Below, piece by piece: positions 1 through 37,203 of a stretch of 37,203 nt of DNA; positions within the stretch are counted from its first letter, which is position 1; each line of letters opens with the position of its first letter. Position numbers and translations under genes: made by a program. Below the pieces are notes generated by a model that was given only the letters and a program-made list of their open reading frames with translations, had not been told where the DNA came from and searched no databases. Source of the stretch: an uncultured virus (IMG/VR IMGVR_UViG_3300008120_000124) (taxonomy: Duplodnaviria; Heunggongvirae; Uroviricota; Caudoviricetes); IMG/VR virus record IMGVR_UViG_3300008120_000124; one strand, given 5' to 3'.

Positions 1-1
1 G

Positions 2-2605
2 TCTAGAGACGAAAAACTTATTTATTTAAAAAACAAATTGTCAGATCTTTATTTAAGATCTTCTAAGGAACAAGTAGAAAGAGACCCAAGAAAAAAAGCT
101 TTAAGTATAAAATACTCACAGGCAATACTGGAGATAGAAAAAGAACCCACTATAGATCTTAAATCTAAAACTCCAGACTTAGGTTTTTTCTGGAAAATTA
201 AAAACTTTTCTGATGTAGATAACCCAAGAATACAAGTTTTACATAAAGTATTATTAGAAGCAAAACAAAGGCTCAATATTTTTTCAAAAAATTTGGAAGA
301 AAACCATGATAATTTGTTTTTAAAGCTAGTGAATGAAAGGGTTGGTCCTAACGACAAAATGAATAAAGCAGCTTTGAAAGGACTTGAAATGGTTCACTTC
401 GCCTCTATGGCTACTTGGAATCCAATTCTTGCTGCTGGTGTAGTCGCCGCACATAATGCTATTGCTTCTAAAACACAAATGGATACTAGAGATTTTTACG
501 CGTTTATGTGGAGAAAGTCAGATGAGATAGGGGGAAGTGGTTACTATCTTAATACAAAAAATACTTATGTAAAGAATGGTAAAGAAGTTCCAATGACAAA
601 AGCTGAGCAAGATTATAGAAACTACGTTCATAAAACAATGAAGGAGGAGTATAATAAATTTGCTAAAGAAATAGTTGGTTTTGATGAAGTAACTAGACAA
701 CCTATTTATAGATACAGTTCTTTAGGTTTACCAGAAGAAATGCCCTTAGATTTCATGCCTAGAATACCTAAAAGTATAAATGAAATTAGAGAGGAAGAAA
801 TAAAAACTTCTGGTTATGGAGCAGGATTAATGGGTCTTAAAACCACTGTTGGAGAAGAATTTAAAAGAAGCTTAAATGGTTTCTTTGAAGATAAATATGG
901 TAGAGGGTCTGAAGGAATACAATTTAGGTATTTTAAACACACTGATTCTCCAGGTATAGTAGACGCAGAAAACCACAGCTTTAACGGCCAAATCGCTTTC
1001 AAAATGTTCATGATGTCCATGAAAACTAAGCAAGAAATGGACCCTCTTTATGATCTAGCTAGGGGCGTTCGTAATGCTTTAGATGAAGAGCTTATGGAAA
1101 GTGGTGAAGAAGCTAGGTATTCTAATACAGTTCAATGGTTAGATGATGAAATATATACTCAAATATTAGGGAGACAAAAAACTGAAAAAGTTTTAACCAG
1201 AGCAGTAAGATGGAAAGCTGGTAAGTTAACTGAAAAAGTAACAGGCATAAAAGAAGGCACTGACGTAAGAATATCTGAAATCGAAATAGTTCGTTGGCTA
1301 AGAACTTCTGTATCTTTTTTAACACTTGGATTCAAAGTTATTTCCCCAATAAGAAATGGTATATATGTAACATTGCAAACAATATCCCAGTCAACTAAAA
1401 ATATAGTAACAAAAGGTTTGTCTAAAATATATGGAGTCGATGTAGAAGAACTAGGACAAATAGATTTAGTTGGTGGTAAAATAGTTTTTAATGATTATAT
1501 TGCTAAGGCAATTATGGGAAAACCAGAGGAATCTAAATTATGGAATATTGCTAAAGCGATTAATTGGTTGCCAGATAACTACGTAATAAGCGACGAGGAT
1601 ATTAAAAAAATGGAAGCTGTCTCTAAAATAGGTCTTGGAGAAAATGCTTATGCTGCTTATTCATTATTTGAAAACTTTTCATCCCTTTGGCATTTGGCTG
1701 GATTATTAAAATCAACTAAAGTATTAGATAAAGATGGAAACAAAATATCCCTTTGGGATGCTCATGATGATAAAGGTGGGTGGAACATGGGTGTTCGCGG
1801 CGTAGTAGAAAACTCCGACGGAACAACTACCGAACTTAAAGAGCTTACGGCAATGGAGATAAAGGCTCTTAAAAGAACTCACGAAAGAGTATCTGGCTCT
1901 TACAGAAAAGATGAAAAAATCGCTATGGAAGCTTCTGTATGGGGAGACTTCTTAGCTCAATTTCAAAAACACGCATTCCAATATGTTAAAGTTTTATTCG
2001 GGTCTAAGTATAGAGATCGCAGTATTGGTAAATATGTTTTAGTTGGAAAGAAGCCAGATGGTATGCCTATGTATGAATGGCATTCCGAAATACTTCAGGG
2101 ACAAATAAAGATATTCTTTGCTGCTTTGTTTGCTGCTATTCAGGGAAAGCATATGGATTACATGACTGGAGGAGATCTTGGAGAAGCTACTTTGAAGAAT
2201 GCAAGAATTAGAGCTATGTCTTCATTAATAAACACGCTTATATGGTGGTTAACAATGTTAGCCATTTACTCTTGGGCATTTGATGATGAAGAAGAAAAGA
2301 CTCCATTAGGAAAATCTGCTGCAAGAATTGTAACAGATATGTCTCGATTCCTTTCCTTAAAAGATATTCTTGATGCAACAGATAAACCAGTAGTATCTTT
2401 GGAGGTAGCAAACAAAATAGGTAAATCTACCTGGGCACTTCTTACTGAAGGTATGGCTGGAGAAGTGGATAGACAAGGTTGGCCTAAGGGCCTTAGAGGG
2501 TTTTTAACTCTCACACCCGGTTATTCTTCTAGATCACAAATAGAACAGATACTTGGTAATGATGAAGACCCAAGTTTTCTTTATGGCATCTACCCACTTA
2601 AATAG
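2..2605 (+). CDS. C-terminal part of a giant, probably virion-associated (ejection/cargo-type) protein; 5' end outside the window
   Basis: The frame is open from base 2 (tct aga gac gaa...) to TAG at 2603-2605. It has hydrophobic helices near the C-terminus and is convergent with the replication block, as in Crassvirales layouts. All 18 Trp codons are TGG. Function is inferred from size and position only. Confidence 0.6.
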   Translation, partial: SRDEKLIYLKNKLSDLYLRSSKEQVERDPRKKALSIKYSQAILEIEKEPTIDLKSKTPDLGFFWKIKNFSDVDNPRIQVLHKVLLEAKQRLNIFSKNLEENHDNLFLKLVNERVGPNDKMNKAALKGLEMVHFASMATWNPILAAGVVAAHNAIASKTQMDTRDFYAFMWRKSDEIGGSGYYLNTKNTYVKNGKEVPMTKAEQDYRNYVHKTMKEEYNKFAKEIVGFDEVTRQPIYRYSSLGLPEEMPLDFMPRIPKSINEIREEEIKTSGYGAGLMGLKTTVGEEFKRSLNGFFEDKYGRGSEGIQFRYFKHTDSPGIVDAENHSFNGQIAFKMFMMSMKTKQEMDPLYDLARGVRNALDEELMESGEEARYSNTVQWLDDEIYTQILGRQKTEKVLTRAVRWKAGKLTEKVTGIKEGTDVRISEIEIVRWLRTSVSFLTLGFKVISPIRNGIYVTLQTISQSTKNIVTKGLSKIYGVDVEELGQIDLVGGKIVFNDYIAKAIMGKPEESKLWNIAKAINWLPDNYVISDEDIKKMEAVSKIGLGENAYAAYSLFENFSSLWHLAGLLKSTKVLDKDGNKISLWDAHDDKGGWNMGVRGVVENSDGTTTELKELTAMEIKALKRTHERVSGSYRKDEKIAMEASVWGDFLAQFQKHAFQYVKVLFGSKYRDRSIGKYVLVGKKPDGMPMYEWHSEILQGQIKIFFAALFAAIQGKHMDYMTGGDLGEATLKNARIRAMSSLINTLIWWLTMLAIYSWAFDDEEEKTPLGKSAARIVTDMSRFLSLKDILDATDKPVVSLEVANKIGKSTWALLTEGMAGEVDRQGWPKGLRGFLTLTPGYSSRSQIEQILGNDEDPSFLYGIYPLK

Positions 2606-2617
2606 TGGGCGTCACTC

Positions 2618-2669
2618 AAAAAACATCCCCCTGCCCTCTCGCAAGAGAAGACAGGGGGTTTTTGTTTTT
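2618..2669. terminator. Bidirectional intrinsic terminator between convergent gene blocks
   Basis: CCCCCTG (2627-2633) pairs with CAGGGGG (2652-2658) around an inner stem with a GCAA loop. An A-tract lies on one side and a T-tract on the other. Confidence 0.8.
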
Positions 2670-3273
2670 ACTGAACTCCTTTAAGGGCTTCCAGTAGATC
2701 AGTTACTTTTCGGTTGTACTTGTCTTGCCAGCGGATCGGCAGGATACTGTAGAAGAGCTTGAGCAGTTCTTGCTCGTCTTTGGTGAGAGACTTCTTGCCG
2801 GTGATGGTCATAATGGTCAGGATAGAGTCCTCGATAAACTTATCAATCTCCTGCTCAGCCATCGGCTTATTTTTGCAGTTGTTGCACTCCCCTTTGCAGG
2901 CGCAGTAGCCCGGATCAATGAGTTTCTCTGCCAGGGATTGAGGCGTTTCTTCATGGTACGAAAAGCAGCACTTGATGAGCTTTTTCCTTGTTTCTTCTGA
3001 AGCGAGGGTAGCGCCGGAGAATTTGGCTGGATCAACAGACTTTGGGTAATACCCCGCTATTTGGTACGGGATCCTCATGTCCGTGAGTTGACGTCGCATT
3101 TCGATGAACAAAGGCTCTGCTACGAGAAGGAAATCCTGATCATCATACTGCATTGGAAAGCAGTCGATCATGTCCTCAGTTTCTTCGATGGGACGGTTGT
3201 CGATGCCATTTTCTGTGGAGAATAGTGGGCGGAGTTGCTCCAGTGGAACCAGAAGAAATTTCTTTTTGGTCAT
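2668..3273 (-). CDS. Hypothetical protein with Cys cluster (CACKGECNNC)
   Basis: 201-aa ATG..TAA ORF with an AT-rich leader. Confidence 0.75.
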   Translation of the reverse strand: MTKKKFLLVPLEQLRPLFSTENGIDNRPIEETEDMIDCFPMQYDDQDFLLVAEPLFIEMRRQLTDMRIPYQIAGYYPKSVDPAKFSGATLASEETRKKLIKCCFSYHEETPQSLAEKLIDPGYCACKGECNNCKNKPMAEQEIDKFIEDSILTIMTITGKKSLTKDEQELLKLFYSILPIRWQDKYNRKVTDLLEALKGVQ

Positions 3274-3298
3274 TGTTAATTTGTTTGGTGAATGTTAA

Positions 3299-3350
3299 TA
3301 AAAAAGAAAACCCCCATCCCTCCGTAATGGAGAGTGGGGGTTCTTTGTTT
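3299..3350 (-). terminator. Intrinsic terminator-like hairpin
   Basis: Minus strand reads GAACCCCCA...TGGGGGTTTTCTTTTTT. Confidence 0.65.
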
Positions 3351-3374
3351 TCATAAGTCTACTTTTGCTTCAGG

Positions 3375-3794
3375 CTAATTTTTAGCCCTTGAGAATAAGT
3401 AAAGATCGACAACTATGGACATAATGTCCTGCACTCGTGACGTTTCGGCGTTTAGTTTGTGGATCTTTTTAGTCAGTCTTTTCACAACCGTACTCTTAGT
3501 CTCCGACTCAAAAGCTTTCTTATTCTTGCTCTTTGCGGTCTCATAATAAATGTAAGCCTGGGACATGAATCTTCCGAAAGAAGGGGAAGAGCGTTCAATT
3601 GATTTAAGTATAAACGTCTTCTTATCCCTCCTTACTTCCTCTAATTCATAGAGGTCTTTTTCACTTAACCCAAGCTCATTTAGCGATAGATCTTTGAGAT
3701 TATCATACCGCCCGATCAGCTTAAGCCGATTTCAGTTCGTAATCCTCGTGAGAAAGGTCCAATTCGATCGTAGTTTGATCTGCGACCTTCTCAT
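3375..3794 (-). CDS. Hypothetical protein, 139 aa if TGA is read as Trp
   Basis: ATG at 3794 gives MRRSQIKLRSNWTFLTRITN[TGA 3732-3734]NRLKLIGRYDNLKDL..., in frame with the 3375..3566 ORF. There is no in-frame ATG between the TGA and 3566. Confidence 0.6.
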
Positions 3795-4338
3795 TCAGTT
3801 CGACACTGTCGTTATAGTATCCATATACTTCATTACGTGGAAATGGTTTGCTATATACTTCCGCACCATCAGGCAACACAACTCCTATCTCTCGCTCCCA
3901 TCTTTGCTTCCACAAATCGCTCTTTAGGAAAACTAGCCTATTTCCGTAGCGGGAGTGTGATGGATTATCAGGGAAGTATTTGTCTACCACTTTCCGATCT
4001 GCCTCAGAATATTTGCCCTCAATAACTTTAAGGACAAAGTTCTCTCTTACCTCTTCCGGTGTTGAGAACACAAAGAGTATTCTTCCATCCTGCGGTGAAT
4101 ACTGCTCTTTAAAATGTGGATTTGATTTAAGGTGCTCCACAAGTTCCTGAGGAATGCTAGAGTTGTACTCCATTATGAAATACTTACCTTCCTTTCAGTT
4201 ACGATACTCGGGACGCTGATGGTCACCAAGATATGTCTGGGTATAGAAGGCTTTATCAAAAACGCTGAGGGGTTCGTTCTTGCGTAGTTCAAAGATTGGA
4301 GAAATAAAGTAGGTGCTTACTGCGTGATTATGTGTCAT
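3721..4338 (-). CDS. Phage hypothetical protein downstream of the exonuclease, 205 aa with TGA=Trp
   Basis: ATG at 4338 gives MTHNHAVSTYFISPIF...PEYRN[TGA 4195-4197]KEGKYFIMEYN..., joining the 3721..4173 ORF. Confidence 0.8.
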
Positions 4339-4368
4339 ATAGTTACCTTTTAGACTGTTTAAGTTTTA

Positions 4369-5382
4369 TTAGGTGAATACTTTAAGGGGTATCCTCCCTT
4401 CATTTTGATAGATTTCTCTAGGGTATATTCATTGGTCAGTTTCCACATGCCAAAGATAATCCTCAAGAAGTTGGTAAATTCCTTTATGATATTTGTTATT
4501 AAAGTTGCCTCCAGTAAACCCAGCTTCTCTCTCCTCCTTAGAGGTAGTGTAGATTAAAGCGGGATTAAAAGATGAGGTTTTAGTCTCAGCTACTATAAAG
4601 ATAAAGTCCTTTAGAGTATAACCTTCTTGAAGTAGATCATACACTGGAGACTCTTTTGTCTTTAAAGCATACTCATATAAAGCAGCTTGTGTGTAGTAGC
4701 CGTATAGAATATAGTTAAGTGGGAATTCATAAACAGATTTCCCTATTGTTTTTAGATCAAAAGGCTCTATAGTTTTTTCTTGGTGGTCGATCTTAATCCC
4801 ATCCAAGAGAGCTTTAAACTCATGATCTTTAAGAGTAAAATATATAGGTACTTGGTGAAGTAATTCTTCATGTATTTTATTTCTTTGAAAGTATGAAAAT
4901 GCGTAGGGTGAATCCATAACTAAAGATACAGCCTTTTTAGCTGAGTCGTATTCATCTTTAGATAGAATTGTATACCCATCTTCTTTATAAGTATTATAGT
5001 ATTCAACAGCGTCTGGTGAAGTTCAGAATTTATTAATCACCCAATCAGCACTCATCTTATAACCACTCATTCAGTAAGCACTCATGTAATCTTCCTTAGG
5101 AGAGTCTTTAGTTATCCCCTTAGGTAAGTTAGAAACAAATGTGCCCATAAAACCATAAGGCTTATTTACTTCGAGTACTTTAAACTTACTAACTCAGGCT
5201 TTAGGATCTGTTAGTAAACAGTCTACTGCTGAGCCTATTCTTAAAGAAGCCGAGTCATCTTCAAATAGTTCTGGGTTATCCTTCTTTAGTTTTAGTATTC
5301 TTGGATTTGCGATTGCTTTTAGCAGGGAGTTGGATATTCTCGGAGATTTGTAATATTCTGTTATCGGATCATTCTCTATCAT
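4369..5382 (-). CDS. PD-(D/E)XK exonuclease (RecE/ExoVIII-like), 337 aa, four TGA=Trp
   Basis: ORFs 5194..5382 and 4429..4917 share a frame. The only interruptions are TGA at 5194, 5071, 5023 and 4429. Motifs: ISNSLLK, GSAVDCLLT, KALLDG...DLKT, YxxQAALY, and C-terminal WHVETDQ[W]IYPREIY, ending at TAA 4369. Confidence 0.85.
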
Positions 5383-5389
5383 TCTTTAT

Positions 5390-5743
5390 TCACTTTTTTA
5401 ATATATCTATACATACTAACACCTCTTTTTGGTTTGTAGGCATTAATAGTAACCACCCCTTATTCTTTATCGTATACTTAAAGATCTTTCATCTCAGGTC
5501 AAATGCGGGCCTTCTAAGACCCTTTGTCTCGATTACTCAATTCTTTCCGCTAAAGTCTGGAGAATATACAATATTTTGATACTTGTTATTCTTTACTTTA
5601 AGTTGTTTGTTTCTCTTTTCGATGTCAATTCCTTTAAAAACAAAGGAAGGGAATAACTCAATTTCCTTTTCGTACTCAAAAGTTATCCCCTCCTTCGTTA
5701 GTTGTTCTCAAGCGAATTCCTCGAGGTTATTGCGGGTTCTCAT
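5390..5743 (-). CDS. T7 endonuclease I-like Holliday junction resolvase (PD-(D/E)XK), missed by the standard code, three internal TGA=Trp
   Basis: Manual translation: MRTRNNLEEFA[W]EQLTKEGITFEYE...YSPDFSGKN[W]VIETKGLRRPAFDLR[W]KIFK...PTNQKEVLVCIDILKK. Internal TGAs are at 5708, 5537 and 5489. The 3' end is uncertain because the next in-frame stop (5390-5392) is itself TGA. Confidence 0.85.
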
Positions 5744-6486
5744 TTCTTCTTGTTGAGGGCTACGTGCAGTTTGTCCATGTAGCTTCTCAGAGCCAAGGCA
5801 TCCTCATGCACGAGATTTGTGTTGACGTTGACCACCTCCAGTTCTTTGGAGTCAGGATCGACAGTGATTGTAACGGTTGCGTAGTCGAGATTGAGCGCTT
5901 CGACAGTCTCTTTTGCAAGAGCGTAAGCTTCGTCTCGGTCGGTAAGGCAAGAGGGCATTGCTTCACGCAGGATGCCATCGGTAATGAAGTTTCGTCCGTT
6001 GTTCAGTCTGGACGGCGCGTTGGGGATTGTGGTAACAGTGCCACTAATTGCCCCTTCAGTTTTTTTCTGGAACACACCTTCGAAGCCCGGTCCATTGAAT
6101 GCATTGATCGCTTGCACCACTTCTTGCAGGGAGCTAAAGTCCATTTGCAGGCCGTGGGACAAAAGCGCCGGGAAGAAGCCGTCGTCAAAGGAAAACTCGT
6201 TCATGAAGTCTACTGCCAGAAACGCATCTTCTTTGTTGAAGAATTGTTTTTTGTTGTAGAAGTCTGGAACGGGTATGCCCTTGAGATTCAGGGCTTTCAT
6301 CAGGCGGTTCTTATCTTTCGTCAAGCTGACGGCTTCAGGAGGATTTATATGCACTTTCTGTACGAACTTTTTGTCCATTGTGCCATTGAAGCATGCAGAA
6401 CATGGGTAAGTGGGCCCGAAGAAAAGAGAACCAGCGGAAGCCACTTTTGATCTTGTTTCAGGATCTAAGAAGAAATTCATTACCAA
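5740..6486 (-). CDS. ATP-grasp (RimK-like) fold protein, divergent
   Basis: Motifs INPPEAVSLTKDK, GIPVPDF, ALNLDYATV and EVVNVNT (canonical form is EVN). Confidence 0.6.
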   Translation of the reverse strand: MVMNFFLDPETRSKVASAGSLFFGPTYPCSACFNGTMDKKFVQKVHINPPEAVSLTKDKNRLMKALNLKGIPVPDFYNKKQFFNKEDAFLAVDFMNEFSFDDGFFPALLSHGLQMDFSSLQEVVQAINAFNGPGFEGVFQKKTEGAISGTVTTIPNAPSRLNNGRNFITDGILREAMPSCLTDRDEAYALAKETVEALNLDYATVTITVDPDSKELEVVNVNTNLVHEDALALRSYMDKLHVALNKKK

Positions 6487-7139
6487 ATAATTGGTTTAGT
6501 TAACTTATCGTTAACTTGTGTGAAACATTTACATCCTTTGAACAGCCTGTAGCTGAAGGGAGAGGGATGAGCACTCTCTATTATAATGTGTTTCGCATTG
6601 ATTTTAGATTTAAACTTCTGGGCTTTTTTGCCCCAAAGCAACCAAACTAGTTTATCCTTCTTATTAAGAGTGTTTATAACTTCAGAAGTAAATTCACGCC
6701 ATACTTCTAGATGGCTTTCAGGTTTTCCTTGTTCGACTGTGAGTGCTGTGTTTAATAGTAAAACGCCTTGTGGGGGGAGGTGCTCTAGAAATGAAACAGA
6801 ATTATCGAATCCCATAGAAGGCTTGCCGGTATCTTCTTCGATCTCCTTAAAGATATTACGTAAAGATGGTGAGATCTTCCCGTTTCTTGGGTTATCAAAA
6901 GCGATACCAGTTGCACTGCCATCATGGTAAGGGTCCATACCGAGTATTACTACACGTACGTCGTCAAATGGAACCTCTTTAAAGGCCCGAAAAATTGAGT
7001 GCGTTGTAGGGTAGATTTTTTTGGTTTCCTCTTCCGCCATTATAAAAGGGATGATGTCTTTTTTGAAAACATCGAAAGCCTTGTTTAATGGCCATACCCA
7101 ACTATCCCCTACATAGGGCTTCATATTCCTGTGGTTCAT
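6480..7139 (-). CDS. ung: Uracil-DNA glycosylase, family 1
   Basis: VVILGMDPYH, PSLRNIFKE, QGVLLLN, LWGKKAQ and HPSPFS motifs. Confidence 0.95.
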   Translation of the reverse strand: MNHRNMKPYVGDSWVWPLNKAFDVFKKDIIPFIMAEEETKKIYPTTHSIFRAFKEVPFDDVRVVILGMDPYHDGSATGIAFDNPRNGKISPSLRNIFKEIEEDTGKPSMGFDNSVSFLEHLPPQGVLLLNTALTVEQGKPESHLEVWREFTSEVINTLNKKDKLVWLLWGKKAQKFKSKINAKHIIIESAHPSPFSYRLFKGCKCFTQVNDKLTKPIIW

Positions 7140-7513
7140 TGATATATCATGGTGTCTTTTAGGATTTCTGAGCGATTGAACACGGTACGCATAAGAACAA
7201 CCCTAACAGAATCCGGGCACTCTTCTTCGCAATCAAAATCGCATCTGTGTTTGAATTCTTTTATACCCGACTCTTCAGTTGGTTGATCGGTAGGGATCTG
7301 GTATAGATAGGGAGATCCATCGCTGTACTCCCATAGATGCACATCGTAGTAGGTATTATCAAGGACGGCGTCCTGTACGAGCACATCGAGTTTGTCCGAA
7401 GTTTTCTCAAAGAAATCGTACATTACTACGATGGACGCAGCTACCGAAGAAAGCATCAAGGTGAAAGAGATCAATAAGATCAATTCTAGACGCTTAAAAT
7501 GGGAGATTATCAT
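7136..7513 (-). CDS. Hypothetical membrane-anchored protein
   Basis: N-terminal hydrophobic helix. Its TGA stop overlaps the ung ATG (ATGA). Confidence 0.7.
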   Translation of the reverse strand: MIISHFKRLELILLISFTLMLSSVAASIVVMYDFFEKTSDKLDVLVQDAVLDNTYYDVHLWEYSDGSPYLYQIPTDQPTEESGIKEFKHRCDFDCEEECPDSVRVVLMRTVFNRSEILKDTMIYQ

Positions 7514-8462
7514 ACTGGAGTGTTTTTTTGATCAATTTCTTGATCTGTTTGAAAGTCTTGTTTACGCCAAACTTTTTTTGAAAGTCGGAGATGTCCTTTT
7601 CTCTGGGGAGAGAAACTCATTTACATTTTATTCTATATGACAGTTTCATAGAGTAATCAATACCCGCAGAGTCACTGTCTAAAAAAATTATTATATGCTT
7701 AAATCTTTTCTTAAGGCCAACGATGAAAGGCTTTATTTCTGAATAACTTTTATCAGAGGTCCCATATCCTTCTCCGTTAAAGCAAACAGCGTTAAACCCA
7801 TGTTGTCTTAAGACCATTATGTCCTTGATAGAAGATGTTATAAAAAGAACTGTTCCCTTCTGTGGAAGTTGGAATAGTCCCCCTATGTCTTTAGTATTAG
7901 CATTCCCTCCCCACTTCTTGGACTTGTCCCCACTTAAAGGGCGATAGATTTTGATATTTCCTGATGGAAACTTGTAAGCAAAAATTGGATTGCCCTTAGT
8001 TGAACGTGCCCAATACTCTTCATTTCTATAGATATTCTTAACAAAGAAACTATATTTAGCTACGATGTTTTTGGGTATCTTGTATTTGTTTCAGTAATAC
8101 ATTCCCTCTTCTAAAGGTGAAGAAGTGAACGAATACTGTACGTCTTCTTTAGGACGAATCTCTACTGCACCGTCTTTCATTAACGGTATATCAGCTATCA
8201 TTTTAGATAGAGCTTGCTCGTAATTTAAATTGAATTTGGCTTTAACAAAGTCTATAACGGAGTACATCTTCGCTATACCAAAATCATTAAAGTAGAGTGT
8301 TTCTCTCTCTGAATAGAAGAATGCTGCTGTTGGATTCTTGTCCTCTCGTAATGGGGATTTGTATAGTTTGCCAAGAACTATCTTTTGCCCCATGTAGTAT
8401 TCAAACGCTGCCTCTTGATTTACTGAGGTTTTTCAATCAGCAGTGTAGTAGATTGCCTTCAT
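7494..8462 (-). CDS. DNA primase (TOPRIM), 322 aa, three TGA=Trp
   Basis: ATG at 8462, with TGAs at 8433, 8091 and 7617. Motifs: SPLREDKNPT, YY[W], KIYRP, ITSSIKDIM, IIFLDSDSAG, KDISDF. It ends LPF-TAA. The KDISD motif lies beyond the third TGA. Confidence 0.9.
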
Positions 8463-8761
8463 TTTTTATGTACTCTTATTTTTATTATTTTTTCAGCCTT
8501 ATATTTGTCTATAACAAAACACTCTGCCTGAGACTCCATATTTAAGTGGAAGTAGCGAGTGAACATAAACCAGTGTTTAGTTAGTTTTATAGTCTCTCCT
8601 AAGCTGTCTATAAAAGTACAGCTAAAGGTTCCTATTATAATGGAATCCCCAATAGTGGGGTTGACCTTCAGAAGTTCTTCGAGCTTCTTTGGATCACCGT
8701 TAATGAATTCAGATAAAGTCTTCATGCTTTTATGAGCGGAATCGAACCACTCTTTACCCAC
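8459..8761 (-). CDS. Hypothetical protein
   Basis: 100-aa ORF with a GTG start. Its TGA stop overlaps the primase ATG. Confidence 0.6.
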   Translation of the reverse strand: MGKEWFDSAHKSMKTLSEFINGDPKKLEELLKVNPTIGDSIIIGTFSCTFIDSLGETIKLTKHWFMFTRYFHLNMESQAECFVIDKYKAEKIIKIRVHKK

Positions 8762-8766
8762 CAGGT

Positions 8767-8805
8767 AAAATAGAAAAGGGCGATAAGATTTCTCCTATCG
8801 CCCTA
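8767..8805 (-). terminator. Intrinsic terminator-like hairpin after the SSB-like gene
   Basis: Minus strand reads AGGGCGATAGGA GAAA TCTTATCGCCCT TTTCTATTTT. Confidence 0.7.
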
Positions 8806-8809
8806 ATCA

Positions 8810-9388
8810 TTAAATGAGAGAGTCTACGTCTTCTTGCGACATTGCTCCGTCATCTTTCTTAGCGCGATTTGCTGACATTTCGCTGATTGCCTCCAATTCT
8901 TTCTTGGAAAAGGAAAGACGAGATACTCCTCCTGCTTTCTCCACATAATTACCATATGAGGGGAGCTCTTGATACATCTTTTCCTTATAATCAGGAACGA
9001 CTTTGAGGTTTACTGCGGTACCCTTTTGCTCATTAAGCAGTGATGCGGCATTAGCAACAAAGGTCTTATAGTCTTCTGCGCTGAAAGAGGCAACAGCCTC
9101 ATCTCCAAGCAGTGCAGTCATTATGTGCACAATATGCTTGAGGTTTTTAGTTACTTCCCTGTTGTACGCATCCTGAATGCTTTCTCCCTCTTTTGGATTA
9201 CCTCCAGTTGGTACAAAGAGACGTTTATGAATTACCTTTCCGGTGGCTACTTCCGAAAAGTTTATATCAGTTCATGTAGAGTCAGTGGATAGACCGTTAA
9301 ACACGATATTTCCCGTGTGAATTCCTACGGGGATTTTGGAGCCTCCACCAGAGTAAGACTCTTCTTTGAACATAGTTGCTTGATACAT
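8810..9388 (-). CDS. Putative single-stranded DNA-binding protein, 192 aa, one TGA=Trp
   Basis: ATG at 9388 gives MYQATMFKEE...IPVGIH...DST[TGA 9272]TDINF..., in frame with 8810..9130. It has an acidic C-terminal tail and lies between the AAA ATPase and primase. Function is inferred from synteny. Confidence 0.6.
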
Positions 9389-9407
9389 AGTGATTATATT
9401 GTTTTAG

Positions 9408-10847
9408 TTAACCAATTTCAGCCTCAAGGACTGATTTTCTTATTACCTCAAGGTTGTTCTCAATCTTAGGATCAAAAACACCCATAACACTTCTCGCCTC
9501 AGTTGTCCCATCAGACTGTGTTATTAGATCGTAGGTAAATTTATTATCAGGGGTTTTAGTTACTTTAGTATATAGATTGTATGCTAGAAAAGCATTTAGA
9601 TTAATTTTAGAAAGCTTCTTACCGTTTGTCATTGTTCGGTAATGCGTGATGCCATTGACATCGTATGGTTCACAGTGCGCCATAACGAATACGACAAGAT
9701 CGTCTCGCTTAATTTCGCGCATCATTTTGTAAAGATTCCACACTGAGGTCGCTAACAAGAACCCCCATATTTCTACGGGGCTTGGATCATATCTTCTTCG
9801 TTTATATATTTCTCAATAGATGTTTTCTTATAGTATTTTGGTTTTACTGGAATTACATTTCCTTGATATGTATAAAAAGCTCTGTAGTTTTTTACATGTC
9901 TTCCGTATGCGTTGTAAACAAATGCTGTTTTTGAAAAAGCTTTTCTCATTTTGTCTATGTGTTCTGGGCTTTTCTTTTTACCCGAAAGAGCTAAAGACTT
10001 TTTAATCTTTGTTTCCTCAGTTTGCTTTGTGCCTAAAACACCGCCTCCCCCATCAGTCATATTTAATAGTTTAAAGTTCTTATGTTTAAAGATTTTTATA
10101 AATCTTTTTTCTCACACATTTAAATCTACATCGCATATTAATGGGCGCATTATTATATCATATCCGTTATCTATTCTATTGTGCACTCACCTACTGACTT
10201 TAGTATTATGTCTTCTAGAGTCTTGCAAATGCTCTCTTAATCTTTTTGATAACGCGCATTCTGTTTTACCAATATATCTAATCCTATTATTAGAACTGTC
10301 TATTAAACAATATACACATTTACGAAGTCCTGCCATTTCGGGAATAAATAATTTCCCTACTCCCCTTCGGAGGGATGATCTCTGAACGTTCTCCTGTTCG
10401 GAGCTTCGCTGCTGATTGTCCAATTTTATTATTTTTTAACATTCAAGTTTGCCTATATTTCAAAGCTGCTTTGTAGTATAATAAACTCTAAGGAGTTTCC
10501 AGCAATTAGACAGGTACAGGACCTAGCTATTGATCCTTCCACTGATCTCTAGATGGATTCTCTAAGATCTCCATTTCTTCGGTGGTCATAATGGCGTTAA
10601 TAGTATCTATAACAATACAGTTAATATCTGGCTTGCTCTCTGAAATTGTTTTGATAAGTTTGTAGATAGTTGGTATATCTGTTGTCTTAGCATAATTCTT
10701 ATTCTCAGAATTATAATCTGACTTTCATCCTTTCCAAGATAGTCCCTTACCGTCTGCATCTATGTAATAAGTTTTCTTAGGGTCTAAGAATCTAGCGCCT
10801 GTTGTTTTTCCGGTAGCAGGCATTCCGGAGATTTGTACTAAGTTCAT
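9408..10847 (-). CDS. AAA_24/Sak4-like P-loop ATPase split by a group I intron (exon 1 10533..10847, exon 2 9408..9755), one TGA=Trp
   Basis: Exon 1: GMPATGKT (Walker A), GLSWKG[TGA 10725]KSDY, CIVIDT (Walker B), ...DQWKD. Exon 2: LATSVWNLY...VFVMAH. The spliced product is 220 aa with junction WKD|LA. Confidence 0.88.
9756..10532 (-). mobile_element. Group I self-splicing intron (777 nt)
   Basis: The 5' exon ends in U with P1 GGAU/GUCC (U-G wobble). IGS GCUAG pairs with 3' exon UUAGC (P10). Core elements: P AAUUGCUGGAAA, Q AAUCAGCAG, R GUUCAGAGAUCA, S AAGAUAUGAUC (P7 GAUCA/UGAUC). The terminal omega-G is at 9756. Confidence 0.93.
9773..10336 (-). CDS. Intron-encoded GIY-YIG homing endonuclease with NUMOD3-like repeats, 187 aa, one TGA=Trp
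   Basis: CVYCL...RYIGKT...RLREH...KVSR[TGA 10187]VHN...E...LLNMTDGG, followed by QTEETKIKKS/KSPEHIDKM repeats. It joins ORFs 10187..10423 and 9773..10060, and its 3' end runs into the intron core. Confidence 0.88.
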
Positions 10848-11824
10848 TATAGTTCTACTTCTTCTAGTTTAGAAAATTTAAAGTCTTCGGCTAATGCTAT
10901 AATCCCCGGCTTACCAAATCTTTCCTTAATAATATGCCAGTAAATCATGTCTCTTGTTTCATCCCCCGGATACTTTAGTGGTAATCCTTTGGGGTGGTTT
11001 TTTCTTGGGGGACCGTAACCTTCTTTTATTCCAGATACGGTTGATGGTCTATGTGTTATTATAACGTAATCTGATGTGTGATATATTGATGAGGCAGCAA
11101 AGATATCATTTCTATTTGGGAAGTGATACAAAGGGTTGTCTACCCTATCCATTTTTTCAATCTCTCTATTTAACTGACCTAGACAAATGATCAAACATTT
11201 AAGGCCAATATGCGCAAAGTATTTCTTCACATCATTCAACATCTCCATTAGAGAGTCTACTGTTGCTTTCTCTTGTTCTCCCGTCTTTCCTTTAGTCAAT
11301 AGAACGTGGTCAATAGTAACAACCAAACCATAGTTTTTGTTTAATAAATCTCTCTCTTGCGCAAAGGTAAGAATAGTTTTTTGTATCTGCTCAGAAGTAC
11401 CAGCATTATCTACATAGAATATAGGAGATTTCTTTCTTTCGTCAAGTACATTCTTGATAGCTTCATACTCTATATCTTCTAAAGGAGTATTTGCTGAATA
11501 AATATCTTTAAGAGTTTTGTTTCTTACAGACGCTAGATACCTAGCTATCTGATCCTCTACTAACATCTCAAAGTCAAACGATAAAATCTCAAATTTAGTT
11601 TCGTTAAGGTCTAAGAAATCTTTTTTAAATTGTTCTAGTATAGTAGATTTACCTGCTCCTGACTGACCTGCAATAGTCATTATTCTACCCCAGTCAATGC
11701 CCGCCATTAGAGCTTTGTTTAGTTTTTTAAAGGAAGTTTTAAGCGACACAATTTCGCCCTTTCTCCTCTTGTCTATATAGTTAAGGGCCGAATCAACCCC
11801 ATAGGATATGTGTCTATATTCCAT
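10847..11824 (-). CDS. dnaB: DnaB-like replicative helicase (SF4)
   Basis: IAGQSGAGKS, FEM, VTIDHVLL, GQLNREIE and IIKERFG motifs. No internal TGA. Confidence 0.92.
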   Translation of the reverse strand: MEYRHISYGVDSALNYIDKRRKGEIVSLKTSFKKLNKALMAGIDWGRIMTIAGQSGAGKSTILEQFKKDFLDLNETKFEILSFDFEMLVEDQIARYLASVRNKTLKDIYSANTPLEDIEYEAIKNVLDERKKSPIFYVDNAGTSEQIQKTILTFAQERDLLNKNYGLVVTIDHVLLTKGKTGEQEKATVDSLMEMLNDVKKYFAHIGLKCLIICLGQLNREIEKMDRVDNPLYHFPNRNDIFAASSIYHTSDYVIITHRPSTVSGIKEGYGPPRKNHPKGLPLKYPGDETRDMIYWHIIKERFGKPGIIALAEDFKFSKLEEVEL

Positions 11825-12387
11825 TATAATAAGTCGTCGTCTGAAACTATTTTTTGTTGTTCAAAAGAAACATTGTTGTACTCTTCGTTAGCTAGCCAGT
11901 TATAAGAAGCCTTCATATACTTAAAAGGATTCTCTAGTGGAGACGAAGCTTTCTTATTAGCAATCTCTGTCTCTATTGATTTTTGTAGATACTCTTCAGT
12001 TACATTATTTAAAGCTTTTAGATACTGGACAAACGTCTCTTTCTTATTCACCCTTAGCTTTCTACTTTCTTGAAACCTATCCCACTTATCTGAAGCAGGA
12101 AAAGTTTTCCAGAATTTCTCAAACCCAGAGGTATACTTTAGGTCTGAATCGAAATCTTCTTTAAGGTAGTTCAAAAGAAACGCTTGCCCAGTATTGGACA
12201 ACTGGATCTTGTTTGTAGCGTCTATCTGAATTAGGTCCATTTTTTTGAGTAAACTCAGATCTTGCTCTGGAACTTCTTGAGGGTAGTTCCTCTGGCTTGT
12301 ATAGATAAGATACATCTCCACTAAACACCTTATTGGAAACTTCATCGAATCTAAGGCACTCACAGTATTTGAAGTTAATAGCAACAT
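11824..12387 (-). CDS. Putative replication initiator / replisome organizer
   Basis: FEKFWKTFP and YMKASYNWL motifs, directly upstream of DnaB with a TAATG overlap. The start may be downstream at MKFPIR. Confidence 0.6.
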   Translation of the reverse strand: MLLLTSNTVSALDSMKFPIRCLVEMYLIYTSQRNYPQEVPEQDLSLLKKMDLIQIDATNKIQLSNTGQAFLLNYLKEDFDSDLKYTSGFEKFWKTFPASDKWDRFQESRKLRVNKKETFVQYLKALNNVTEEYLQKSIETEIANKKASSPLENPFKYMKASYNWLANEEYNNVSFEQQKIVSDDDLL

Positions 12388-12685
12388 TTATATATTTTAA
12401 ATGAAAGTCATCGTATTCGAAGTGACCATACTTGCCTATAGACTTAAATTCTGAAGAGACAAAGAAGGACACTATTTGTTTAAAGAAATAAATACCATGT
12501 TCAACGGTATCAGTTACATATTTATATCTTAGAGATGTGAGTAGAATAAATCTTCTGCCCTTACTCTTTTGGAAGCTTATGTGAAAGGTAAACACTTCTG
12601 GAGCGCCTAAACCTTTATAGGAATATATTTGAAGATAGAAATCGTCGTATTCCTCCGTGTGAAGCAATCTCATTTTATTTTTCAT
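12161..12685 (-). CDS. Hypothetical protein
   Basis: ATG ORF coupled to the upstream gene, with a long 3' overlap into the next gene. Confidence 0.55.
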   Translation of the reverse strand: MKNKMRLLHTEEYDDFYLQIYSYKGLGAPEVFTFHISFQKSKGRRFILLTSLRYKYVTDTVEHGIYFFKQIVSFFVSSEFKSIGKYGHFEYDDFHLKYINVAINFKYCECLRFDEVSNKVFSGDVSYLYKPEELPSRSSRARSEFTQKNGPNSDRRYKQDPVVQYWASVSFELP

Positions 12686-12980
12686 AAAAAAGACTGTTAA
12701 TGTAGTTAGAGTCTTCTAGCTCTTTATAGAAGAGTAGCTTTATTGCACCTTCTTTAAAAGCAAGTTGAATGCCTTCATCTAGAGTAGACATAAAGGAAGA
12801 ATTCCAAGTAGTTTGGTTAACAGTAATTTCTTCGGCAACTCTCTCGTCATTTCTTACGACAATAGAAGCTTTAAATTTAGATTTTATTTTGTCCTCTTCA
12901 GTGTAACTATTTAGCTCTATATAAAGATTTAAAAACCCATGAGTAGTCTCGTAGTACATTTGAATGATTCTATGCGCCAT
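12675..12980 (-). CDS. Hypothetical protein
   Basis: 101-aa ORF in a tightly packed operon. Confidence 0.65.
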   Translation of the reverse strand: MAHRIIQMYYETTHGFLNLYIELNSYTEEDKIKSKFKASIVVRNDERVAEEITVNQTTWNSSFMSTLDEGIQLAFKEGAIKLLFYKELEDSNYINSLFYEK

Positions 12981-13266
12981 ACCAGTATATTAAAGCTTTT
13001 TCTAACGCCTCTACAAAAGTAACAAAAGGACCGAAGCTCTTTCTTATACGGTGTTGAGATCTGCGATACTTGTAGCTTACCGAGGAGCCGTAAGATATGC
13101 GTTTTGTAGATTTTGTTTTATAAACTATTAGAACAGCTTCCATTCTGGATTTGTCAGGACTCCTACTGGAGGTGTCCTCTAAGTCAATCGTAGCCAAAAT
13201 ATTTTGATTATCGGATTTCATCTTCATTACCATAGGCACTGTAAAAGTCTGATACTCTAGTATCAA
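12970..13266 (-). CDS. Hypothetical protein
   Basis: ORF in a packed operon. The start is uncertain and may be an internal ATG. Confidence 0.55.
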   Translation of the reverse strand: MILEYQTFTVPMVMKMKSDNQNILATIDLEDTSSRSPDKSRMEAVLIVYKTKSTKRISYGSSVSYKYRRSQHRIRKSFGPFVTFVEALEKALIYWYGA

Positions 13267-13441
13267 AAGATTCCAAGAACGTCCAAATATTTGACATTCT
13301 GTTTGACGTTGTCTTTGTTATTAGTTTGCCATTTTTGTCGATAGTAGAGATATAGTAGAATTGTTCACCATTAGTAAAGAGCTTAATGACAAGTCTATAC
13401 GCGTTAGAATGGTGCTCATATTCCTCTATTAATACCTCCAT
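13208..13441 (-). CDS. Hypothetical protein
   Basis: TAATG overlap with the upstream gene. Confidence 0.65.
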   Translation of the reverse strand: MEVLIEEYEHHSNAYRLVIKLFTNGEQFYYISTIDKNGKLITKTTSNRMSNIWTFLESFDTRVSDFYSAYGNEDEIR

Positions 13442-14595
13442 TAGTATAGTGTAAGTTGTTCATTTTCTTCAGCTAATAAAAACTTTAAAACTTCTTCTGC
13501 ATTTAAAGAGGTATCGAAGTTTAGGAACTTGCCTTTAGTAGTAACTCTCTTAATGTAGAATTTATCGTTTATATTAAAGATTCTAGTAATTATGTCGTCT
13601 TTTACTAAGACGTTTATAGGAGCAGTCTCTCTGAAGACACAATCGTCGCAAATAAACTTTAAGTTAGTTTCTGTGTGCTTGTTTATAACTTCCTCAGGAT
13701 GCATTGTTAAATCAATAGCTACTGGAGAAGAGCAGTAAGAACAATTAACATCTACGAATCTTTGTATTTTATGGAACTCGTCTCTAACTATATTTGAGTA
13801 AGGAACCATTAGGTTTTCCCCCTCATACATGAGCTTATCGTCTGATTGTAGATTATTATAACAACATTCTGGGCACATATGTTTCCCAAAAGTTTGAGAA
13901 GCATTGCGACTATCTACCTCGCTATTATTTACAAAATATTGATCGCCACATCTTTTGCATATATCTATACCTGAGAAAGTTAGTAGGTGAGCAATGTATG
14001 TATCACTTAGCTTAGAAGTCATGACTAGATCACAAGATCTGCAGACTTTTACTTGTCCGCCGTCAAGATGATACATCTCCATACCAACAGGTATAAAGTA
14101 CTCTACAAACAACTTCTTTTGTGGATCTATTTGTTCGTTCTTTGCTGCCCCTAGATGAACTTGACAAAACAAGCAGCAGTCTGGGGTAATCCTAAAAGGC
14201 TCTTTATCTGGGTTTAAGTGGTTATAGAATTTATGAGTGTCATTAGGAAAACTTGCCTCATGCACAACCCCGTCTATTCTTTGTATGGCTTTAACTCCAG
14301 CTCTAACAGAGAACTCTTCAAACATATCCTCCATGTTTTTATCAGAAGATTTCTTCTCTATCTCCTCGTTGCACATATCACAAGAGTATGTATTAAGAAG
14401 AATGCTCAGAGGCTCGCTTATTTTCTTTCTATAAAATATTGTGTTGTTATTATGTTCAGCCAAACAAAAAGGGCAAAAGTCTTCCAAAGAAGCTCCCCTG
14501 ACATGTTTACCTATGTTCGGGGGAAGGAAGACTCTGTTGCTTCGGATAAACTTAGTAATGCTTGTTTCGGAAGGTCGTACACCGTGCTTGCTCAT
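13441..14595 (-). CDS. Multi zinc-ribbon (CxxC-rich) protein
   Basis: CPFC, CDMC, CLFC, CRSC, CKRC, CPEC, CSYC and CDDC pairs. Confidence 0.75.
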   Translation of the reverse strand: MSKHGVRPSETSITKFIRSNRVFLPPNIGKHVRGASLEDFCPFCLAEHNNNTIFYRKKISEPLSILLNTYSCDMCNEEIEKKSSDKNMEDMFEEFSVRAGVKAIQRIDGVVHEASFPNDTHKFYNHLNPDKEPFRITPDCCLFCQVHLGAAKNEQIDPQKKLFVEYFIPVGMEMYHLDGGQVKVCRSCDLVMTSKLSDTYIAHLLTFSGIDICKRCGDQYFVNNSEVDSRNASQTFGKHMCPECCYNNLQSDDKLMYEGENLMVPYSNIVRDEFHKIQRFVDVNCSYCSSPVAIDLTMHPEEVINKHTETNLKFICDDCVFRETAPINVLVKDDIITRIFNINDKFYIKRVTTKGKFLNFDTSLNAEEVLKFLLAEENEQLTLY

Positions 14596-15737
14596 CTGCT
14601 TTTTAATCCGCTTGATTTAAGTTTCTTTTCTACCCAAGTTTTCTCAACCGTACCTTCTGTGTACAGATTAATAAACACGGGCTTTTTTCCTTTTTCAGGA
14701 CGTATGATTCGCCCTAACTGCTGGGAATTTGTTAACTCTGTAGATACGCCAGCAGCACAAATAGCTGCTTCTACCTGCGAGACATTTAATCCCTCGTTTA
14801 AAGCGTCAACTGCTATAAGAATATTAAACTGATTTTGTTCAAATGCTATTAAGTTTAATTCTCTTTCTATTGGTTTTAGTTTTGAGTGGTATATAGCAGT
14901 GTTACCTCCTAAATACTCTTGCAAACTTTTAGCAAATGCAATGGACTTAGTGAAGATTATCCACTTGCGACTCATCCCCATGTGGTTTAGTATATCTCGA
15001 ATTGCTTTTAGCTTCGCTGGATTAGAATAAACTAACTGCTTTCGCATAGTCATCCCAGCCCAATAAGATTTACATAATCCTTGTGTCTCCTTATCAAAAG
15101 AAGCCCACTGAGCAGCTTGAGCTAACTCAAAAACATTTTTGTATTTTGATTTCAGTTTAGGATTATCCATTAGAACTCTAGTAAGTTTTATCATTGACTG
15201 CGTAAACTTATTGTCAAAGAGTTTGTACTTACCAGATATAGTTTTGTGTAGAGGTACTGAAAAGTTATATATCTCAAACTGAGGAACCATCTCATCCTTT
15301 AAAGCATCTTTTAGCTTCTTCTCATAAATTACTGGACAAGTTTTAGCTAAGAACTCTACATACTCTGCTTCTTCTGGAAGTGTGGCTGTTAAGCACATTA
15401 AATGCTTAGCTTTTATGCCGCTAAATACTTCCCTATATTTAGGTGATAAAGATCTATGAACCTCATCTATTATAACTAAGTCGTAATATCCTTTATGCTT
15501 GTAGGCAGATTGGATACACATAAACTTTATATTAGTTCCTGTCATAACCTCTTTCCATTGATTTAGAATGGGCAGGCGGGAGGTGACCACTAATGTTCTG
15601 GGCTTGCCTAAATCTTGGTAAGCCATTAAGCCGCATCGTGTTTTCCCCCCGCCCGTATATATCAACAGGGTACCCCATCCATTGTTTTGTTTTCAGGAGG
15701 CAACTGCTTCCTCCTGCATTTGAGTTCTTTTATCCAT
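14592..15737 (-). CDS. SF2 (XPB/UvsW-like) DNA helicase, one TGA=Trp near the N-terminus
   Basis: ATG at 15737 gives MDKRTQMQEEAVAS[TGA 15693]KQNNGWGTLLIYTGGGKT. It also has DEVH, LTAT and QQLGRIIR. The terminal TGA at 14592 may be read through to TAG 14511. Confidence 0.9.
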
Positions 15738-16437
15738 TAGATGATTGGCATTTAGAACACCAGCCCCTTGAGTCCATAGAGTTGGAAAGCTCTCTACAAG
15801 AGGTACACACACCTCGATGAATGTTTTCTTTACAAGGTATGCAGAAGGTGTCGTATATAGATATTGGTTTGAAGTGCGTTTGACAGCCGTGACACAGCTT
15901 GTCCTTACGCAAATTTATAGGTTTGCTTGCACAATTGGGACATACCTTTTGCTTCTTGTGAATTACTTCTCCACAACCGCATCTTTTTAGGTTACCCCAG
16001 TCGTTGTTTTGCGCATTAGCCGCCGAATTTATTATATGGCAGCTTAAGCAGGTTTCATCACCGTCTAAGTGCGTAACGCGTTTGCATTGTATACACACAC
16101 CAGTGGCGTATTGTGGATCAGGTTTAAAGTCTTTACCGTAAGCACACTGTATACATTCAGTAGTACCTTCAGCATATTCTTCAACGATTGAAGCACATCT
16201 TTTGCATATTGGGGATATTTTATTTGCAGTAATGCAACTATCGCAAATGTTTAGAGTACGTAAAGAGAGTTTTGAATTGCCTCTATTACATTTCTCACAT
16301 ATCCCCGCAGCGTCTAGCCACCTAACCTCGAAGCAGCTTCTACAATCGCCATGGTAAAAATCTTTCCACGGATTAGTTGTATTGGCGTACACCGATTTTA
16401 CTTTAGTGTTGTTACAATAGTCACACGTTACGCCCGT
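15730..16437 (-). CDS. Cys-rich multi zinc-finger domain, probably reached by -1 frameshift from the upstream membrane protein
   Basis: Many CxxC pairs. The frame stays open upstream of GTG 16392 with an extra CDYC but no ATG, and it is the -1 frame at A AAA AAC (16446-16440). Confidence 0.7.
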   Translation of the reverse strand, partial: TGVTCDYCNNTKVKSVYANTTNPWKDFYHGDCRSCFEVRWLDAAGICEKCNRGNSKLSLRTLNICDSCITANKISPICKRCASIVEEYAEGTTECIQCAYGKDFKPDPQYATGVCIQCKRVTHLDGDETCLSCHIINSAANAQNNDWGNLKRCGCGEVIHKKQKVCPNCASKPINLRKDKLCHGCQTHFKPISIYDTFCIPCKENIHRGVCTSCRELSNSMDSRGWCSKCQSSNG

Positions 16438-17522
16438 TAGTTTTTTGGTAAGGTGAAACTGCCGTTAGTCAGGCCCTTTACGAGGTCATGAATCTCATCC
16501 TTAATAGGTTGAGTGTTTTGTTTGTTCTTCTCTGCCTCACGATACTTGTGAATGAAGTTCATAAGGTCAGCGACTTTCTTCACTGAACCAGCATCAGCCT
16601 GTTTGTAGATGTAAGGAACAAGTTTCTGAGCTGTATCGTCAATCCTCTTTGGATCGGTCATACCGTGAATTTTGAGAAGCTCTTGTACCTTGTCCTTAAC
16701 TTTGGTAGCATCAATGTTTTCCTCTTTCTTCTCCTCTTTCTTTTCTTCCTTCTTCTCTTCCTTCTTTTCCTCTTTCTTCTCATCCTTTACAGGGGGAACA
16801 TTGAAGAACTCGCCGAGAATTGCGTGCTGAATGCCGTCATTCTTAATGGCAAGGGTCAGAGTCACAAGAACCTCCCACAAAGTTATCAGCAGGTGAGTTG
16901 TGCTCAAGGCAAGACTGGTTACTACGCCGGAGTGCAAATTCTGAAACGGGGAGTAGTCTAATGGAAGATGGTGTTTAGAAAGTAGGAAAGTGAGGTGATT
17001 AGGATGGTCTATACCCAGCATTACCCACAAAGATGTGAGAAATATTTCAAGCTCTGCAGTTTGCTTTAGCGAGTGTGCCATTGCGTGCAGATTGAATATT
17101 GGAGAACCGATGGTAAAGAATAGCGATATCAAAGCCAGCATAGAGCTGCCTAAGAACAAGCCGATCTTTTTAGGCATCGGTTCTTTAATGAAGAAAACGC
17201 TGATGACCGAACCTAAGTATTTTGTCATAACAAACGCACCCAAACCGCCGACAACAGCTAGGAACATGTGAACTGTCATACGAGCAGTTACATTGATGTC
17301 TTTGTCTTGGATAGAAGCAAGCAAAGCTGCCTCTGAGATCATAGCGATTAATTGCAGGGTTATGAAAACCGTTAGGGGATAGGTTATAAAGAATTTTATA
17401 AGAACTGCGCCCGGTTCCAGATTTTTATTCTGGGGGTCTTTTTTGGCTCTATAGAAGAAAAAGCCAAGTGCTGCCGCCATCGAAAGAATGGTGACGACAA
17501 AAAACGTTGTTGCTTCTTGCAT
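16437..17522 (-). CDS. Multi-pass membrane protein with KKEE repeat linker
   Basis: About five hydrophobic segments, followed by a charged linker. Confidence 0.8.
   Translation of the reverse strand: MQEATTFFVVTILSMAAALGFFFYRAKKDPQNKNLEPGAVLIKFFITYPLTVFITLQLIAMISEAALLASIQDKDINVTARMTVHMFLAVVGGLGAFVMTKYLGSVISVFFIKEPMPKKIGLFLGSSMLALISLFFTIGSPIFNLHAMAHSLKQTAELEIFLTSLWVMLGIDHPNHLTFLLSKHHLPLDYSPFQNLHSGVVTSLALSTTHLLITLWEVLVTLTLAIKNDGIQHAILGEFFNVPPVKDEKKEEKKEEKKEEKKEEKKEENIDATKVKDKVQELLKIHGMTDPKRIDDTAQKLVPYIYKQADAGSVKKVADLMNFIHKYREAEKNKQNTQPIKDEIHDLVKGLTNGSFTLPKN
16720..16782 (-). repeat. Imperfect 12-nt tandem repeat encoding (KKEE)x5
   Basis: Visible in both the DNA and the translation DEKKEEKKEEKKEEKKEEKKEE. 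Confidence 0.85.
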
Positions 17523-17526
17523 GGTC

Positions 17527-19407
17527 TTACTTTTCCCACTGCGAAGATACGTGAGCTTCTGCAGGGACTGTTAAATGATTCAGGAATTTCTGCGACGATT
17601 GTAATCCGATCTTCTCAACGAGTTTAGCAATAGTGTTTGCTTTGTCTTTCTCACATTCTATTACTACCTCATCATGTACGAATAACACCAGATTAAACGG
17701 TATTTTTTTAGACTTCTCTCTGAGTTCTATACAAGTGGCTTTTGCTATGTCAGCAGCGGTAGCTTGGACAGGCAAGTTTTGTGACCATCTTTGTATTTTA
17801 GAATCCCAAGTTTTATATGCTGATGCAATAGTAGGATGAGGATCCCAACCCATTGCTTTAAAGTAGTTATAATGTTTCTTAGCTTCTAAGTATTCATTAT
17901 AAAACGGTATATAACTTCTTCTTTTTGATACTTCATTACACACAACATATCCTCTTTCCCTTGTGAGATTGCCCATCTCTATAAAGTAAGGATTAAGTTT
18001 TGGGAAAGCAGTATAAACTTTATTTAATAGTTCCTTTCCTTTCTGTAAAGTAACTCCAGCACCTTCTGATACTTTCTTAGCTCCGGCACCAAAAGCAATT
18101 GCGAAGTTAATAGTCTTTGCTAACTGTCTTTCTTCAGATCCTTTAGTTAGATTAGGATTGTCAAAAGCTAGTTTAGCAGTCTCTAAATGGTAATCACCAT
18201 TGTTTATAAAGATGTTAATAAAGTTCTCGTCATTAGACTTATCAGCAAGTATCCTTGCTTCTATATTAGAGAAGTCTGCACCTACAAAGGTGTTACCTTC
18301 TTCAGCTTGAAATGCTGATCGGTATATAGATCCTCGTTTTATATTCTGGCAATTAGGGTTAGTAGAAGAAGTTCTTCCAGTTCTCATAATTTGCATATAA
18401 GAAGAGTGAACTCTTTGAGAAGTTGGGTTGACGTGCCTTAAAAACTTTTCACCATAGGTAGATGATTCCTTTTGGGAAAGCTTATAGTCAAGATAAGTCT
18501 TCAGAATACCAGCCTTAGCTGTTTGCTTCTTTAAGACTTCACGAGATACAGACTCCTTTATCTCACCTGTTTTCTTGTCTATAATCGACACGTCAACACC
18601 AAGCTCTTTGAGTACAGGTAAAACCTGTTTGTGGGAGTTTCAGTTTAGTTGTTGATACTCCTCCAGTTTCTTTCGCAATTCTTCGGTTTGTTGTAGTGTG
18701 TTGCGATAATTCTCTAACCACTGTTTTTGGTTGAGATATACACCACTCAATTCCATATCAGCAAGAACTTTCACGAAGTTGAACTCTAGCTCTGCTGTTG
18801 ACTCAAGCTCATTTTTCTCAAGCTGAATCTTCTGTTTCTCATACAAGAGATATGCAACCGAAACGTCAAGAGCTCCATAATAGAGCTGCTCTAACTCAAA
18901 CGGTTTATCTCCTATACTAGAAAAAGAACTCCTTATCTTTTTGGTAACTGCTGGAATAAATAAGTTACCTTGATTGGAGTAGTAATGATACCCTGTGTAG
19001 CGTCTAGCGGTTTGCTCTAGGGTAAAATGTCCCTTCTCCTCATCCATCCCACACTCCAGTATTTGTGCTGCAAGCATGGTATCGAATAGATCTTCAAGCT
19101 CAATCCCATAGTTAGTCTTTATAACTTGGTAGTCGAACTTAATATTATGACCTATGATCTTTTTCTTGGATAATTCTTTGAGGAGTTTAGTGGGGTCCGC
19201 TTTCCTTGTGTCTATAATGTACTGAACTTCTTTGTTACCAAACTGCAGCATGACAATTCTTCTATCAAAGATATTATCAAAATCTCCAGTTACCTCTGTA
19301 TCTAAAGCTATTATGTCTCAGGACTTGATCTCTTTGGTGAGTTCTTTACCTGACGTAGGTTGTATCTGTCCGTGTTGGACTCGAAACATAGATTGTTGTA
19401 TATCCAT
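17527..19407 (-). CDS. polA: Family A DNA polymerase with 3'-5' exonuclease, about 626 aa, two TGA=Trp
   Basis: TGA 19318 precedes ExoI IALDTE. ExoII GHNIKFD and ExoIII YGALD are present. QLN[TGA 18640]NSHKQV matches the N(W/L)xSxxQ thumb motif. It also has TGRTSSTNPN, motif A ADFSNIEARI, motif B RQLAKTINFAIAFG and motif C VHDE. The start is 19407 or 19389. Confidence 0.93.
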
Positions 19408-19591
19408 TGATAGTGCGCTTAAACCTTACGTTATTAAACTCCGTAGGTTCTACTTTTGTTTCTGGTTTAGTGTTAAAGATATTAGATTGAGGGAAAAGAT
19501 GAGCCGCTTTGTTTAACACCACGGGCTCCAGATAGTGCTTAAACAACGAACCTGCGATCGTTGATAAGAGGACAAAAAAGATAGCTTCCAT
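19346..19591 (-). CDS. Small membrane-anchored hypothetical protein
   Basis: ATG ORF with an N-terminal hydrophobic segment. Confidence 0.6.
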   Translation of the reverse strand: MEAIFFVLLSTIAGSLFKHYLEPVVLNKAAHLFPQSNIFNTKPETKVEPTEFNNVRFKRTINGYTTIYVSSPTRTDTTYVR

Positions 19592-19603
19592 ATTTTAGTA
19601 TGG

Positions 19604-19630
19604 ATAAAGGGGGGATTTCTCCCCCCACTA
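19604..19630 (-). terminator. Intergenic hairpin, terminator-like
   Basis: Minus strand reads GGGGGGA GAAA TCCCCCC TTTAT. Confidence 0.6.
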
Positions 19631-19636
19631 TCAGTA

Positions 19637-20242
19637 TTAGATATTTAAATGTATGTGGTCTCCGCTAGCATTAGGGTTAAAGAATACATACTCAGAAGCA
19701 ACCTCATCGTAAAGATAACGACGTACTTTTTTGCTCCCGGGTTTGCCTTCTATATAGAAAGTTACCTCATGCTCTTTTAGCCAAGACCTACCTTCTTCGG
19801 ATAGTAAGAAGGCAATAACAGTCTCATCCCACGCTAAGTCAATTGCTTTACCGTGGTAATGTTGACTTTTACAATTCGAGTGCCTTCTCACAGAATTTAC
19901 TTTAGCTACTGGGCCCTTTCAATCAGAAAGAGCGATAGCGAACTCAGAAGATATGTTAGTATCCACTGGAGTATAAAGTAAAAACCCAAAGAAATTGCCC
20001 TCGGTACACAGACCTGTTCTCTTAGACTTCCACCGTTTGTTTTGATAGGGGTGGGTTTCTCTAAGGTTGTTAAGCTCAAACCGCATAGAATCTATGGTTA
20101 TGGCCATAGAATCAGTACGCGATTTTATTTCAAGAAAGTCCTTTTTTAGATCGTTGTTTTTGTGAAACAAGCCTAAGGTAAGAACTAACCCGATAATAGT
20201 TGAGATTACCATAAAGGCCTTGTATAGTCGATTATTTTCCAA
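19637..20242 (-). CDS. Membrane-anchored peptidase M15-like (Zn) peptidoglycan endopeptidase, one TGA=Trp
   Basis: ORFs 19919..20242 and 19637..19891 are in frame across a single TGA (ALSD[W]KGPVAKVNSVRR). It has SQHYHGKAID and HIH zinc motifs and an N-terminal TM helix. Confidence 0.8.
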
Positions 20243-20300
20243 AATTTATACATTTAATGTAACAATACCCCTCTTCTAAGATCGGGGCTAAGCAGCCTAT

Positions 20301-20612
20301 TTAGTATAGCATCTTTAATGCTTTATCTAAATTCCTTAGTTCGGCTTTTCTCAGATCGAGATTATAGTGATCTATTGCATCAAATGGTTCATAGAACACA
20401 TCTGGATTCTCAACTAATGGTCCGTCTTCTGAGATTATTCTACCTTTGAAAACACGAGCATTCTTATAAAACAGGGATTTCCCCATTTTGTTTGCGGTCC
20501 ATTTAAGACCGTCAACAGTATAACTCACATTTAAAGGCAAAAGATCTTTTTTACGTCGCAAGACTCACACTCGGTCGCGAACGTAAACAGCTATTGATTT
20601 ATTAATTTCCAT
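20301..20612 (-). CDS. Hypothetical protein, one TGA=Trp
   Basis: ATG at 20612, just after the upstream TAA, gives MEINKSIAVYVRDRV[TGA 20565]VLRRKKDL... Confidence 0.7.
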
Positions 20613-20614
20613 TA

Positions 20615-21175
20615 TTATAAAATGGGCACCGATACCAATACTTCGTCCTCCGGCGGTGCCTCCTTTGGAAGAAGGGACTCGGCAAGGCTGATGAGACTCT
20701 CGTCAATTTGATAATCAACAAGGCCAGCAGCTCTTTTGCCAAAGAATTTCGTCTCGTAAATATCCACGTCATTGCGGTGCATAAAGGATAGACCGTCAGA
20801 ACCGCAAAGCAGATTACCTCCACAAACTTCTGCAAAGGTAAGGAAAGCTGAGTAACCTAAGCCAATAATTGGCACTTTTTTGTTTACCCAGTAATGCAAA
20901 CTGTTTAACCGGAAGGACTCTATACCCTGATCTTGAGGCGGAATGCCTGGAGCGGGAGTTTTGAAGTAACTCACGTTGGTATTGATGCCACCGGTATCTG
21001 GTATTATTAGCACGCAATTCGGATGATACGTTCGTGTCTCTGTTTCCAGAAGTTGAACTTGCCAACCATAACGCAAAAACAACATTCTTATTTTGTAGAC
21101 GTGCTCTGCGAGGTGGAATCCGTATGGGTTTGCGATGAATGCTTTTTGTGCATTCTTTTTAGAAGGAGAAAACAT
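20615..21175 (-). CDS. Class I glutamine amidotransferase-like fold, apparently lacking the catalytic Cys
   Basis: LIIPDTGGIN...VPIIGLGYSAFL...GGNL resembles the PxxGICRG...GGxL pattern of peptidase C26/GATase. Confidence 0.5.
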   Translation of the reverse strand: MFSPSKKNAQKAFIANPYGFHLAEHVYKIRMLFLRYGWQVQLLETETRTYHPNCVLIIPDTGGINTNVSYFKTPAPGIPPQDQGIESFRLNSLHYWVNKKVPIIGLGYSAFLTFAEVCGGNLLCGSDGLSFMHRNDVDIYETKFFGKRAAGLVDYQIDESLISLAESLLPKEAPPEDEVLVSVPIL

Positions 21176-21447
21176 CGTTTGATTCCACGTTTGTAAGCAT
21201 CTTGCCTAGTTCCGTCAGTTTGGATGAGGTGTAAGATACTTGGTTTGTAGAAAGTGAATTTGTACCTAGGAGTATTTTTCCTATAATACAACTCTTCTTC
21301 TATCGCTATTCCCAGTTTGCTGGTTAGGAACAGTTCGATTTCGACGTACGTCTTCCCAACTCCATTCCGGAACGGGAAGGCCTCCGCCCTGGCGTTGTTT
21401 AATGAATCGACTCCTAACTTCAGAAGCGTTTTTTCGTTTATTTCCAT
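21088..21447 (-). CDS. Hypothetical protein
   Basis: Part of ORF 21088..21534, with a probable start at MEINEK (21447). Confidence 0.55.
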   Translation of the reverse strand: MEINEKTLLKLGVDSLNNARAEAFPFRNGVGKTYVEIELFLTSKLGIAIEEELYYRKNTPRYKFTFYKPSILHLIQTDGTRQDAYKRGIKRCFLLLKRMHKKHSSQTHTDSTSQSTSTK

Positions 21448-21727
21448 AGGTTTGGGAAAGTTTATACCGGAGGTATTGATCCCCCCAGATAATTGCTTCC
21501 AGAACAGCAGAATCCACGTCTTGAATAGTGTCATCTTGAACGACTCTTTGTTTTACTTTGTCGGTGATGTGTTTTCGTTTTTTGAAAATGTCACGCTTCT
21601 TCGTTTGTTTTCTGGAGCAATTTTTATTGTTATTAAATTCAATATTATAGTCCTCTAACTCAAGTTCTATCTCAGCGCGAAATTTTTCCCAAGAAGAAGA
21701 TGTACTTGTGAACCAGTACTGCATCAT
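21281..21727 (-). CDS. Hypothetical protein
   Basis: ATGA overlap with the upstream gene and a long 3' overlap with the downstream gene. Confidence 0.55.
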   Translation of the reverse strand: MMQYWFTSTSSSWEKFRAEIELELEDYNIEFNNNKNCSRKQTKKRDIFKKRKHITDKVKQRVVQDDTIQDVDSAVLEAIIWGDQYLRYKLSQTYGNKRKNASEVRSRFIKQRQGGGLPVPEWSWEDVRRNRTVPNQQTGNSDRRRVVL

Positions 21728-22140
21728 TGAAATGTGATTTTTTCGCCTCTTTTAAGCGGAAGTTTGTTGGAAATACTTGACGGTGGGATGGTGATGCCTA
21801 AGTCTTTAGAGACTCTTTTAGCGATCTTTTCTTTGGTATCGCCAGGCTCAATTTTGTATTCCTTCTTAGCGATAGGATTTCCACAGCTGGTGGTGAGTGT
21901 GTAGCTGCGCACGGAGTCTTGTTTGACATAGAGCTGGATGCTCATCGTGTATTCTTTGCAGCTTTTACCGTCAATACTTGGAGGAGAGATTGTGAAATTG
22001 CGGCTCGCAGGTTGGGGAGCGACTTGAACGGAATCCAGTGGTACTGGGGCAAACGACGCTATGTCGTATTCTTTTCCGTCATCGCTACAGGACAATATGC
22101 TCACTGAGCAAAGCAGTAAAATACTCTTTTTTAGACACAT
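21724..22140 (-). CDS. Lipoprotein with C-terminal LysM-like motif
   Basis: MCLKKSILLLCSVSILSC (signal peptide plus lipobox). YKIEPGDTKEKIA...LKRGEKI resembles LysM. Confidence 0.6.
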   Translation of the reverse strand: MCLKKSILLLCSVSILSCSDDGKEYDIASFAPVPLDSVQVAPQPASRNFTISPPSIDGKSCKEYTMSIQLYVKQDSVRSYTLTTSCGNPIAKKEYKIEPGDTKEKIAKRVSKDLGITIPPSSISNKLPLKRGEKITFQ

Positions 22141-22618
22141 CTGCTTGAGTTGTTGGGAGACGGTGTCTCCACAGTTCAATGATTGTTTCTTTTCTTTCTC
22201 TAGCCGCTCTTTTAACGGGATTGAATTTACCGTGTGTCATTGAGCGGATGTCTTCAGTGCAAAAGATTGCAAAGGCTTCTGTTCTAGAAAATCTTTGCCA
22301 CTTAATCGCGTTAAGATATTGAGAAATACTCATGGGCTTTACCTCTTTATTTGTATCCGGATCGAAAACATCAAGAGGTATCACTGTATTTTTATTGAGG
22401 GATATATTGGCTTTAATGTAAATAAATAACGTCTCTAGAGCAGTGAGCTCTATACCAGAGACATAGTACGGACGCGCTTCAGTAGATTCAATGCGAATAG
22501 CTGGTACTATTGTCTCGTTTATCTCGTGACCATAGTCTAACATTGCGTCCGTTACGCCAACTATTCGCTTTATTCGTTTTTCACCACTACTTGAAGGGTG
22601 ATGGATGGTTATTTCCAT
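22085..22618 (-). CDS. Hypothetical protein
   Basis: 177-aa ATG ORF in the operon. Confidence 0.7.
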   Translation of the reverse strand: MEITIHHPSSSGEKRIKRIVGVTDAMLDYGHEINETIVPAIRIESTEARPYYVSGIELTALETLFIYIKANISLNKNTVIPLDVFDPDTNKEVKPMSISQYLNAIKWQRFSRTEAFAIFCTEDIRSMTHGKFNPVKRAARERKETIIELWRHRLPTTQADVSKKEYFTALLSEHIVL

Positions 22619-23268
22619 TTTACCGATTGAAAGTTTTTGTAGGGGAGGCTCATTGCGGTACCGTCTTCAAATACGAGTACTACAACTAAATCTTCACCGG
22701 GATTCACTAGAACGCTTTCATGACAAGCATCTTTGTAGATTAAATACCCTATTTTAGCTTTTCCCTTAATCACTTTACCTTTAATAGAATCTAAGTAGTC
22801 TCGTAAAGTTCTTCTATCCCATTTTTCTGATTTAAAAGATCTAGATGTTCTTTCAGGACCACTTATGGCTTCTAGTCTAAATGAACCCGTATTAATAAAG
22901 TCGGAGTCTAAGATTAGTCTACACTTCTGACCAGTAACTCTATGTATACACAAATTATTATCACTTAAAGCTTCTATAAAACCTGAATGAGAAAACTTTA
23001 GCATACTTGGATGTAAATAACTCTCAAAGCCATAAGGACCGATGCGAAGGGGTTGAATGCTGAAAGGAATTTCTATTTTCTCACCATTACTATCAACTGC
23101 CGTTACGCTTTGTAAATGCATGTTATAAGAAACTATTGTAAGTTCGCCTACTACAAGATCTACTTCTTTATCATAGGTTACACTTGAGCCTTTAAAATGT
23201 CGGGTTTTCGTAACTACGCCATCACCACCGATAATGACTGAGTTTCCGACTCGTATCAGTCTTTTCAT
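22609..23268 (-). CDS. Hypothetical protein
   Basis: 219-aa ATG ORF with an AT-rich leader. Confidence 0.75.
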   Translation of the reverse strand: MKRLIRVGNSVIIGGDGVVTKTRHFKGSSVTYDKEVDLVVGELTIVSYNMHLQSVTAVDSNGEKIEIPFSIQPLRIGPYGFESYLHPSMLKFSHSGFIEALSDNNLCIHRVTGQKCRLILDSDFINTGSFRLEAISGPERTSRSFKSEKWDRRTLRDYLDSIKGKVIKGKAKIGYLIYKDACHESVLVNPGEDLVVVLVFEDGTAMSLPYKNFQSVKWK

Positions 23269-23330
23269 AATTTAAAAGTTAGAGGGGCATCTTTTACGAC
23301 ACCCCTCTTGGTTTGGAGAAATACAGGTTT

Positions 23331-24616
23331 CTACAGTATTGTTTCTGTCAACTTCTTTGCCCGGCCAAATGCTGCGATTGTAGCGATCGTCATGCCTTCT
23401 GAATACACAAAAGGAGCCCAGACTTTATCCGGGTAGGTTCCCTTGAAGTATTCATACAGCGATTTGGCTTCTTCTTCCTTCGTGAAGGGCAGGGTCTGGA
23501 TGATTTCTTCTATCCTTCCCACTCGAGTAAAGCTTTCGTCGAAGTCTTCAGGAACATTGTTGGTACAAAATACCATTGACACCCTCTCCATCTGATCGGA
23601 GCCGCTCAGGAAGTTCTTGAGTATTGCCATCACTTCTGTGGACAGAGGGTAGAACTCATCCACAAAGATAACCAGCGACTTTTCTGAGGCTGTGAGCATC
23701 TCTACAGATTTGAGAAATCCACTTGTCTTGAGGTGCTGCAGATCGCTGCCGGAAAGAAGCGCTACACATACTCCTTGAGACGAACATTCATGCATGGATT
23801 GTAGCTTCTTGCCTCTCGACCAACCAACTTACCTTGATACGCCAGCTTGAGGAATTCCGGTGGAATTGTGTTTATCTTTTGCGTAGAAGCGGTTAAACCT
23901 CCGTAGTCGTTCAGGCGAAAAGGATTCATGACGTTGTTCGCCTTAGGCCTTTGCAGAGTGATCTTAGTGAGATTGTTCGTGAGAGACCTGGTTTGCGAGA
24001 GCAGATCAAATTGGCAATCAGCGTCGCATTCTTTCTTCGCGTAGTAAAGCACGGATGTTACTATCGGAAGGGTATCATCCAGCATATACGGCATATACTC
24101 TGTCTCCAGATTAGCCACATAAGCTTTCGACGCGTAATTTATTCCGATACGTAGATAAAACTCCTCCACCCGTTCGTTGATGACTTTGTAGAGCAGGACA
24201 TACCAGAACGAATTGTTGTCGTAAGAGGTGGGATCACCATCGACACGATACACGTACTGGATTTCATACTCAAACTCTCGGTACTTGTCCAAAAGCTGTA
24301 GCAACGGAACACTCGTGACATATTTACTCAGATCAATACTGGTAAACATTTCTTGATTTCCGTTAGAGAGCCCTCTGATAGCATCTGGAATTTCCTTCAT
24401 CTTGCTGGCAGAATTAGAAATCGAATCAATGATACCAGCGATTGTCGGTAATTGCCGATTGATGTTGGAGGCGACTTTCTGGACATTGTCCTTGATTTCC
24501 TCCATTACCGCTTGATTTTGTTGAATCACGTCATCTTCCCTCATGTAGTTTTTGTAGCCTACATAGAAAAGTCCGATGAGCGGGGCTGCGAATAGCAGTA
24601 AGAACAGTAATAACAT
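23331..24616 (-). pseudogene. Membrane-anchored AAA+ ATPase-like gene split into two overlapping frames and lacking Walker A
   Basis: 23331..23795 has Walker B (LVIFVDE), sensor 1 (FCTNN) and an Arg finger (FTRVGRI). 23762..24616 has an N-terminal TM helix. I saw no GxxGxGK(S/T) in either ORF. Confidence 0.5.
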
Positions 24617-24647
24617 TTTTGAGTTGTTTTAAGTTTTAAAAAACCAA

Positions 24648-24779
24648 GAGGCGGCCTTGTGGAGTGGGTACCTCACACCTGACTACTTAGGGTACTAGAT
24701 TCCACAGGAAGAGGTATGACCCCAACCAAGAAACCATTCCCCCCTTCGCGCGGGCTTCAGAAGGCTCCTAGACCGCCCC
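24648..24779 (-). ncRNA. Candidate ~130-nt multibranch structured RNA
   Basis: GC-rich intergenic island. The terminal helix GGGGCGGUC/GGCCGCCUC has G-U pairs only on the minus strand. Inner helices are CCUUC/GAAGG, UGUGGA/UCCACA and GUACC/GGUAC, and a U-tract follows. Confidence 0.6.
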
Positions 24780-24825
24780 AAGGAAAATTCCCAATTAGCA
24801 CAAAGTATCGAGATAGTGGGAATTT

Positions 24826-25425
24826 CTACCAAGATACCGATTTTTTTAACTTCTCCATGTGAAAGCGCACTCTTTGTGTGTACTCCTCATCTTCGGCATA
24901 CCTAGAGTTAGGGCCAAAAGGTAAGTTGTTTAGTAACCACAAATACTGCTCTTCCGTTTCGATCGTCAAACCTCGTTTTGAGGCAAGATGCAGAATACAA
25001 CGTTGATAAGCGCCGTAATCTAATATTGACTCTTTCACATCACTGTAAGCAGCATGACCGTTTTTTTCTTTAAGCGCATAACCTCTTTGGGAGACTTTCA
25101 TACCAAAACAGTTTTTATTCTGCTTAAATATGTTGCTATTAAAGTTGTCAGTCTCATGAACTGCTTGTGCCAGTACTACCCACTTGAACTTTATGTTCGC
25201 GTCGTCAATCGCGTTTTTTACCTTTTGGAGCGTTATCGGCTCTAGAGGTTTGTCGACGCTTAGTGAGTCTTTCGATTTCTCTGGTGAGTACACCAATGTC
25301 TCGCTTCTGCTTACCACTCTCCCTAATAAGTTCTTTACTAGCTGCGACACTAGCTCGAACTCTTTTTCGGGTAGGAGAAGGATTACGAGAAAACTGAATA
25401 CCACCAGTTTCAGTGCGTATTGCAT
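24826..25425 (-). CDS. Membrane-anchored glucosaminidase (GH73-like) peptidoglycan hydrolase
   Basis: N-terminal hydrophobic segment with VLAQAVHET, NCFGMK and YAEDEEY motifs. Confidence 0.8.
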   Translation of the reverse strand: MQYALKLVVFSFLVILLLPEKEFELVSQLVKNLLGRVVSRSETLVYSPEKSKDSLSVDKPLEPITLQKVKNAIDDANIKFKWVVLAQAVHETDNFNSNIFKQNKNCFGMKVSQRGYALKEKNGHAAYSDVKESILDYGAYQRCILHLASKRGLTIETEEQYLWLLNNLPFGPNSRYAEDEEYTQRVRFHMEKLKKSVSW

Positions 25426-25765
25426 CCTTGATTCTTTTTGCGACGTCTGATATGCCGCGTTGAATTCTCATAAGAGCGAGTCCATAAGTATGCATCTCTT
25501 CATAAAAGAGTCTGCATATTATTATGATACTGCCCGAACGTCTGCCGTCGTACTTATTCAGGTCAAATCGAAGCAAGTCTGTTGGGTAATGACAGAATAG
25601 TTTGATATTCTGCCTCAAATCCGCCTCTAGCTTGACTTTTTGCTGCGAATTCAGGGCGGATAATTGCGCTTTGTTCAACCTGATTTCCAGAGAAATTTCT
25701 ATTCTCGACGGGAAGAGTTCAATCAACATCATTCCGCCTTTAACGGGTGTGTATGATCTGATCAT
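25205..25765 (-). CDS. Hypothetical protein
   Basis: ATGA-coupled start and a 221-nt 3' overlap with the next gene. Confidence 0.55.
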   Translation of the reverse strand: MIRSYTPVKGGMMLIELFPSRIEISLEIRLNKAQLSALNSQQKVKLEADLRQNIKLFCHYPTDLLRFDLNKYDGRRSGSIIIICRLFYEEMHTYGLALMRIQRGISDVAKRIKDAIRTETGGIQFSRNPSPTRKRVRASVAASKELIRESGKQKRDIGVLTREIERLTKRRQTSRADNAPKGKKRD

Positions 25766-26418
25766 AACCTGATTTCATTTACCCCGAACAGATCTTCGAG
25801 TTGGTTGGCGATAAAGTAGTTGAAGCCATTCTCCATCCTCGGAAGTATGATAGCTCTGTTTGTACCCTGCCCATAGGAGACATCTTTCACTTCAGAATCG
25901 TGCGTGTCTTTGAGTTTCTGGATAAGGTCGGCCATCCTGAGAGGGATTGGAGCGCTTCTGGGATTCATCAGTTTTCCTCTTTCGTCAATAACCAGACGTA
26001 CTTTCTGGCTCTCGATGAGAACGTACAGCATATTCTCTTTTCCGCCAGACGAAATAGGTACACCAGCCAGGTATGCTCTGGGATGGACCTGTATATCATT
26101 GGCGAAAATGAACTGCCCGTCTTTGTTCTGGGTTATTTGACCCGTGAGACAGATGTTCTCGTGTATGGTAAAATTGGGGTATTCGGACATTTCTTCTTTT
26201 ATCGCGCTTGCTTGCTGACCGATGACAATTCTTTGGATCTGGTCAAGAAATACATTCGCAAACTCCGGGCGTTCTATTGGGCGCTTCTCAGGCACAAGCT
26301 TTAGTTTCGCTTGAGGAACCTGATTTTTTGATAGCGTCAAAAGAGCCGCACTGGGTACGTAATACTTTTGACCGTTTATCATTACCGGTGGATATTCGAT
26401 AGAAGGAAGGTGAACCAT
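25762..26418 (-). CDS. Hypothetical protein
   Basis: 218-aa ATG ORF. Confidence 0.75.
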   Translation of the reverse strand: MVHLPSIEYPPVMINGQKYYVPSAALLTLSKNQVPQAKLKLVPEKRPIERPEFANVFLDQIQRIVIGQQASAIKEEMSEYPNFTIHENICLTGQITQNKDGQFIFANDIQVHPRAYLAGVPISSGGKENMLYVLIESQKVRLVIDERGKLMNPRSAPIPLRMADLIQKLKDTHDSEVKDVSYGQGTNRAIILPRMENGFNYFIANQLEDLFGVNEIRL

Positions 26419-26499
26419 GGTGTTAGAAAATTGTGGGGGAGAGTTTCCCCTCCCCCTAGTTAGAAAATTGTTTAGGAACTTGCCGGACTTGGGCTGAAG

Positions 26500-27543
26500 T
26501 TACAGCTGAGTGGTCTCAGCGATTTCAGCATCCACTGTTGTTTCACGAGGATCAACGGTCATTGCTTGAAGAGCGTTGACGGTGGCTTCGAGAAGGTCGT
26601 TTTTCAAGTTATCGGCTTCTGCTGCCAGATCTCTTGCTGCAGTACTGATCTTGCCGACCTTAGTAAGAGTATCGGCAAGGGTATTTGCAGGGAAGCTGAC
26701 GTGGCCGGGAGCAACAGTTGCAGATACTTGCAGGGAATCAGCAGCAGCGTCATTCACAGGCAGCGGCATTTGTTCGATTTCCTCCACTTCGGATACGGGT
26801 ACTTCTACTTCGGTGGTTGCCGAAATGGCACCTTCTGCAATCCGATCGTTCAGGACTTCCACGACTTCAGCGGGATCAACAGGTACATCCTGCTGAACCT
26901 CCATGTTGAGGTTCAGACCCATCACGCCAATAGCGACATCGTCTTGAGACTTGGCGTTGAGCATGGTGATCACCTCATCCAGTTCTGTCTGGAGCGCAGG
27001 GAAAGTTGGTGTGCCGGTAACATTGAGTTGGACGAGCTTCTCGAGGATCTGCGCCTCTTGGACAGCGCGGATGTTGTTGCCGAAGTTCTCACCGTCACGG
27101 TTCTTCAGCGCGGTGATGATCTCCTTTTCTCGAGGAGTTTGCTCATCCTCCGGCGTAAGAATCGCCAAGACGATCTCATCAGGGGTGATAGTTGTAGTTG
27201 CGCCGAGTCCAAAGTCAGCGTCAGTCATTGTTGGGATAATGCCATTGATAAATGCCATTTCTGAAAGAAAGTTTTGGTGTGAAGAAAAGAATATTTTTCC
27301 TCCGGGTACATTGTTGTACCTTTTAGCGCACTGATTGTCCGCTAAACACATATAAACGTAATCGTACTTACATTTAAAGTGCTCGGAAAAGATGTTTGTA
27401 GCTGGGATTAGAGAAAAGAGTTTGTTTTTGGGTTTAGAATGAGTTAAAACTATTAGAGTTCCATCCCGAATTCTGAATCCGGGCCTGGGTTTATCTTCGG
27501 GATTAAATGCCCCGAAATAGGTATGTAGATCAATAATCATCAT
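26500..27543 (-). CDS. Hypothetical protein with acidic, Ala/Val-rich C-terminus
   Basis: ORF 26500..27615, with a probable start at MMIIDLH (27543) overlapping the end of the VWA gene. Confidence 0.7.
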   Translation of the reverse strand: MMIIDLHTYFGAFNPEDKPRPGFRIRDGTLIVLTHSKPKNKLFSLIPATNIFSEHFKCKYDYVYMCLADNQCAKRYNNVPGGKIFFSSHQNFLSEMAFINGIIPTMTDADFGLGATTTITPDEIVLAILTPEDEQTPREKEIITALKNRDGENFGNNIRAVQEAQILEKLVQLNVTGTPTFPALQTELDEVITMLNAKSQDDVAIGVMGLNLNMEVQQDVPVDPAEVVEVLNDRIAEGAISATTEVEVPVSEVEEIEQMPLPVNDAAADSLQVSATVAPGHVSFPANTLADTLTKVGKISTAARDLAAEADNLKNDLLEATVNALQAMTVDPRETTVDAEIAETTQL

Positions 27544-28684
27544 CTTCGTCTGGATCCAGTACATCAACAGTAATGTACTCACCACCGCTGCTCTCACAAA
27601 GAGATTTAAGGTCATAGTTTGCTAGACCTAAGCAGTAGCAGTGAATAGTCACTGGCATTTTTCTTGGGGACACGTAATCTTGACCATCGTTGATTATTAA
27701 AACGTTAGTCTCTGGAGATAGGGTAATGCCATCAACCACGCCTGATTTTATGGAGGAACTTAACTCACTTAGAATTGAATCCAAATCAGTAGTACCACCA
27801 CAACCAGTTCTAAAGGCATCTTTAAAGAACTCGACTGACTTAGAGTCGTGCACTTCAAATAAAGTATCCCGAGTCTCCTCGAACGGTGCAACCAACAAAC
27901 GTACGTTTCCTTTAAGGACTTCGTCGAACATTGCATTCAAAATGCTAAGCACTTTTTCAACAACATAAGCGACTGACATTGAGCCTGAGTCGTCTATAAG
28001 GACGATTAGGTCTCTCTTGCATTTACTTATTTTCATCGGAAGCTTTACTCTAAGCGTCTTGTCGATCAAATTTAAGAAAAATAGATCGTCCTCTAACGCA
28101 AAGTCTTCGTCAGTTATATAGTCAATGTCTTTATCTTTTTTATACTTTCGCTTTTTATACTTTACTTTAGGCTTGCCTTCTATAAGATCACTATTTACAG
28201 AACCCTTAATAAAATCAAGGAACTTAAAGTTATCCACGATTTTGGGGATATCTGAAAAATAGCTTTTAGGTCTACCTACATTAGCTCTGTTGCCTTCAAA
28301 GAATCTGCCAAGAGGAGCTCCACCGGATTTTCCACCCGGATTGTCTTCGCCCTCTTGCTTATCAAATCCATCTATTTCTTCAGAGACTTTATTAGATTTC
28401 ATTTTTACTTTATGCTGATTAGCGGTATTAGAAGCAATATATTTAAGAGCAAATTTCGCTTTCTTATCAAAAGTCATGCCATTGTTTTTAAGCATTGGCA
28501 GTAAGTCAGCGAGAATTTCTTTGCTTTTTTTGTTCCCTTCAAACTTGGTTATAGCTTTTTTGGGATTCTCGAAAACTAAATGGCTCATTACGTCCAAAAA
28601 GTTATCGAATTCTTCCTTTTGAAAATGGTCTATATTGTACTTATTATATAAATCAGCAGCATTTCCACTAAAGGATGGGTGCAT
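27530..28684 (-). CDS. von Willebrand factor A (VWA) domain protein
   Basis: MIDAS motif IDDSGSMS, plus GGTTD and IINDG. It lies next to the MoxR ATPase. Confidence 0.88.
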   Translation of the reverse strand: MHPSFSGNAADLYNKYNIDHFQKEEFDNFLDVMSHLVFENPKKAITKFEGNKKSKEILADLLPMLKNNGMTFDKKAKFALKYIASNTANQHKVKMKSNKVSEEIDGFDKQEGEDNPGGKSGGAPLGRFFEGNRANVGRPKSYFSDIPKIVDNFKFLDFIKGSVNSDLIEGKPKVKYKKRKYKKDKDIDYITDEDFALEDDLFFLNLIDKTLRVKLPMKISKCKRDLIVLIDDSGSMSVAYVVEKVLSILNAMFDEVLKGNVRLLVAPFEETRDTLFEVHDSKSVEFFKDAFRTGCGGTTDLDSILSELSSSIKSGVVDGITLSPETNVLIINDGQDYVSPRKMPVTIHCYCLGLANYDLKSLCESSGGEYITVDVLDPDEDDDY

Positions 28685-29705
28685 TTGGGAGAGTTGTTAA
28701 CTTTTGGGTGAGTCTTTGGGAGATCTGGGATAATCTTTCGCTTGCCAACTCGAGTTGATTTGTGTACTCGCCGGTAAACGGAACGTCTCTGATAGTGGTT
28801 AGCAGCACGTTTGCGGTATTGAATTTCTGGATGGCCTGCATGCAATCGCTTTGCGTTCTCATTGTGCGCTCCATACTCTCTGCTTCAGACAGATTTGTGA
28901 GTATCTTTTGCAGAGTTTCCAGATACGGCATCATTTTCTCCATCTCGACGAATTTAGCGTGGAGATCTGAAGAGATACCGTTGAAGTTCTTCAGATATGC
29001 TGAGTTTCCAAGCTCTTTATAGGCTTGGTAAAATCGTACAGCGCTACGAGGTGACATAAAGCCAGTAGAATTCACGAAAGCAGCAAATGTAGATACCAGC
29101 TTTGCTTGAGCATCAGCTATGCCCATAGAAGCAAACATTCTATCGAATGACTCTGCTTCGTAGTTATTCCATTCGGACTTAACTACGTTGTGAAAGCGGT
29201 CTATAAAAGCTTTTTGTGAATCTGTCTTTGCCCACACGTGTGGGTCTACATTGGTGCAGATAAACAAGCTTTCCATTCTGGATGGTACACACGTAAATCC
29301 GTTACAGTATTGTTTACGCGTAAGGGGATCGCGCATACCGGGAGGAAAATCTTCTGGAAGGTCAAGGCCCTCCTCGAGAACGACTATTTTGAAATTATAC
29401 ATGATATTATTTGTTATGTAGGTCTTTATGCCTGTCTCTCTGTACGCCTTAGCGTCTGCGTAACCAATAAAATGGTCACTAGAAGACTCTGATGAACAGG
29501 CGTGAAGGAAAACTTCTGTATGATAGAATTCCTCACCTTTGAGTATTTTTATTGCCTCTTCTATTAGACCTGATTTAGCGTGACCGCCAAGACCGTATAG
29601 AATACAGTTCTTGTGGTTAACCAAAGACACAGAAACAGCTTCAACTGTCTCCGGTACATTTGGGTAACGCTCTATAAGAGCACTGATTAGTTCGTCTACT
29701 GACAT
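28668..29705 (-). CDS. MoxR/RavA-like AAA+ ATPase
   Basis: ILYGLGGHAKS (Walker A variant), VVLEE (Walker B variant), CTN, AFIDRF and SPRS motifs. Confidence 0.85.
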   Translation of the reverse strand: MSVDELISALIERYPNVPETVEAVSVSLVNHKNCILYGLGGHAKSGLIEEAIKILKGEEFYHTEVFLHACSSESSSDHFIGYADAKAYRETGIKTYITNNIMYNFKIVVLEEGLDLPEDFPPGMRDPLTRKQYCNGFTCVPSRMESLFICTNVDPHVWAKTDSQKAFIDRFHNVVKSEWNNYEAESFDRMFASMGIADAQAKLVSTFAAFVNSTGFMSPRSAVRFYQAYKELGNSAYLKNFNGISSDLHAKFVEMEKMMPYLETLQKILTNLSEAESMERTMRTQSDCMQAIQKFNTANVLLTTIRDVPFTGEYTNQLELASERLSQISQRLTQKLTTLPNAPIL

Positions 29706-29745
29706 TTTTTGATTTTATAAGGGGGGAATAAATCCCCCCGTGAAC

Positions 29746-30192
29746 TCAATATTGATCCAAGTTGTGCTTCTCTATAATAGAGATGAGGGTTTGAGCATAA
29801 TGAGGCGCTGTAGCATAACGGCAACGCTTCAACCCATAAGCCCATTTTTTGTAATCGTTTCCGTGCTTCTTTAGAGACCCGTATCTTTTGCCAGATAGAA
29901 GTTCAGCGTAAGCAGTAAACGCAGCTTGGGCGGTTTGATACCGGTAGAATCTGTCGTTTTTGTGATCATCTGGATGTTGTATGCAGTGACCTTTCTGACA
30001 TCTTTTTCCAAAACATTTCATCGCAAAATAGTTGTGGAATTGCGACAGTTTGTTTGTTCCGGATCCAGATTCCAAAAGCGCTTGCCCTACAGAAATAGCT
30101 ATGGGAATACCATAATCTTCTTGAATTTTCTTTGCAAAAGGCAGAGCGTATTTGATGAATGCAGCCGGTCTTGCTTGTTTTGGGAGTAACAA
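29746..30192 (-). CDS. GH73 (FlgJ-like) glucosaminidase/muramidase domain
   Basis: GQALLESG, NYFAMKC and YATAPHYA motifs. There is no N-terminal ATG, and the frame is open upstream into the previous ORF. Confidence 0.88.
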   Translation of the reverse strand: MLLPKQARPAAFIKYALPFAKKIQEDYGIPIAISVGQALLESGSGTNKLSQFHNYFAMKCFGKRCQKGHCIQHPDDHKNDRFYRYQTAQAAFTAYAELLSGKRYGSLKKHGNDYKKWAYGLKRCRYATAPHYAQTLISIIEKHNLDQY

Positions 30193-30233
30193 AAAATTCG
30201 GCTTACCGGCAGAAAAGACCTCTATTGTTCTTT

Positions 30234-30545
30234 TTATAACCTTACTTTTTCGGCAGGTTTGAGCTTTCTGCTGACAGATGCTTCTGCCCTTGGAATTGTT
30301 TTGGGCTCCACAACTTCTTCCTGAACAGGGATTACAGATTCCACAAGTGGAGGAACTGTTTTTTCCAGAGAATCCAGTGCTTCAGCTGGAATTTCGGTGT
30401 TCTCTTTTGATTTGGGTTCTGTCCGCATAATGAGGACTGCCAGAGTTATAACCATGCAAAATGCTATGGCGCTGCTGGCTGATGTTTTAGGTTCTTTCGT
30501 AACCGTTTTTTGCACCACAGGGGGTTGCCATTTTTGTATTGACAT
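30234..30545 (-). CDS. Membrane anchor plus Pro/Glu-rich linker, probably the N-terminal part of the GH73 enzyme
   Basis: One TM helix followed by a low-complexity linker. The GH73 ORF is in its -1 frame. Confidence 0.6.
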   Translation of the reverse strand: MSIQKWQPPVVQKTVTKEPKTSASSAIAFCMVITLAVLIMRTEPKSKENTEIPAEALDSLEKTVPPLVESVIPVQEEVVEPKTIPRAEASVSRKLKPAEKVRL

Positions 30546-30646
30546 ACGGCGAGTTTTTTATTGGTGAAATTAAAAAGCCCACTACTACTAAAACCCAATA
30601 CAGGAACGGTACTGTATTGTAGGGGAGAAATAGTGTGGGCAACAAC

Positions 30647-30952
30647 CTAATTTTCATCGGGCTGTTTACCGTTCTTGGACCATGTGTTTTGCGCTCTTTC
30701 GCGCATTTTCTTGAGTTCTTGATACTCGTCAAAGAGAATTTTGAACTGTTCATAGGCGTTCGGGTAGTCGCGTTCGGGGAGCTCAAGTAGTGAAAGAACT
30801 TTGTCTCTTACCCGTTGCATTGCATCGGTAAACGTCGGTTCCGGAAGAGCTTTGCTTTTCTTTGATAGCATTGCTGATATGAGTATCGCAATTACTACCG
30901 CGCCGATAGAAAGAATCATGAATTCTTCCTCAGTGAGATTTATTTCTTGCAT
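30647..30952 (-). CDS. Small membrane-anchored protein
   Basis: ATG ORF with an N-terminal TM helix. Confidence 0.7.
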   Translation of the reverse strand: MQEINLTEEEFMILSIGAVVIAILISAMLSKKSKALPEPTFTDAMQRVRDKVLSLLELPERDYPNAYEQFKILFDEYQELKKMRERAQNTWSKNGKQPDEN

Positions 30953-31101
30953 CTTCTTAGAATTTTGTTAAAGACGTGAGAAAATACGTGCTGGTAGTTA
31001 CTGTAAAGTACAATTACAAACCAAGCAATTCCAACTGCAGTCACTATAGCATCTGCGTAGATAGCAAAGTACTGCTCTTTAGTTATGGAAATTTTATCCA
31101 T
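30940..31101 (-). CDS. Small membrane protein (53 aa, below the ORF-track cutoff)
   Basis: MDKISITKEQYFAIYADAIVTAVGIAWFVIVLY... It shares the leader TTAACAAAATTCTAAG with the next gene. Confidence 0.55.
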   Translation of the reverse strand: MDKISITKEQYFAIYADAIVTAVGIAWFVIVLYSNYQHVFSHVFNKILRRCKK

Positions 31102-31136
31102 TGGCTTAGAATTTTGTTAAAAAAGTTGACAAAAAA

Positions 31137-31168
31137 CTTGCTTTTTGTATTTTAATTTTGTATCTTTG
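31137..31168 (+). promoter_or_regulatory. Bacteroidota sigma-A-type promoter (-33/-7)
   Basis: CTTG (31137-31140), a 20-nt spacer, then TATCTTTG (31161-31168). This matches the (T)TTG-N19-21-TAnnTTTG consensus. Confidence 0.75.
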
Positions 31169-31171
31169 CGC

Positions 31172-31545
31172 CTGTATTACTAGGACGTTGGAAATCCTAG
31201 TTCACCCCTACATCACCCTTCGGTAAGGTCAAGAGGGGGGTTAGAAGTCGGATTACCTCTGAATTGAGGGTTTTCTCCGATAGATACGAAACTAAACTAC
31301 ATACAGCCTACAGTGAGTTACAATTAGCTTGGGTATGACCCATGAAGCCAACCAGGTACGTGTCGTAAGGAAACTTACTAATCGTGGCGTTGTTGCTCTA
31401 ACGATAAAGAGTATTACGATTGTAACGAGGTTTTCGTTGCACTGCTGTAGATGTACCCCGGACAAGGAGGATCAAGTTGTAGTTGTGAAAGAAGATAAGG
31501 CTTACCCTTAAGAGTCCCTGAAAGTGGGACAGGGGATACCTATAT
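31172..31545 (+). ncRNA. Candidate large (~370 nt) structured non-coding RNA, antisense to all flanking genes
   Basis: It starts right after the promoter and has no credible ORF. Helices: ACTAGGA/TCCTAGT, CCCCT/AGGGG, TCGGA/TCCGA with CCTC/GAGG, AACTACA(31295)/TGTAGTT(31478), TACAGC/GCTGTA, GTTACAATT/GATTGTAAC, GTAAG-GAAA-CTTAC and GTCCC/GGGAC. Confidence 0.65.
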
Positions 31546-31731
31546 CTAGAGGGGAAGTTTGTTAAAGATGAAGGATGTAATTGGAGCCGAAATAAATTTG
31601 ACAACTAAAACCAACATAATAACAAAGAAAACATCATTGTCTCTCATAGAAGAATGCCAAATGAAATGTGCAAGCATTCCAATTGGAATCATTCCTATTA
31701 TAACGGCAATTAAAAATTTGAGTTTTTTCAT
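31546..31731 (-). CDS. Small two-TM membrane protein
   Basis: 61-aa hydrophobic ORF. Confidence 0.6.
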   Translation of the reverse strand: MKKLKFLIAVIIGMIPIGMLAHFIWHSSMRDNDVFFVIMLVLVVKFISAPITSFIFNKLPL

Positions 31732-31923
31732 GCCACAATGAGTTTTTCTGTTTGAAACAATTCTGCGAAAGGGTTAAAGAACCCGCAAAGAAATCCGAGT
31801 GCGATTGCAATAATCATTGTTTTCTTTTTTTAATGTGTGAAACAAATTTGTGGATGCCAACTGCAATTATGATTGCGGTAATAAGAATCCACAGGTGAAA
31901 AAGAAATGTTGTAAACTCGCTTT

Positions 31924-32124
31924 TCATCGGTCAAACTTTTTAGAAAGATAATCTAATAAAGCGAGGACTATTTTGTGTGATGTAAAACCTGCAAAGAGAA
32001 GACAAATACCAAAAACGCAAAAGTTTCTGCTTTGAAGAATGTACATACACAAAAGAGTTATACTTCCAGTTAGAAATGCCCAGAAGCAAATTACTCCTAA
32101 GGAAGCTATGCAATATTTATTCAT
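31924..32124 (-). CDS. Small two-TM membrane protein
   Basis: 66-aa hydrophobic ORF with ATGA coupling. Confidence 0.6.
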   Translation of the reverse strand: MNKYCIASLGVICFWAFLTGSITLLCMYILQSRNFCVFGICLLFAGFTSHKIVLALLDYLSKKFDR

Positions 32125-32399
32125 ACGTATTTACTGTAGTCAAAGTTAGGGTCAATAAAATTTTTGTAGATCATAAGCCCAATGCGTTTTACGATTCTTA
32201 TAGCTAGCATTACTTTAATGACAACTAGTAAGTCGTAAAGAAGTGGGTAAGTTGTTGTGCGAAATTGAAAACCATATTCTTCAAATAGAAATTCAAAGAA
32301 ACTTCCTTCAATTATGCACATTGTGCCGTAAAATAAGGCGGCCAACAAAAGTCCCAAAATCATTACAATTTTGAGAATGAAATCAGCAAATTTTTCCAT
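32121..32399 (-). CDS. Small two-TM membrane protein
   Basis: 92-aa hydrophobic ORF. Confidence 0.65.
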   Translation of the reverse strand: MEKFADFILKIVMILGLLLAALFYGTMCIIEGSFFEFLFEEYGFQFRTTTYPLLYDLLVVIKVMLAIRIVKRIGLMIYKNFIDPNFDYSKYV

Positions 32400-32556
32400 C
32401 GTTCCTTAAAAATGTACCCAATCCGAAAAGGAAAAGGTAGGTGAACAATTGTTCTGCTGTAAAGTTGTCAAAAGCATGCTTAATAGCAGCACCGACAATT
32501 GCAGCGGTAAAAAGATGAAAGGTGTTAAACCTCTTCACATAAAGGAGTTTCAGCAT

Positions 32557-32904
32557 TCAGAAAATTTTATTTTGTTTACAAAACTCTACTGCTTCCTGTA
32601 AAGAGGCAGCGTAGAAAGATTTCGGTGAGTTTGAATTACTTGGCCGTATAGTGTCTCCAACTACAGTATAAAAGTTTGGCGCATTGTGTTCAGAAATTGA
32701 CATATATTTTTGATATATCATTTCCGGCGTTTGCAAAACTTTATATTCTCTAGCAAATTGACGTATTATAAAAAGCGTTGAAGATGCATCAGAATCGTTT
32801 AAAAACGAGACGAGTGAGTATAGTACGCCAATGCTAAAATAAAAGCTCTGAGAGGCCTTTAAATCAGCGACAAGTACATTCTTTTGGAAGTTCATGTTGT
32901 TCAA
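32557..32904 (-). CDS. Hypothetical protein
   Basis: 115-aa ORF with a TGA stop. Confidence 0.6.
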   Translation of the reverse strand: MNNMNFQKNVLVADLKASQSFYFSIGVLYSLVSFLNDSDASSTLFIIRQFAREYKVLQTPEMIYQKYMSISEHNAPNFYTVVGDTIRPSNSNSPKSFYAASLQEAVEFCKQNKIF

Positions 32905-32964
32905 AAGATTAAGGGAGACAACATTACATCATCCCCCTTATGAAAACAATTCAAACTGGTTTTT

Positions 32965-33570
32965 TTATCTTTCCCATATAGGGCTGAAGATATTCCAAAG
33001 AAGCACCGCGTTTTCGGATGTACCCATTGCATAAACAGATCTTCCAATGCAGTCTATTGCTTGTAGAGAAAACTCTCCGTAGCGATAAACTAAACGCACT
33101 GTAGTTTCGGGATGTGATTGATGGGAGTCATCCCAATAACATTCTCCCCATTCAAATTGATAGAAAATGGAGGCAGAACGCGGGTGTTCAATACGTATCA
33201 CAATATTCGGATCGGTGTAGACTGCAGATATTCCAATGGAATCTGAGTCTTCTTCTTTACTGTGCATTACAAAAACCCCATTTTTTAAGTCTAGGGAAAA
33301 GTTTGCAGGCCAGTGTACCCAATCAACATCTTGGATTGTCAGGGAGTCTGTAATAAATTGGCCGATTTGGCGTAAATCGCCGTAGGCTTGTGCTGTATAA
33401 GAATGAGCGATAACAGTATCACCCATTTTTTCAGCGGTGTGGATAGTGTATTCTTCTCCCAAAGAATTCTGGGAATAAGAAGATACACCGATTTGGATTG
33501 TTGACTTATCGGACTGTGCCGAGACCAGAAGGGGGAAAAATCCCATCAAGATAAAGAAAAACAGTTTCAT
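32965..33570 (-). CDS. Secreted/periplasmic hypothetical protein
   Basis: Probable start MKLFFFILMGFFPLLVSAQ, a Bacteroidota-style signal peptide ending in SA-Q. Confidence 0.7.
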   Translation of the reverse strand: MKLFFFILMGFFPLLVSAQSDKSTIQIGVSSYSQNSLGEEYTIHTAEKMGDTVIAHSYTAQAYGDLRQIGQFITDSLTIQDVDWVHWPANFSLDLKNGVFVMHSKEEDSDSIGISAVYTDPNIVIRIEHPRSASIFYQFEWGECYWDDSHQSHPETTVRLVYRYGEFSLQAIDCIGRSVYAMGTSENAVLLWNIFSPIWER

Positions 33571-33775
33571 TTTTTGCCTGTTTATAAATGATTGAATCTT
33601 TCTTACAAAGATATATGTATTCACTATCGAATACATAATAATCAGTGTCAGAAATTATTGTGTCAGGGATTAAAGTTGTATTAGTTTTTCTTGGGATAGA
33701 GTTTATTATAAGAGCGATGCCCGCTATACCAATTGCGAACATCATCAAAGCCGTGAATTTATCTATTGCTTTCAT
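33506..33775 (-). CDS. Small membrane-anchored protein
   Basis: The ATG directly follows the tRNA-like element, and there is an N-terminal TM helix. Confidence 0.6.
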   Translation of the reverse strand: MKAIDKFTALMMFAIGIAGIALIINSIPRKTNTTLIPDTIISDTDYYVFDSEYIYLCKKDSIIYKQAKNETVFLYLDGIFPPSGLGTVR

Positions 33776-33776
33776 G

Positions 33777-33860
33777 CCCCGGTAATGGGAGTCGAACCCA
33801 CAATTTGTTTTGTAAAGCGTGCGAACACTGAGTTACATTACAAACCACCTGTGTACCGGG
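33777..33860 (-). ncRNA. tRNA-like element with intact acceptor stem and T-arm but non-canonical D/anticodon region
   Basis: 7-bp acceptor CCCGGTA/TACCGGG and T-arm GTGGG-TTCGACT-CCCAT. The central long stem (TTTGT/ACAAA plus TGTAA/TTACA) encloses CTCA-GTG-TTCG-CAC-GCT. There is no encoded CCA. Confidence 0.6.
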
Positions 33861-34117
33861 AAAATGCCCCCACAATCTTACGACTACAAGGGCAAACTAA
33901 AACCTTACATCAGCATCCGCTGTTTTTCAACAGTGGTATGACAATAAAACAGCTTCAATGAAAATACTCCCCTATCTTACGACAGAAGAGTAGTATCTAA
34001 ACCTTTCGTTATGCTAGATCCTGATGTGCCCTCTCTTTAGAAGACATTACCAGAATTTCTTAATTCAAAAGAAGCTCCCCCACTTTACTTTTAAAGCGAA
34101 GGAGCAGCCAACCATCG

Positions 34118-34273
34118 TCAGTCTTTTGTAATTCCTCGTGCCTTCCAATAGTCAGTTTGAGGGTTAGTGCAGCTCATTTTAGGAGCACAGGAGCAGAGGA
34201 ATACAGTGACGACAACCGCCAGAGCGAGCAGAAAAAGTTTGATCGCACGGTTGAGTTCATTACTCATTTTCAT
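34118..34273 (-). CDS. Small lipoprotein (51 aa, below the ORF-track cutoff)
   Basis: MKMSNELNRAIKLFLLALAVVVTVFLCSCAPK... (lipobox LCSC). Its TGA stop is followed by a hairpin and U-tract. Confidence 0.65.
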   Translation of the reverse strand: MKMSNELNRAIKLFLLALAVVVTVFLCSCAPKMSCTNPQTDYWKARGITKD

Positions 34274-34324
34274 AAAAAGAGATTTAAATAGTGAAACAAT
34301 TTCTTAAATCAAGAGGAACCCCAC

Positions 34325-34603
34325 TCACTTTTGAATGGGGCCCTCAAGACTCTCATGAAAAGTTTTCTTTTTATATTTTCTACGAGGAGTAGCAAGCTTG
34401 TTCTCGTAGCGTTCTTTTACATCTTCAAAGGTATCTTCTGGAGTGATGTGTAGATTTTTTATTATAGGCACTTTTTTTAAGTATATTATAAGATCCTTTC
34501 TTTTAGCGTAATTGGTTAAAAACCTTAACTGATCCATAAGAGGTATCTCTTTAGAACAGTCAGCATTTTGAGAAAGGTATTCTTTATCGTAATGAATCGC
34601 CAT
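34325..34603 (-). CDS. Hypothetical basic protein
   Basis: 92-aa ATG ORF with a TGA stop. Confidence 0.65.
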   Translation of the reverse strand: MAIHYDKEYLSQNADCSKEIPLMDQLRFLTNYAKRKDLIIYLKKVPIIKNLHITPEDTFEDVKERYENKLATPRRKYKKKTFHESLEGPIQK

Positions 34604-34729
34604 GTTTTTAAGTTAAGCGAGTTTACGTTGTTACGTCCTCACTGCTTTACGAGGGCTTTGAACCTCTTAACTTAAAAAAAGAACCCTCCCTCTTTTGGGA
34701 AGATCCTTCGTTCTCACTATTAAACCTTT

Positions 34730-34981
34730 TTATTCCACAACTTCGAGGATTACGAAAGTCGAGTTTTTTCCTTTGATTGTGTCAGGTGCAGGATTTGTTT
34801 CGTCGATTAAACGACGATCAATCCAGCAGATCTTATGTTGACCTGCTTTTTCACCTGAGATACAAATTGATTTCGCTTCTACCATGTTGTCCTCGCAAGA
34901 AGCAAGAGAGCAGATGGTGAAGAAAGCGATGATTATAAGCACGATGTTTTGTGCTGCAAAGAGGAGAAAGAATTTTCTCAT
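34730..34981 (-). CDS. Small lipoprotein
   Basis: Hydrophobic signal with lipobox LASC. Confidence 0.65.
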   Translation of the reverse strand: MRKFFLLFAAQNIVLIIIAFFTICSLASCEDNMVEAKSICISGEKAGQHKICWIDRRLIDETNPAPDTIKGKNSTFVILEVVE

Positions 34982-34999
34982 GTTGTTAGGTTTATATTT

Positions 35000-35248
35000 T
35001 TAGATGTGAAGAATTTCGTTTTTATAAGGTTTAAGCCTTTTTAGAATACGGCCGTTGTTGAATATGACATTGCTTGGGATTTCTCCGTAACAGTCATACA
35101 CAGTGGCGTAATACCCTAAATGTAAGGCTTGTACTACTACTGAACAAGCAGCACCAATATACTTATACGTTTTAAAGTAGCTTCCACCTTTAGGGTCGCT
35201 TATAAACGCAGTATACTGTGCCACCATTTGTTTTCTCTTTCTTTTCAT
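35000..35248 (-). CDS. Hypothetical protein
   Basis: 82-aa ATG ORF. Confidence 0.6.
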   Translation of the reverse strand: MKRKRKQMVAQYTAFISDPKGGSYFKTYKYIGAACSVVVQALHLGYYATVYDCYGEIPSNVIFNNGRILKRLKPYKNEILHI

Positions 35249-35391
35249 GAGATAGAGATATTTTGTAAGGGTTAAAATAAGGGCAACATTTCTGCCGCCC
35301 TTACAATCTAAATCAACCCTTCAATTAGAAATTTGTGTTTTTCTTTTGATACAGTCCACTTAAGGAGTACTACATACGTACAGTCGCTACG

Positions 35392-35703
35392 TCATCCACC
35401 AAATACGTCTTCGGGAGGAGTTGTTTTTCTTTTCCGAAGGTCAATGCATACCACGAAATCCTCCTTTTTCGAGGATATGCCTACAATCTTAAGGGTAAGA
35501 TAACCCTTTGCAGATTGTGAAAAAGAGACAACCTTGAAGTACACACCGTCCATCTGCCAAAGGGTGGGATGGAGTTCCACAGCTTGAGTAATTGGGTTAC
35601 CCAAGGGGTCCAGATTATTTGTGGGGAGTTCCACAAAGTCTGGAGAAAGAAGCTGAACAAAAACTGGTTTCTTGGTGTTGTTAAACTTCAGAACGTTAAC
35701 CAT
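35392..35703 (-). CDS. Hypothetical protein
   Basis: 103-aa ATG ORF with an A-rich leader. It ends in TGA, with a possible extension to TAG 35308. Confidence 0.65.
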   Translation of the reverse strand: MVNVLKFNNTKKPVFVQLLSPDFVELPTNNLDPLGNPITQAVELHPTLWQMDGVYFKVVSFSQSAKGYLTLKIVGISSKKEDFVVCIDLRKRKTTPPEDVFGG

Positions 35704-35840
35704 TTTTTTAGGTTTAAACAGTGAACAATGATTGAGGTTGAGCTACCATGCCCTCCGTGTATTTAGGAATTTATTTAATCTCGTTTCCAAGGAACATATA
35801 CGAGAAAATGGGGGAGAATAGATCTCCCCCGGTATTTACT

Positions 35841-36080
35841 TTAGGTGAGGATCGCATCAGATTCGCCATGAAGTTTGCCCATAACGTAGACTGCGTTAGC
35901 GTATTTAGATACGCGAGTTTTCAGCCACGCTATTTCCATGATAACGTCGTCCCTGTCTTCAGGAGATATCCCCTGCAAAGAATTTACCTTAGAAACCAAA
36001 TCAGCGAAATGATTTTCCACTTTTTTAGTTTCTTCGTGGTCTGTCACTTCTTTGAGTTTGGTGTGGGTTAAATTTTCCAT
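35841..36080 (-). CDS. Hypothetical protein
   Basis: ORF 35841..36110, with a probable start at MENLTH (36080). A hairpin and U-tract follow. Confidence 0.65.
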   Translation of the reverse strand: MENLTHTKLKEVTDHEETKKVENHFADLVSKVNSLQGISPEDRDDVIMEIAWLKTRVSKYANAVYVMGKLHGESDAILT

Positions 36081-36456
36081 GTTGTTAGATTTAAGTTTGA
36101 AAAAATACACGCTTATCTGGGAACTCAGGCAAAGACGCGAGATAGGCTAAAAAGCGTATCTGGTCAGCAGCACTTAAGCACGTGTACATCCACATATCCA
36201 CCAGTTTTCTCTGGATATGCAGTGATTTATCACCATCAGAATGTTTTAGTTTACTTACATGCCTAAACAAACAATCGGCAATGCCACTTTCGTGGAACAG
36301 GGAGTGTGCTGTGGGAATTGTTTTATTACACGCTAATTCCCTATGCGTGGAACCTTACCTAGGATAGGATTTACCGTTGGTTTGTCCTAGGATTTAGAGA
36401 AAAAATAGTTGGACAGTACAAACTGCCCTTACACCTGTTCATTCAGGTTAATTCCT

Positions 36457-36795
36457 TCAACCCCTGTCTGAGGTCATCTCCAGCCAATGTGCTGGAATCC
36501 TGTCTTTGCTGTTTCGTTTTCTTCCGAAGATATTGTAATCCCGTTCAATACGGGAAGCAATCCTTGGTGAAACACGTCTTTTTTTCCTCTTTTCGGGGAT
36601 TACTCCCCATCGTCTCAAACACTGGTAAAAGATGTAGTTTACACTTCCATCATGGAAATGCATTTCTACTCCGTTTACTTCCCAGATTTCCATTGGTTGG
36701 AAACCGTCTTCTTTAGGGGTATACCCTTTGAAGATCATGGTTACTGGAATTCGTACGCCTGTTTTTTTGTTTGATATGGTGAATGTCTTTACCAT
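36457..36795 (-). CDS. Hypothetical protein
   Basis: 112-aa ATG ORF with a TGA stop. Confidence 0.65.
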   Translation of the reverse strand: MVKTFTISNKKTGVRIPVTMIFKGYTPKEDGFQPMEIWEVNGVEMHFHDGSVNYIFYQCLRRWGVIPEKRKKRRVSPRIASRIERDYNIFGRKRNSKDRIPAHWLEMTSDRG

Positions 36796-36921
36796 GAGAG
36801 ATGCGTTTACACTCGCCAGTGTTTTTTGTTAAATGTGACCTCATTAAATGAACGCGATTGGCCTAACACGGTTTATACTCCCCAATCGGAGTTGAAGAAA
36901 AGAGGGGGAATTGCTTCCCCC

Positions 36922-37134
36922 TTATTTATCTTCATTGTATTCTTTTATGAATTCCCTTATGTTTTTAACCTCCTTACAATTTCCGTATATCATATCTATG
37001 CTTCCGGATACATTTTGGAATATGGCTTTTTCGGCTTTACCGTTTTTTGTGAGGTAGGCCACACTGAAGACAGTGCATCCTGAGGCCATTGTTTTTTCTT
37101 CATACGCTATGATTTGTAGCATGAGATTTGCCAT
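36922..37134 (-). CDS. Hypothetical protein
   Basis: 70-aa ATG ORF, followed by the hairpin GGGGAA GCAA TTCCCC and a U-tract. Confidence 0.65.
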   Translation of the reverse strand: MANLMLQIIAYEEKTMASGCTVFSVAYLTKNGKAEKAIFQNVSGSIDMIYGNCKEVKNIREFIKEYNEDK

Positions 37135-37203
37135 ATTTATATGTCCGCTTGGCTAGCGGGGTTTTGGTTAAAAAAAGAGCGGCTTGGTTTGAACCGCTAT
37201 ATT

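Follow-up and report, generated by a model that had tools for sequence, protein, structure and literature searches.

Stop-codon recoding in phages has been surveyed by Borges et al. (10.1101/2021.08.26.457843), whose passages on gene content report it as enriched in structural and lysis genes, propose a control of lysis, and describe the code of the replication machinery as 'variable' and, in Lak, 'mostly' alternative. In the same passages, genes with in-frame stops make up 26-71% in clades with standard-code hosts and ~90% for recoded hosts. In the relevant sections of Yutin et al. 2021 (PMC7886860) and of the paper on Lera, a zeta crAss-like phage (PMC12386605), PolB and helicase are among the genes reported to contain TGAs. 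The premise of the original prediction for the DNA studied here, that recoding is mostly found in late structural and lysis genes, is thus half right, since these passages also place it in replication genes.

The DNA analyzed here (the window, 37,203 nucleotides) is 37 kb of a ~99.4-kb phage genome. As in the phages treated in the recoding sections of Yutin et al. (PMC7886860), it has a crAss-like gene set, TGA as Trp in part of the genome and a recoded TerL; in both cases a candidate suppressor tRNA is found in some members and undetected in others, and the code shifts over short phylogenetic distances (here relative G008 is near standard). It differs from them in that recoding is densest in its replication (middle) module and its lineage appears environmental. 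Lera, in the parts of PMC12386605 that deal with its code, likewise reads TGA as Trp, deduced from relatives that have Trp at the suppressed sites, and has tRNA-Sup(TCA) and a TGA-interrupted TerL, RNA polymerase and helicase, but its recoded ORFs are mostly structural and include the holin and 3/4 lysin genes, and it carries 26 tRNAs, compared to one tRNA and one tmRNA here. The TGA pattern of our phage is probably explained by the published switch from an early standard code to a later recoded one, not by a gate on replication only. A departure from that design is that TGA density peaks in the replication enzymes and TerL.

Materials and Methods

The rest of the genome was read from near-identical records and a 99,408-bp composite. 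We curated the gene models ourselves and assigned them to five modules: E, the standard-code minus-strand block; P1, the plus-strand leader; R, replication; S, packaging and structural genes; and V, giant genes. In-frame TGA was taken as sense in S and V and as stop in E, and homology supports the sense or stop calls at many sites, not at every site. Record G004 is near-identical, with a PolA 100% identical to that of the window; G005 and G006 are complete distant relatives (25-77% amino-acid identity).

Results

Family matches identified crAss-type TerL, portal and major capsid protein (phrog_6681, phrog_6547 and phrog_11589, respectively), and replication genes lie on one strand, opposed to structural and cargo genes on the other. 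A tblastn search with the capsid led to records of Flavobacterium phage FpV4 (30.5% identity, 99% coverage), crAss001 and phi14:2. These sequence likenesses indicate a crAss-like phage whose major capsid protein is nearest to those three. Bacteroidota generally use the standard code. The relatives of the capsid suggest a host in that phylum, and the proximity to FpV4, with the Flavobacteriaceae label on one homologue of a giant protein, suggests an environmental rather than a human gut lineage.

The sense TGAs of the window had been predicted to lie at 3.7-20.6 kb, and our curated list agrees, with 20 in-frame TGAs in 11 minus-strand genes, all at 4197-20567.

2668..20612, minus strand: replication block; 27 curated genes, of which 11 hold the 20 in-frame TGAs; 51 TGG, 5 TGA-ended genes
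3721..4338, minus strand: 205-aa protein with no assigned function; TGA 4197
4369..5382, minus strand: PDDEXK/ExoVIII-like nuclease; TGAs 5196, 5073, 5025 and 4431 (codons 63, 104, 120 and 318)
5390..5743, minus strand: DUF1064 / Holliday-junction-resolvase-like gene; internal TGAs 5710, 5539 and 5491, apparent TGA stop 5390-5392
7494..8462, minus strand: primase (Toprim); TGAs 8435, 8093 and 7619; phrog_12622 and phrog_239 matches
8810..9388, minus strand: 192-aa protein ('SSB-like' in the original prediction); TGA 9274
9773..10423, minus strand: GIY-YIG homing-endonuclease-like gene between two Sak4 halves; TGAs 10189 and 10114
10527..10847, minus strand: Sak4-like ATPase, N-terminal half; TGA 10727; phrog_2872, profile 4-104 of 219
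14592..15812, minus strand: SF2 helicase; sense TGA 15695 (codon 40); phrog_16 match 28-391
17527..19407, minus strand: family A DNA polymerase (PolA) with 3'-5' exonuclease; TGAs 19320 and 18642 (codons 30 and 256)
19637..20242, minus strand: 201-aa protein with no assigned function; TGA 19921
20301..20612, minus strand: first recoded gene of the block; TGA 20567

When TGA is read as a residue, fragments fuse to whole proteins and family matches cross the TGAs. PolA matches PF00476 at residues 232-624 (E 3.6e-69), PF01612 at residues 21-191 and phrog_17 (E 1.2e-91), and the nuclease matches phrog_412 at 6-286. The DUF1064 / Holliday-junction-resolvase-like match is weak (below or near threshold), and family scans gave no known family for the 192-aa protein. 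The data support the view that full-length replication enzymes cannot be made without TGA decoding, as had been predicted, and that the accessory block at 20.6-37.2 kb can do without it.

In an alignment of 61 homologues, at least 90% have W at nuclease codons 120 and 318; in 30 relatives compared as DNA, codon 120 is TGG in 21 and TGA in 3, and codon 318 is TGG in 27 and TGA in 2. Of the 75 codons from G005, G006 and G008 that align to the 35 internal TGA sites of the genome (5 of these sites without an aligned relative), 25 are TGG, 17 TGA, 12 Tyr and 0 TAA/TAG. PolA codon 256 is TGG, TGA and TGG in G005, G006 and G008, respectively; site 20567 is TGA in G005 and TGG in G006; primase TGA 8093 is TGG in record G003; and in relatives site 4197 reads TGA/TGA/TGG and site 9274 TGA/TAC/TAT. 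Since relatives have TGG or W aligned to these TGA sites, TGA encodes Trp. Conserved genes with in-frame TGA where relatives have Trp are the mark of a TGA-to-Trp recoded phage, and by its sequence this phage appears to be one.

Across the genome, in-frame TGAs numbered 0 in E (33 genes, 5028 codons), 0 in P1 (9 genes, 1495 codons), 20 in R (27 genes, 5848 codons), 10 in S (20 genes, 10567 codons) and 5 in V (4 genes, 8428 codons), which corresponds to 3.4, 0.95 and 0.59 per 1000 codons in R, S and V (Fisher tests, R vs S p = 8e-4, R vs V p = 1e-4). Altogether 22 of 93 genes (24%) carry an in-frame TGA and 71 do not. The order of densities across modules is the same in G005 (TGAs/codons: E 0/1725, R 25/4636, P1 0/947, S 8/7001, V 2/7206) and G006 (E 1/865, R 13/3416, P1 0/1123, S 10/6777, V 1/3626); G008 uses essentially the standard code. 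An enrichment in structural and lysis genes was not seen in this phage; its order R > S > V recurs in G005 and G006. Mapped per gene in this way, the replication block is the densest, and S and V are recoded as well.

The right-hand part of the window lacks sense TGA. At 20.6-37.2 kb, as the original prediction stated, none is present, and the 20.6-37.8 kb block has 39 TGG and 12 TGA-ended genes (Fisher p = 4e-6 against the replication block). Hairpins are numerous between its genes, and its conservation in G003 is poor.

20615..37203, minus strand: standard-code block; 33 curated genes, including the first gene 37340-37840 just outside the window
29721..29748, minus strand: glucosaminidase gene TGA stop and hairpin; G6/C6 hairpin 6 nt after the stop (29739-29721)
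32121..32123, minus strand: TGA stop; TAA in G003
32557..32559, minus strand: TGA stop; TAA in G003
34074..34120, minus strand: small lipoprotein-like ORF with TGA stop and hairpin; 14-pair stem (34105-34074)
25762-25765, 21724-21727, 14592-14595, 8459-8462, 7136-7139 and 5740-5743, minus strand: six ATGA stop/start overlaps

All 11 TGA gene ends listed in the prediction are ends of table-11 ORFs, the hairpins that it placed after the TGAs at 29746 and 34118 are present, and a further TGA stop lies at 35392. In the glucosaminidase gene that ends at 29746, the PF01832 match extends to residue 145 of 148. In G005 the VWA gene has a TAA stop at most 3 codons from the same place; similarly placed are the ends of the DUF1064-like gene, with TAG in G006 and TAA in G008 at most 1-2 codons from the window's TGA stop. 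Together with two other genes, these have TAA/TAG in relatives at most 1-4 codons away. The apparent terminal TGA of the helicase (14592-14594), which may be a stop or may be read through, shares bases with the ATG of the next gene, and helicase homologues reach 10-20 codons past it. TGA is a stop in 17 of 93 genes (E 12/33, R 5/27, plus strand 0/33). Five genes in the recoded block that seem to end in TGA are not predicted by a clean switch. Both uses of the codon may meet in the DUF1064-like gene (three internal TGAs and a TGA stop) and in the helicase (a sense TGA and an ATGA overlap).

The packaging and virion genes are not exempt from recoding. TerL has 4 TGAs in 746 codons, within its phrog_6681 match at residues 10-720, and in the visible part of record G002 the same match runs across 1 TGA. 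The prediction had named structural genes with similar TGA density as evidence against itself; TerL is such a gene, its density being at least that of the replication block, and the other structural genes, at 0.6 per 1000 codons, are not. Seven of the 20 packaging and structural genes have TGA; portal and capsid have zero, and the holin and both glucosaminidase genes have 0.

2..2605, plus strand: giant virion gene, C-terminal 867 of 2016 codons; 0 TGA and 18 TGG in the visible part

The count of 18 TGG had been correctly reported, but the conclusion that the large virion gene is free of recoding was wrong: codon 254, outside the window, is TGA and corresponds to W in 60 of 63 contiguous homologues (~2000-2340 aa). 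All four giant genes (652, 4431, 1329 and 2016 codons) carry 1-2 TGAs, and their junctions are overlaps of 7-10 nt under code 4 vs gaps of 55-660 nt under table 11. In the 4431-aa protein, which had no family match, we noted a DYDID string by eye; giant virion/cargo genes that include a virion RNA polymerase with a DxDxD motif are a trait of Crassvirales-like phages.

Two standard-code regions, the 17-kb minus-strand head and the 6.5-kb plus-strand leader, lie on either side of a divergent stretch between genes at ~37.8-38.1 kb. The leader encodes a GroES-like protein, ThyX, tmRNA, a tRNA with anticodon UCA, and GroEL, so the putative code-change machinery lies in a standard-code part that is itself free of in-frame TGA. 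The tRNA(UCA) is absent from the window; ARAGORN found it (anticodon tca) in G003 and G004; on the composite map it occupies 42236-42329, ~0.8 kb from the tmRNA. It is atypical: it is 94 nt long, its extra arm is long and its D stem poor, and its 38.9 bits on the tRNA-Sec model RF01852 fall short of the gathering score, 47. Long extra arms typify the tRNAs for Ser, Leu and Sec rather than Trp tRNA. G005 has a 73-nt Trp-like UCA tRNA (RF00005, 42.9 bits) with the anticodon loop CUUCAAA; in G006 a UCA tRNA was not seen despite the same recoding pattern. Family scans gave no RF1 or TrpRS gene.

Discussion

As in the model of Borges et al. (10.1101/2021.08.26.457843), as set out in its passages on code change, a standard-code region with the code-change machinery adjoins recoded genes, and in-frame stops occur in a low share of the genes (24% here vs 26-71%). 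Our phage differs from that model in that holin, glucosaminidases, capsid and portal lack TGA, no RF1 or TrpRS was found in the scans, and TGA is still used as a stop. Under the early-standard, later-recoded design, an unmodified standard-code cell could translate both regions that flank the divergent region, and the genes further away (11 of 27 replication genes, TerL, several tail/virion genes and the four giant genes) would need UGA as Trp. Early products and tRNA(UCA) would be made under the host's standard code, and the build-up of the suppressor would then permit full-length middle (replication) and later late (packaging, virion) proteins. These temporal classes are suggested by gene position and by analogy with Crassvirales (crAss001 and phi14:2, as described in review passages), and we infer the role of tRNA(UCA) as the suppressor, and its charging. 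Several observations count against this reading: the odd structure of tRNA(UCA), the recoding of G006, where a UCA tRNA was not seen, the genes of the recoded block that seem to end in TGA, and the presence of two glucosaminidase (lysin-like) genes in the supposedly early block. The density of TGA may track the tolerance of inefficient decoding, being high in low-copy enzymes (replication proteins and TerL); it would fit such tolerance that a giant cargo gene has about one TGA codon and that portal and capsid have none.

The original prediction, that recoding is confined to the replication block as a checkpoint for DNA replication which leaves virion and accessory genes free, perhaps with a non-replicating carrier state, now appears very improbable. 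Its replication enzymes do need TGA decoded and its accessory genes can be translated without it; R is the densest module, the pattern is repeated in two complete relatives and in 20-kb loci of many others, and the visible codons of the giant gene are TGA-free. However, the TGAs of TerL, of all four giant genes and of the packaging and structural genes mean that the same suppressor gates packaging and virion assembly, and no integrase, repressor or partition gene was found in family scans. In phages of code-4 hosts (Mycoplasma, Spiroplasma type), TGA encodes Trp. We find it scarcely credible that the host of this phage uses code 4 or 25, with TGA as an amino-acid codon, so that every TGA is sense and apparent stops are read through, even though two recoded relatives have no ARAGORN-detectable UCA tRNA and helicase homologues extend beyond the TGA at 14592. 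None of the 46 Trp codons of E and P1 is TGA, an outcome with a chance of ~3e-7 if TGA had the share of 0.28 that it has in the replication block. In G003, TAA stands at two of the TGA ends, four further genes end with TAA/TAG nearby in relatives, and there are six ATGA overlaps. Moreover, TGA aligns with W, not G, and the phage has its own tRNA(UCA). In a phage of such a host TGA would never be a stop and nearly all genes would carry it in frame, whereas here it also ends genes, whole modules avoid it, and the share of genes with it is far below the ~90% given for recoded-host phages in the passages of Borges et al.

It is unlikely, but less so, that TGA is truly ambiguous rather than switched, the same codon being stop and Trp within one gene. 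If so, the amount of suppressor relative to release factor 2 would throttle the output of the replication enzymes and TerL, the phage tmRNA would tag or clear what failed UGA decoding leaves behind, both products and ribosomes, and the long-arm tRNA(UCA) would be a new kind of Trp-inserting suppressor.

The right-hand block might instead be a fast-turnover accessory region acquired recently from standard-code sources, with sense TGAs marking time spent with the suppressor and not the timing of expression; we regard this as possible, although doubtful. The 23.3-37.2 kb region aligns to G003 in patches at 68-96% identity, vs 94-99% for R, S and V, its GC rises to 0.46 at 25-28 kb vs 0.34-0.41 across most of the window, few E genes have homologues (8/33 in G005, 5 in G006, 1 in G008), and TGA-ended genes are concentrated in E. 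But the E homologues conserved in G005 also lack TGA, and so does the P1 leader (GroEL, ThyX), a conserved region that does not turn over. The absence of TGA is symmetrical about the divergent region and so fits a rule of transcription order, with which turnover is compatible.

Composition of the phage genome

In the window, the minus strand carries nearly all genes, which extend from 2668 up to the right end. The ORF calls in the window also include a plus-strand ORF open at its 5' end (2..2605, +). Four IMG/VR records, near-identical or related, were used, G001 (61 kb), G002 (87 kb), G004 (57 kb) and G003 (91 kb). PolA of G004 is 100% identical to that of the window, and G003 shows 68-99% nucleotide identity. 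G004 joins the right end of the window to the far end of G002, and a circular map of 99,408 bp (the composite map) was built from the window, G004 38392-47053 and the reverse complement of G002 1-53543. Its plus-strand block encodes TerL, portal, major capsid protein, holin, tail fibres and four giant genes of 652, 4431, 1329 and 2016 codons. Because the closest annotated relatives of the capsid protein are those of Flavobacterium phage FpV4 (30.5% identity), crAss001 and phi14:2, the phage is classified here, by sequence, as crAss-like. All gene counts (93 genes in total) rest on our own curated gene models.

In-frame TGA codons in the replication genes

The original prediction placed sense TGAs at 3.7-20.6 kb and proposed that they gate replication. 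In the curated model, 11 of the 27 genes between 4197 and 20567 contain 20 in-frame TGAs, beside 51 TGG codons, in agreement with that location; TGAs at 3797 and 3734 were left out of the count, as their ORF is weakly coding. When TGA is read as a residue, the fragments obtained with table 11 (the standard code) are joined into full proteins. The family matches span the TGAs in the four enzymes below. The part of the original prediction that has the replication genes gated is supported.

PolA: PF00476 at residues 232-624, PF01612 at 21-191, phrog_17 at 26-621; match crosses TGA
SF2 helicase: phrog_16 at residues 28-391; match crosses TGA
Primase: phrog_12622 and phrog_239; match crosses TGA
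PDDEXK/ExoVIII-like nuclease: phrog_412 at residues 6-286; match crosses TGA

Within the replication block, TGA is absent from UDG, from the DnaB-like helicase and from several proteins without known function.

Alignments indicate that TGA is read as Trp. The nuclease has 124 homologues at E <= 1e-5, and among the 120 listed the 61 covering at least 97% of the query were aligned; at codons 120 and 318, at least 90% of these 61 have W. The nuclease DNA was read in 30 of 78 related loci (the better matches, with three near-identical records excluded). At codon 120, 21 of the 30 loci have TGG and 3 have TGA; at codon 318 the numbers are 27 and 2; at codon 63, TGG occurs in 12 loci, TGA in 5 and a Phe codon in 13. 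For the 35 internal TGA sites of the composite genome, 75 aligned codons were obtained from the relatives G005, G006 and G008: 25 TGG, 17 TGA, 12 Tyr, 19 other sense codons and 2 gaps, with no TAA or TAG (five of the 35 sites have no aligned relative). Nothing in the nuclease or 35-site alignments pointed to Gly (code 25), Ser or Leu.

Genes in the standard code

The region 20615-37840 contains 33 genes with 5028 codons, 39 TGG and no in-frame TGA (Fisher p = 4e-6 against the replication block), and TGA ends 12 of the 33 genes. The observation that no sense TGA lies between 20.6 and 37.2 kb, and the proposal that the accessory block is not gated, were borne out, and the eleven TGA ends named there are all ORF ends. 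These eleven behave as stops. The TGAs at 32121 and 32557 are TAA in G003, and at 21724 and 25762 the stop shares an ATGA with the start codon of the following gene. The glucosaminidase domain stops 3 residues short of the TGA at 29746, and the G005 version of the VWA gene ends in TAA at most 3 codons from the same place. The hairpins noted after the TGAs at 29746 and 34118 were both found, and 39 terminator-like sites were counted at 20.0-37.2 kb, vs. 15.0 +/- 3.7 in shuffles.

The blocks diverge at 37841-38065. Leftward, the replication genes begin after 17 kb that lack sense TGAs; rightward, TerL comes after a 6.5-kb stretch (9 genes, 1495 codons) that lacks them too. The rightward leader contains a GroES-like gene, ThyX, GroEL, a tmRNA and a tRNA with anticodon tca. 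The two chaperonin-type genes lie in this standard-code leader, just ahead of TerL:

Composite map 39832-40311 (+), L011 9664-10140 (-): GroES-like gene
Composite map 43005-44615 (+), L011 5360-6967 (-): GroEL (PF00118, E 1.7e-61)

No other part of the genome is as poorly conserved or as GC-rich as the right-hand block, and recent acquisition from standard-code sources could add to its lack of sense TGAs.

Recoding of virion and packaging genes

The large virion gene had been predicted to lie outside the gating. Its visible part, the 2..2605 ORF, does have 18 TGG and no TGA, but this ORF is the tail of the 2016-codon gene, which under table 11 is interrupted by a TGA at codon 254, with a new start 18 codons on. 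Residues 60-460 of this gene matched 64 homologues, of which 63 were aligned after removal of the window's truncated form. They are contiguous, mostly ~2000-2340 aa long (range 1348-3234), and position 254 is W in 60, G in 2 and F in 1. The remaining three giant genes have TGAs at codon 595, at codon 236, and at codons 62 and 205, so that all four carry TGAs and the exemption of the virion gene does not hold. Under code 4 (TGA as Trp) each giant gene follows the one before it directly or with an overlap of 7-10 nt; under table 11 they are separated by gaps of 55-660 nt. TerL has 4 TGAs in 746 codons, within a phrog_6681 match at residues 10-720 (E 1.6e-100). In a tail-fibre gene whose C-terminal domain (phrog_9017) lies at residues 102-195, no Met follows the TGA at codon 94. 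TGAs occur in 7 of the 20 packaging and structural genes, portal, capsid and holin having none. With this spread over TerL, packaging, structural and giant genes, a checkpoint specific to replication is not supported.

The density of TGA per 1000 codons is 3.4 in the replication block, 5.4 in TerL, 0.95 in the structural genes including TerL and 0.59 in the giant genes (Fisher p = 8e-4 for replication vs. structural, p = 1e-4 for replication vs. giant genes). In the relatives, TGAs were counted only within regions homologous to proteins of this phage, at 25-77% amino-acid identity. For the standard-code minus-strand block, replication block, plus-strand leader, packaging and structural genes, and giant genes, respectively, the TGAs per codons are 0/1725, 25/4636, 0/947, 8/7001 and 2/7206 in G005 (complete) and 1/865, 13/3416, 0/1123, 10/6777 and 1/3626 in G006 (complete). 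Both repeat the module order of TGA density; G008 uses nearly the standard code. In 20-kb loci of 31 relatives, replication-side long ORFs commonly have 5-10 TGAs, and opposite-strand long ORFs, where present, have 0-3; in the nearer relatives the latter are giant-gene homologues. The concentration of TGAs in replication genes is retained over the whole genome, but virion and packaging genes are recoded too. Because the same pattern recurs in G005, G006 and the 31 loci, the bias toward replication genes and terminase, which spares the lysis genes, characterises the lineage.

Structural and lysis enrichment is stressed by Borges et al., whereas here the replication enzymes and TerL are densest and the lysis genes have no TGA. 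Replication-gene recoding nevertheless has precedent: the Borges et al. preprint calls it 'variable', and 'mostly' alternative in Lak, and TGAs in PolB and helicase are described both by Yutin et al. and in the Lera paper.

Suppressor tRNA and tmRNA

No tRNA was found within the window. The composite map and the loci L011 and L026 gave the following:

Composite map 42236-42329: tRNA(UCA), anticodon tca, in the leader before TerL
Composite map 41164-41410 (+), ~4 kb past the right end of the window: tmRNA (RF00023, 62.9 bits, gathering score 47)
L011 8560-8808 (-) and L026 1543-1789 (+): tmRNA

The tRNA(UCA) has a length of 94 nt; its extra arm is long, its D stem weak, and its score on tRNA-Sec below threshold. 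A long extra arm suggests a Ser, Leu or Sec tRNA rather than a Trp tRNA. The alignments, by contrast, read Trp. G005 has a conventional 73-nt UCA tRNA with A1-U72 and G73, which we take to be Trp identity elements, and no UCA tRNA was found in G006. An RF00005 scan of four records gave no tRNA; as ARAGORN and cmscan then found the UCA tRNA, this was a miss and not an absence. At the sites called by ARAGORN, RF01852 matches in relatives came out as a tRNA-Ser(tga) and a tRNA-Gly(acc) and were rejected as suppressors, except at the G005 site. ARAGORN with relaxed thresholds and introns made ~90-110 calls per genome, which were discarded as noise. An exact 23-nt pattern from the tRNA 3' half had no match in genome contigs and gave no lead on origin or host.

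The tmRNA lies ~0.8 kb upstream of the tRNA(UCA), and its 3' end overlaps the ThyX ORF by ~47 nt. The tag predicted by ARAGORN is unusually long, with 30 residues ending in LVYA. In the intergenic sequence at ~33776-33810 (-), just upstream of the gene 33506-33775, the end is a string that resembles a tRNA T-arm and acceptor 3' half (GGGTTCGACTCCC...), but no tRNA was called at this place by ARAGORN or by Rfam (E <= 1).

Interpretation of the partial recoding

Partial recoding is usually explained as control of late and lysis genes. Since, both here and in G005 and G006, the lysis genes are untouched and most of the recoded codons fall in the replication enzymes and TerL, our data favour tolerance to inefficient decoding, or a general early-vs-later gating, over a lysis timer. 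In such gating, the genes read first would be in the host code, the code-change machinery among them, and the remaining genes would need the suppressor. The published model (Borges et al. preprint, Yutin et al.) likewise has early genes in the host code together with that machinery, and the TGA-free flanks on both sides of the divergence show the symmetry it predicts. Crassvirales order their genes as early regulatory, middle replication, and late TerL, structural and cargo genes (review PMC10136315), and by analogy we infer the same order here. A share of 0.16 of sampled words in one metatranscriptome run counts neither for nor against expression.

TGA apparently ends five genes inside the recoded block, four of them as ATGA overlaps (5740, 7136, 8459, 14592). 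The DUF1064-like gene carries 3 TGAs internally and another at 5390; within 1-2 codons of that place, the stop is TAG in G006 and TAA in G008. Helicase homologues extend beyond the TGA at 14592, which may therefore be read through. Suppression may be incomplete, both outcomes being tolerated. A clean switch leaves unexplained the TGA stops in the recoded block, the odd tRNA(UCA), and the composition and conservation of the right-hand block. A codon-usage log-odds classifier of TGAs was noisy (antisense frames scored high, and the true stop at 32559 scored as sense); it recovered most sense sites and served only as a guide. The +4 base is a purine at 31 of 35 sense TGAs and at 11 of the 17 stop TGAs; this was not usable as a signal, and amino-acid composition alone may account for it.

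The phage belongs to a known class, the partially TGA-recoded crAss-like phages, and its recoding shows a reproducible bias to replication enzymes and terminase. Correct annotation of the genome is not obtained with either code by itself: under table 11, 22 of the 93 genes are broken, and table 4 would wrongly extend 17 others. With one tRNA(UCA), one tmRNA and no other tRNAs, it offers a compact test system for one codon with two meanings.

Other features of the window

A self-cleaving twister ribozyme of type P3 lies at 34610-34673 (-) in an intergenic gap of the standard-code block (49.8 bits vs. gathering 39.9); it is conserved in G003 and also occurs at L011 16463-16526 (+). Another intergenic gap of this block holds a pistol-ribozyme-like match at 36834-36892 (-), with 30.7 bits vs. 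a threshold of 34.5 (E 0.01). A hairpin of the form G5-6...C5-6 recurs after genes on the minus strand (29721-29739, 26435-26456, 35810-35830, 36903-36922 and ~19600-19625), mostly in the standard-code block.

A Sak4-like ATPase at 9408-10847 (-) comes in two parts, the N half at 10527-10847 (profile 4-104) and the C half at 9408-9758 (profile 106-208), and a GIY-YIG homing-endonuclease-like gene (9773-10423, -) separates them. Group I intron models gave no match at the gathering threshold for this locus, which could be an intron, a split gene or a broken gene. In the GIY-YIG gene, 93 nt present in G001, G002, G003 and G004 are absent, in frame, at 9908/9909. A further 106 nt, present in G001, G002 and G004, are absent at 23795/23796, between the ORFs 23762-24616 and 23331-23795. 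Because the match of the second ORF to an AAA domain is limited to the C-terminal part of that domain (profile 48-128), an ATPase gene may be split in this strain, or the difference may be one of assembly.

At 27530-29705 (-), a weak PF20030 match marks a MoxR-like AAA ATPase, and a VWA-domain protein (also a weak match) comes next; MoxR-VWA systems are known for this arrangement. The block read as early includes two lysin-like genes of the glucosaminidase family (PF01832), 24826-25425 and 29746-30192 (-), and the holin-like gene adjoins the capsid gene on the opposite strand. Stretches of ~445 nt at 31102-31545 and 3274-3720 have no convincing ORF, and the former coincides with a local reversal of AT skew.

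Follow-up and report, generated by a model that had tools for sequence, protein, structure and literature searches.

TGA very probably encodes Trp as well as stop in a crAss-like phage that carries its own tRNA(UCA)

Results

Genome context

Recoding of TGA to Trp in the phage studied here is very probably real and imposed by the phage itself, and is of a type already known in phages. The window, by which we mean the whole stretch of 37,203 nucleotides analysed, is part of a circular Crassvirales (crAss-like) phage genome of about 99.6 kb (roughly 100 kb). In this genome TGA in all likelihood serves a double role, as stop codon and as Trp codon. The original prediction had held the phage responsible for the recoding, which is upheld by a phage-borne tRNA(UCA) and by frequent TGA stops elsewhere in the same genome.

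At 36.6% GC, the circular genome is complete and has the full complement of virion genes. Profile searches of the phage proteins recovered a Crass_capsid match (215.9 bits) and tail ring proteins. Its closest cultured relative is Cellulophaga phage phi14:2, whose TerL is 35% identical in a single piece covering residues 1-723. In 19 runs, labelled as freshwater or fungus metagenomes, at least half of the words of the window stretch were present. A Bacteroidota host had originally been argued in part from promoters, but a simple count of TAnnTTTG, with 41 matches against 39.07 expected, did not bear this out. We infer such a host instead because the phage belongs to the Crassvirales and its cultured relatives infect Cellulophaga and Flavobacterium. 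Hosts of such phages use the standard code according to the available text of one report (bioRxiv 10.1101/2021.08.26.457843), and the host of this phage probably does the same.

In-frame TGA codons of the replication genes

All 20 positions originally listed as in-frame TGAs read TCA on the plus strand and hence TGA on the minus strand, and the 12 minus-strand frames holding them are open when TGA is read as Trp. The list itself was incomplete: a GIY-YIG ORF has a second such codon, at 10112, and there is probably one more at 3759. The sense status of 3732 and 8433 hinges on the choice of start codon. Across 11 genes and 2831 codons (leaving aside the gene at 3375, the start of which is unsure) the stops in frame comprised 20 TGA (19 listed sites plus 10112), 0 TAA and 0 TAG, confirming that TGA alone interrupts these frames. 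Read in their two remaining frames, these genes held 263 TAA, 139 TGA and 112 TAG, so that neither chance nor random decay would be expected to yield TGA only. In the proposed comparison of genetic codes, the frames were open under table 4 and the genes fragmented under table 11. Every listed sense TGA is followed by a purine, compared with 70% of TGG codons (binomial p = 8e-4). UGA is suppressed better when a purine follows, and the 20/20 pattern fits this.

In a diverged strain, G004, 19 of the 20 listed sites are still TGA and the remaining one (8091) is TGG. Genome-wide, comparison with this strain gave two TGA-to-TGG and two TGG-to-TGA swaps, the four being split evenly between replication and late genes, and one late-gene TGA is GGA in G004. 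PHROG profiles span the TGAs in the family A DNA polymerase (PolA; residues 26-621), SF2 helicase (28-391), exonuclease (6-286) and primase (108-279).

In transcription order, the first TGA-bearing gene on the minus strand, where all 12 lie, is a 104-aa ORF (20301..20612; sense TGA 20565). A 201-aa ORF with no function assigned (19637..20242; sense TGA 19919) has a coding score of +11.0 after its TGA and no PDB or Pfam match. Both TGAs are kept in G004. PolA (17527..19407; PHROG 17, E 1.2e-91) contains sense TGAs at 18640, opposite which 67 of 120 homologues have W (of the nearest 45, 43 reach this column and all have W), and at 19318, a variable, K-rich column with W in four homologues. The SF2 (XPB/RAD25-like) helicase (14592..15812; PHROG 16) has its sense TGA at 15693, opposite W in 3/3 printed PDB alignments, 13/13 tblastn matches and phi14:2. 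Its 26-codon extension has a coding score of -0.8, and its terminal TGA at 14592 lies in an ATGA overlap.

The Sak4-like (AAA_24) ATPase gene is split, with a GIY-YIG homing-endonuclease ORF (9773..10423; Pfam PF01541, 26.8 bits; PHROG 314; sense TGAs 10187 and 10112) between its two halves. The N-terminal half (10527..10847; PHROG 2872) carries a sense TGA at 10725, a column with A in 9, S in 5 and W in 4 of 18 relatives and F in phi14:2. A 192-aa ORF without assigned function (8810..9388; sense TGA 9272) has a coding score of +34.3 after the TGA, and its two tblastn matches have Y and E at the site. In the DNA primase (7494..8462; PHROG 12622; sense TGAs 7617, 8091 and 8433), 110 homologues have W 91 and F 17 times opposite 8091, and opposite 8433 I 74 times and W never. 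At 7617 they have A 32, G 20 and Y 19 times, the nearest 30 having Y 15, F 5 and W 1. The primase ATG at 8462 makes an ATGA overlap with the TGA of the upstream gene, which bears on the start choice at 8433.

A resolvase-like gene (5390..5743; PHROG 190, E 4.1e-4) contains sense TGAs at 5489, 5537 and 5708 and probably ends at the TGA at 5390; its ATG at 5743 forms an ATGA overlap with the TGA at 5740 upstream. Its single tblastn homologue has Y, F and Y at the three sites, respectively, and near 5453 a TGG of the window is TGA in G004. The exonuclease (4369..5382; PHROG 412, exonuclease VIII-like) has four sense TGAs. Among 120 homologues, W is found opposite 4429 in 111, opposite 5023 in 107 and opposite 5194 in 67 (F 22, gap 31), and at 5071 the column has D 45, E 19 and W 15. 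A 205-aa ORF with no assigned function (3721..4338) has a coding score of +16.9 over the 157 codons after its sense TGA (4195), which is kept in G004. The last gene is small and likewise has no assigned function (3375..3794); its start is uncertain and its frame is open under TGA as Trp, with a sense TGA at 3732 and probably at 3759. It has 18 homologues at E<=1e-3, and 5 of the 11 aligned reach N-terminally beyond position 50 and past 3732. W is found opposite 3732 in homologue P0358 and opposite 3759 in P0351, and G004 keeps the TGA.

Residues opposite the TGAs

As predicted, the residues opposite the TGAs were W or aromatics, with W on top at five of nine columns in PolA, exonuclease and primase (120, 120 and 110 homologues), counts in which W may be inflated by database homologues that are themselves code-4 translated. 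Mean BLOSUM62 per site over nine sites was 4.09 for W, 0.71 for Y, 0.26 for F, -1.90 for S, -1.94 for C, -2.08 for G and -2.28 for R. Four of the nine columns were not Trp columns: 19318 (K-rich), 5071 (D/E), 8433 (I) and 7617 (A/G/Y). Support independent of code-4 gene calling came from archaeal XPB/RAD25 structures, with W opposite 15693, and from six-frame translation of 159 unrelated loci, which gave W in 13/13 at 15693, 12/12 at 4429 and 21/26 at 8091. W is invariant in the motifs INWxSxKQ (PolA) and QxxAxxxW (helicase), proteins of standard-code organisms included. The motifs from which Trp had first been argued fared unequally: PolA LN[W]NS, SF2 QEEAVAS[W] and primase Y[W] lie on Trp columns, the AAA_24 motif is weak (W 4/18), and the resolvase motifs have F/Y in a single homologue. 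Opposite TGA, phi14:2 has W 3, F 3 and Y 1 times among 11 residues, a make-up similar to that opposite TGG (W 12, Y 5 and F 4 of 35). Taken together, homologue columns, BLOSUM62 scores and TGA/TGG strain swaps agree on Trp over Gly or pseudogenisation.

A phage-borne tRNA(UCA)

A tRNA with a UCA anticodon, which the original checks had proposed to seek in the rest of the genome, was found about 5 kb past the right end of the window in near-identical records. The gene, tRNA(tca) by ARAGORN, is 94 nt long with 58.5% GC, lies on the opposite strand and is the phage's single tRNA gene. All records extending to its position contain it (five contigs: G002, G004 and three more), among which a G1-C72 / G1.U72 change preserves pairing. 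Its best Rfam match is tRNA-Sec (RF01852), full-length at 38.9 bits and thus short of the gathering score (47); against the general tRNA model of Rfam it had no match at E<=0.01. The phage proteins scanned, which covered part of the ORFs, included neither a release factor nor a TrpRS.

By general tRNA rules a long extra arm would suggest Ser. The long "variable arm" of this tRNA is a hairpin with the loop C-TTCCAAA-A, and UUCCAAA is a Trp-type (CCA) anticodon loop. In a scan that set no condition on the extra arm, 34 of 69 long-armed phage tRNA(UCA) sequences had an N-UCCA-NN loop with a closing stem of 3 bp or more; the runner-up among 4-mers at these positions occurred five times. Pooling two scans gave 36 distinct stems among 44 CCA-type extra-arm hairpins. 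The phage tRNA(UCA) probably carries Trp, and a suppressor tRNA with a CCA-loop extra arm is the most interesting part of this phage's recoding.

Distribution of TGA along the genome

The recoding is not confined to the replication module, as had been proposed: terminase has four in-frame TGAs and other late genes also carry sense TGAs. By totals hand-summed from a coding scan plus curated genes, TGA makes up 21/70 Trp codons in the replication block, 15/189 in the late block and 0/28 in the window from 20.6 to 37.2 kb. This zone without sense TGA (20615..37203, minus strand) is significantly different from the replication block (p = 6.2e-4), but its difference from the late block is not significant (p = 0.23), and its boundary is sharp, without an intergenic gap (20615/20612). 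TGA is the commonest apparent stop there, ending 11 of 27 ORFs (TAA 9, TAG 7), and in G004 one of these 11 stops reads TAA instead. Within the replication block TGA also terminates genes, at 5390, 5740, 7136, 8459 and 14592, the last four as ATGA stop/start overlaps; further such overlaps occur at 21724, 25762 and 32121. The 3' end of the last late-block gene (2..2605, plus strand, opposite to the replication block) belongs to a 2016-aa ORF crossing the record start, with 18 TGG and 0 TGA in the window and one candidate sense TGA in its upstream part outside it. Two glucosaminidase (lysin-like) genes have no sense TGA.

Discussion

Proposed mechanism and alternative explanations

Once made and charged with Trp, the phage tRNA(UCA) would compete with host release factor 2, and the in-frame UGAs of replication genes and of late genes such as terminase would then be decoded as Trp. 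No suppression would be required in the 16.6 kb that gene order places first in minus-strand transcription (window 37.2 to 20.6 kb), where ORFs often end in TGA. A likely role of the extra-arm loop is to present the host tryptophanyl-tRNA synthetase with the CCA that this enzyme recognises, with the true anticodon arm decoding UGA. The uneven use of TGA along the genome probably has a timing role. It is possible, though we do not favour it, that the TGA-free zone instead reflects recent exchange with standard-code phages. The zone diverges from G004, or fails to align with it, more than any other part (77-91% identity in short blocks, compared with 97-99% in most of the replication block), and its difference from the late block is not significant (p = 0.23). 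Against exchange, the boundary is sharp and gapless, and the zone is by gene order probably the first transcribed on its strand, fitting the model of standard early and recoded later genes in the available text of bioRxiv 10.1101/2021.08.26.457843.

A host itself using a TGA=Trp code (table 4), with nothing imposed by the phage, would also leave the window frames open, but is unlikely: the phage has its own tRNA(UCA), 16.6 kb of its genome combine no sense TGA with 28 TGG and many terminal TGAs, often in ATGA overlaps and one of them TAA in G004, and its cultured Bacteroidota-infecting relatives point to a standard-code host, again on the available text of that report. Very unlikely, too, is decoding that needs no phage tRNA, through leaky UGA read-through by host tRNA-Trp or editing of UGA to UGG in mRNA. 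With four TGAs in one gene and at least one in each of twelve genes, low-level leakage would give very little full-length product, and a conserved GC-rich tRNA(UCA) is found in every record reaching its position. That TGA specifies another residue, whether Gly (code 25, as in Gracilibacteria/Absconditabacteria and their phages), Sec or Cys, or Ser via the long-armed tRNA, could draw on the better fit to the tRNA-Sec model than to the general one, the long extra arm, the single GGA in G004, G as second commonest residue at 7617 (20/110) and a G in phi14:2 opposite one TerL TGA. We consider it highly improbable given the BLOSUM62 means, four TGA/TGG swaps against one TGA/GGA, and the invariant W of the PolA and helicase motifs; moreover, the more than 20 TGA sites would be far too many for SECIS-dependent insertion of Sec. 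Decay in a dead prophage, or assembly error, would explain the fragmentation under table 11, yet its probability is close to nil. The interruptions are TGA only, the same TGAs recur in several independent assemblies and the stretch in 19 runs, relatives' proteins called under the standard code break off at the same positions (exonuclease fragments at residue 317, primase at 281), and the genome is a complete circle with all virion genes.

Comparison with known systems

Phage-imposed reading of TGA as Trp has precedents. TGA-to-Trp recoding with suppressor tRNAs is described for crAss-like phages in the available text of Yutin et al. 2021 (PMC7886860), Borges et al. (bioRxiv 10.1101/2021.08.26.457843) and PMC12386605, the last including the Zeta-group phage Lera. 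As in those phages, in-frame TGAs occur in conserved genes (TerL, a helicase) where relatives have Trp, and the phage combines its own tRNA(UCA) with a standard-code compatible part of the genome and a recoded homing-endonuclease ORF. The same texts place recoding mostly in late structural and lysis genes, with replication genes "variably" recoded, whereas here the TGA share is highest in replication genes and both lysin-like genes lack TGA. Also unlike the systems in those texts, the nearest cultured relatives infect Cellulophaga/Flavobacterium, the runs are from freshwater or fungus rather than gut, and the single tRNA gene has an extra CCA-loop arm.

Of the phages in the collection, phi14:2 (KC821624.1; Crassvirales, Steigviridae) matches best; it has the same two-arm gene layout and shares TerL, GroEL, portal, UDG, primase, Sak4-like ATPase, SF2 helicase and exonuclease. 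By contrast, its ORFs are annotated as ordinary ones, with W, F, Y or other sense codons where the window has TGA, and ARAGORN found no tRNA in it. Compared with bacterial tRNA-Sec (RF01852), the phage tRNA shares the UCA anticodon, long extra arm and 6-bp anticodon stem, but has a D arm of 4 bp with a 6-nt loop, scores below the gathering cutoff, and the codons that it would decode sit on Trp rather than Cys/Sec columns. Phage TrpRS:tRNA(UCA) pairs place Trp at UGA in experiments, according to the available text of PMC12636597. That text mentions no second anticodon-like arm, and its phages carry a TrpRS, which was absent from the proteins scanned here. Those phages and ours nevertheless share a phage-borne tRNA(UCA), there decoding UGA as Trp, and the G73 discriminator named in that text for one of its tRNAs is also present in ours under a 7-bp acceptor reading.

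In-frame TGA codons in the replication genes

The replication genes lie on the minus strand of the window at 3375-20612, where the original prediction placed 20 in-frame TGA codons read as Trp. The prediction was borne out at the level of the codons themselves: each of the 20 positions is TCA on the plus strand, i.e. TGA on the minus strand. Under table 11 this strand breaks into many short ORFs, and with TGA as Trp it gives 12 longer frames. In-frame stops in 11 genes (2831 codons) amounted to 20 TGA, 0 TAA and 0 TAG; the remaining two frames of the same genes held 263 TAA, 139 TGA and 112 TAG. PHROG profiles spanned TGAs in the family A DNA polymerase (PolA), SF2 helicase, primase, exonuclease VIII-like nuclease and Sak4-like ATPase. 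A second in-frame TGA of the GIY-YIG ORF, at 10112, was not among the predicted 20, and 3759 is probably a further one. The sense status of 3732 and 8433 hinges on the start codon chosen. It is plausible at 3732 because homologues reach beyond this position, and at 8433 because a start at 8462 has an ATGA overlap. Coding density, proposed as a check, differed little between tables 4 and 11 (0.858 and 0.816 for greedy ORFs in the window); it discriminates weakly here because the recoded codons are sparse.

Several proteins of relatives start or stop exactly at TGA codons, with exonuclease fragments ending at residue 317 and primase fragments at residue 281. The whole lineage has therefore been cut by standard-code gene calling. 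As such calling fragments 12 replication genes of this phage, and truncates many database relatives at these codons too, the lineage should be called with TGA as Trp.

All 20 predicted sense TGAs precede a purine (A 13, G 7, never C or T). A purine follows 70% of TGG codons genome-wide (182/260) and 65% of all codons (binomial p = 8e-4). A 3' purine favours suppression, and the pattern fits competition with release factor.

The GIY-YIG homing-endonuclease ORF, which itself carries two TGAs, lies between the halves of a Sak4-like (AAA_24) ATPase gene; these map to 10527-10847 and 9408-9758 (-). In Cellulophaga phage phi14:2 the ATPase gene (gp045) is whole. No group I intron model matched the split locus (9408-10847) at E<=1. 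Compared with three near-identical IMG/VR records (G001-G003), the window is missing 93 bp at 9908/9909, which form an in-frame part of the GIY-YIG ORF, and 106 bp at 23795/23796, which encode a Walker A motif. Without the latter, a single ATPase ORF is divided into 23331-23795 and 23762-24616.

Tryptophan as the probable residue at TGA

The residue opposite TGA was tabulated at nine sites from three alignments (PolA, n=120 homologues; exonuclease, n=120; primase, n=110). Trp was the top residue in five of the nine columns, in agreement with the predicted assignment. The exonuclease sites 4429 (W 111), 5023 (W 107) and 5194 (W 67, F 22) and primase site 8091 (W 91, F 17) were strongly or mainly Trp. 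PolA 18640 had W 67, I 23, Y 15 and L 9; among its nearest 45 homologues, all 43 that cover the column have Trp, in the motif INWxSxKQ. The remaining columns were the variable PolA 19318 (W 4), exonuclease 5071 (D 45, E 19, W 15), primase 8433 (I 74, W 0) and primase 7617 (A 32, G 20, Y 19), where the nearest 30 homologues gave Y 15 and F 5. Trp residues encoded by TGG in the same genes showed a comparable mixture of conserved and variable columns. Mean BLOSUM62 over the nine sites was 4.09 for Trp, 0.71 for Tyr, 0.26 for Phe, -1.90 for Ser and -2.28 for Arg.

Non-circular controls were sought because some database proteins may themselves be code-4 translations. Archaeal XPB/RAD25 structures had Trp opposite helicase site 15693 in 3/3 printed alignments. 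When 159 unrelated loci, distant relatives from PolA-alignment scans of IMG/VR and metagenome contigs, were translated in six frames with the standard code, Trp stood at 15693 in 13/13 cases, at 4429 in 12/12 and at 8091 in 21/26. The residues of phi14:2 were similar at the two codons, with W 3, F 3, Y 1, K 2, S 1 and G 1 facing TGA, and W 12, Y 5 and F 4 of 35 facing TGG.

Two other decodings were considered and rejected. Under code 25, known from phages of Gracilibacteria/Absconditabacteria, TGA would encode Gly, which was the top residue at 0/9 columns with a mean BLOSUM62 of -2.08. Selenocysteine insertion would call for a tRNA-Sec; the tRNA-Sec model (RF01852) does align end-to-end with the tRNA(UCA) of this phage, at 38.9 bits, under its gathering score of 47, and the mean BLOSUM62 of Cys was -1.94. 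Strain variation also supported decoding as Trp. In the diverged strain G004, 19 of the 20 sites stay TGA and 8091 is TGG. Genome-wide, two sites changed from TGA to TGG and two from TGG to TGA, two of these four swaps being in late genes. Two further differences between the strains were a change of TGA to GGA and, at an ORF end, one of TGA to TAA.

A Crassvirales genome related to phi14:2

Beyond the window, the genome was read from four IMG/VR records that are near-identical to the window or related to it. G001, G002 and G003 match the window at 99.6-100% identity; overlaps between G002 and G003 at each end close a circle of 99,632 bp. These records encode, outside the window, the Crassvirales hallmark genes: the crassvirus major capsid protein (PF23898, 215.9 bits), tail ring proteins (PF25702, 98.9 bits; PF25710, 28.2 bits), TerL (PHROG 6681, E 1.9e-100) and portal (PHROG 6547, E 8.3e-106). 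By capsid, tail ring, TerL and portal the phage thus belongs to Crassvirales. In the phage collection, phi14:2 (Crassvirales, Steigviridae) ranked first, ahead of Flavobacterium phages; TerL aligned with that of phi14:2 in a single piece over residues 1-723 at 35% identity. The window PolA is 26-30% identical to crAss-like phage PolA, and the same PolA occurs in three IMG/VR contigs at 98-100% identity. PolA-alignment scans of IMG/VR and metagenome contigs for close genomes recovered only distant relatives, at 40% identity or less. The replication block had no megablast match in the phage collection, and PDB sequence searches with the 201-aa ORF, the 1417-aa virion protein and TerL were likewise negative.

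A 6.2-kb segment from the replication block was at least half represented in 19 public runs labelled freshwater, fungus or plain 'metagenome'. The only RNA run listed for this segment contained 0.11 of the sampled words. Promoter features had been taken to point to a Bacteroidota host, but the motif TAnnTTTG was not enriched (41 matches, 39.07 expected). From Crassvirales membership, Bacteroidota-infecting cultured relatives and the TGA stops in part of the genome, we infer that the host uses the standard code.

A probable suppressor tRNA with an unusual structure

No tRNA genes were found inside the window. A phage tRNA with a UCA anticodon, which the original prediction proposed looking for in the rest of the genome, was present: ARAGORN reported one tRNA(tca) in G002 and in G004. 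It lies at G002 43424-43517 (+), approximately 5 kb past the right end of the window, and is 94 nt long with 58.5% GC in a genome of 36.6% GC. The general Rfam tRNA model matched nothing in the four IMG/VR records, this tRNA included. In a manual parse, the acceptor stem spans 7 bp and the discriminator is G; the D stem has 4 bp, and the T arm is normal. The anticodon stem, of 6 bp, contains a single C.C mismatch and carries the loop CUUCAAA. An extra hairpin has a 6-bp stem (CACGCC/GGCGTG), a C.A closing pair and the loop C-UUCCAAA-A. The tRNA occurs in five contigs that vary solely at position 72 (C or U), with pairing to G1 kept. An exact-pattern search with its own anticodon arm recovered only the same phage. 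No release factor or TrpRS, likewise proposed as search targets, was found among the phage proteins scanned, a subset of the ORFs.

Within the 3 kb around the tRNA, only the tmRNA and tRNA-Sec models matched. A theta (HDV-like) ribozyme beside the tRNA was considered and rejected, as no ribozyme family matched this 3 kb at E<=1; the downstream sequence is AT-rich. The short tmRNA, at G002 42352-42600 (+) (L022 2352-2600; RF00023, 62.9 bits, gathering score 47), sits outside the window, approximately 0.8 kb upstream of the tRNA. The position of a ribosome-rescue RNA next to a stop-codon suppressor may be related to recoding. Genes for GroEL (PF00118, 207 bits), a Cpn10-like protein and ThyX adjoin the two RNA genes (G002 41020-45803, outside the window); phi14:2 also carries GroEL. 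The approximately 160 nt immediately upstream of the tRNA (G002 43266-43423, outside the window) contain apparently complementary GC stretches, GGGTCC...GGACCC and CCCGCC...GCGGG, and matched no Rfam family.

Candidate structured RNAs also occur inside the window. A type-P3 twister self-cleaving ribozyme at 34610-34673 (-) scored 49.8 bits (gathering 39.9), lies between small ORFs in the region free of sense TGA (20.6-37.2 kb) and is also found in G002. A pistol-ribozyme-like match at 36834-36892 (-) fell just below threshold (30.7 bits, gathering 34.5, E 0.061). At 33777-33861 (-) lies a tRNA-like element whose T arm is canonical (GTGGG TTCGACT CCCAT) and whose acceptor-type stem has 7 bp. 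Its centre is a long hairpin without an anticodon loop, and the element matched the tRNA-Sec model weakly (17.3 bits) in three records.

Uneven use of TGA along the genome

The original prediction assigned the recoding to the replication module. TGA use is indeed densest there, but it is not confined to it, as the late block of opposite-strand genes, mostly outside the window, has candidate sense TGAs. TerL has four in-frame TGAs, all within one PHROG match (residues 10-720) and one phi14:2 alignment (1-723), in which two of the four face W and Y. TGA made up 21/70 Trp codons in the replication block, 15/189 in the late block and 0/28 at 20.6-37.2 kb, as hand-summed from composite-genome ORFs and curated genes. 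By Fisher tests the replication block differed from the late block (p = 2.2e-5) and from the region without sense TGA (p = 6.2e-4), with p = 0.23 for the late block against that region. The typical concentration of recoded codons in late and lysis genes was thus not seen, replication genes carrying the highest TGA share.

At 20.6-37.2 kb, TGA ended 11/27 ORFs, compared with 5/28 in the replication block, and ATGA stop/start overlaps were present in both. The region contains two glucosaminidase-domain (lysin-like) genes, neither with a TGA, and a MoxR-like ATPase. Its lack of sense TGA could reflect gene exchange instead of timing, because it is also the part most diverged between strains.

A second, CCA-loop hairpin in phage tRNA(UCA)

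The extra hairpin of the tRNA, which replaces the variable arm, resembles a second anticodon arm of Trp type: its 7-nt loop is of the form N-U-CCA-N-N (U-CCA-AA). An IMG/VR scan for CTTCAAA, YTCCAAA and GGTTCGA in order returned 49 loci with 41 unique sequences; ARAGORN called a tRNA in 27, 24 of them with anticodon tca. A second scan set no condition for the extra arm, its pattern being GGTCTTCAAAACC and GGTTCGA separated by 3-33 bases. It returned 88 unique sequences, the region between the arms being short in 19 and long in 69. The 7-nt N-UCCA-NN loop closed by at least 3 bp was present in 34 of the 69 long-armed tRNA(UCA) sequences; the next commonest 4-mer at these loop positions occurred five times. 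Pooling both scans gave 44 CCA-loop hairpins with 36 different stems. At the sequence level, the extra-arm stem covaries whilst its loop is kept.

The CCA-loop arm thus recurs in many phage tRNA(UCA) genes, and may serve recognition by TrpRS. The UCA arm would read UGA on the ribosome, and the conserved second hairpin would present the normal Trp anticodon, CCA, to the host TrpRS. A standard-code cell could then charge a stop-codon reader with Trp, making a phage synthetase unnecessary. In this freshwater crAss-like lineage such a switch would first gate the DNA replication genes, where TGA density is highest, instead of lysis genes, so that recoding would set the timing of the early-to-middle transition and not that of the late one. 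Taken jointly, a two-headed adaptor as the only canonical (anticodon-bearing) tRNA of the phage and replication-first gating make a tentative proposal, which we consider possible if somewhat doubtful. The recurrence of the arm suggests a simple means of keeping Trp identity after an anticodon change. If true, the two-arm design would have implications for genetic-code change and for how orthogonal suppressor tRNAs are designed. A literature search found no title or abstract describing a tRNA(UCA) with a CCA second hairpin. Phage TrpRS:tRNA(UCA) pairs have been reported to insert Trp at UGA, and the available part of that report does not mention a second anticodon-like arm (PMC12636597).

Comparison with known recoded phages

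Yutin et al. describe 243 crAss-like phages with TAG read as Gln or TGA as Trp, mostly in late genes, and a Zeta-group PolB with multiple TGAs; they note that suppressor tRNAs may evade detection (PMC7886860). Borges et al. report recoding of late structural and lysis genes in every clade and variable recoding of replication genes; in their proposal, the switch is set up by early genes in the standard code (bioRxiv 10.1101/2021.08.26.457843). For the Zeta-group phage Lera, the published account gives TGA in TerL, RNA polymerase and helicase genes together with a tRNA-SUP-TCA (PMC12386605). The present phage matches this published crAss-like TGA recoding and is therefore a real example of an already-known kind, TGA-to-Trp. 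It differs from the published cases in that recoding peaks in the replication genes whilst lysin-like genes are unrecoded, in belonging to a phi14:2-like lineage from runs labelled freshwater or fungus metagenomes, and in having a single, oddly built suppressor tRNA. The published picture of recoding as a mark of the late and lysis genes of gut phages is thus widened by this case.

Follow-up and report, generated by a model that had tools for sequence, protein, structure and literature searches.

Comparative evidence for a family of structured non-coding RNAs in Bacteroidota phages, mostly crAss-like

We analysed a 37,203-nucleotide stretch of DNA from an uncultured virus of the Caudoviricetes, referred to here as the window (IMG/VR IMGVR_UViG_3300008120_000124; our record G001, 61 kb, judged 61% complete). 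Positions 31174-31547 of its plus strand almost certainly represent one copy of a structured non-coding RNA family that occurs in Bacteroidota phages, most of them crAss-like, and this family is very probably missing from curated catalogues. The RNA gene is ~374 nt long, contains no credible ORF and has a host-type promoter in front of it, behind which plus-strand transcription is predicted. The comparative support for a new RNA family appears solid.

Large intricate RNAs with evolutionarily kept pairs are rare, and earlier classes each opened new biology. The family described here comprises at least 94 distinct versions, with support for sixteen helices. It occurs in crAss-like phages, about whose gene functions and infection programmes little is yet understood. 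Because its unrelated carriers have no protein in common, the RNA probably addresses something that is common to Bacteroidota hosts. The family thereby offers a handle on how crAss-like phages take over their hosts, and the RNA lends itself well to structure determination, ligand screens and pull-downs.

The RNA gene lies in a gap between minus-strand genes

The locus contains the following features.

30940..31101, minus strand: divergent 53-aa ORF on the promoter side, no Pfam family
31102-31545: gap between short minus-strand ORFs, which holds the promoter and the RNA
31138..31168, plus strand: Bacteroidota-type promoter (-33 TTG at 31138-31140, 20-nt spacer, -7 box TATCTTTG at 31161-31168)
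31174..31547, plus strand: predicted extent of the whole structured RNA, with the 5' end placed from the promoter and helix P1 and the 3' end from the last conserved helix
31329..31511, plus strand: mechanical 60-aa ORF with a TTG start, inside the RNA and not a gene
31546..31731, minus strand: convergent 61-aa hydrophobic ORF, whose stop codon shares 2 nt with the last RNA helix; no Pfam family

An earlier note on this DNA, written from the letters alone, had proposed a plus-strand gene for a structured RNA and, as one hypothesis, a novel large phage ncRNA. Both proposals are supported by covariation, by G-U pairs that are possible on the plus strand only and by a promoter box that recurs across the family (in 22 of 36 members). 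The view that the region contains no convincing ORF also stands. The candidate at 31329-31511 is broken by frame-breaking indels and stops in four of five homologues; in the fifth it is open, yet shifting indels give an unrelated peptide.

We compared the window with catalogued RNAs using Rfam 15 (4227 models), which includes ROOL, GOLLD, HEARO, OLE, raiA, group I/II introns, RNase P, 6S, riboswitches and ribozymes. At the gathering threshold, the sole match in the whole window was a twister-P3 ribozyme at 34610-34673. This ribozyme lies 3 kb from the RNA. At E<=10, the segment 30900-31800 gave three chance matches, with zero on 31174-31547, and a search of 16 diverse family members at E<=1 returned only three tRNAs, which adjoin L029 and L032. 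ARAGORN found 0 tRNA or tmRNA genes in the window. Rfam and ARAGORN agree with the earlier judgement that the RNA is not a group I/II intron, tmRNA, RNase P RNA or tRNA, and no Rfam family, ROOL and GOLLD included, was matched by it. BLASTN of 31100-31600 against 50,697 phage records gave no match.

Full-text searches of the published literature found no description of the RNA family. Term look-up found no passage on non-coding RNA in the accessible text of PMC8375218 and PMC7886860. The core motif of the family was absent from six supplementary files of PMC10690425 (files 1, 2 and 4 lay outside the search), and the 10,006 candidate viral RNAs that this study lists in bulk (Fremin et al. 2023) could include the family without a name. 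The ncRNA arrays of UG27 reverse transcriptases in gut phages, as described in the accessible parts of PMC9226505 and bioRxiv 10.64898/2026.09.22.753630, were considered and rejected, because the window has no reverse transcriptase or such Pfam match and the RNA is single-copy.

Two RNA-labelled sequencing runs (0.06 share of window words) covered only 30669-30753 (85 nt), outside the RNA gene. The folding energy was no better than that of shuffled sequences (z -1.19 for the plus strand and -1.65 for the minus strand), so thermodynamics alone would not have picked out the RNA region.

The RNA recurs in phages with unrelated proteins

Loci were gathered by way of the MoxR-like protein encoded near the RNA and were then searched with nhmmer. 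Four near-identical contigs contain the RNA region. Among them, L003/L010 is a mosaic: compared with the window, its RNA is ~98% identical and the next 1.8 kb are 85-95% identical, while the DNA left of 31137 is unrelated and the neighbouring MoxR-like protein is 47% identical. The nhmmer search yielded two distant syntenic homologues that cover almost all of the element, L011 (E 3e-13) and L013 (E 1e-11). TBLASTN of the MoxR-like neighbour gave no match.

In the alignment of these homologues, a core of the form AGAAGTCGGATT-hairpin-TTTTCTCCGAT was unchanged, and this served as the source of a scan pattern. The exact core scan found 37 IMG/VR stretches, 12 genome stretches (from one-genome-per-species contigs) and 75 metagenome contigs; once the window is counted, the total is 125 stretches with 94 different sequences. 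Nine of the 12 genome stretches lie on different contigs of a single 'uncultured Bacteroidetes' assembly, RUG14866. The metagenome scan added two window-type variants, L129 and the more distant L106. Two of the 12 genome stretches, L058 and L059, were rejected as chance matches inside long ORFs with weak model scores.

The family extends to the human-gut crAss-like phage cr118_1, which has a copy at NC_055872.1 66588-66704 (53 bits), unannotated in a 622-nt gap between divergent genes. This was the only one of 13 named records scanned whole with our covariance model R2 (see below) that had the RNA; none was found in cr60_1, cr52_1, crAss001, phi14:2, FpV4, Fpv2, FPSV-D25, ProJPt-Bp1, DAC15, Kolpuevirus Bc03, cr10_1 or cr272_1. 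The RNA was found in none of the nine isolated phages in this set. These negatives on named records are weak, given the loose first filter of the search.

The terminases found near the RNA (see below) are of the crAss-like type (phrog_6681), and that of carrier G006 is 50-59% identical to those of named Suoliviridae. A 50-kb carrier, G024, has a different terminase (phrog_38), and only two of its 83 mechanical ORFs match any of seven other carrier genomes, in one genome each (BLASTP). When the mechanical ORFs of eight genomes were compared by BLASTP, no protein common to the carriers was found. MoxR was rejected as a partner of the RNA, being present in only 5 of 25 carrier records. The ~98% identity of the RNA beside a 47%-identical MoxR and unrelated DNA on the left, together with the patchy distribution, indicates that the RNA gene spreads horizontally between phages. 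Some copies of the RNA were noticed near contig ends; assembly breaks at sequence shared by co-occurring phages would explain this.

The 5' domain forms a four-way junction around a conserved core

The 5' domain has the following features.

31174..31287, plus strand: 5' four-way junction domain, 114 nt (coordinates from RNAalifold)
31174-31178/31283-31287, plus strand: P1, the closing helix, with its 5' strand right behind the promoter
31179-31185/31195-31201, plus strand: P2 hairpin
31204-31208/31237-31241, plus strand: P3, with an inner hairpin at 31215-31217/31227-29
31242..31282, plus strand: core UAGAAGUCGGAUU - hairpin - GUUUUCUCCGAUA, identical in every exact-pattern copy
31247-31252/31276-31281, plus strand: P4, with an inner hairpin at 31256-31259/31266-31269
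31288..31291, plus strand: conserved GAAA directly after P1 (family consensus gAAAAG; one A is present in 97% or more of the 75 distinct rows)

The order of elements in this domain is common to all subgroups: P1, P2, the junction AUC, P3 with its inner hairpin, CAGAA, P4 and GAAA. P1 pairs the first bases behind the promoter with the 5-7 bases right after CCGAUA, and P4 consists of GUCGGA/UCCGAU with an internal loop and the inner hairpin.

The core, AGAAGUCGGAUU-hairpin-UUUUCUCCGAU, was unchanged in all copies found by that pattern, and the junction and internal-loop bases were constant among them. Its 23 bases do not differ even between phages with proteins that are unrelated or only 30% identical, an invariance that is partly a product of the exact-pattern search, by which the six P4 pairs were fixed. 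In the cr118_1 copy, which was found by the model without the pattern, P4 is GUCGGG/CCCGAU, a compensated change, and GUGUC replaces UUUUC. Thus, the core is not absolutely invariant. A resemblance between the core and 16S rRNA was dismissed as a chance 9-11-mer.

Because MAFFT failed to align P1 and P2 across subgroups, the covariance model was seeded from seven similar sequences with a hand-written structure. The model R2 was then rebuilt from 29 sequences with the window copy excluded. R2 hit 31175-31293 with 45.7 bits (E 3.5e-10), its single match in the 37-kb window, and it recovered all 92 distinct family loci at E<=1e-5. The register of P1 in the R2 alignment is off by a few bases, and MAFFT/RNAalifold places this helix at 31174-78/31283-87.

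Our results showed that pairing in the 5' domain is kept far above the level of shuffled controls. In 36 sequences, 97.6% of cells pair, as compared to 68.6% after shuffling, with a covariation score of 0.543 against 0.117. For 92 sequences, which comprise 75 distinct rows, the paired share is 97.1%, as compared to 65.1% after shuffling. Changes on both sides affect 555 cells of this set, where shuffles give 157.5, and its covariation score reaches 0.691 (0.147 in shuffles). The pair counts of both sets come from alignments fitted to the covariance model. For the larger set, 0 of 500 shuffles scored as high, and slid controls remained at or below 0.112. Compensatory changes were observed in 20 of the 26 pairs of the domain.

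The full-length RNA folds into sixteen helices

When six full-length relatives were aligned with plain MAFFT and folded with RNAalifold, 85 pairs in 16 helices were obtained. Downstream of the 5' domain, the following features were found.

31295..31484, plus strand: central multi-helix domain, closed by 31295-31301/31478-31484
31308-14/31444-50 and 31317-25/31418-26, plus strand: central helices (RNAalifold, six relatives)
31328-34/31338-44, plus strand: central hairpin, with further helices at 31347-49/31355-57 and 31358-61/31387-90
31365..31378, plus strand: GUAAG-GAAA-CUUAC tetraloop hairpin, a variable peripheral insertion
31394-99/31408-13, plus strand: central hairpin with the loop AACGAUAA
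31439-31444, plus strand: GCACUG motif
31456-59/31466-70, plus strand: variable hairpin of the central domain
31493..31547, plus strand: 3' hairpin domain, with helices 31506-09/31531-34 and 31514-18/31526-30
31493-31500/31539-31547, plus strand: tentative outer 3' helix, seen only in a four-sequence fold

Over the full length, 94.6% of cells pair, as compared to 77.0% after shuffling, and both sides have changed in 45 of the 85 pairs, where shuffles give 19.7. This test used a structure taken from the alignment under test, in which near-identical sequences account for three of the six. The covariation score was 0.504 against 0.178; 0 of 500 shuffles reached it, and slid controls did not exceed 0.106. 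The comparison of homologues that had been suggested for this RNA revealed compensatory changes both in the 5' domain and over the full length.

Two of the long-range helices predicted from the single sequence, 31295-31301/31478-31484 and 31317-31325/31418-31426, were recovered exactly, with pairs that change on both sides in 5 of 7 and 8 of 9 cases. For the third, predicted as 31302-31307/31444-31449, the 3' strand was correct but the 5' strand lies 6 nt further on (31308-31314/31444-31450; 3 of 7 pairs change on both sides). The GAAA tetraloop hairpin to which the earlier note had drawn attention is real but proved to be a variable insertion, found in three of the six relatives: it is present in the window, L027 and L129, a different hairpin takes its place in L106, and it is absent in L034 and L047. 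Similarly, the G6 run (31235-31240) is present as the 3' strand of P3 but is not kept as a G run, since the relatives have UUGGGU, AUCUGC, GGUGGC and others.

Mutually exclusive helices had been taken as a hint of switching, and this idea found no confirmation. One candidate for such a pairing, between UUUUC and GAAA(A), is not preserved in cr118_1 (GUGUC, AAAAAUUG), and among the pattern-selected members it was unable to covary.

The 3' domain carries the end motif AGGGG-N7-8-UAUAUC, which, as judged by eye, is common to most subgroups together with GCACUG. In a second subgroup, the multi-helix body was derived from seven sequences and has 70 pairs, 23 of them with compensatory change. The RNA of L047 is followed by a hairpin and U7. 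In the window, the segment 30800-31900 has 0 terminator-like sites.

A recurrent promoter box and G-U pairs assign the RNA to the plus strand

The near-consensus Bacteroidota promoter that had been proposed was confirmed as TTG-N20-TATCTTTG at 31138-31168, in line with the Bacteroides -33/-7 promoter consensus. Transcription would be predicted to start at about 31172-31175. When both strands of the 37-kb window were scanned, TTG-N20-TAnnTTTG had one match, which alone is not significant: chance would give 0.79 matches, and the pattern turns up in 58 of 100 shuffles. The box is recurrent across the family: in 22 of 36 members TAnnTTTG occurs in the 60 nt that precede the RNA, where 0.058 is expected per 60 nt, and these boxes mostly lie 1-7 nt ahead of the start of the covariance model. 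In the mosaic relative, conservation begins at 31137.

The RNA was assigned to the plus strand because it has G-U pairs that are possible only on that strand and because of the direction of the promoter box. P4 contains a G-U pair in 75 of 75 distinct rows, and further G-U pairs occur elsewhere.

The RNA tends to lie near packaging and lysis genes

The window encodes a DnaB-like helicase, helicases, PolA in two ORFs, endolysins and a MoxR-VWA pair. Its RNA is flanked by convergent and divergent genes, with none behind it on the RNA strand, and in L070 and L075 the next genes oppose the RNA strand as in the window. A same-strand ORF closely follows the RNA in 10 of 12 other contexts (L069, L071-L074 and L076-L080); this arrangement is compatible with both a leader and a stand-alone gene. 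The genes that follow the RNA differ from context to context and are unrelated to one another.

A gene for the terminase large subunit lies ~2-4.5 kb away in five of the 12 contexts by PHROG (L069, L070, L071, L078 and L079), and in a sixth, L080, one was placed near the RNA by likeness. Endolysin, amidase or holin genes are near the RNA in five of the 12 (L073-L076 and L078) and also in the window. tRNA genes adjoin two of 16 members scanned.

Proposed mode of action and alternative explanations

The reading that we favour, tentatively and on grounds of sequence comparison, is a stand-alone, trans-acting, host-directed RNA. Host RNA polymerase would transcribe it as a stand-alone molecule, and this molecule would work in trans. 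Its core would bind a host-supplied component shared unchanged by all hosts, such as a conserved protein, an RNA of the host or a small molecule, and not a dedicated phage protein. The RNA gene would be an accessory cassette that is exchanged horizontally and tends toward the junction of the lysis and packaging modules. A stand-alone trans mode is favoured because the window type lies alone between opposite-strand genes with its whole fold kept. The target is probably host-supplied and highly conserved, given that no protein is common to the carriers even though their RNAs agree in 23 core bases.

Phage RNAs that act on protein machinery are known: phi29 pRNA acts on the packaging motor, and HK022 put RNA acts on RNA polymerase. 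The window RNA is likewise a structured phage RNA, predicted to be transcribed from a strong promoter as these are, and its neighbourhood of packaging genes in 5-6 of 12 contexts recalls pRNA. Its position right behind the promoter is similar to that of put, although it is several times larger. It has no sequence or fold similarity to either, and its carriers have no portal or terminase family in common across all members.

A precedent is found in the crAss-like phage phi14:2, for which the accessible part of one report describes two abundant long ncRNAs, intergenic g004-g006, throughout infection (bioRxiv 10.1101/2020.03.07.982082). These are likewise non-coding RNAs of a crAss-like phage with a Bacteroidota host; they are early transcripts, and the same part of the report gives no structure for them. 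As homologues they were rejected, since the best score of R2 in the first 12 kb with filters off was 8.6 bits (E 0.95) and the whole record was negative.

The main alternative is a cis-acting late-operon leader, which we consider possible, if doubtful. Here the 5' junction, as a sensor or a modifier of polymerase, would control read-through into terminase, structural and lysis genes. Several observations are consistent with this: the same-strand ORF behind the RNA in 10 of 12 contexts, the terminase in 5 of 12 (and in L080) and the endolysin, amidase or holin genes in 5 of 12 and the window, as well as the promoter that abuts P1, the absence of any terminator-like site after the window copy and the aptamer-like constancy of junction and internal-loop bases across pattern-found copies. 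The domain is also similar to four-way-junction aptamers such as SAM-I, a riboswitch aptamer built on a four-way junction, in its size (~100-130 nt), its location at the predicted transcript 5' end, its covarying helices and constant loops, and the co-oriented gene that often follows.

However, the window RNA matches no riboswitch model and has an additional conserved domain of 200-260 nt. Structure extends over all 300-370 nt and takes in the conserved 3' domain, which is far beyond the usual expression platform. No expression-platform terminator was found in 30800-31900, and the RNA of L047 ends with its hairpin and U7. The fold is kept in the window, five full-length relatives, L070 and L075, which have no same-strand gene behind the RNA, and where such genes are present they are unrelated from context to context. 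In the window type, read-through would give antisense of small membrane-protein genes.

A further reading is speculative and, in our estimate, rather unlikely. The 5' junction may be the active centre of a new functional RNA class, a ligand sensor or ribozyme, traded among unrelated Bacteroidota phages, including human-gut crAss-like ones, to read or rewire a universal host component, for example to time late genes and lysis by the state of the host.

It is unlikely that the RNA is a catalytic or self-assembling ornate RNA, that is, a new ribozyme or a ROOL/GOLLD-like multimer whose function resides in the RNA alone. ROOL and GOLLD, which are also found beside tRNA genes, resemble the window RNA in being large, multi-helix, phage-borne and without a known protein partner. 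The large multi-domain fold, the constant junction and internal-loop bases among pattern-found copies, the lack of a common protein partner, the tRNA genes beside 2 of 16 members and the twister-P3 ribozyme 3 kb off in the window all fit this explanation. According to the accessible part of a recent report, ROOL and GOLLD form RNA-only complexes (bioRxiv 10.1101/2024.12.08.627333).

On the other side, no ribozyme, ROOL or GOLLD model matched, and no self-complementary loop was noticed. The window RNA is smaller (~300-370 nt) and differs in its 5' junction with the AGAAGUCGGAUU / UUUUCUCCGAU core and in its Bacteroidota hosts. It appears that ROOL/GOLLD and the phi14:2 long ncRNAs are its nearest relatives in kind, with homology to neither at the sensitivity used.

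Antisense action or transcription interference is very unlikely. The plus-strand promoter would fire against the minus-strand operon and split or silence the convergent membrane-protein genes. The window copy is indeed convergent with 31546-31731 (minus strand) without a terminator-like site, and no minus-strand -7 box was seen by eye in 31102-31175, so minus-strand transcription probably crosses the RNA gene. This arrangement is limited to the window type, as 10 of 12 other contexts are co-oriented, and a conserved 16-helix fold would be unnecessary. The complementarity of the RNA to the rest of the window reached 26.3 bits, against a mean of 24.8 and a maximum of 28.2 in shuffles, so no antisense target beyond shuffles was found within the window.

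A primer RNA for a PolA-dependent origin, by analogy with ColE1 RNA II, had been among the hypotheses of the earlier note and now appears highly implausible. ColE1 RNA II is also structured and several hundred nt long, the window phage encodes PolA-like ORFs and a DnaB-like helicase, and the window RNA has the G6 run. Nevertheless, this G-rich segment is the paired 3' strand of P3 and is replaced in relatives. The proposed GC-skew check gave a cumulative minimum at 25797 and a maximum at 7612, with no extremum and thus no origin signal at 31.2-31.5 kb, and the RNA lies near lysis and packaging genes, away from the replication module.

The probability that the RNA belongs to a stop-codon recoding switch, as had also been suggested, or that the locus is a protein-coding gene (ORF 31329-31511) is negligible: nothing in favour of recoding was found, the window has no tRNA and reading TAG as Q hardly lengthens ORFs, with 23 reaching 200 aa or more and few of these longer than before. 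The 60-codon TTG ORF does exist, but it is broken in four of five homologues, while the RNA pairs covary.

A putative cassette around the RNA

The window was compared with its mosaic relative (L003/L010), and 85-98% identity was found over window positions 31110-32933, a segment spanning the structured RNA gene (31174-31547, plus strand) and five small hydrophobic ORFs. The other genes of the two phages were far apart in sequence, the MoxR proteins sharing 47% amino acid identity. These alignments suggest that the RNA and the five ORFs move together as a cassette. The anchor for synteny was the following gene pair, in which the PF20030 match of the first member, in the copy carried by the window, lies under the curated cut-off.

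27530-29705, minus strand: MoxR-like AAA+ ATPase (PF20030), then a weak VWA-like protein

The small-gene operon also carries a repeated motif, which immediately precedes two minus-strand start codons, at 30952 and 31101, and may be a leader or promoter element common to the operon.

30956-30972 and 31105-31121, weaker near 31557-31570: repeated motif, reading CTTAGAATTTTGTTAAA (plus strand) or TTTAACAAAATTCTAAG (minus strand)

Between 31200 and 34200, the cumulative AT skew runs in the direction opposite to that of the remainder of the window. This reversal is likely explained by the minus-strand ORFs of that region, because they encode small hydrophobic proteins with T-rich codons, rather than by a change of coding strand. 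A type-P3 twister ribozyme, surrounded by small minus-strand ORFs, was observed 3 kb away from the RNA.

34610-34673, minus strand: type-P3 twister ribozyme (RF03154), scoring 49.8 bits (gathering threshold, 39.9)

Copies of the RNA in other genomes

In one metagenome-assembled "genome" labeled "uncultured Bacteroidetes", a single copy of the RNA was found on each of nine different contigs (L056, L057, L060-L065 and L067). The closing helix (P1) and first hairpin (P2) of the 5' four-way junction covary among these copies. The bin resembles a set of phage contigs that are related to one another. An unannotated variant copy is present in crAssphage cr118_1 (Suoliviridae), the recorded source of which is human feces; its core has GUCGGG/CCCGAU and GUGUC, and an AGGGGAU end motif follows after ~150 nt.

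NC_055872.1 66588-66704 (fetched stretch L204, 1501-1617): variant copy of the RNA

Among 16 members of the RNA family that were scanned, two had tRNA genes a few hundred bases or less from the RNA.

L029 1208-1279: tRNA gene
L032 1272-1343 and 1358-1429: tRNA genes

Differences from near-identical records and a split polymerase gene

Near-identical public records contain two segments that are absent from the window, 25 nt at 30244/30245, near the 3' end of the minus-strand ORF 30234-30545, and 106 nt at 23795/23796. Either could stem from variation between strains, from a short insertion or from the assembly. A DNA polymerase I-like gene is split over two ORFs separated by 48 nt, and these stayed separate when TAG was read as Q.

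17527-18591 and 18640-19251, minus strand: DNA polymerase I-like ORFs
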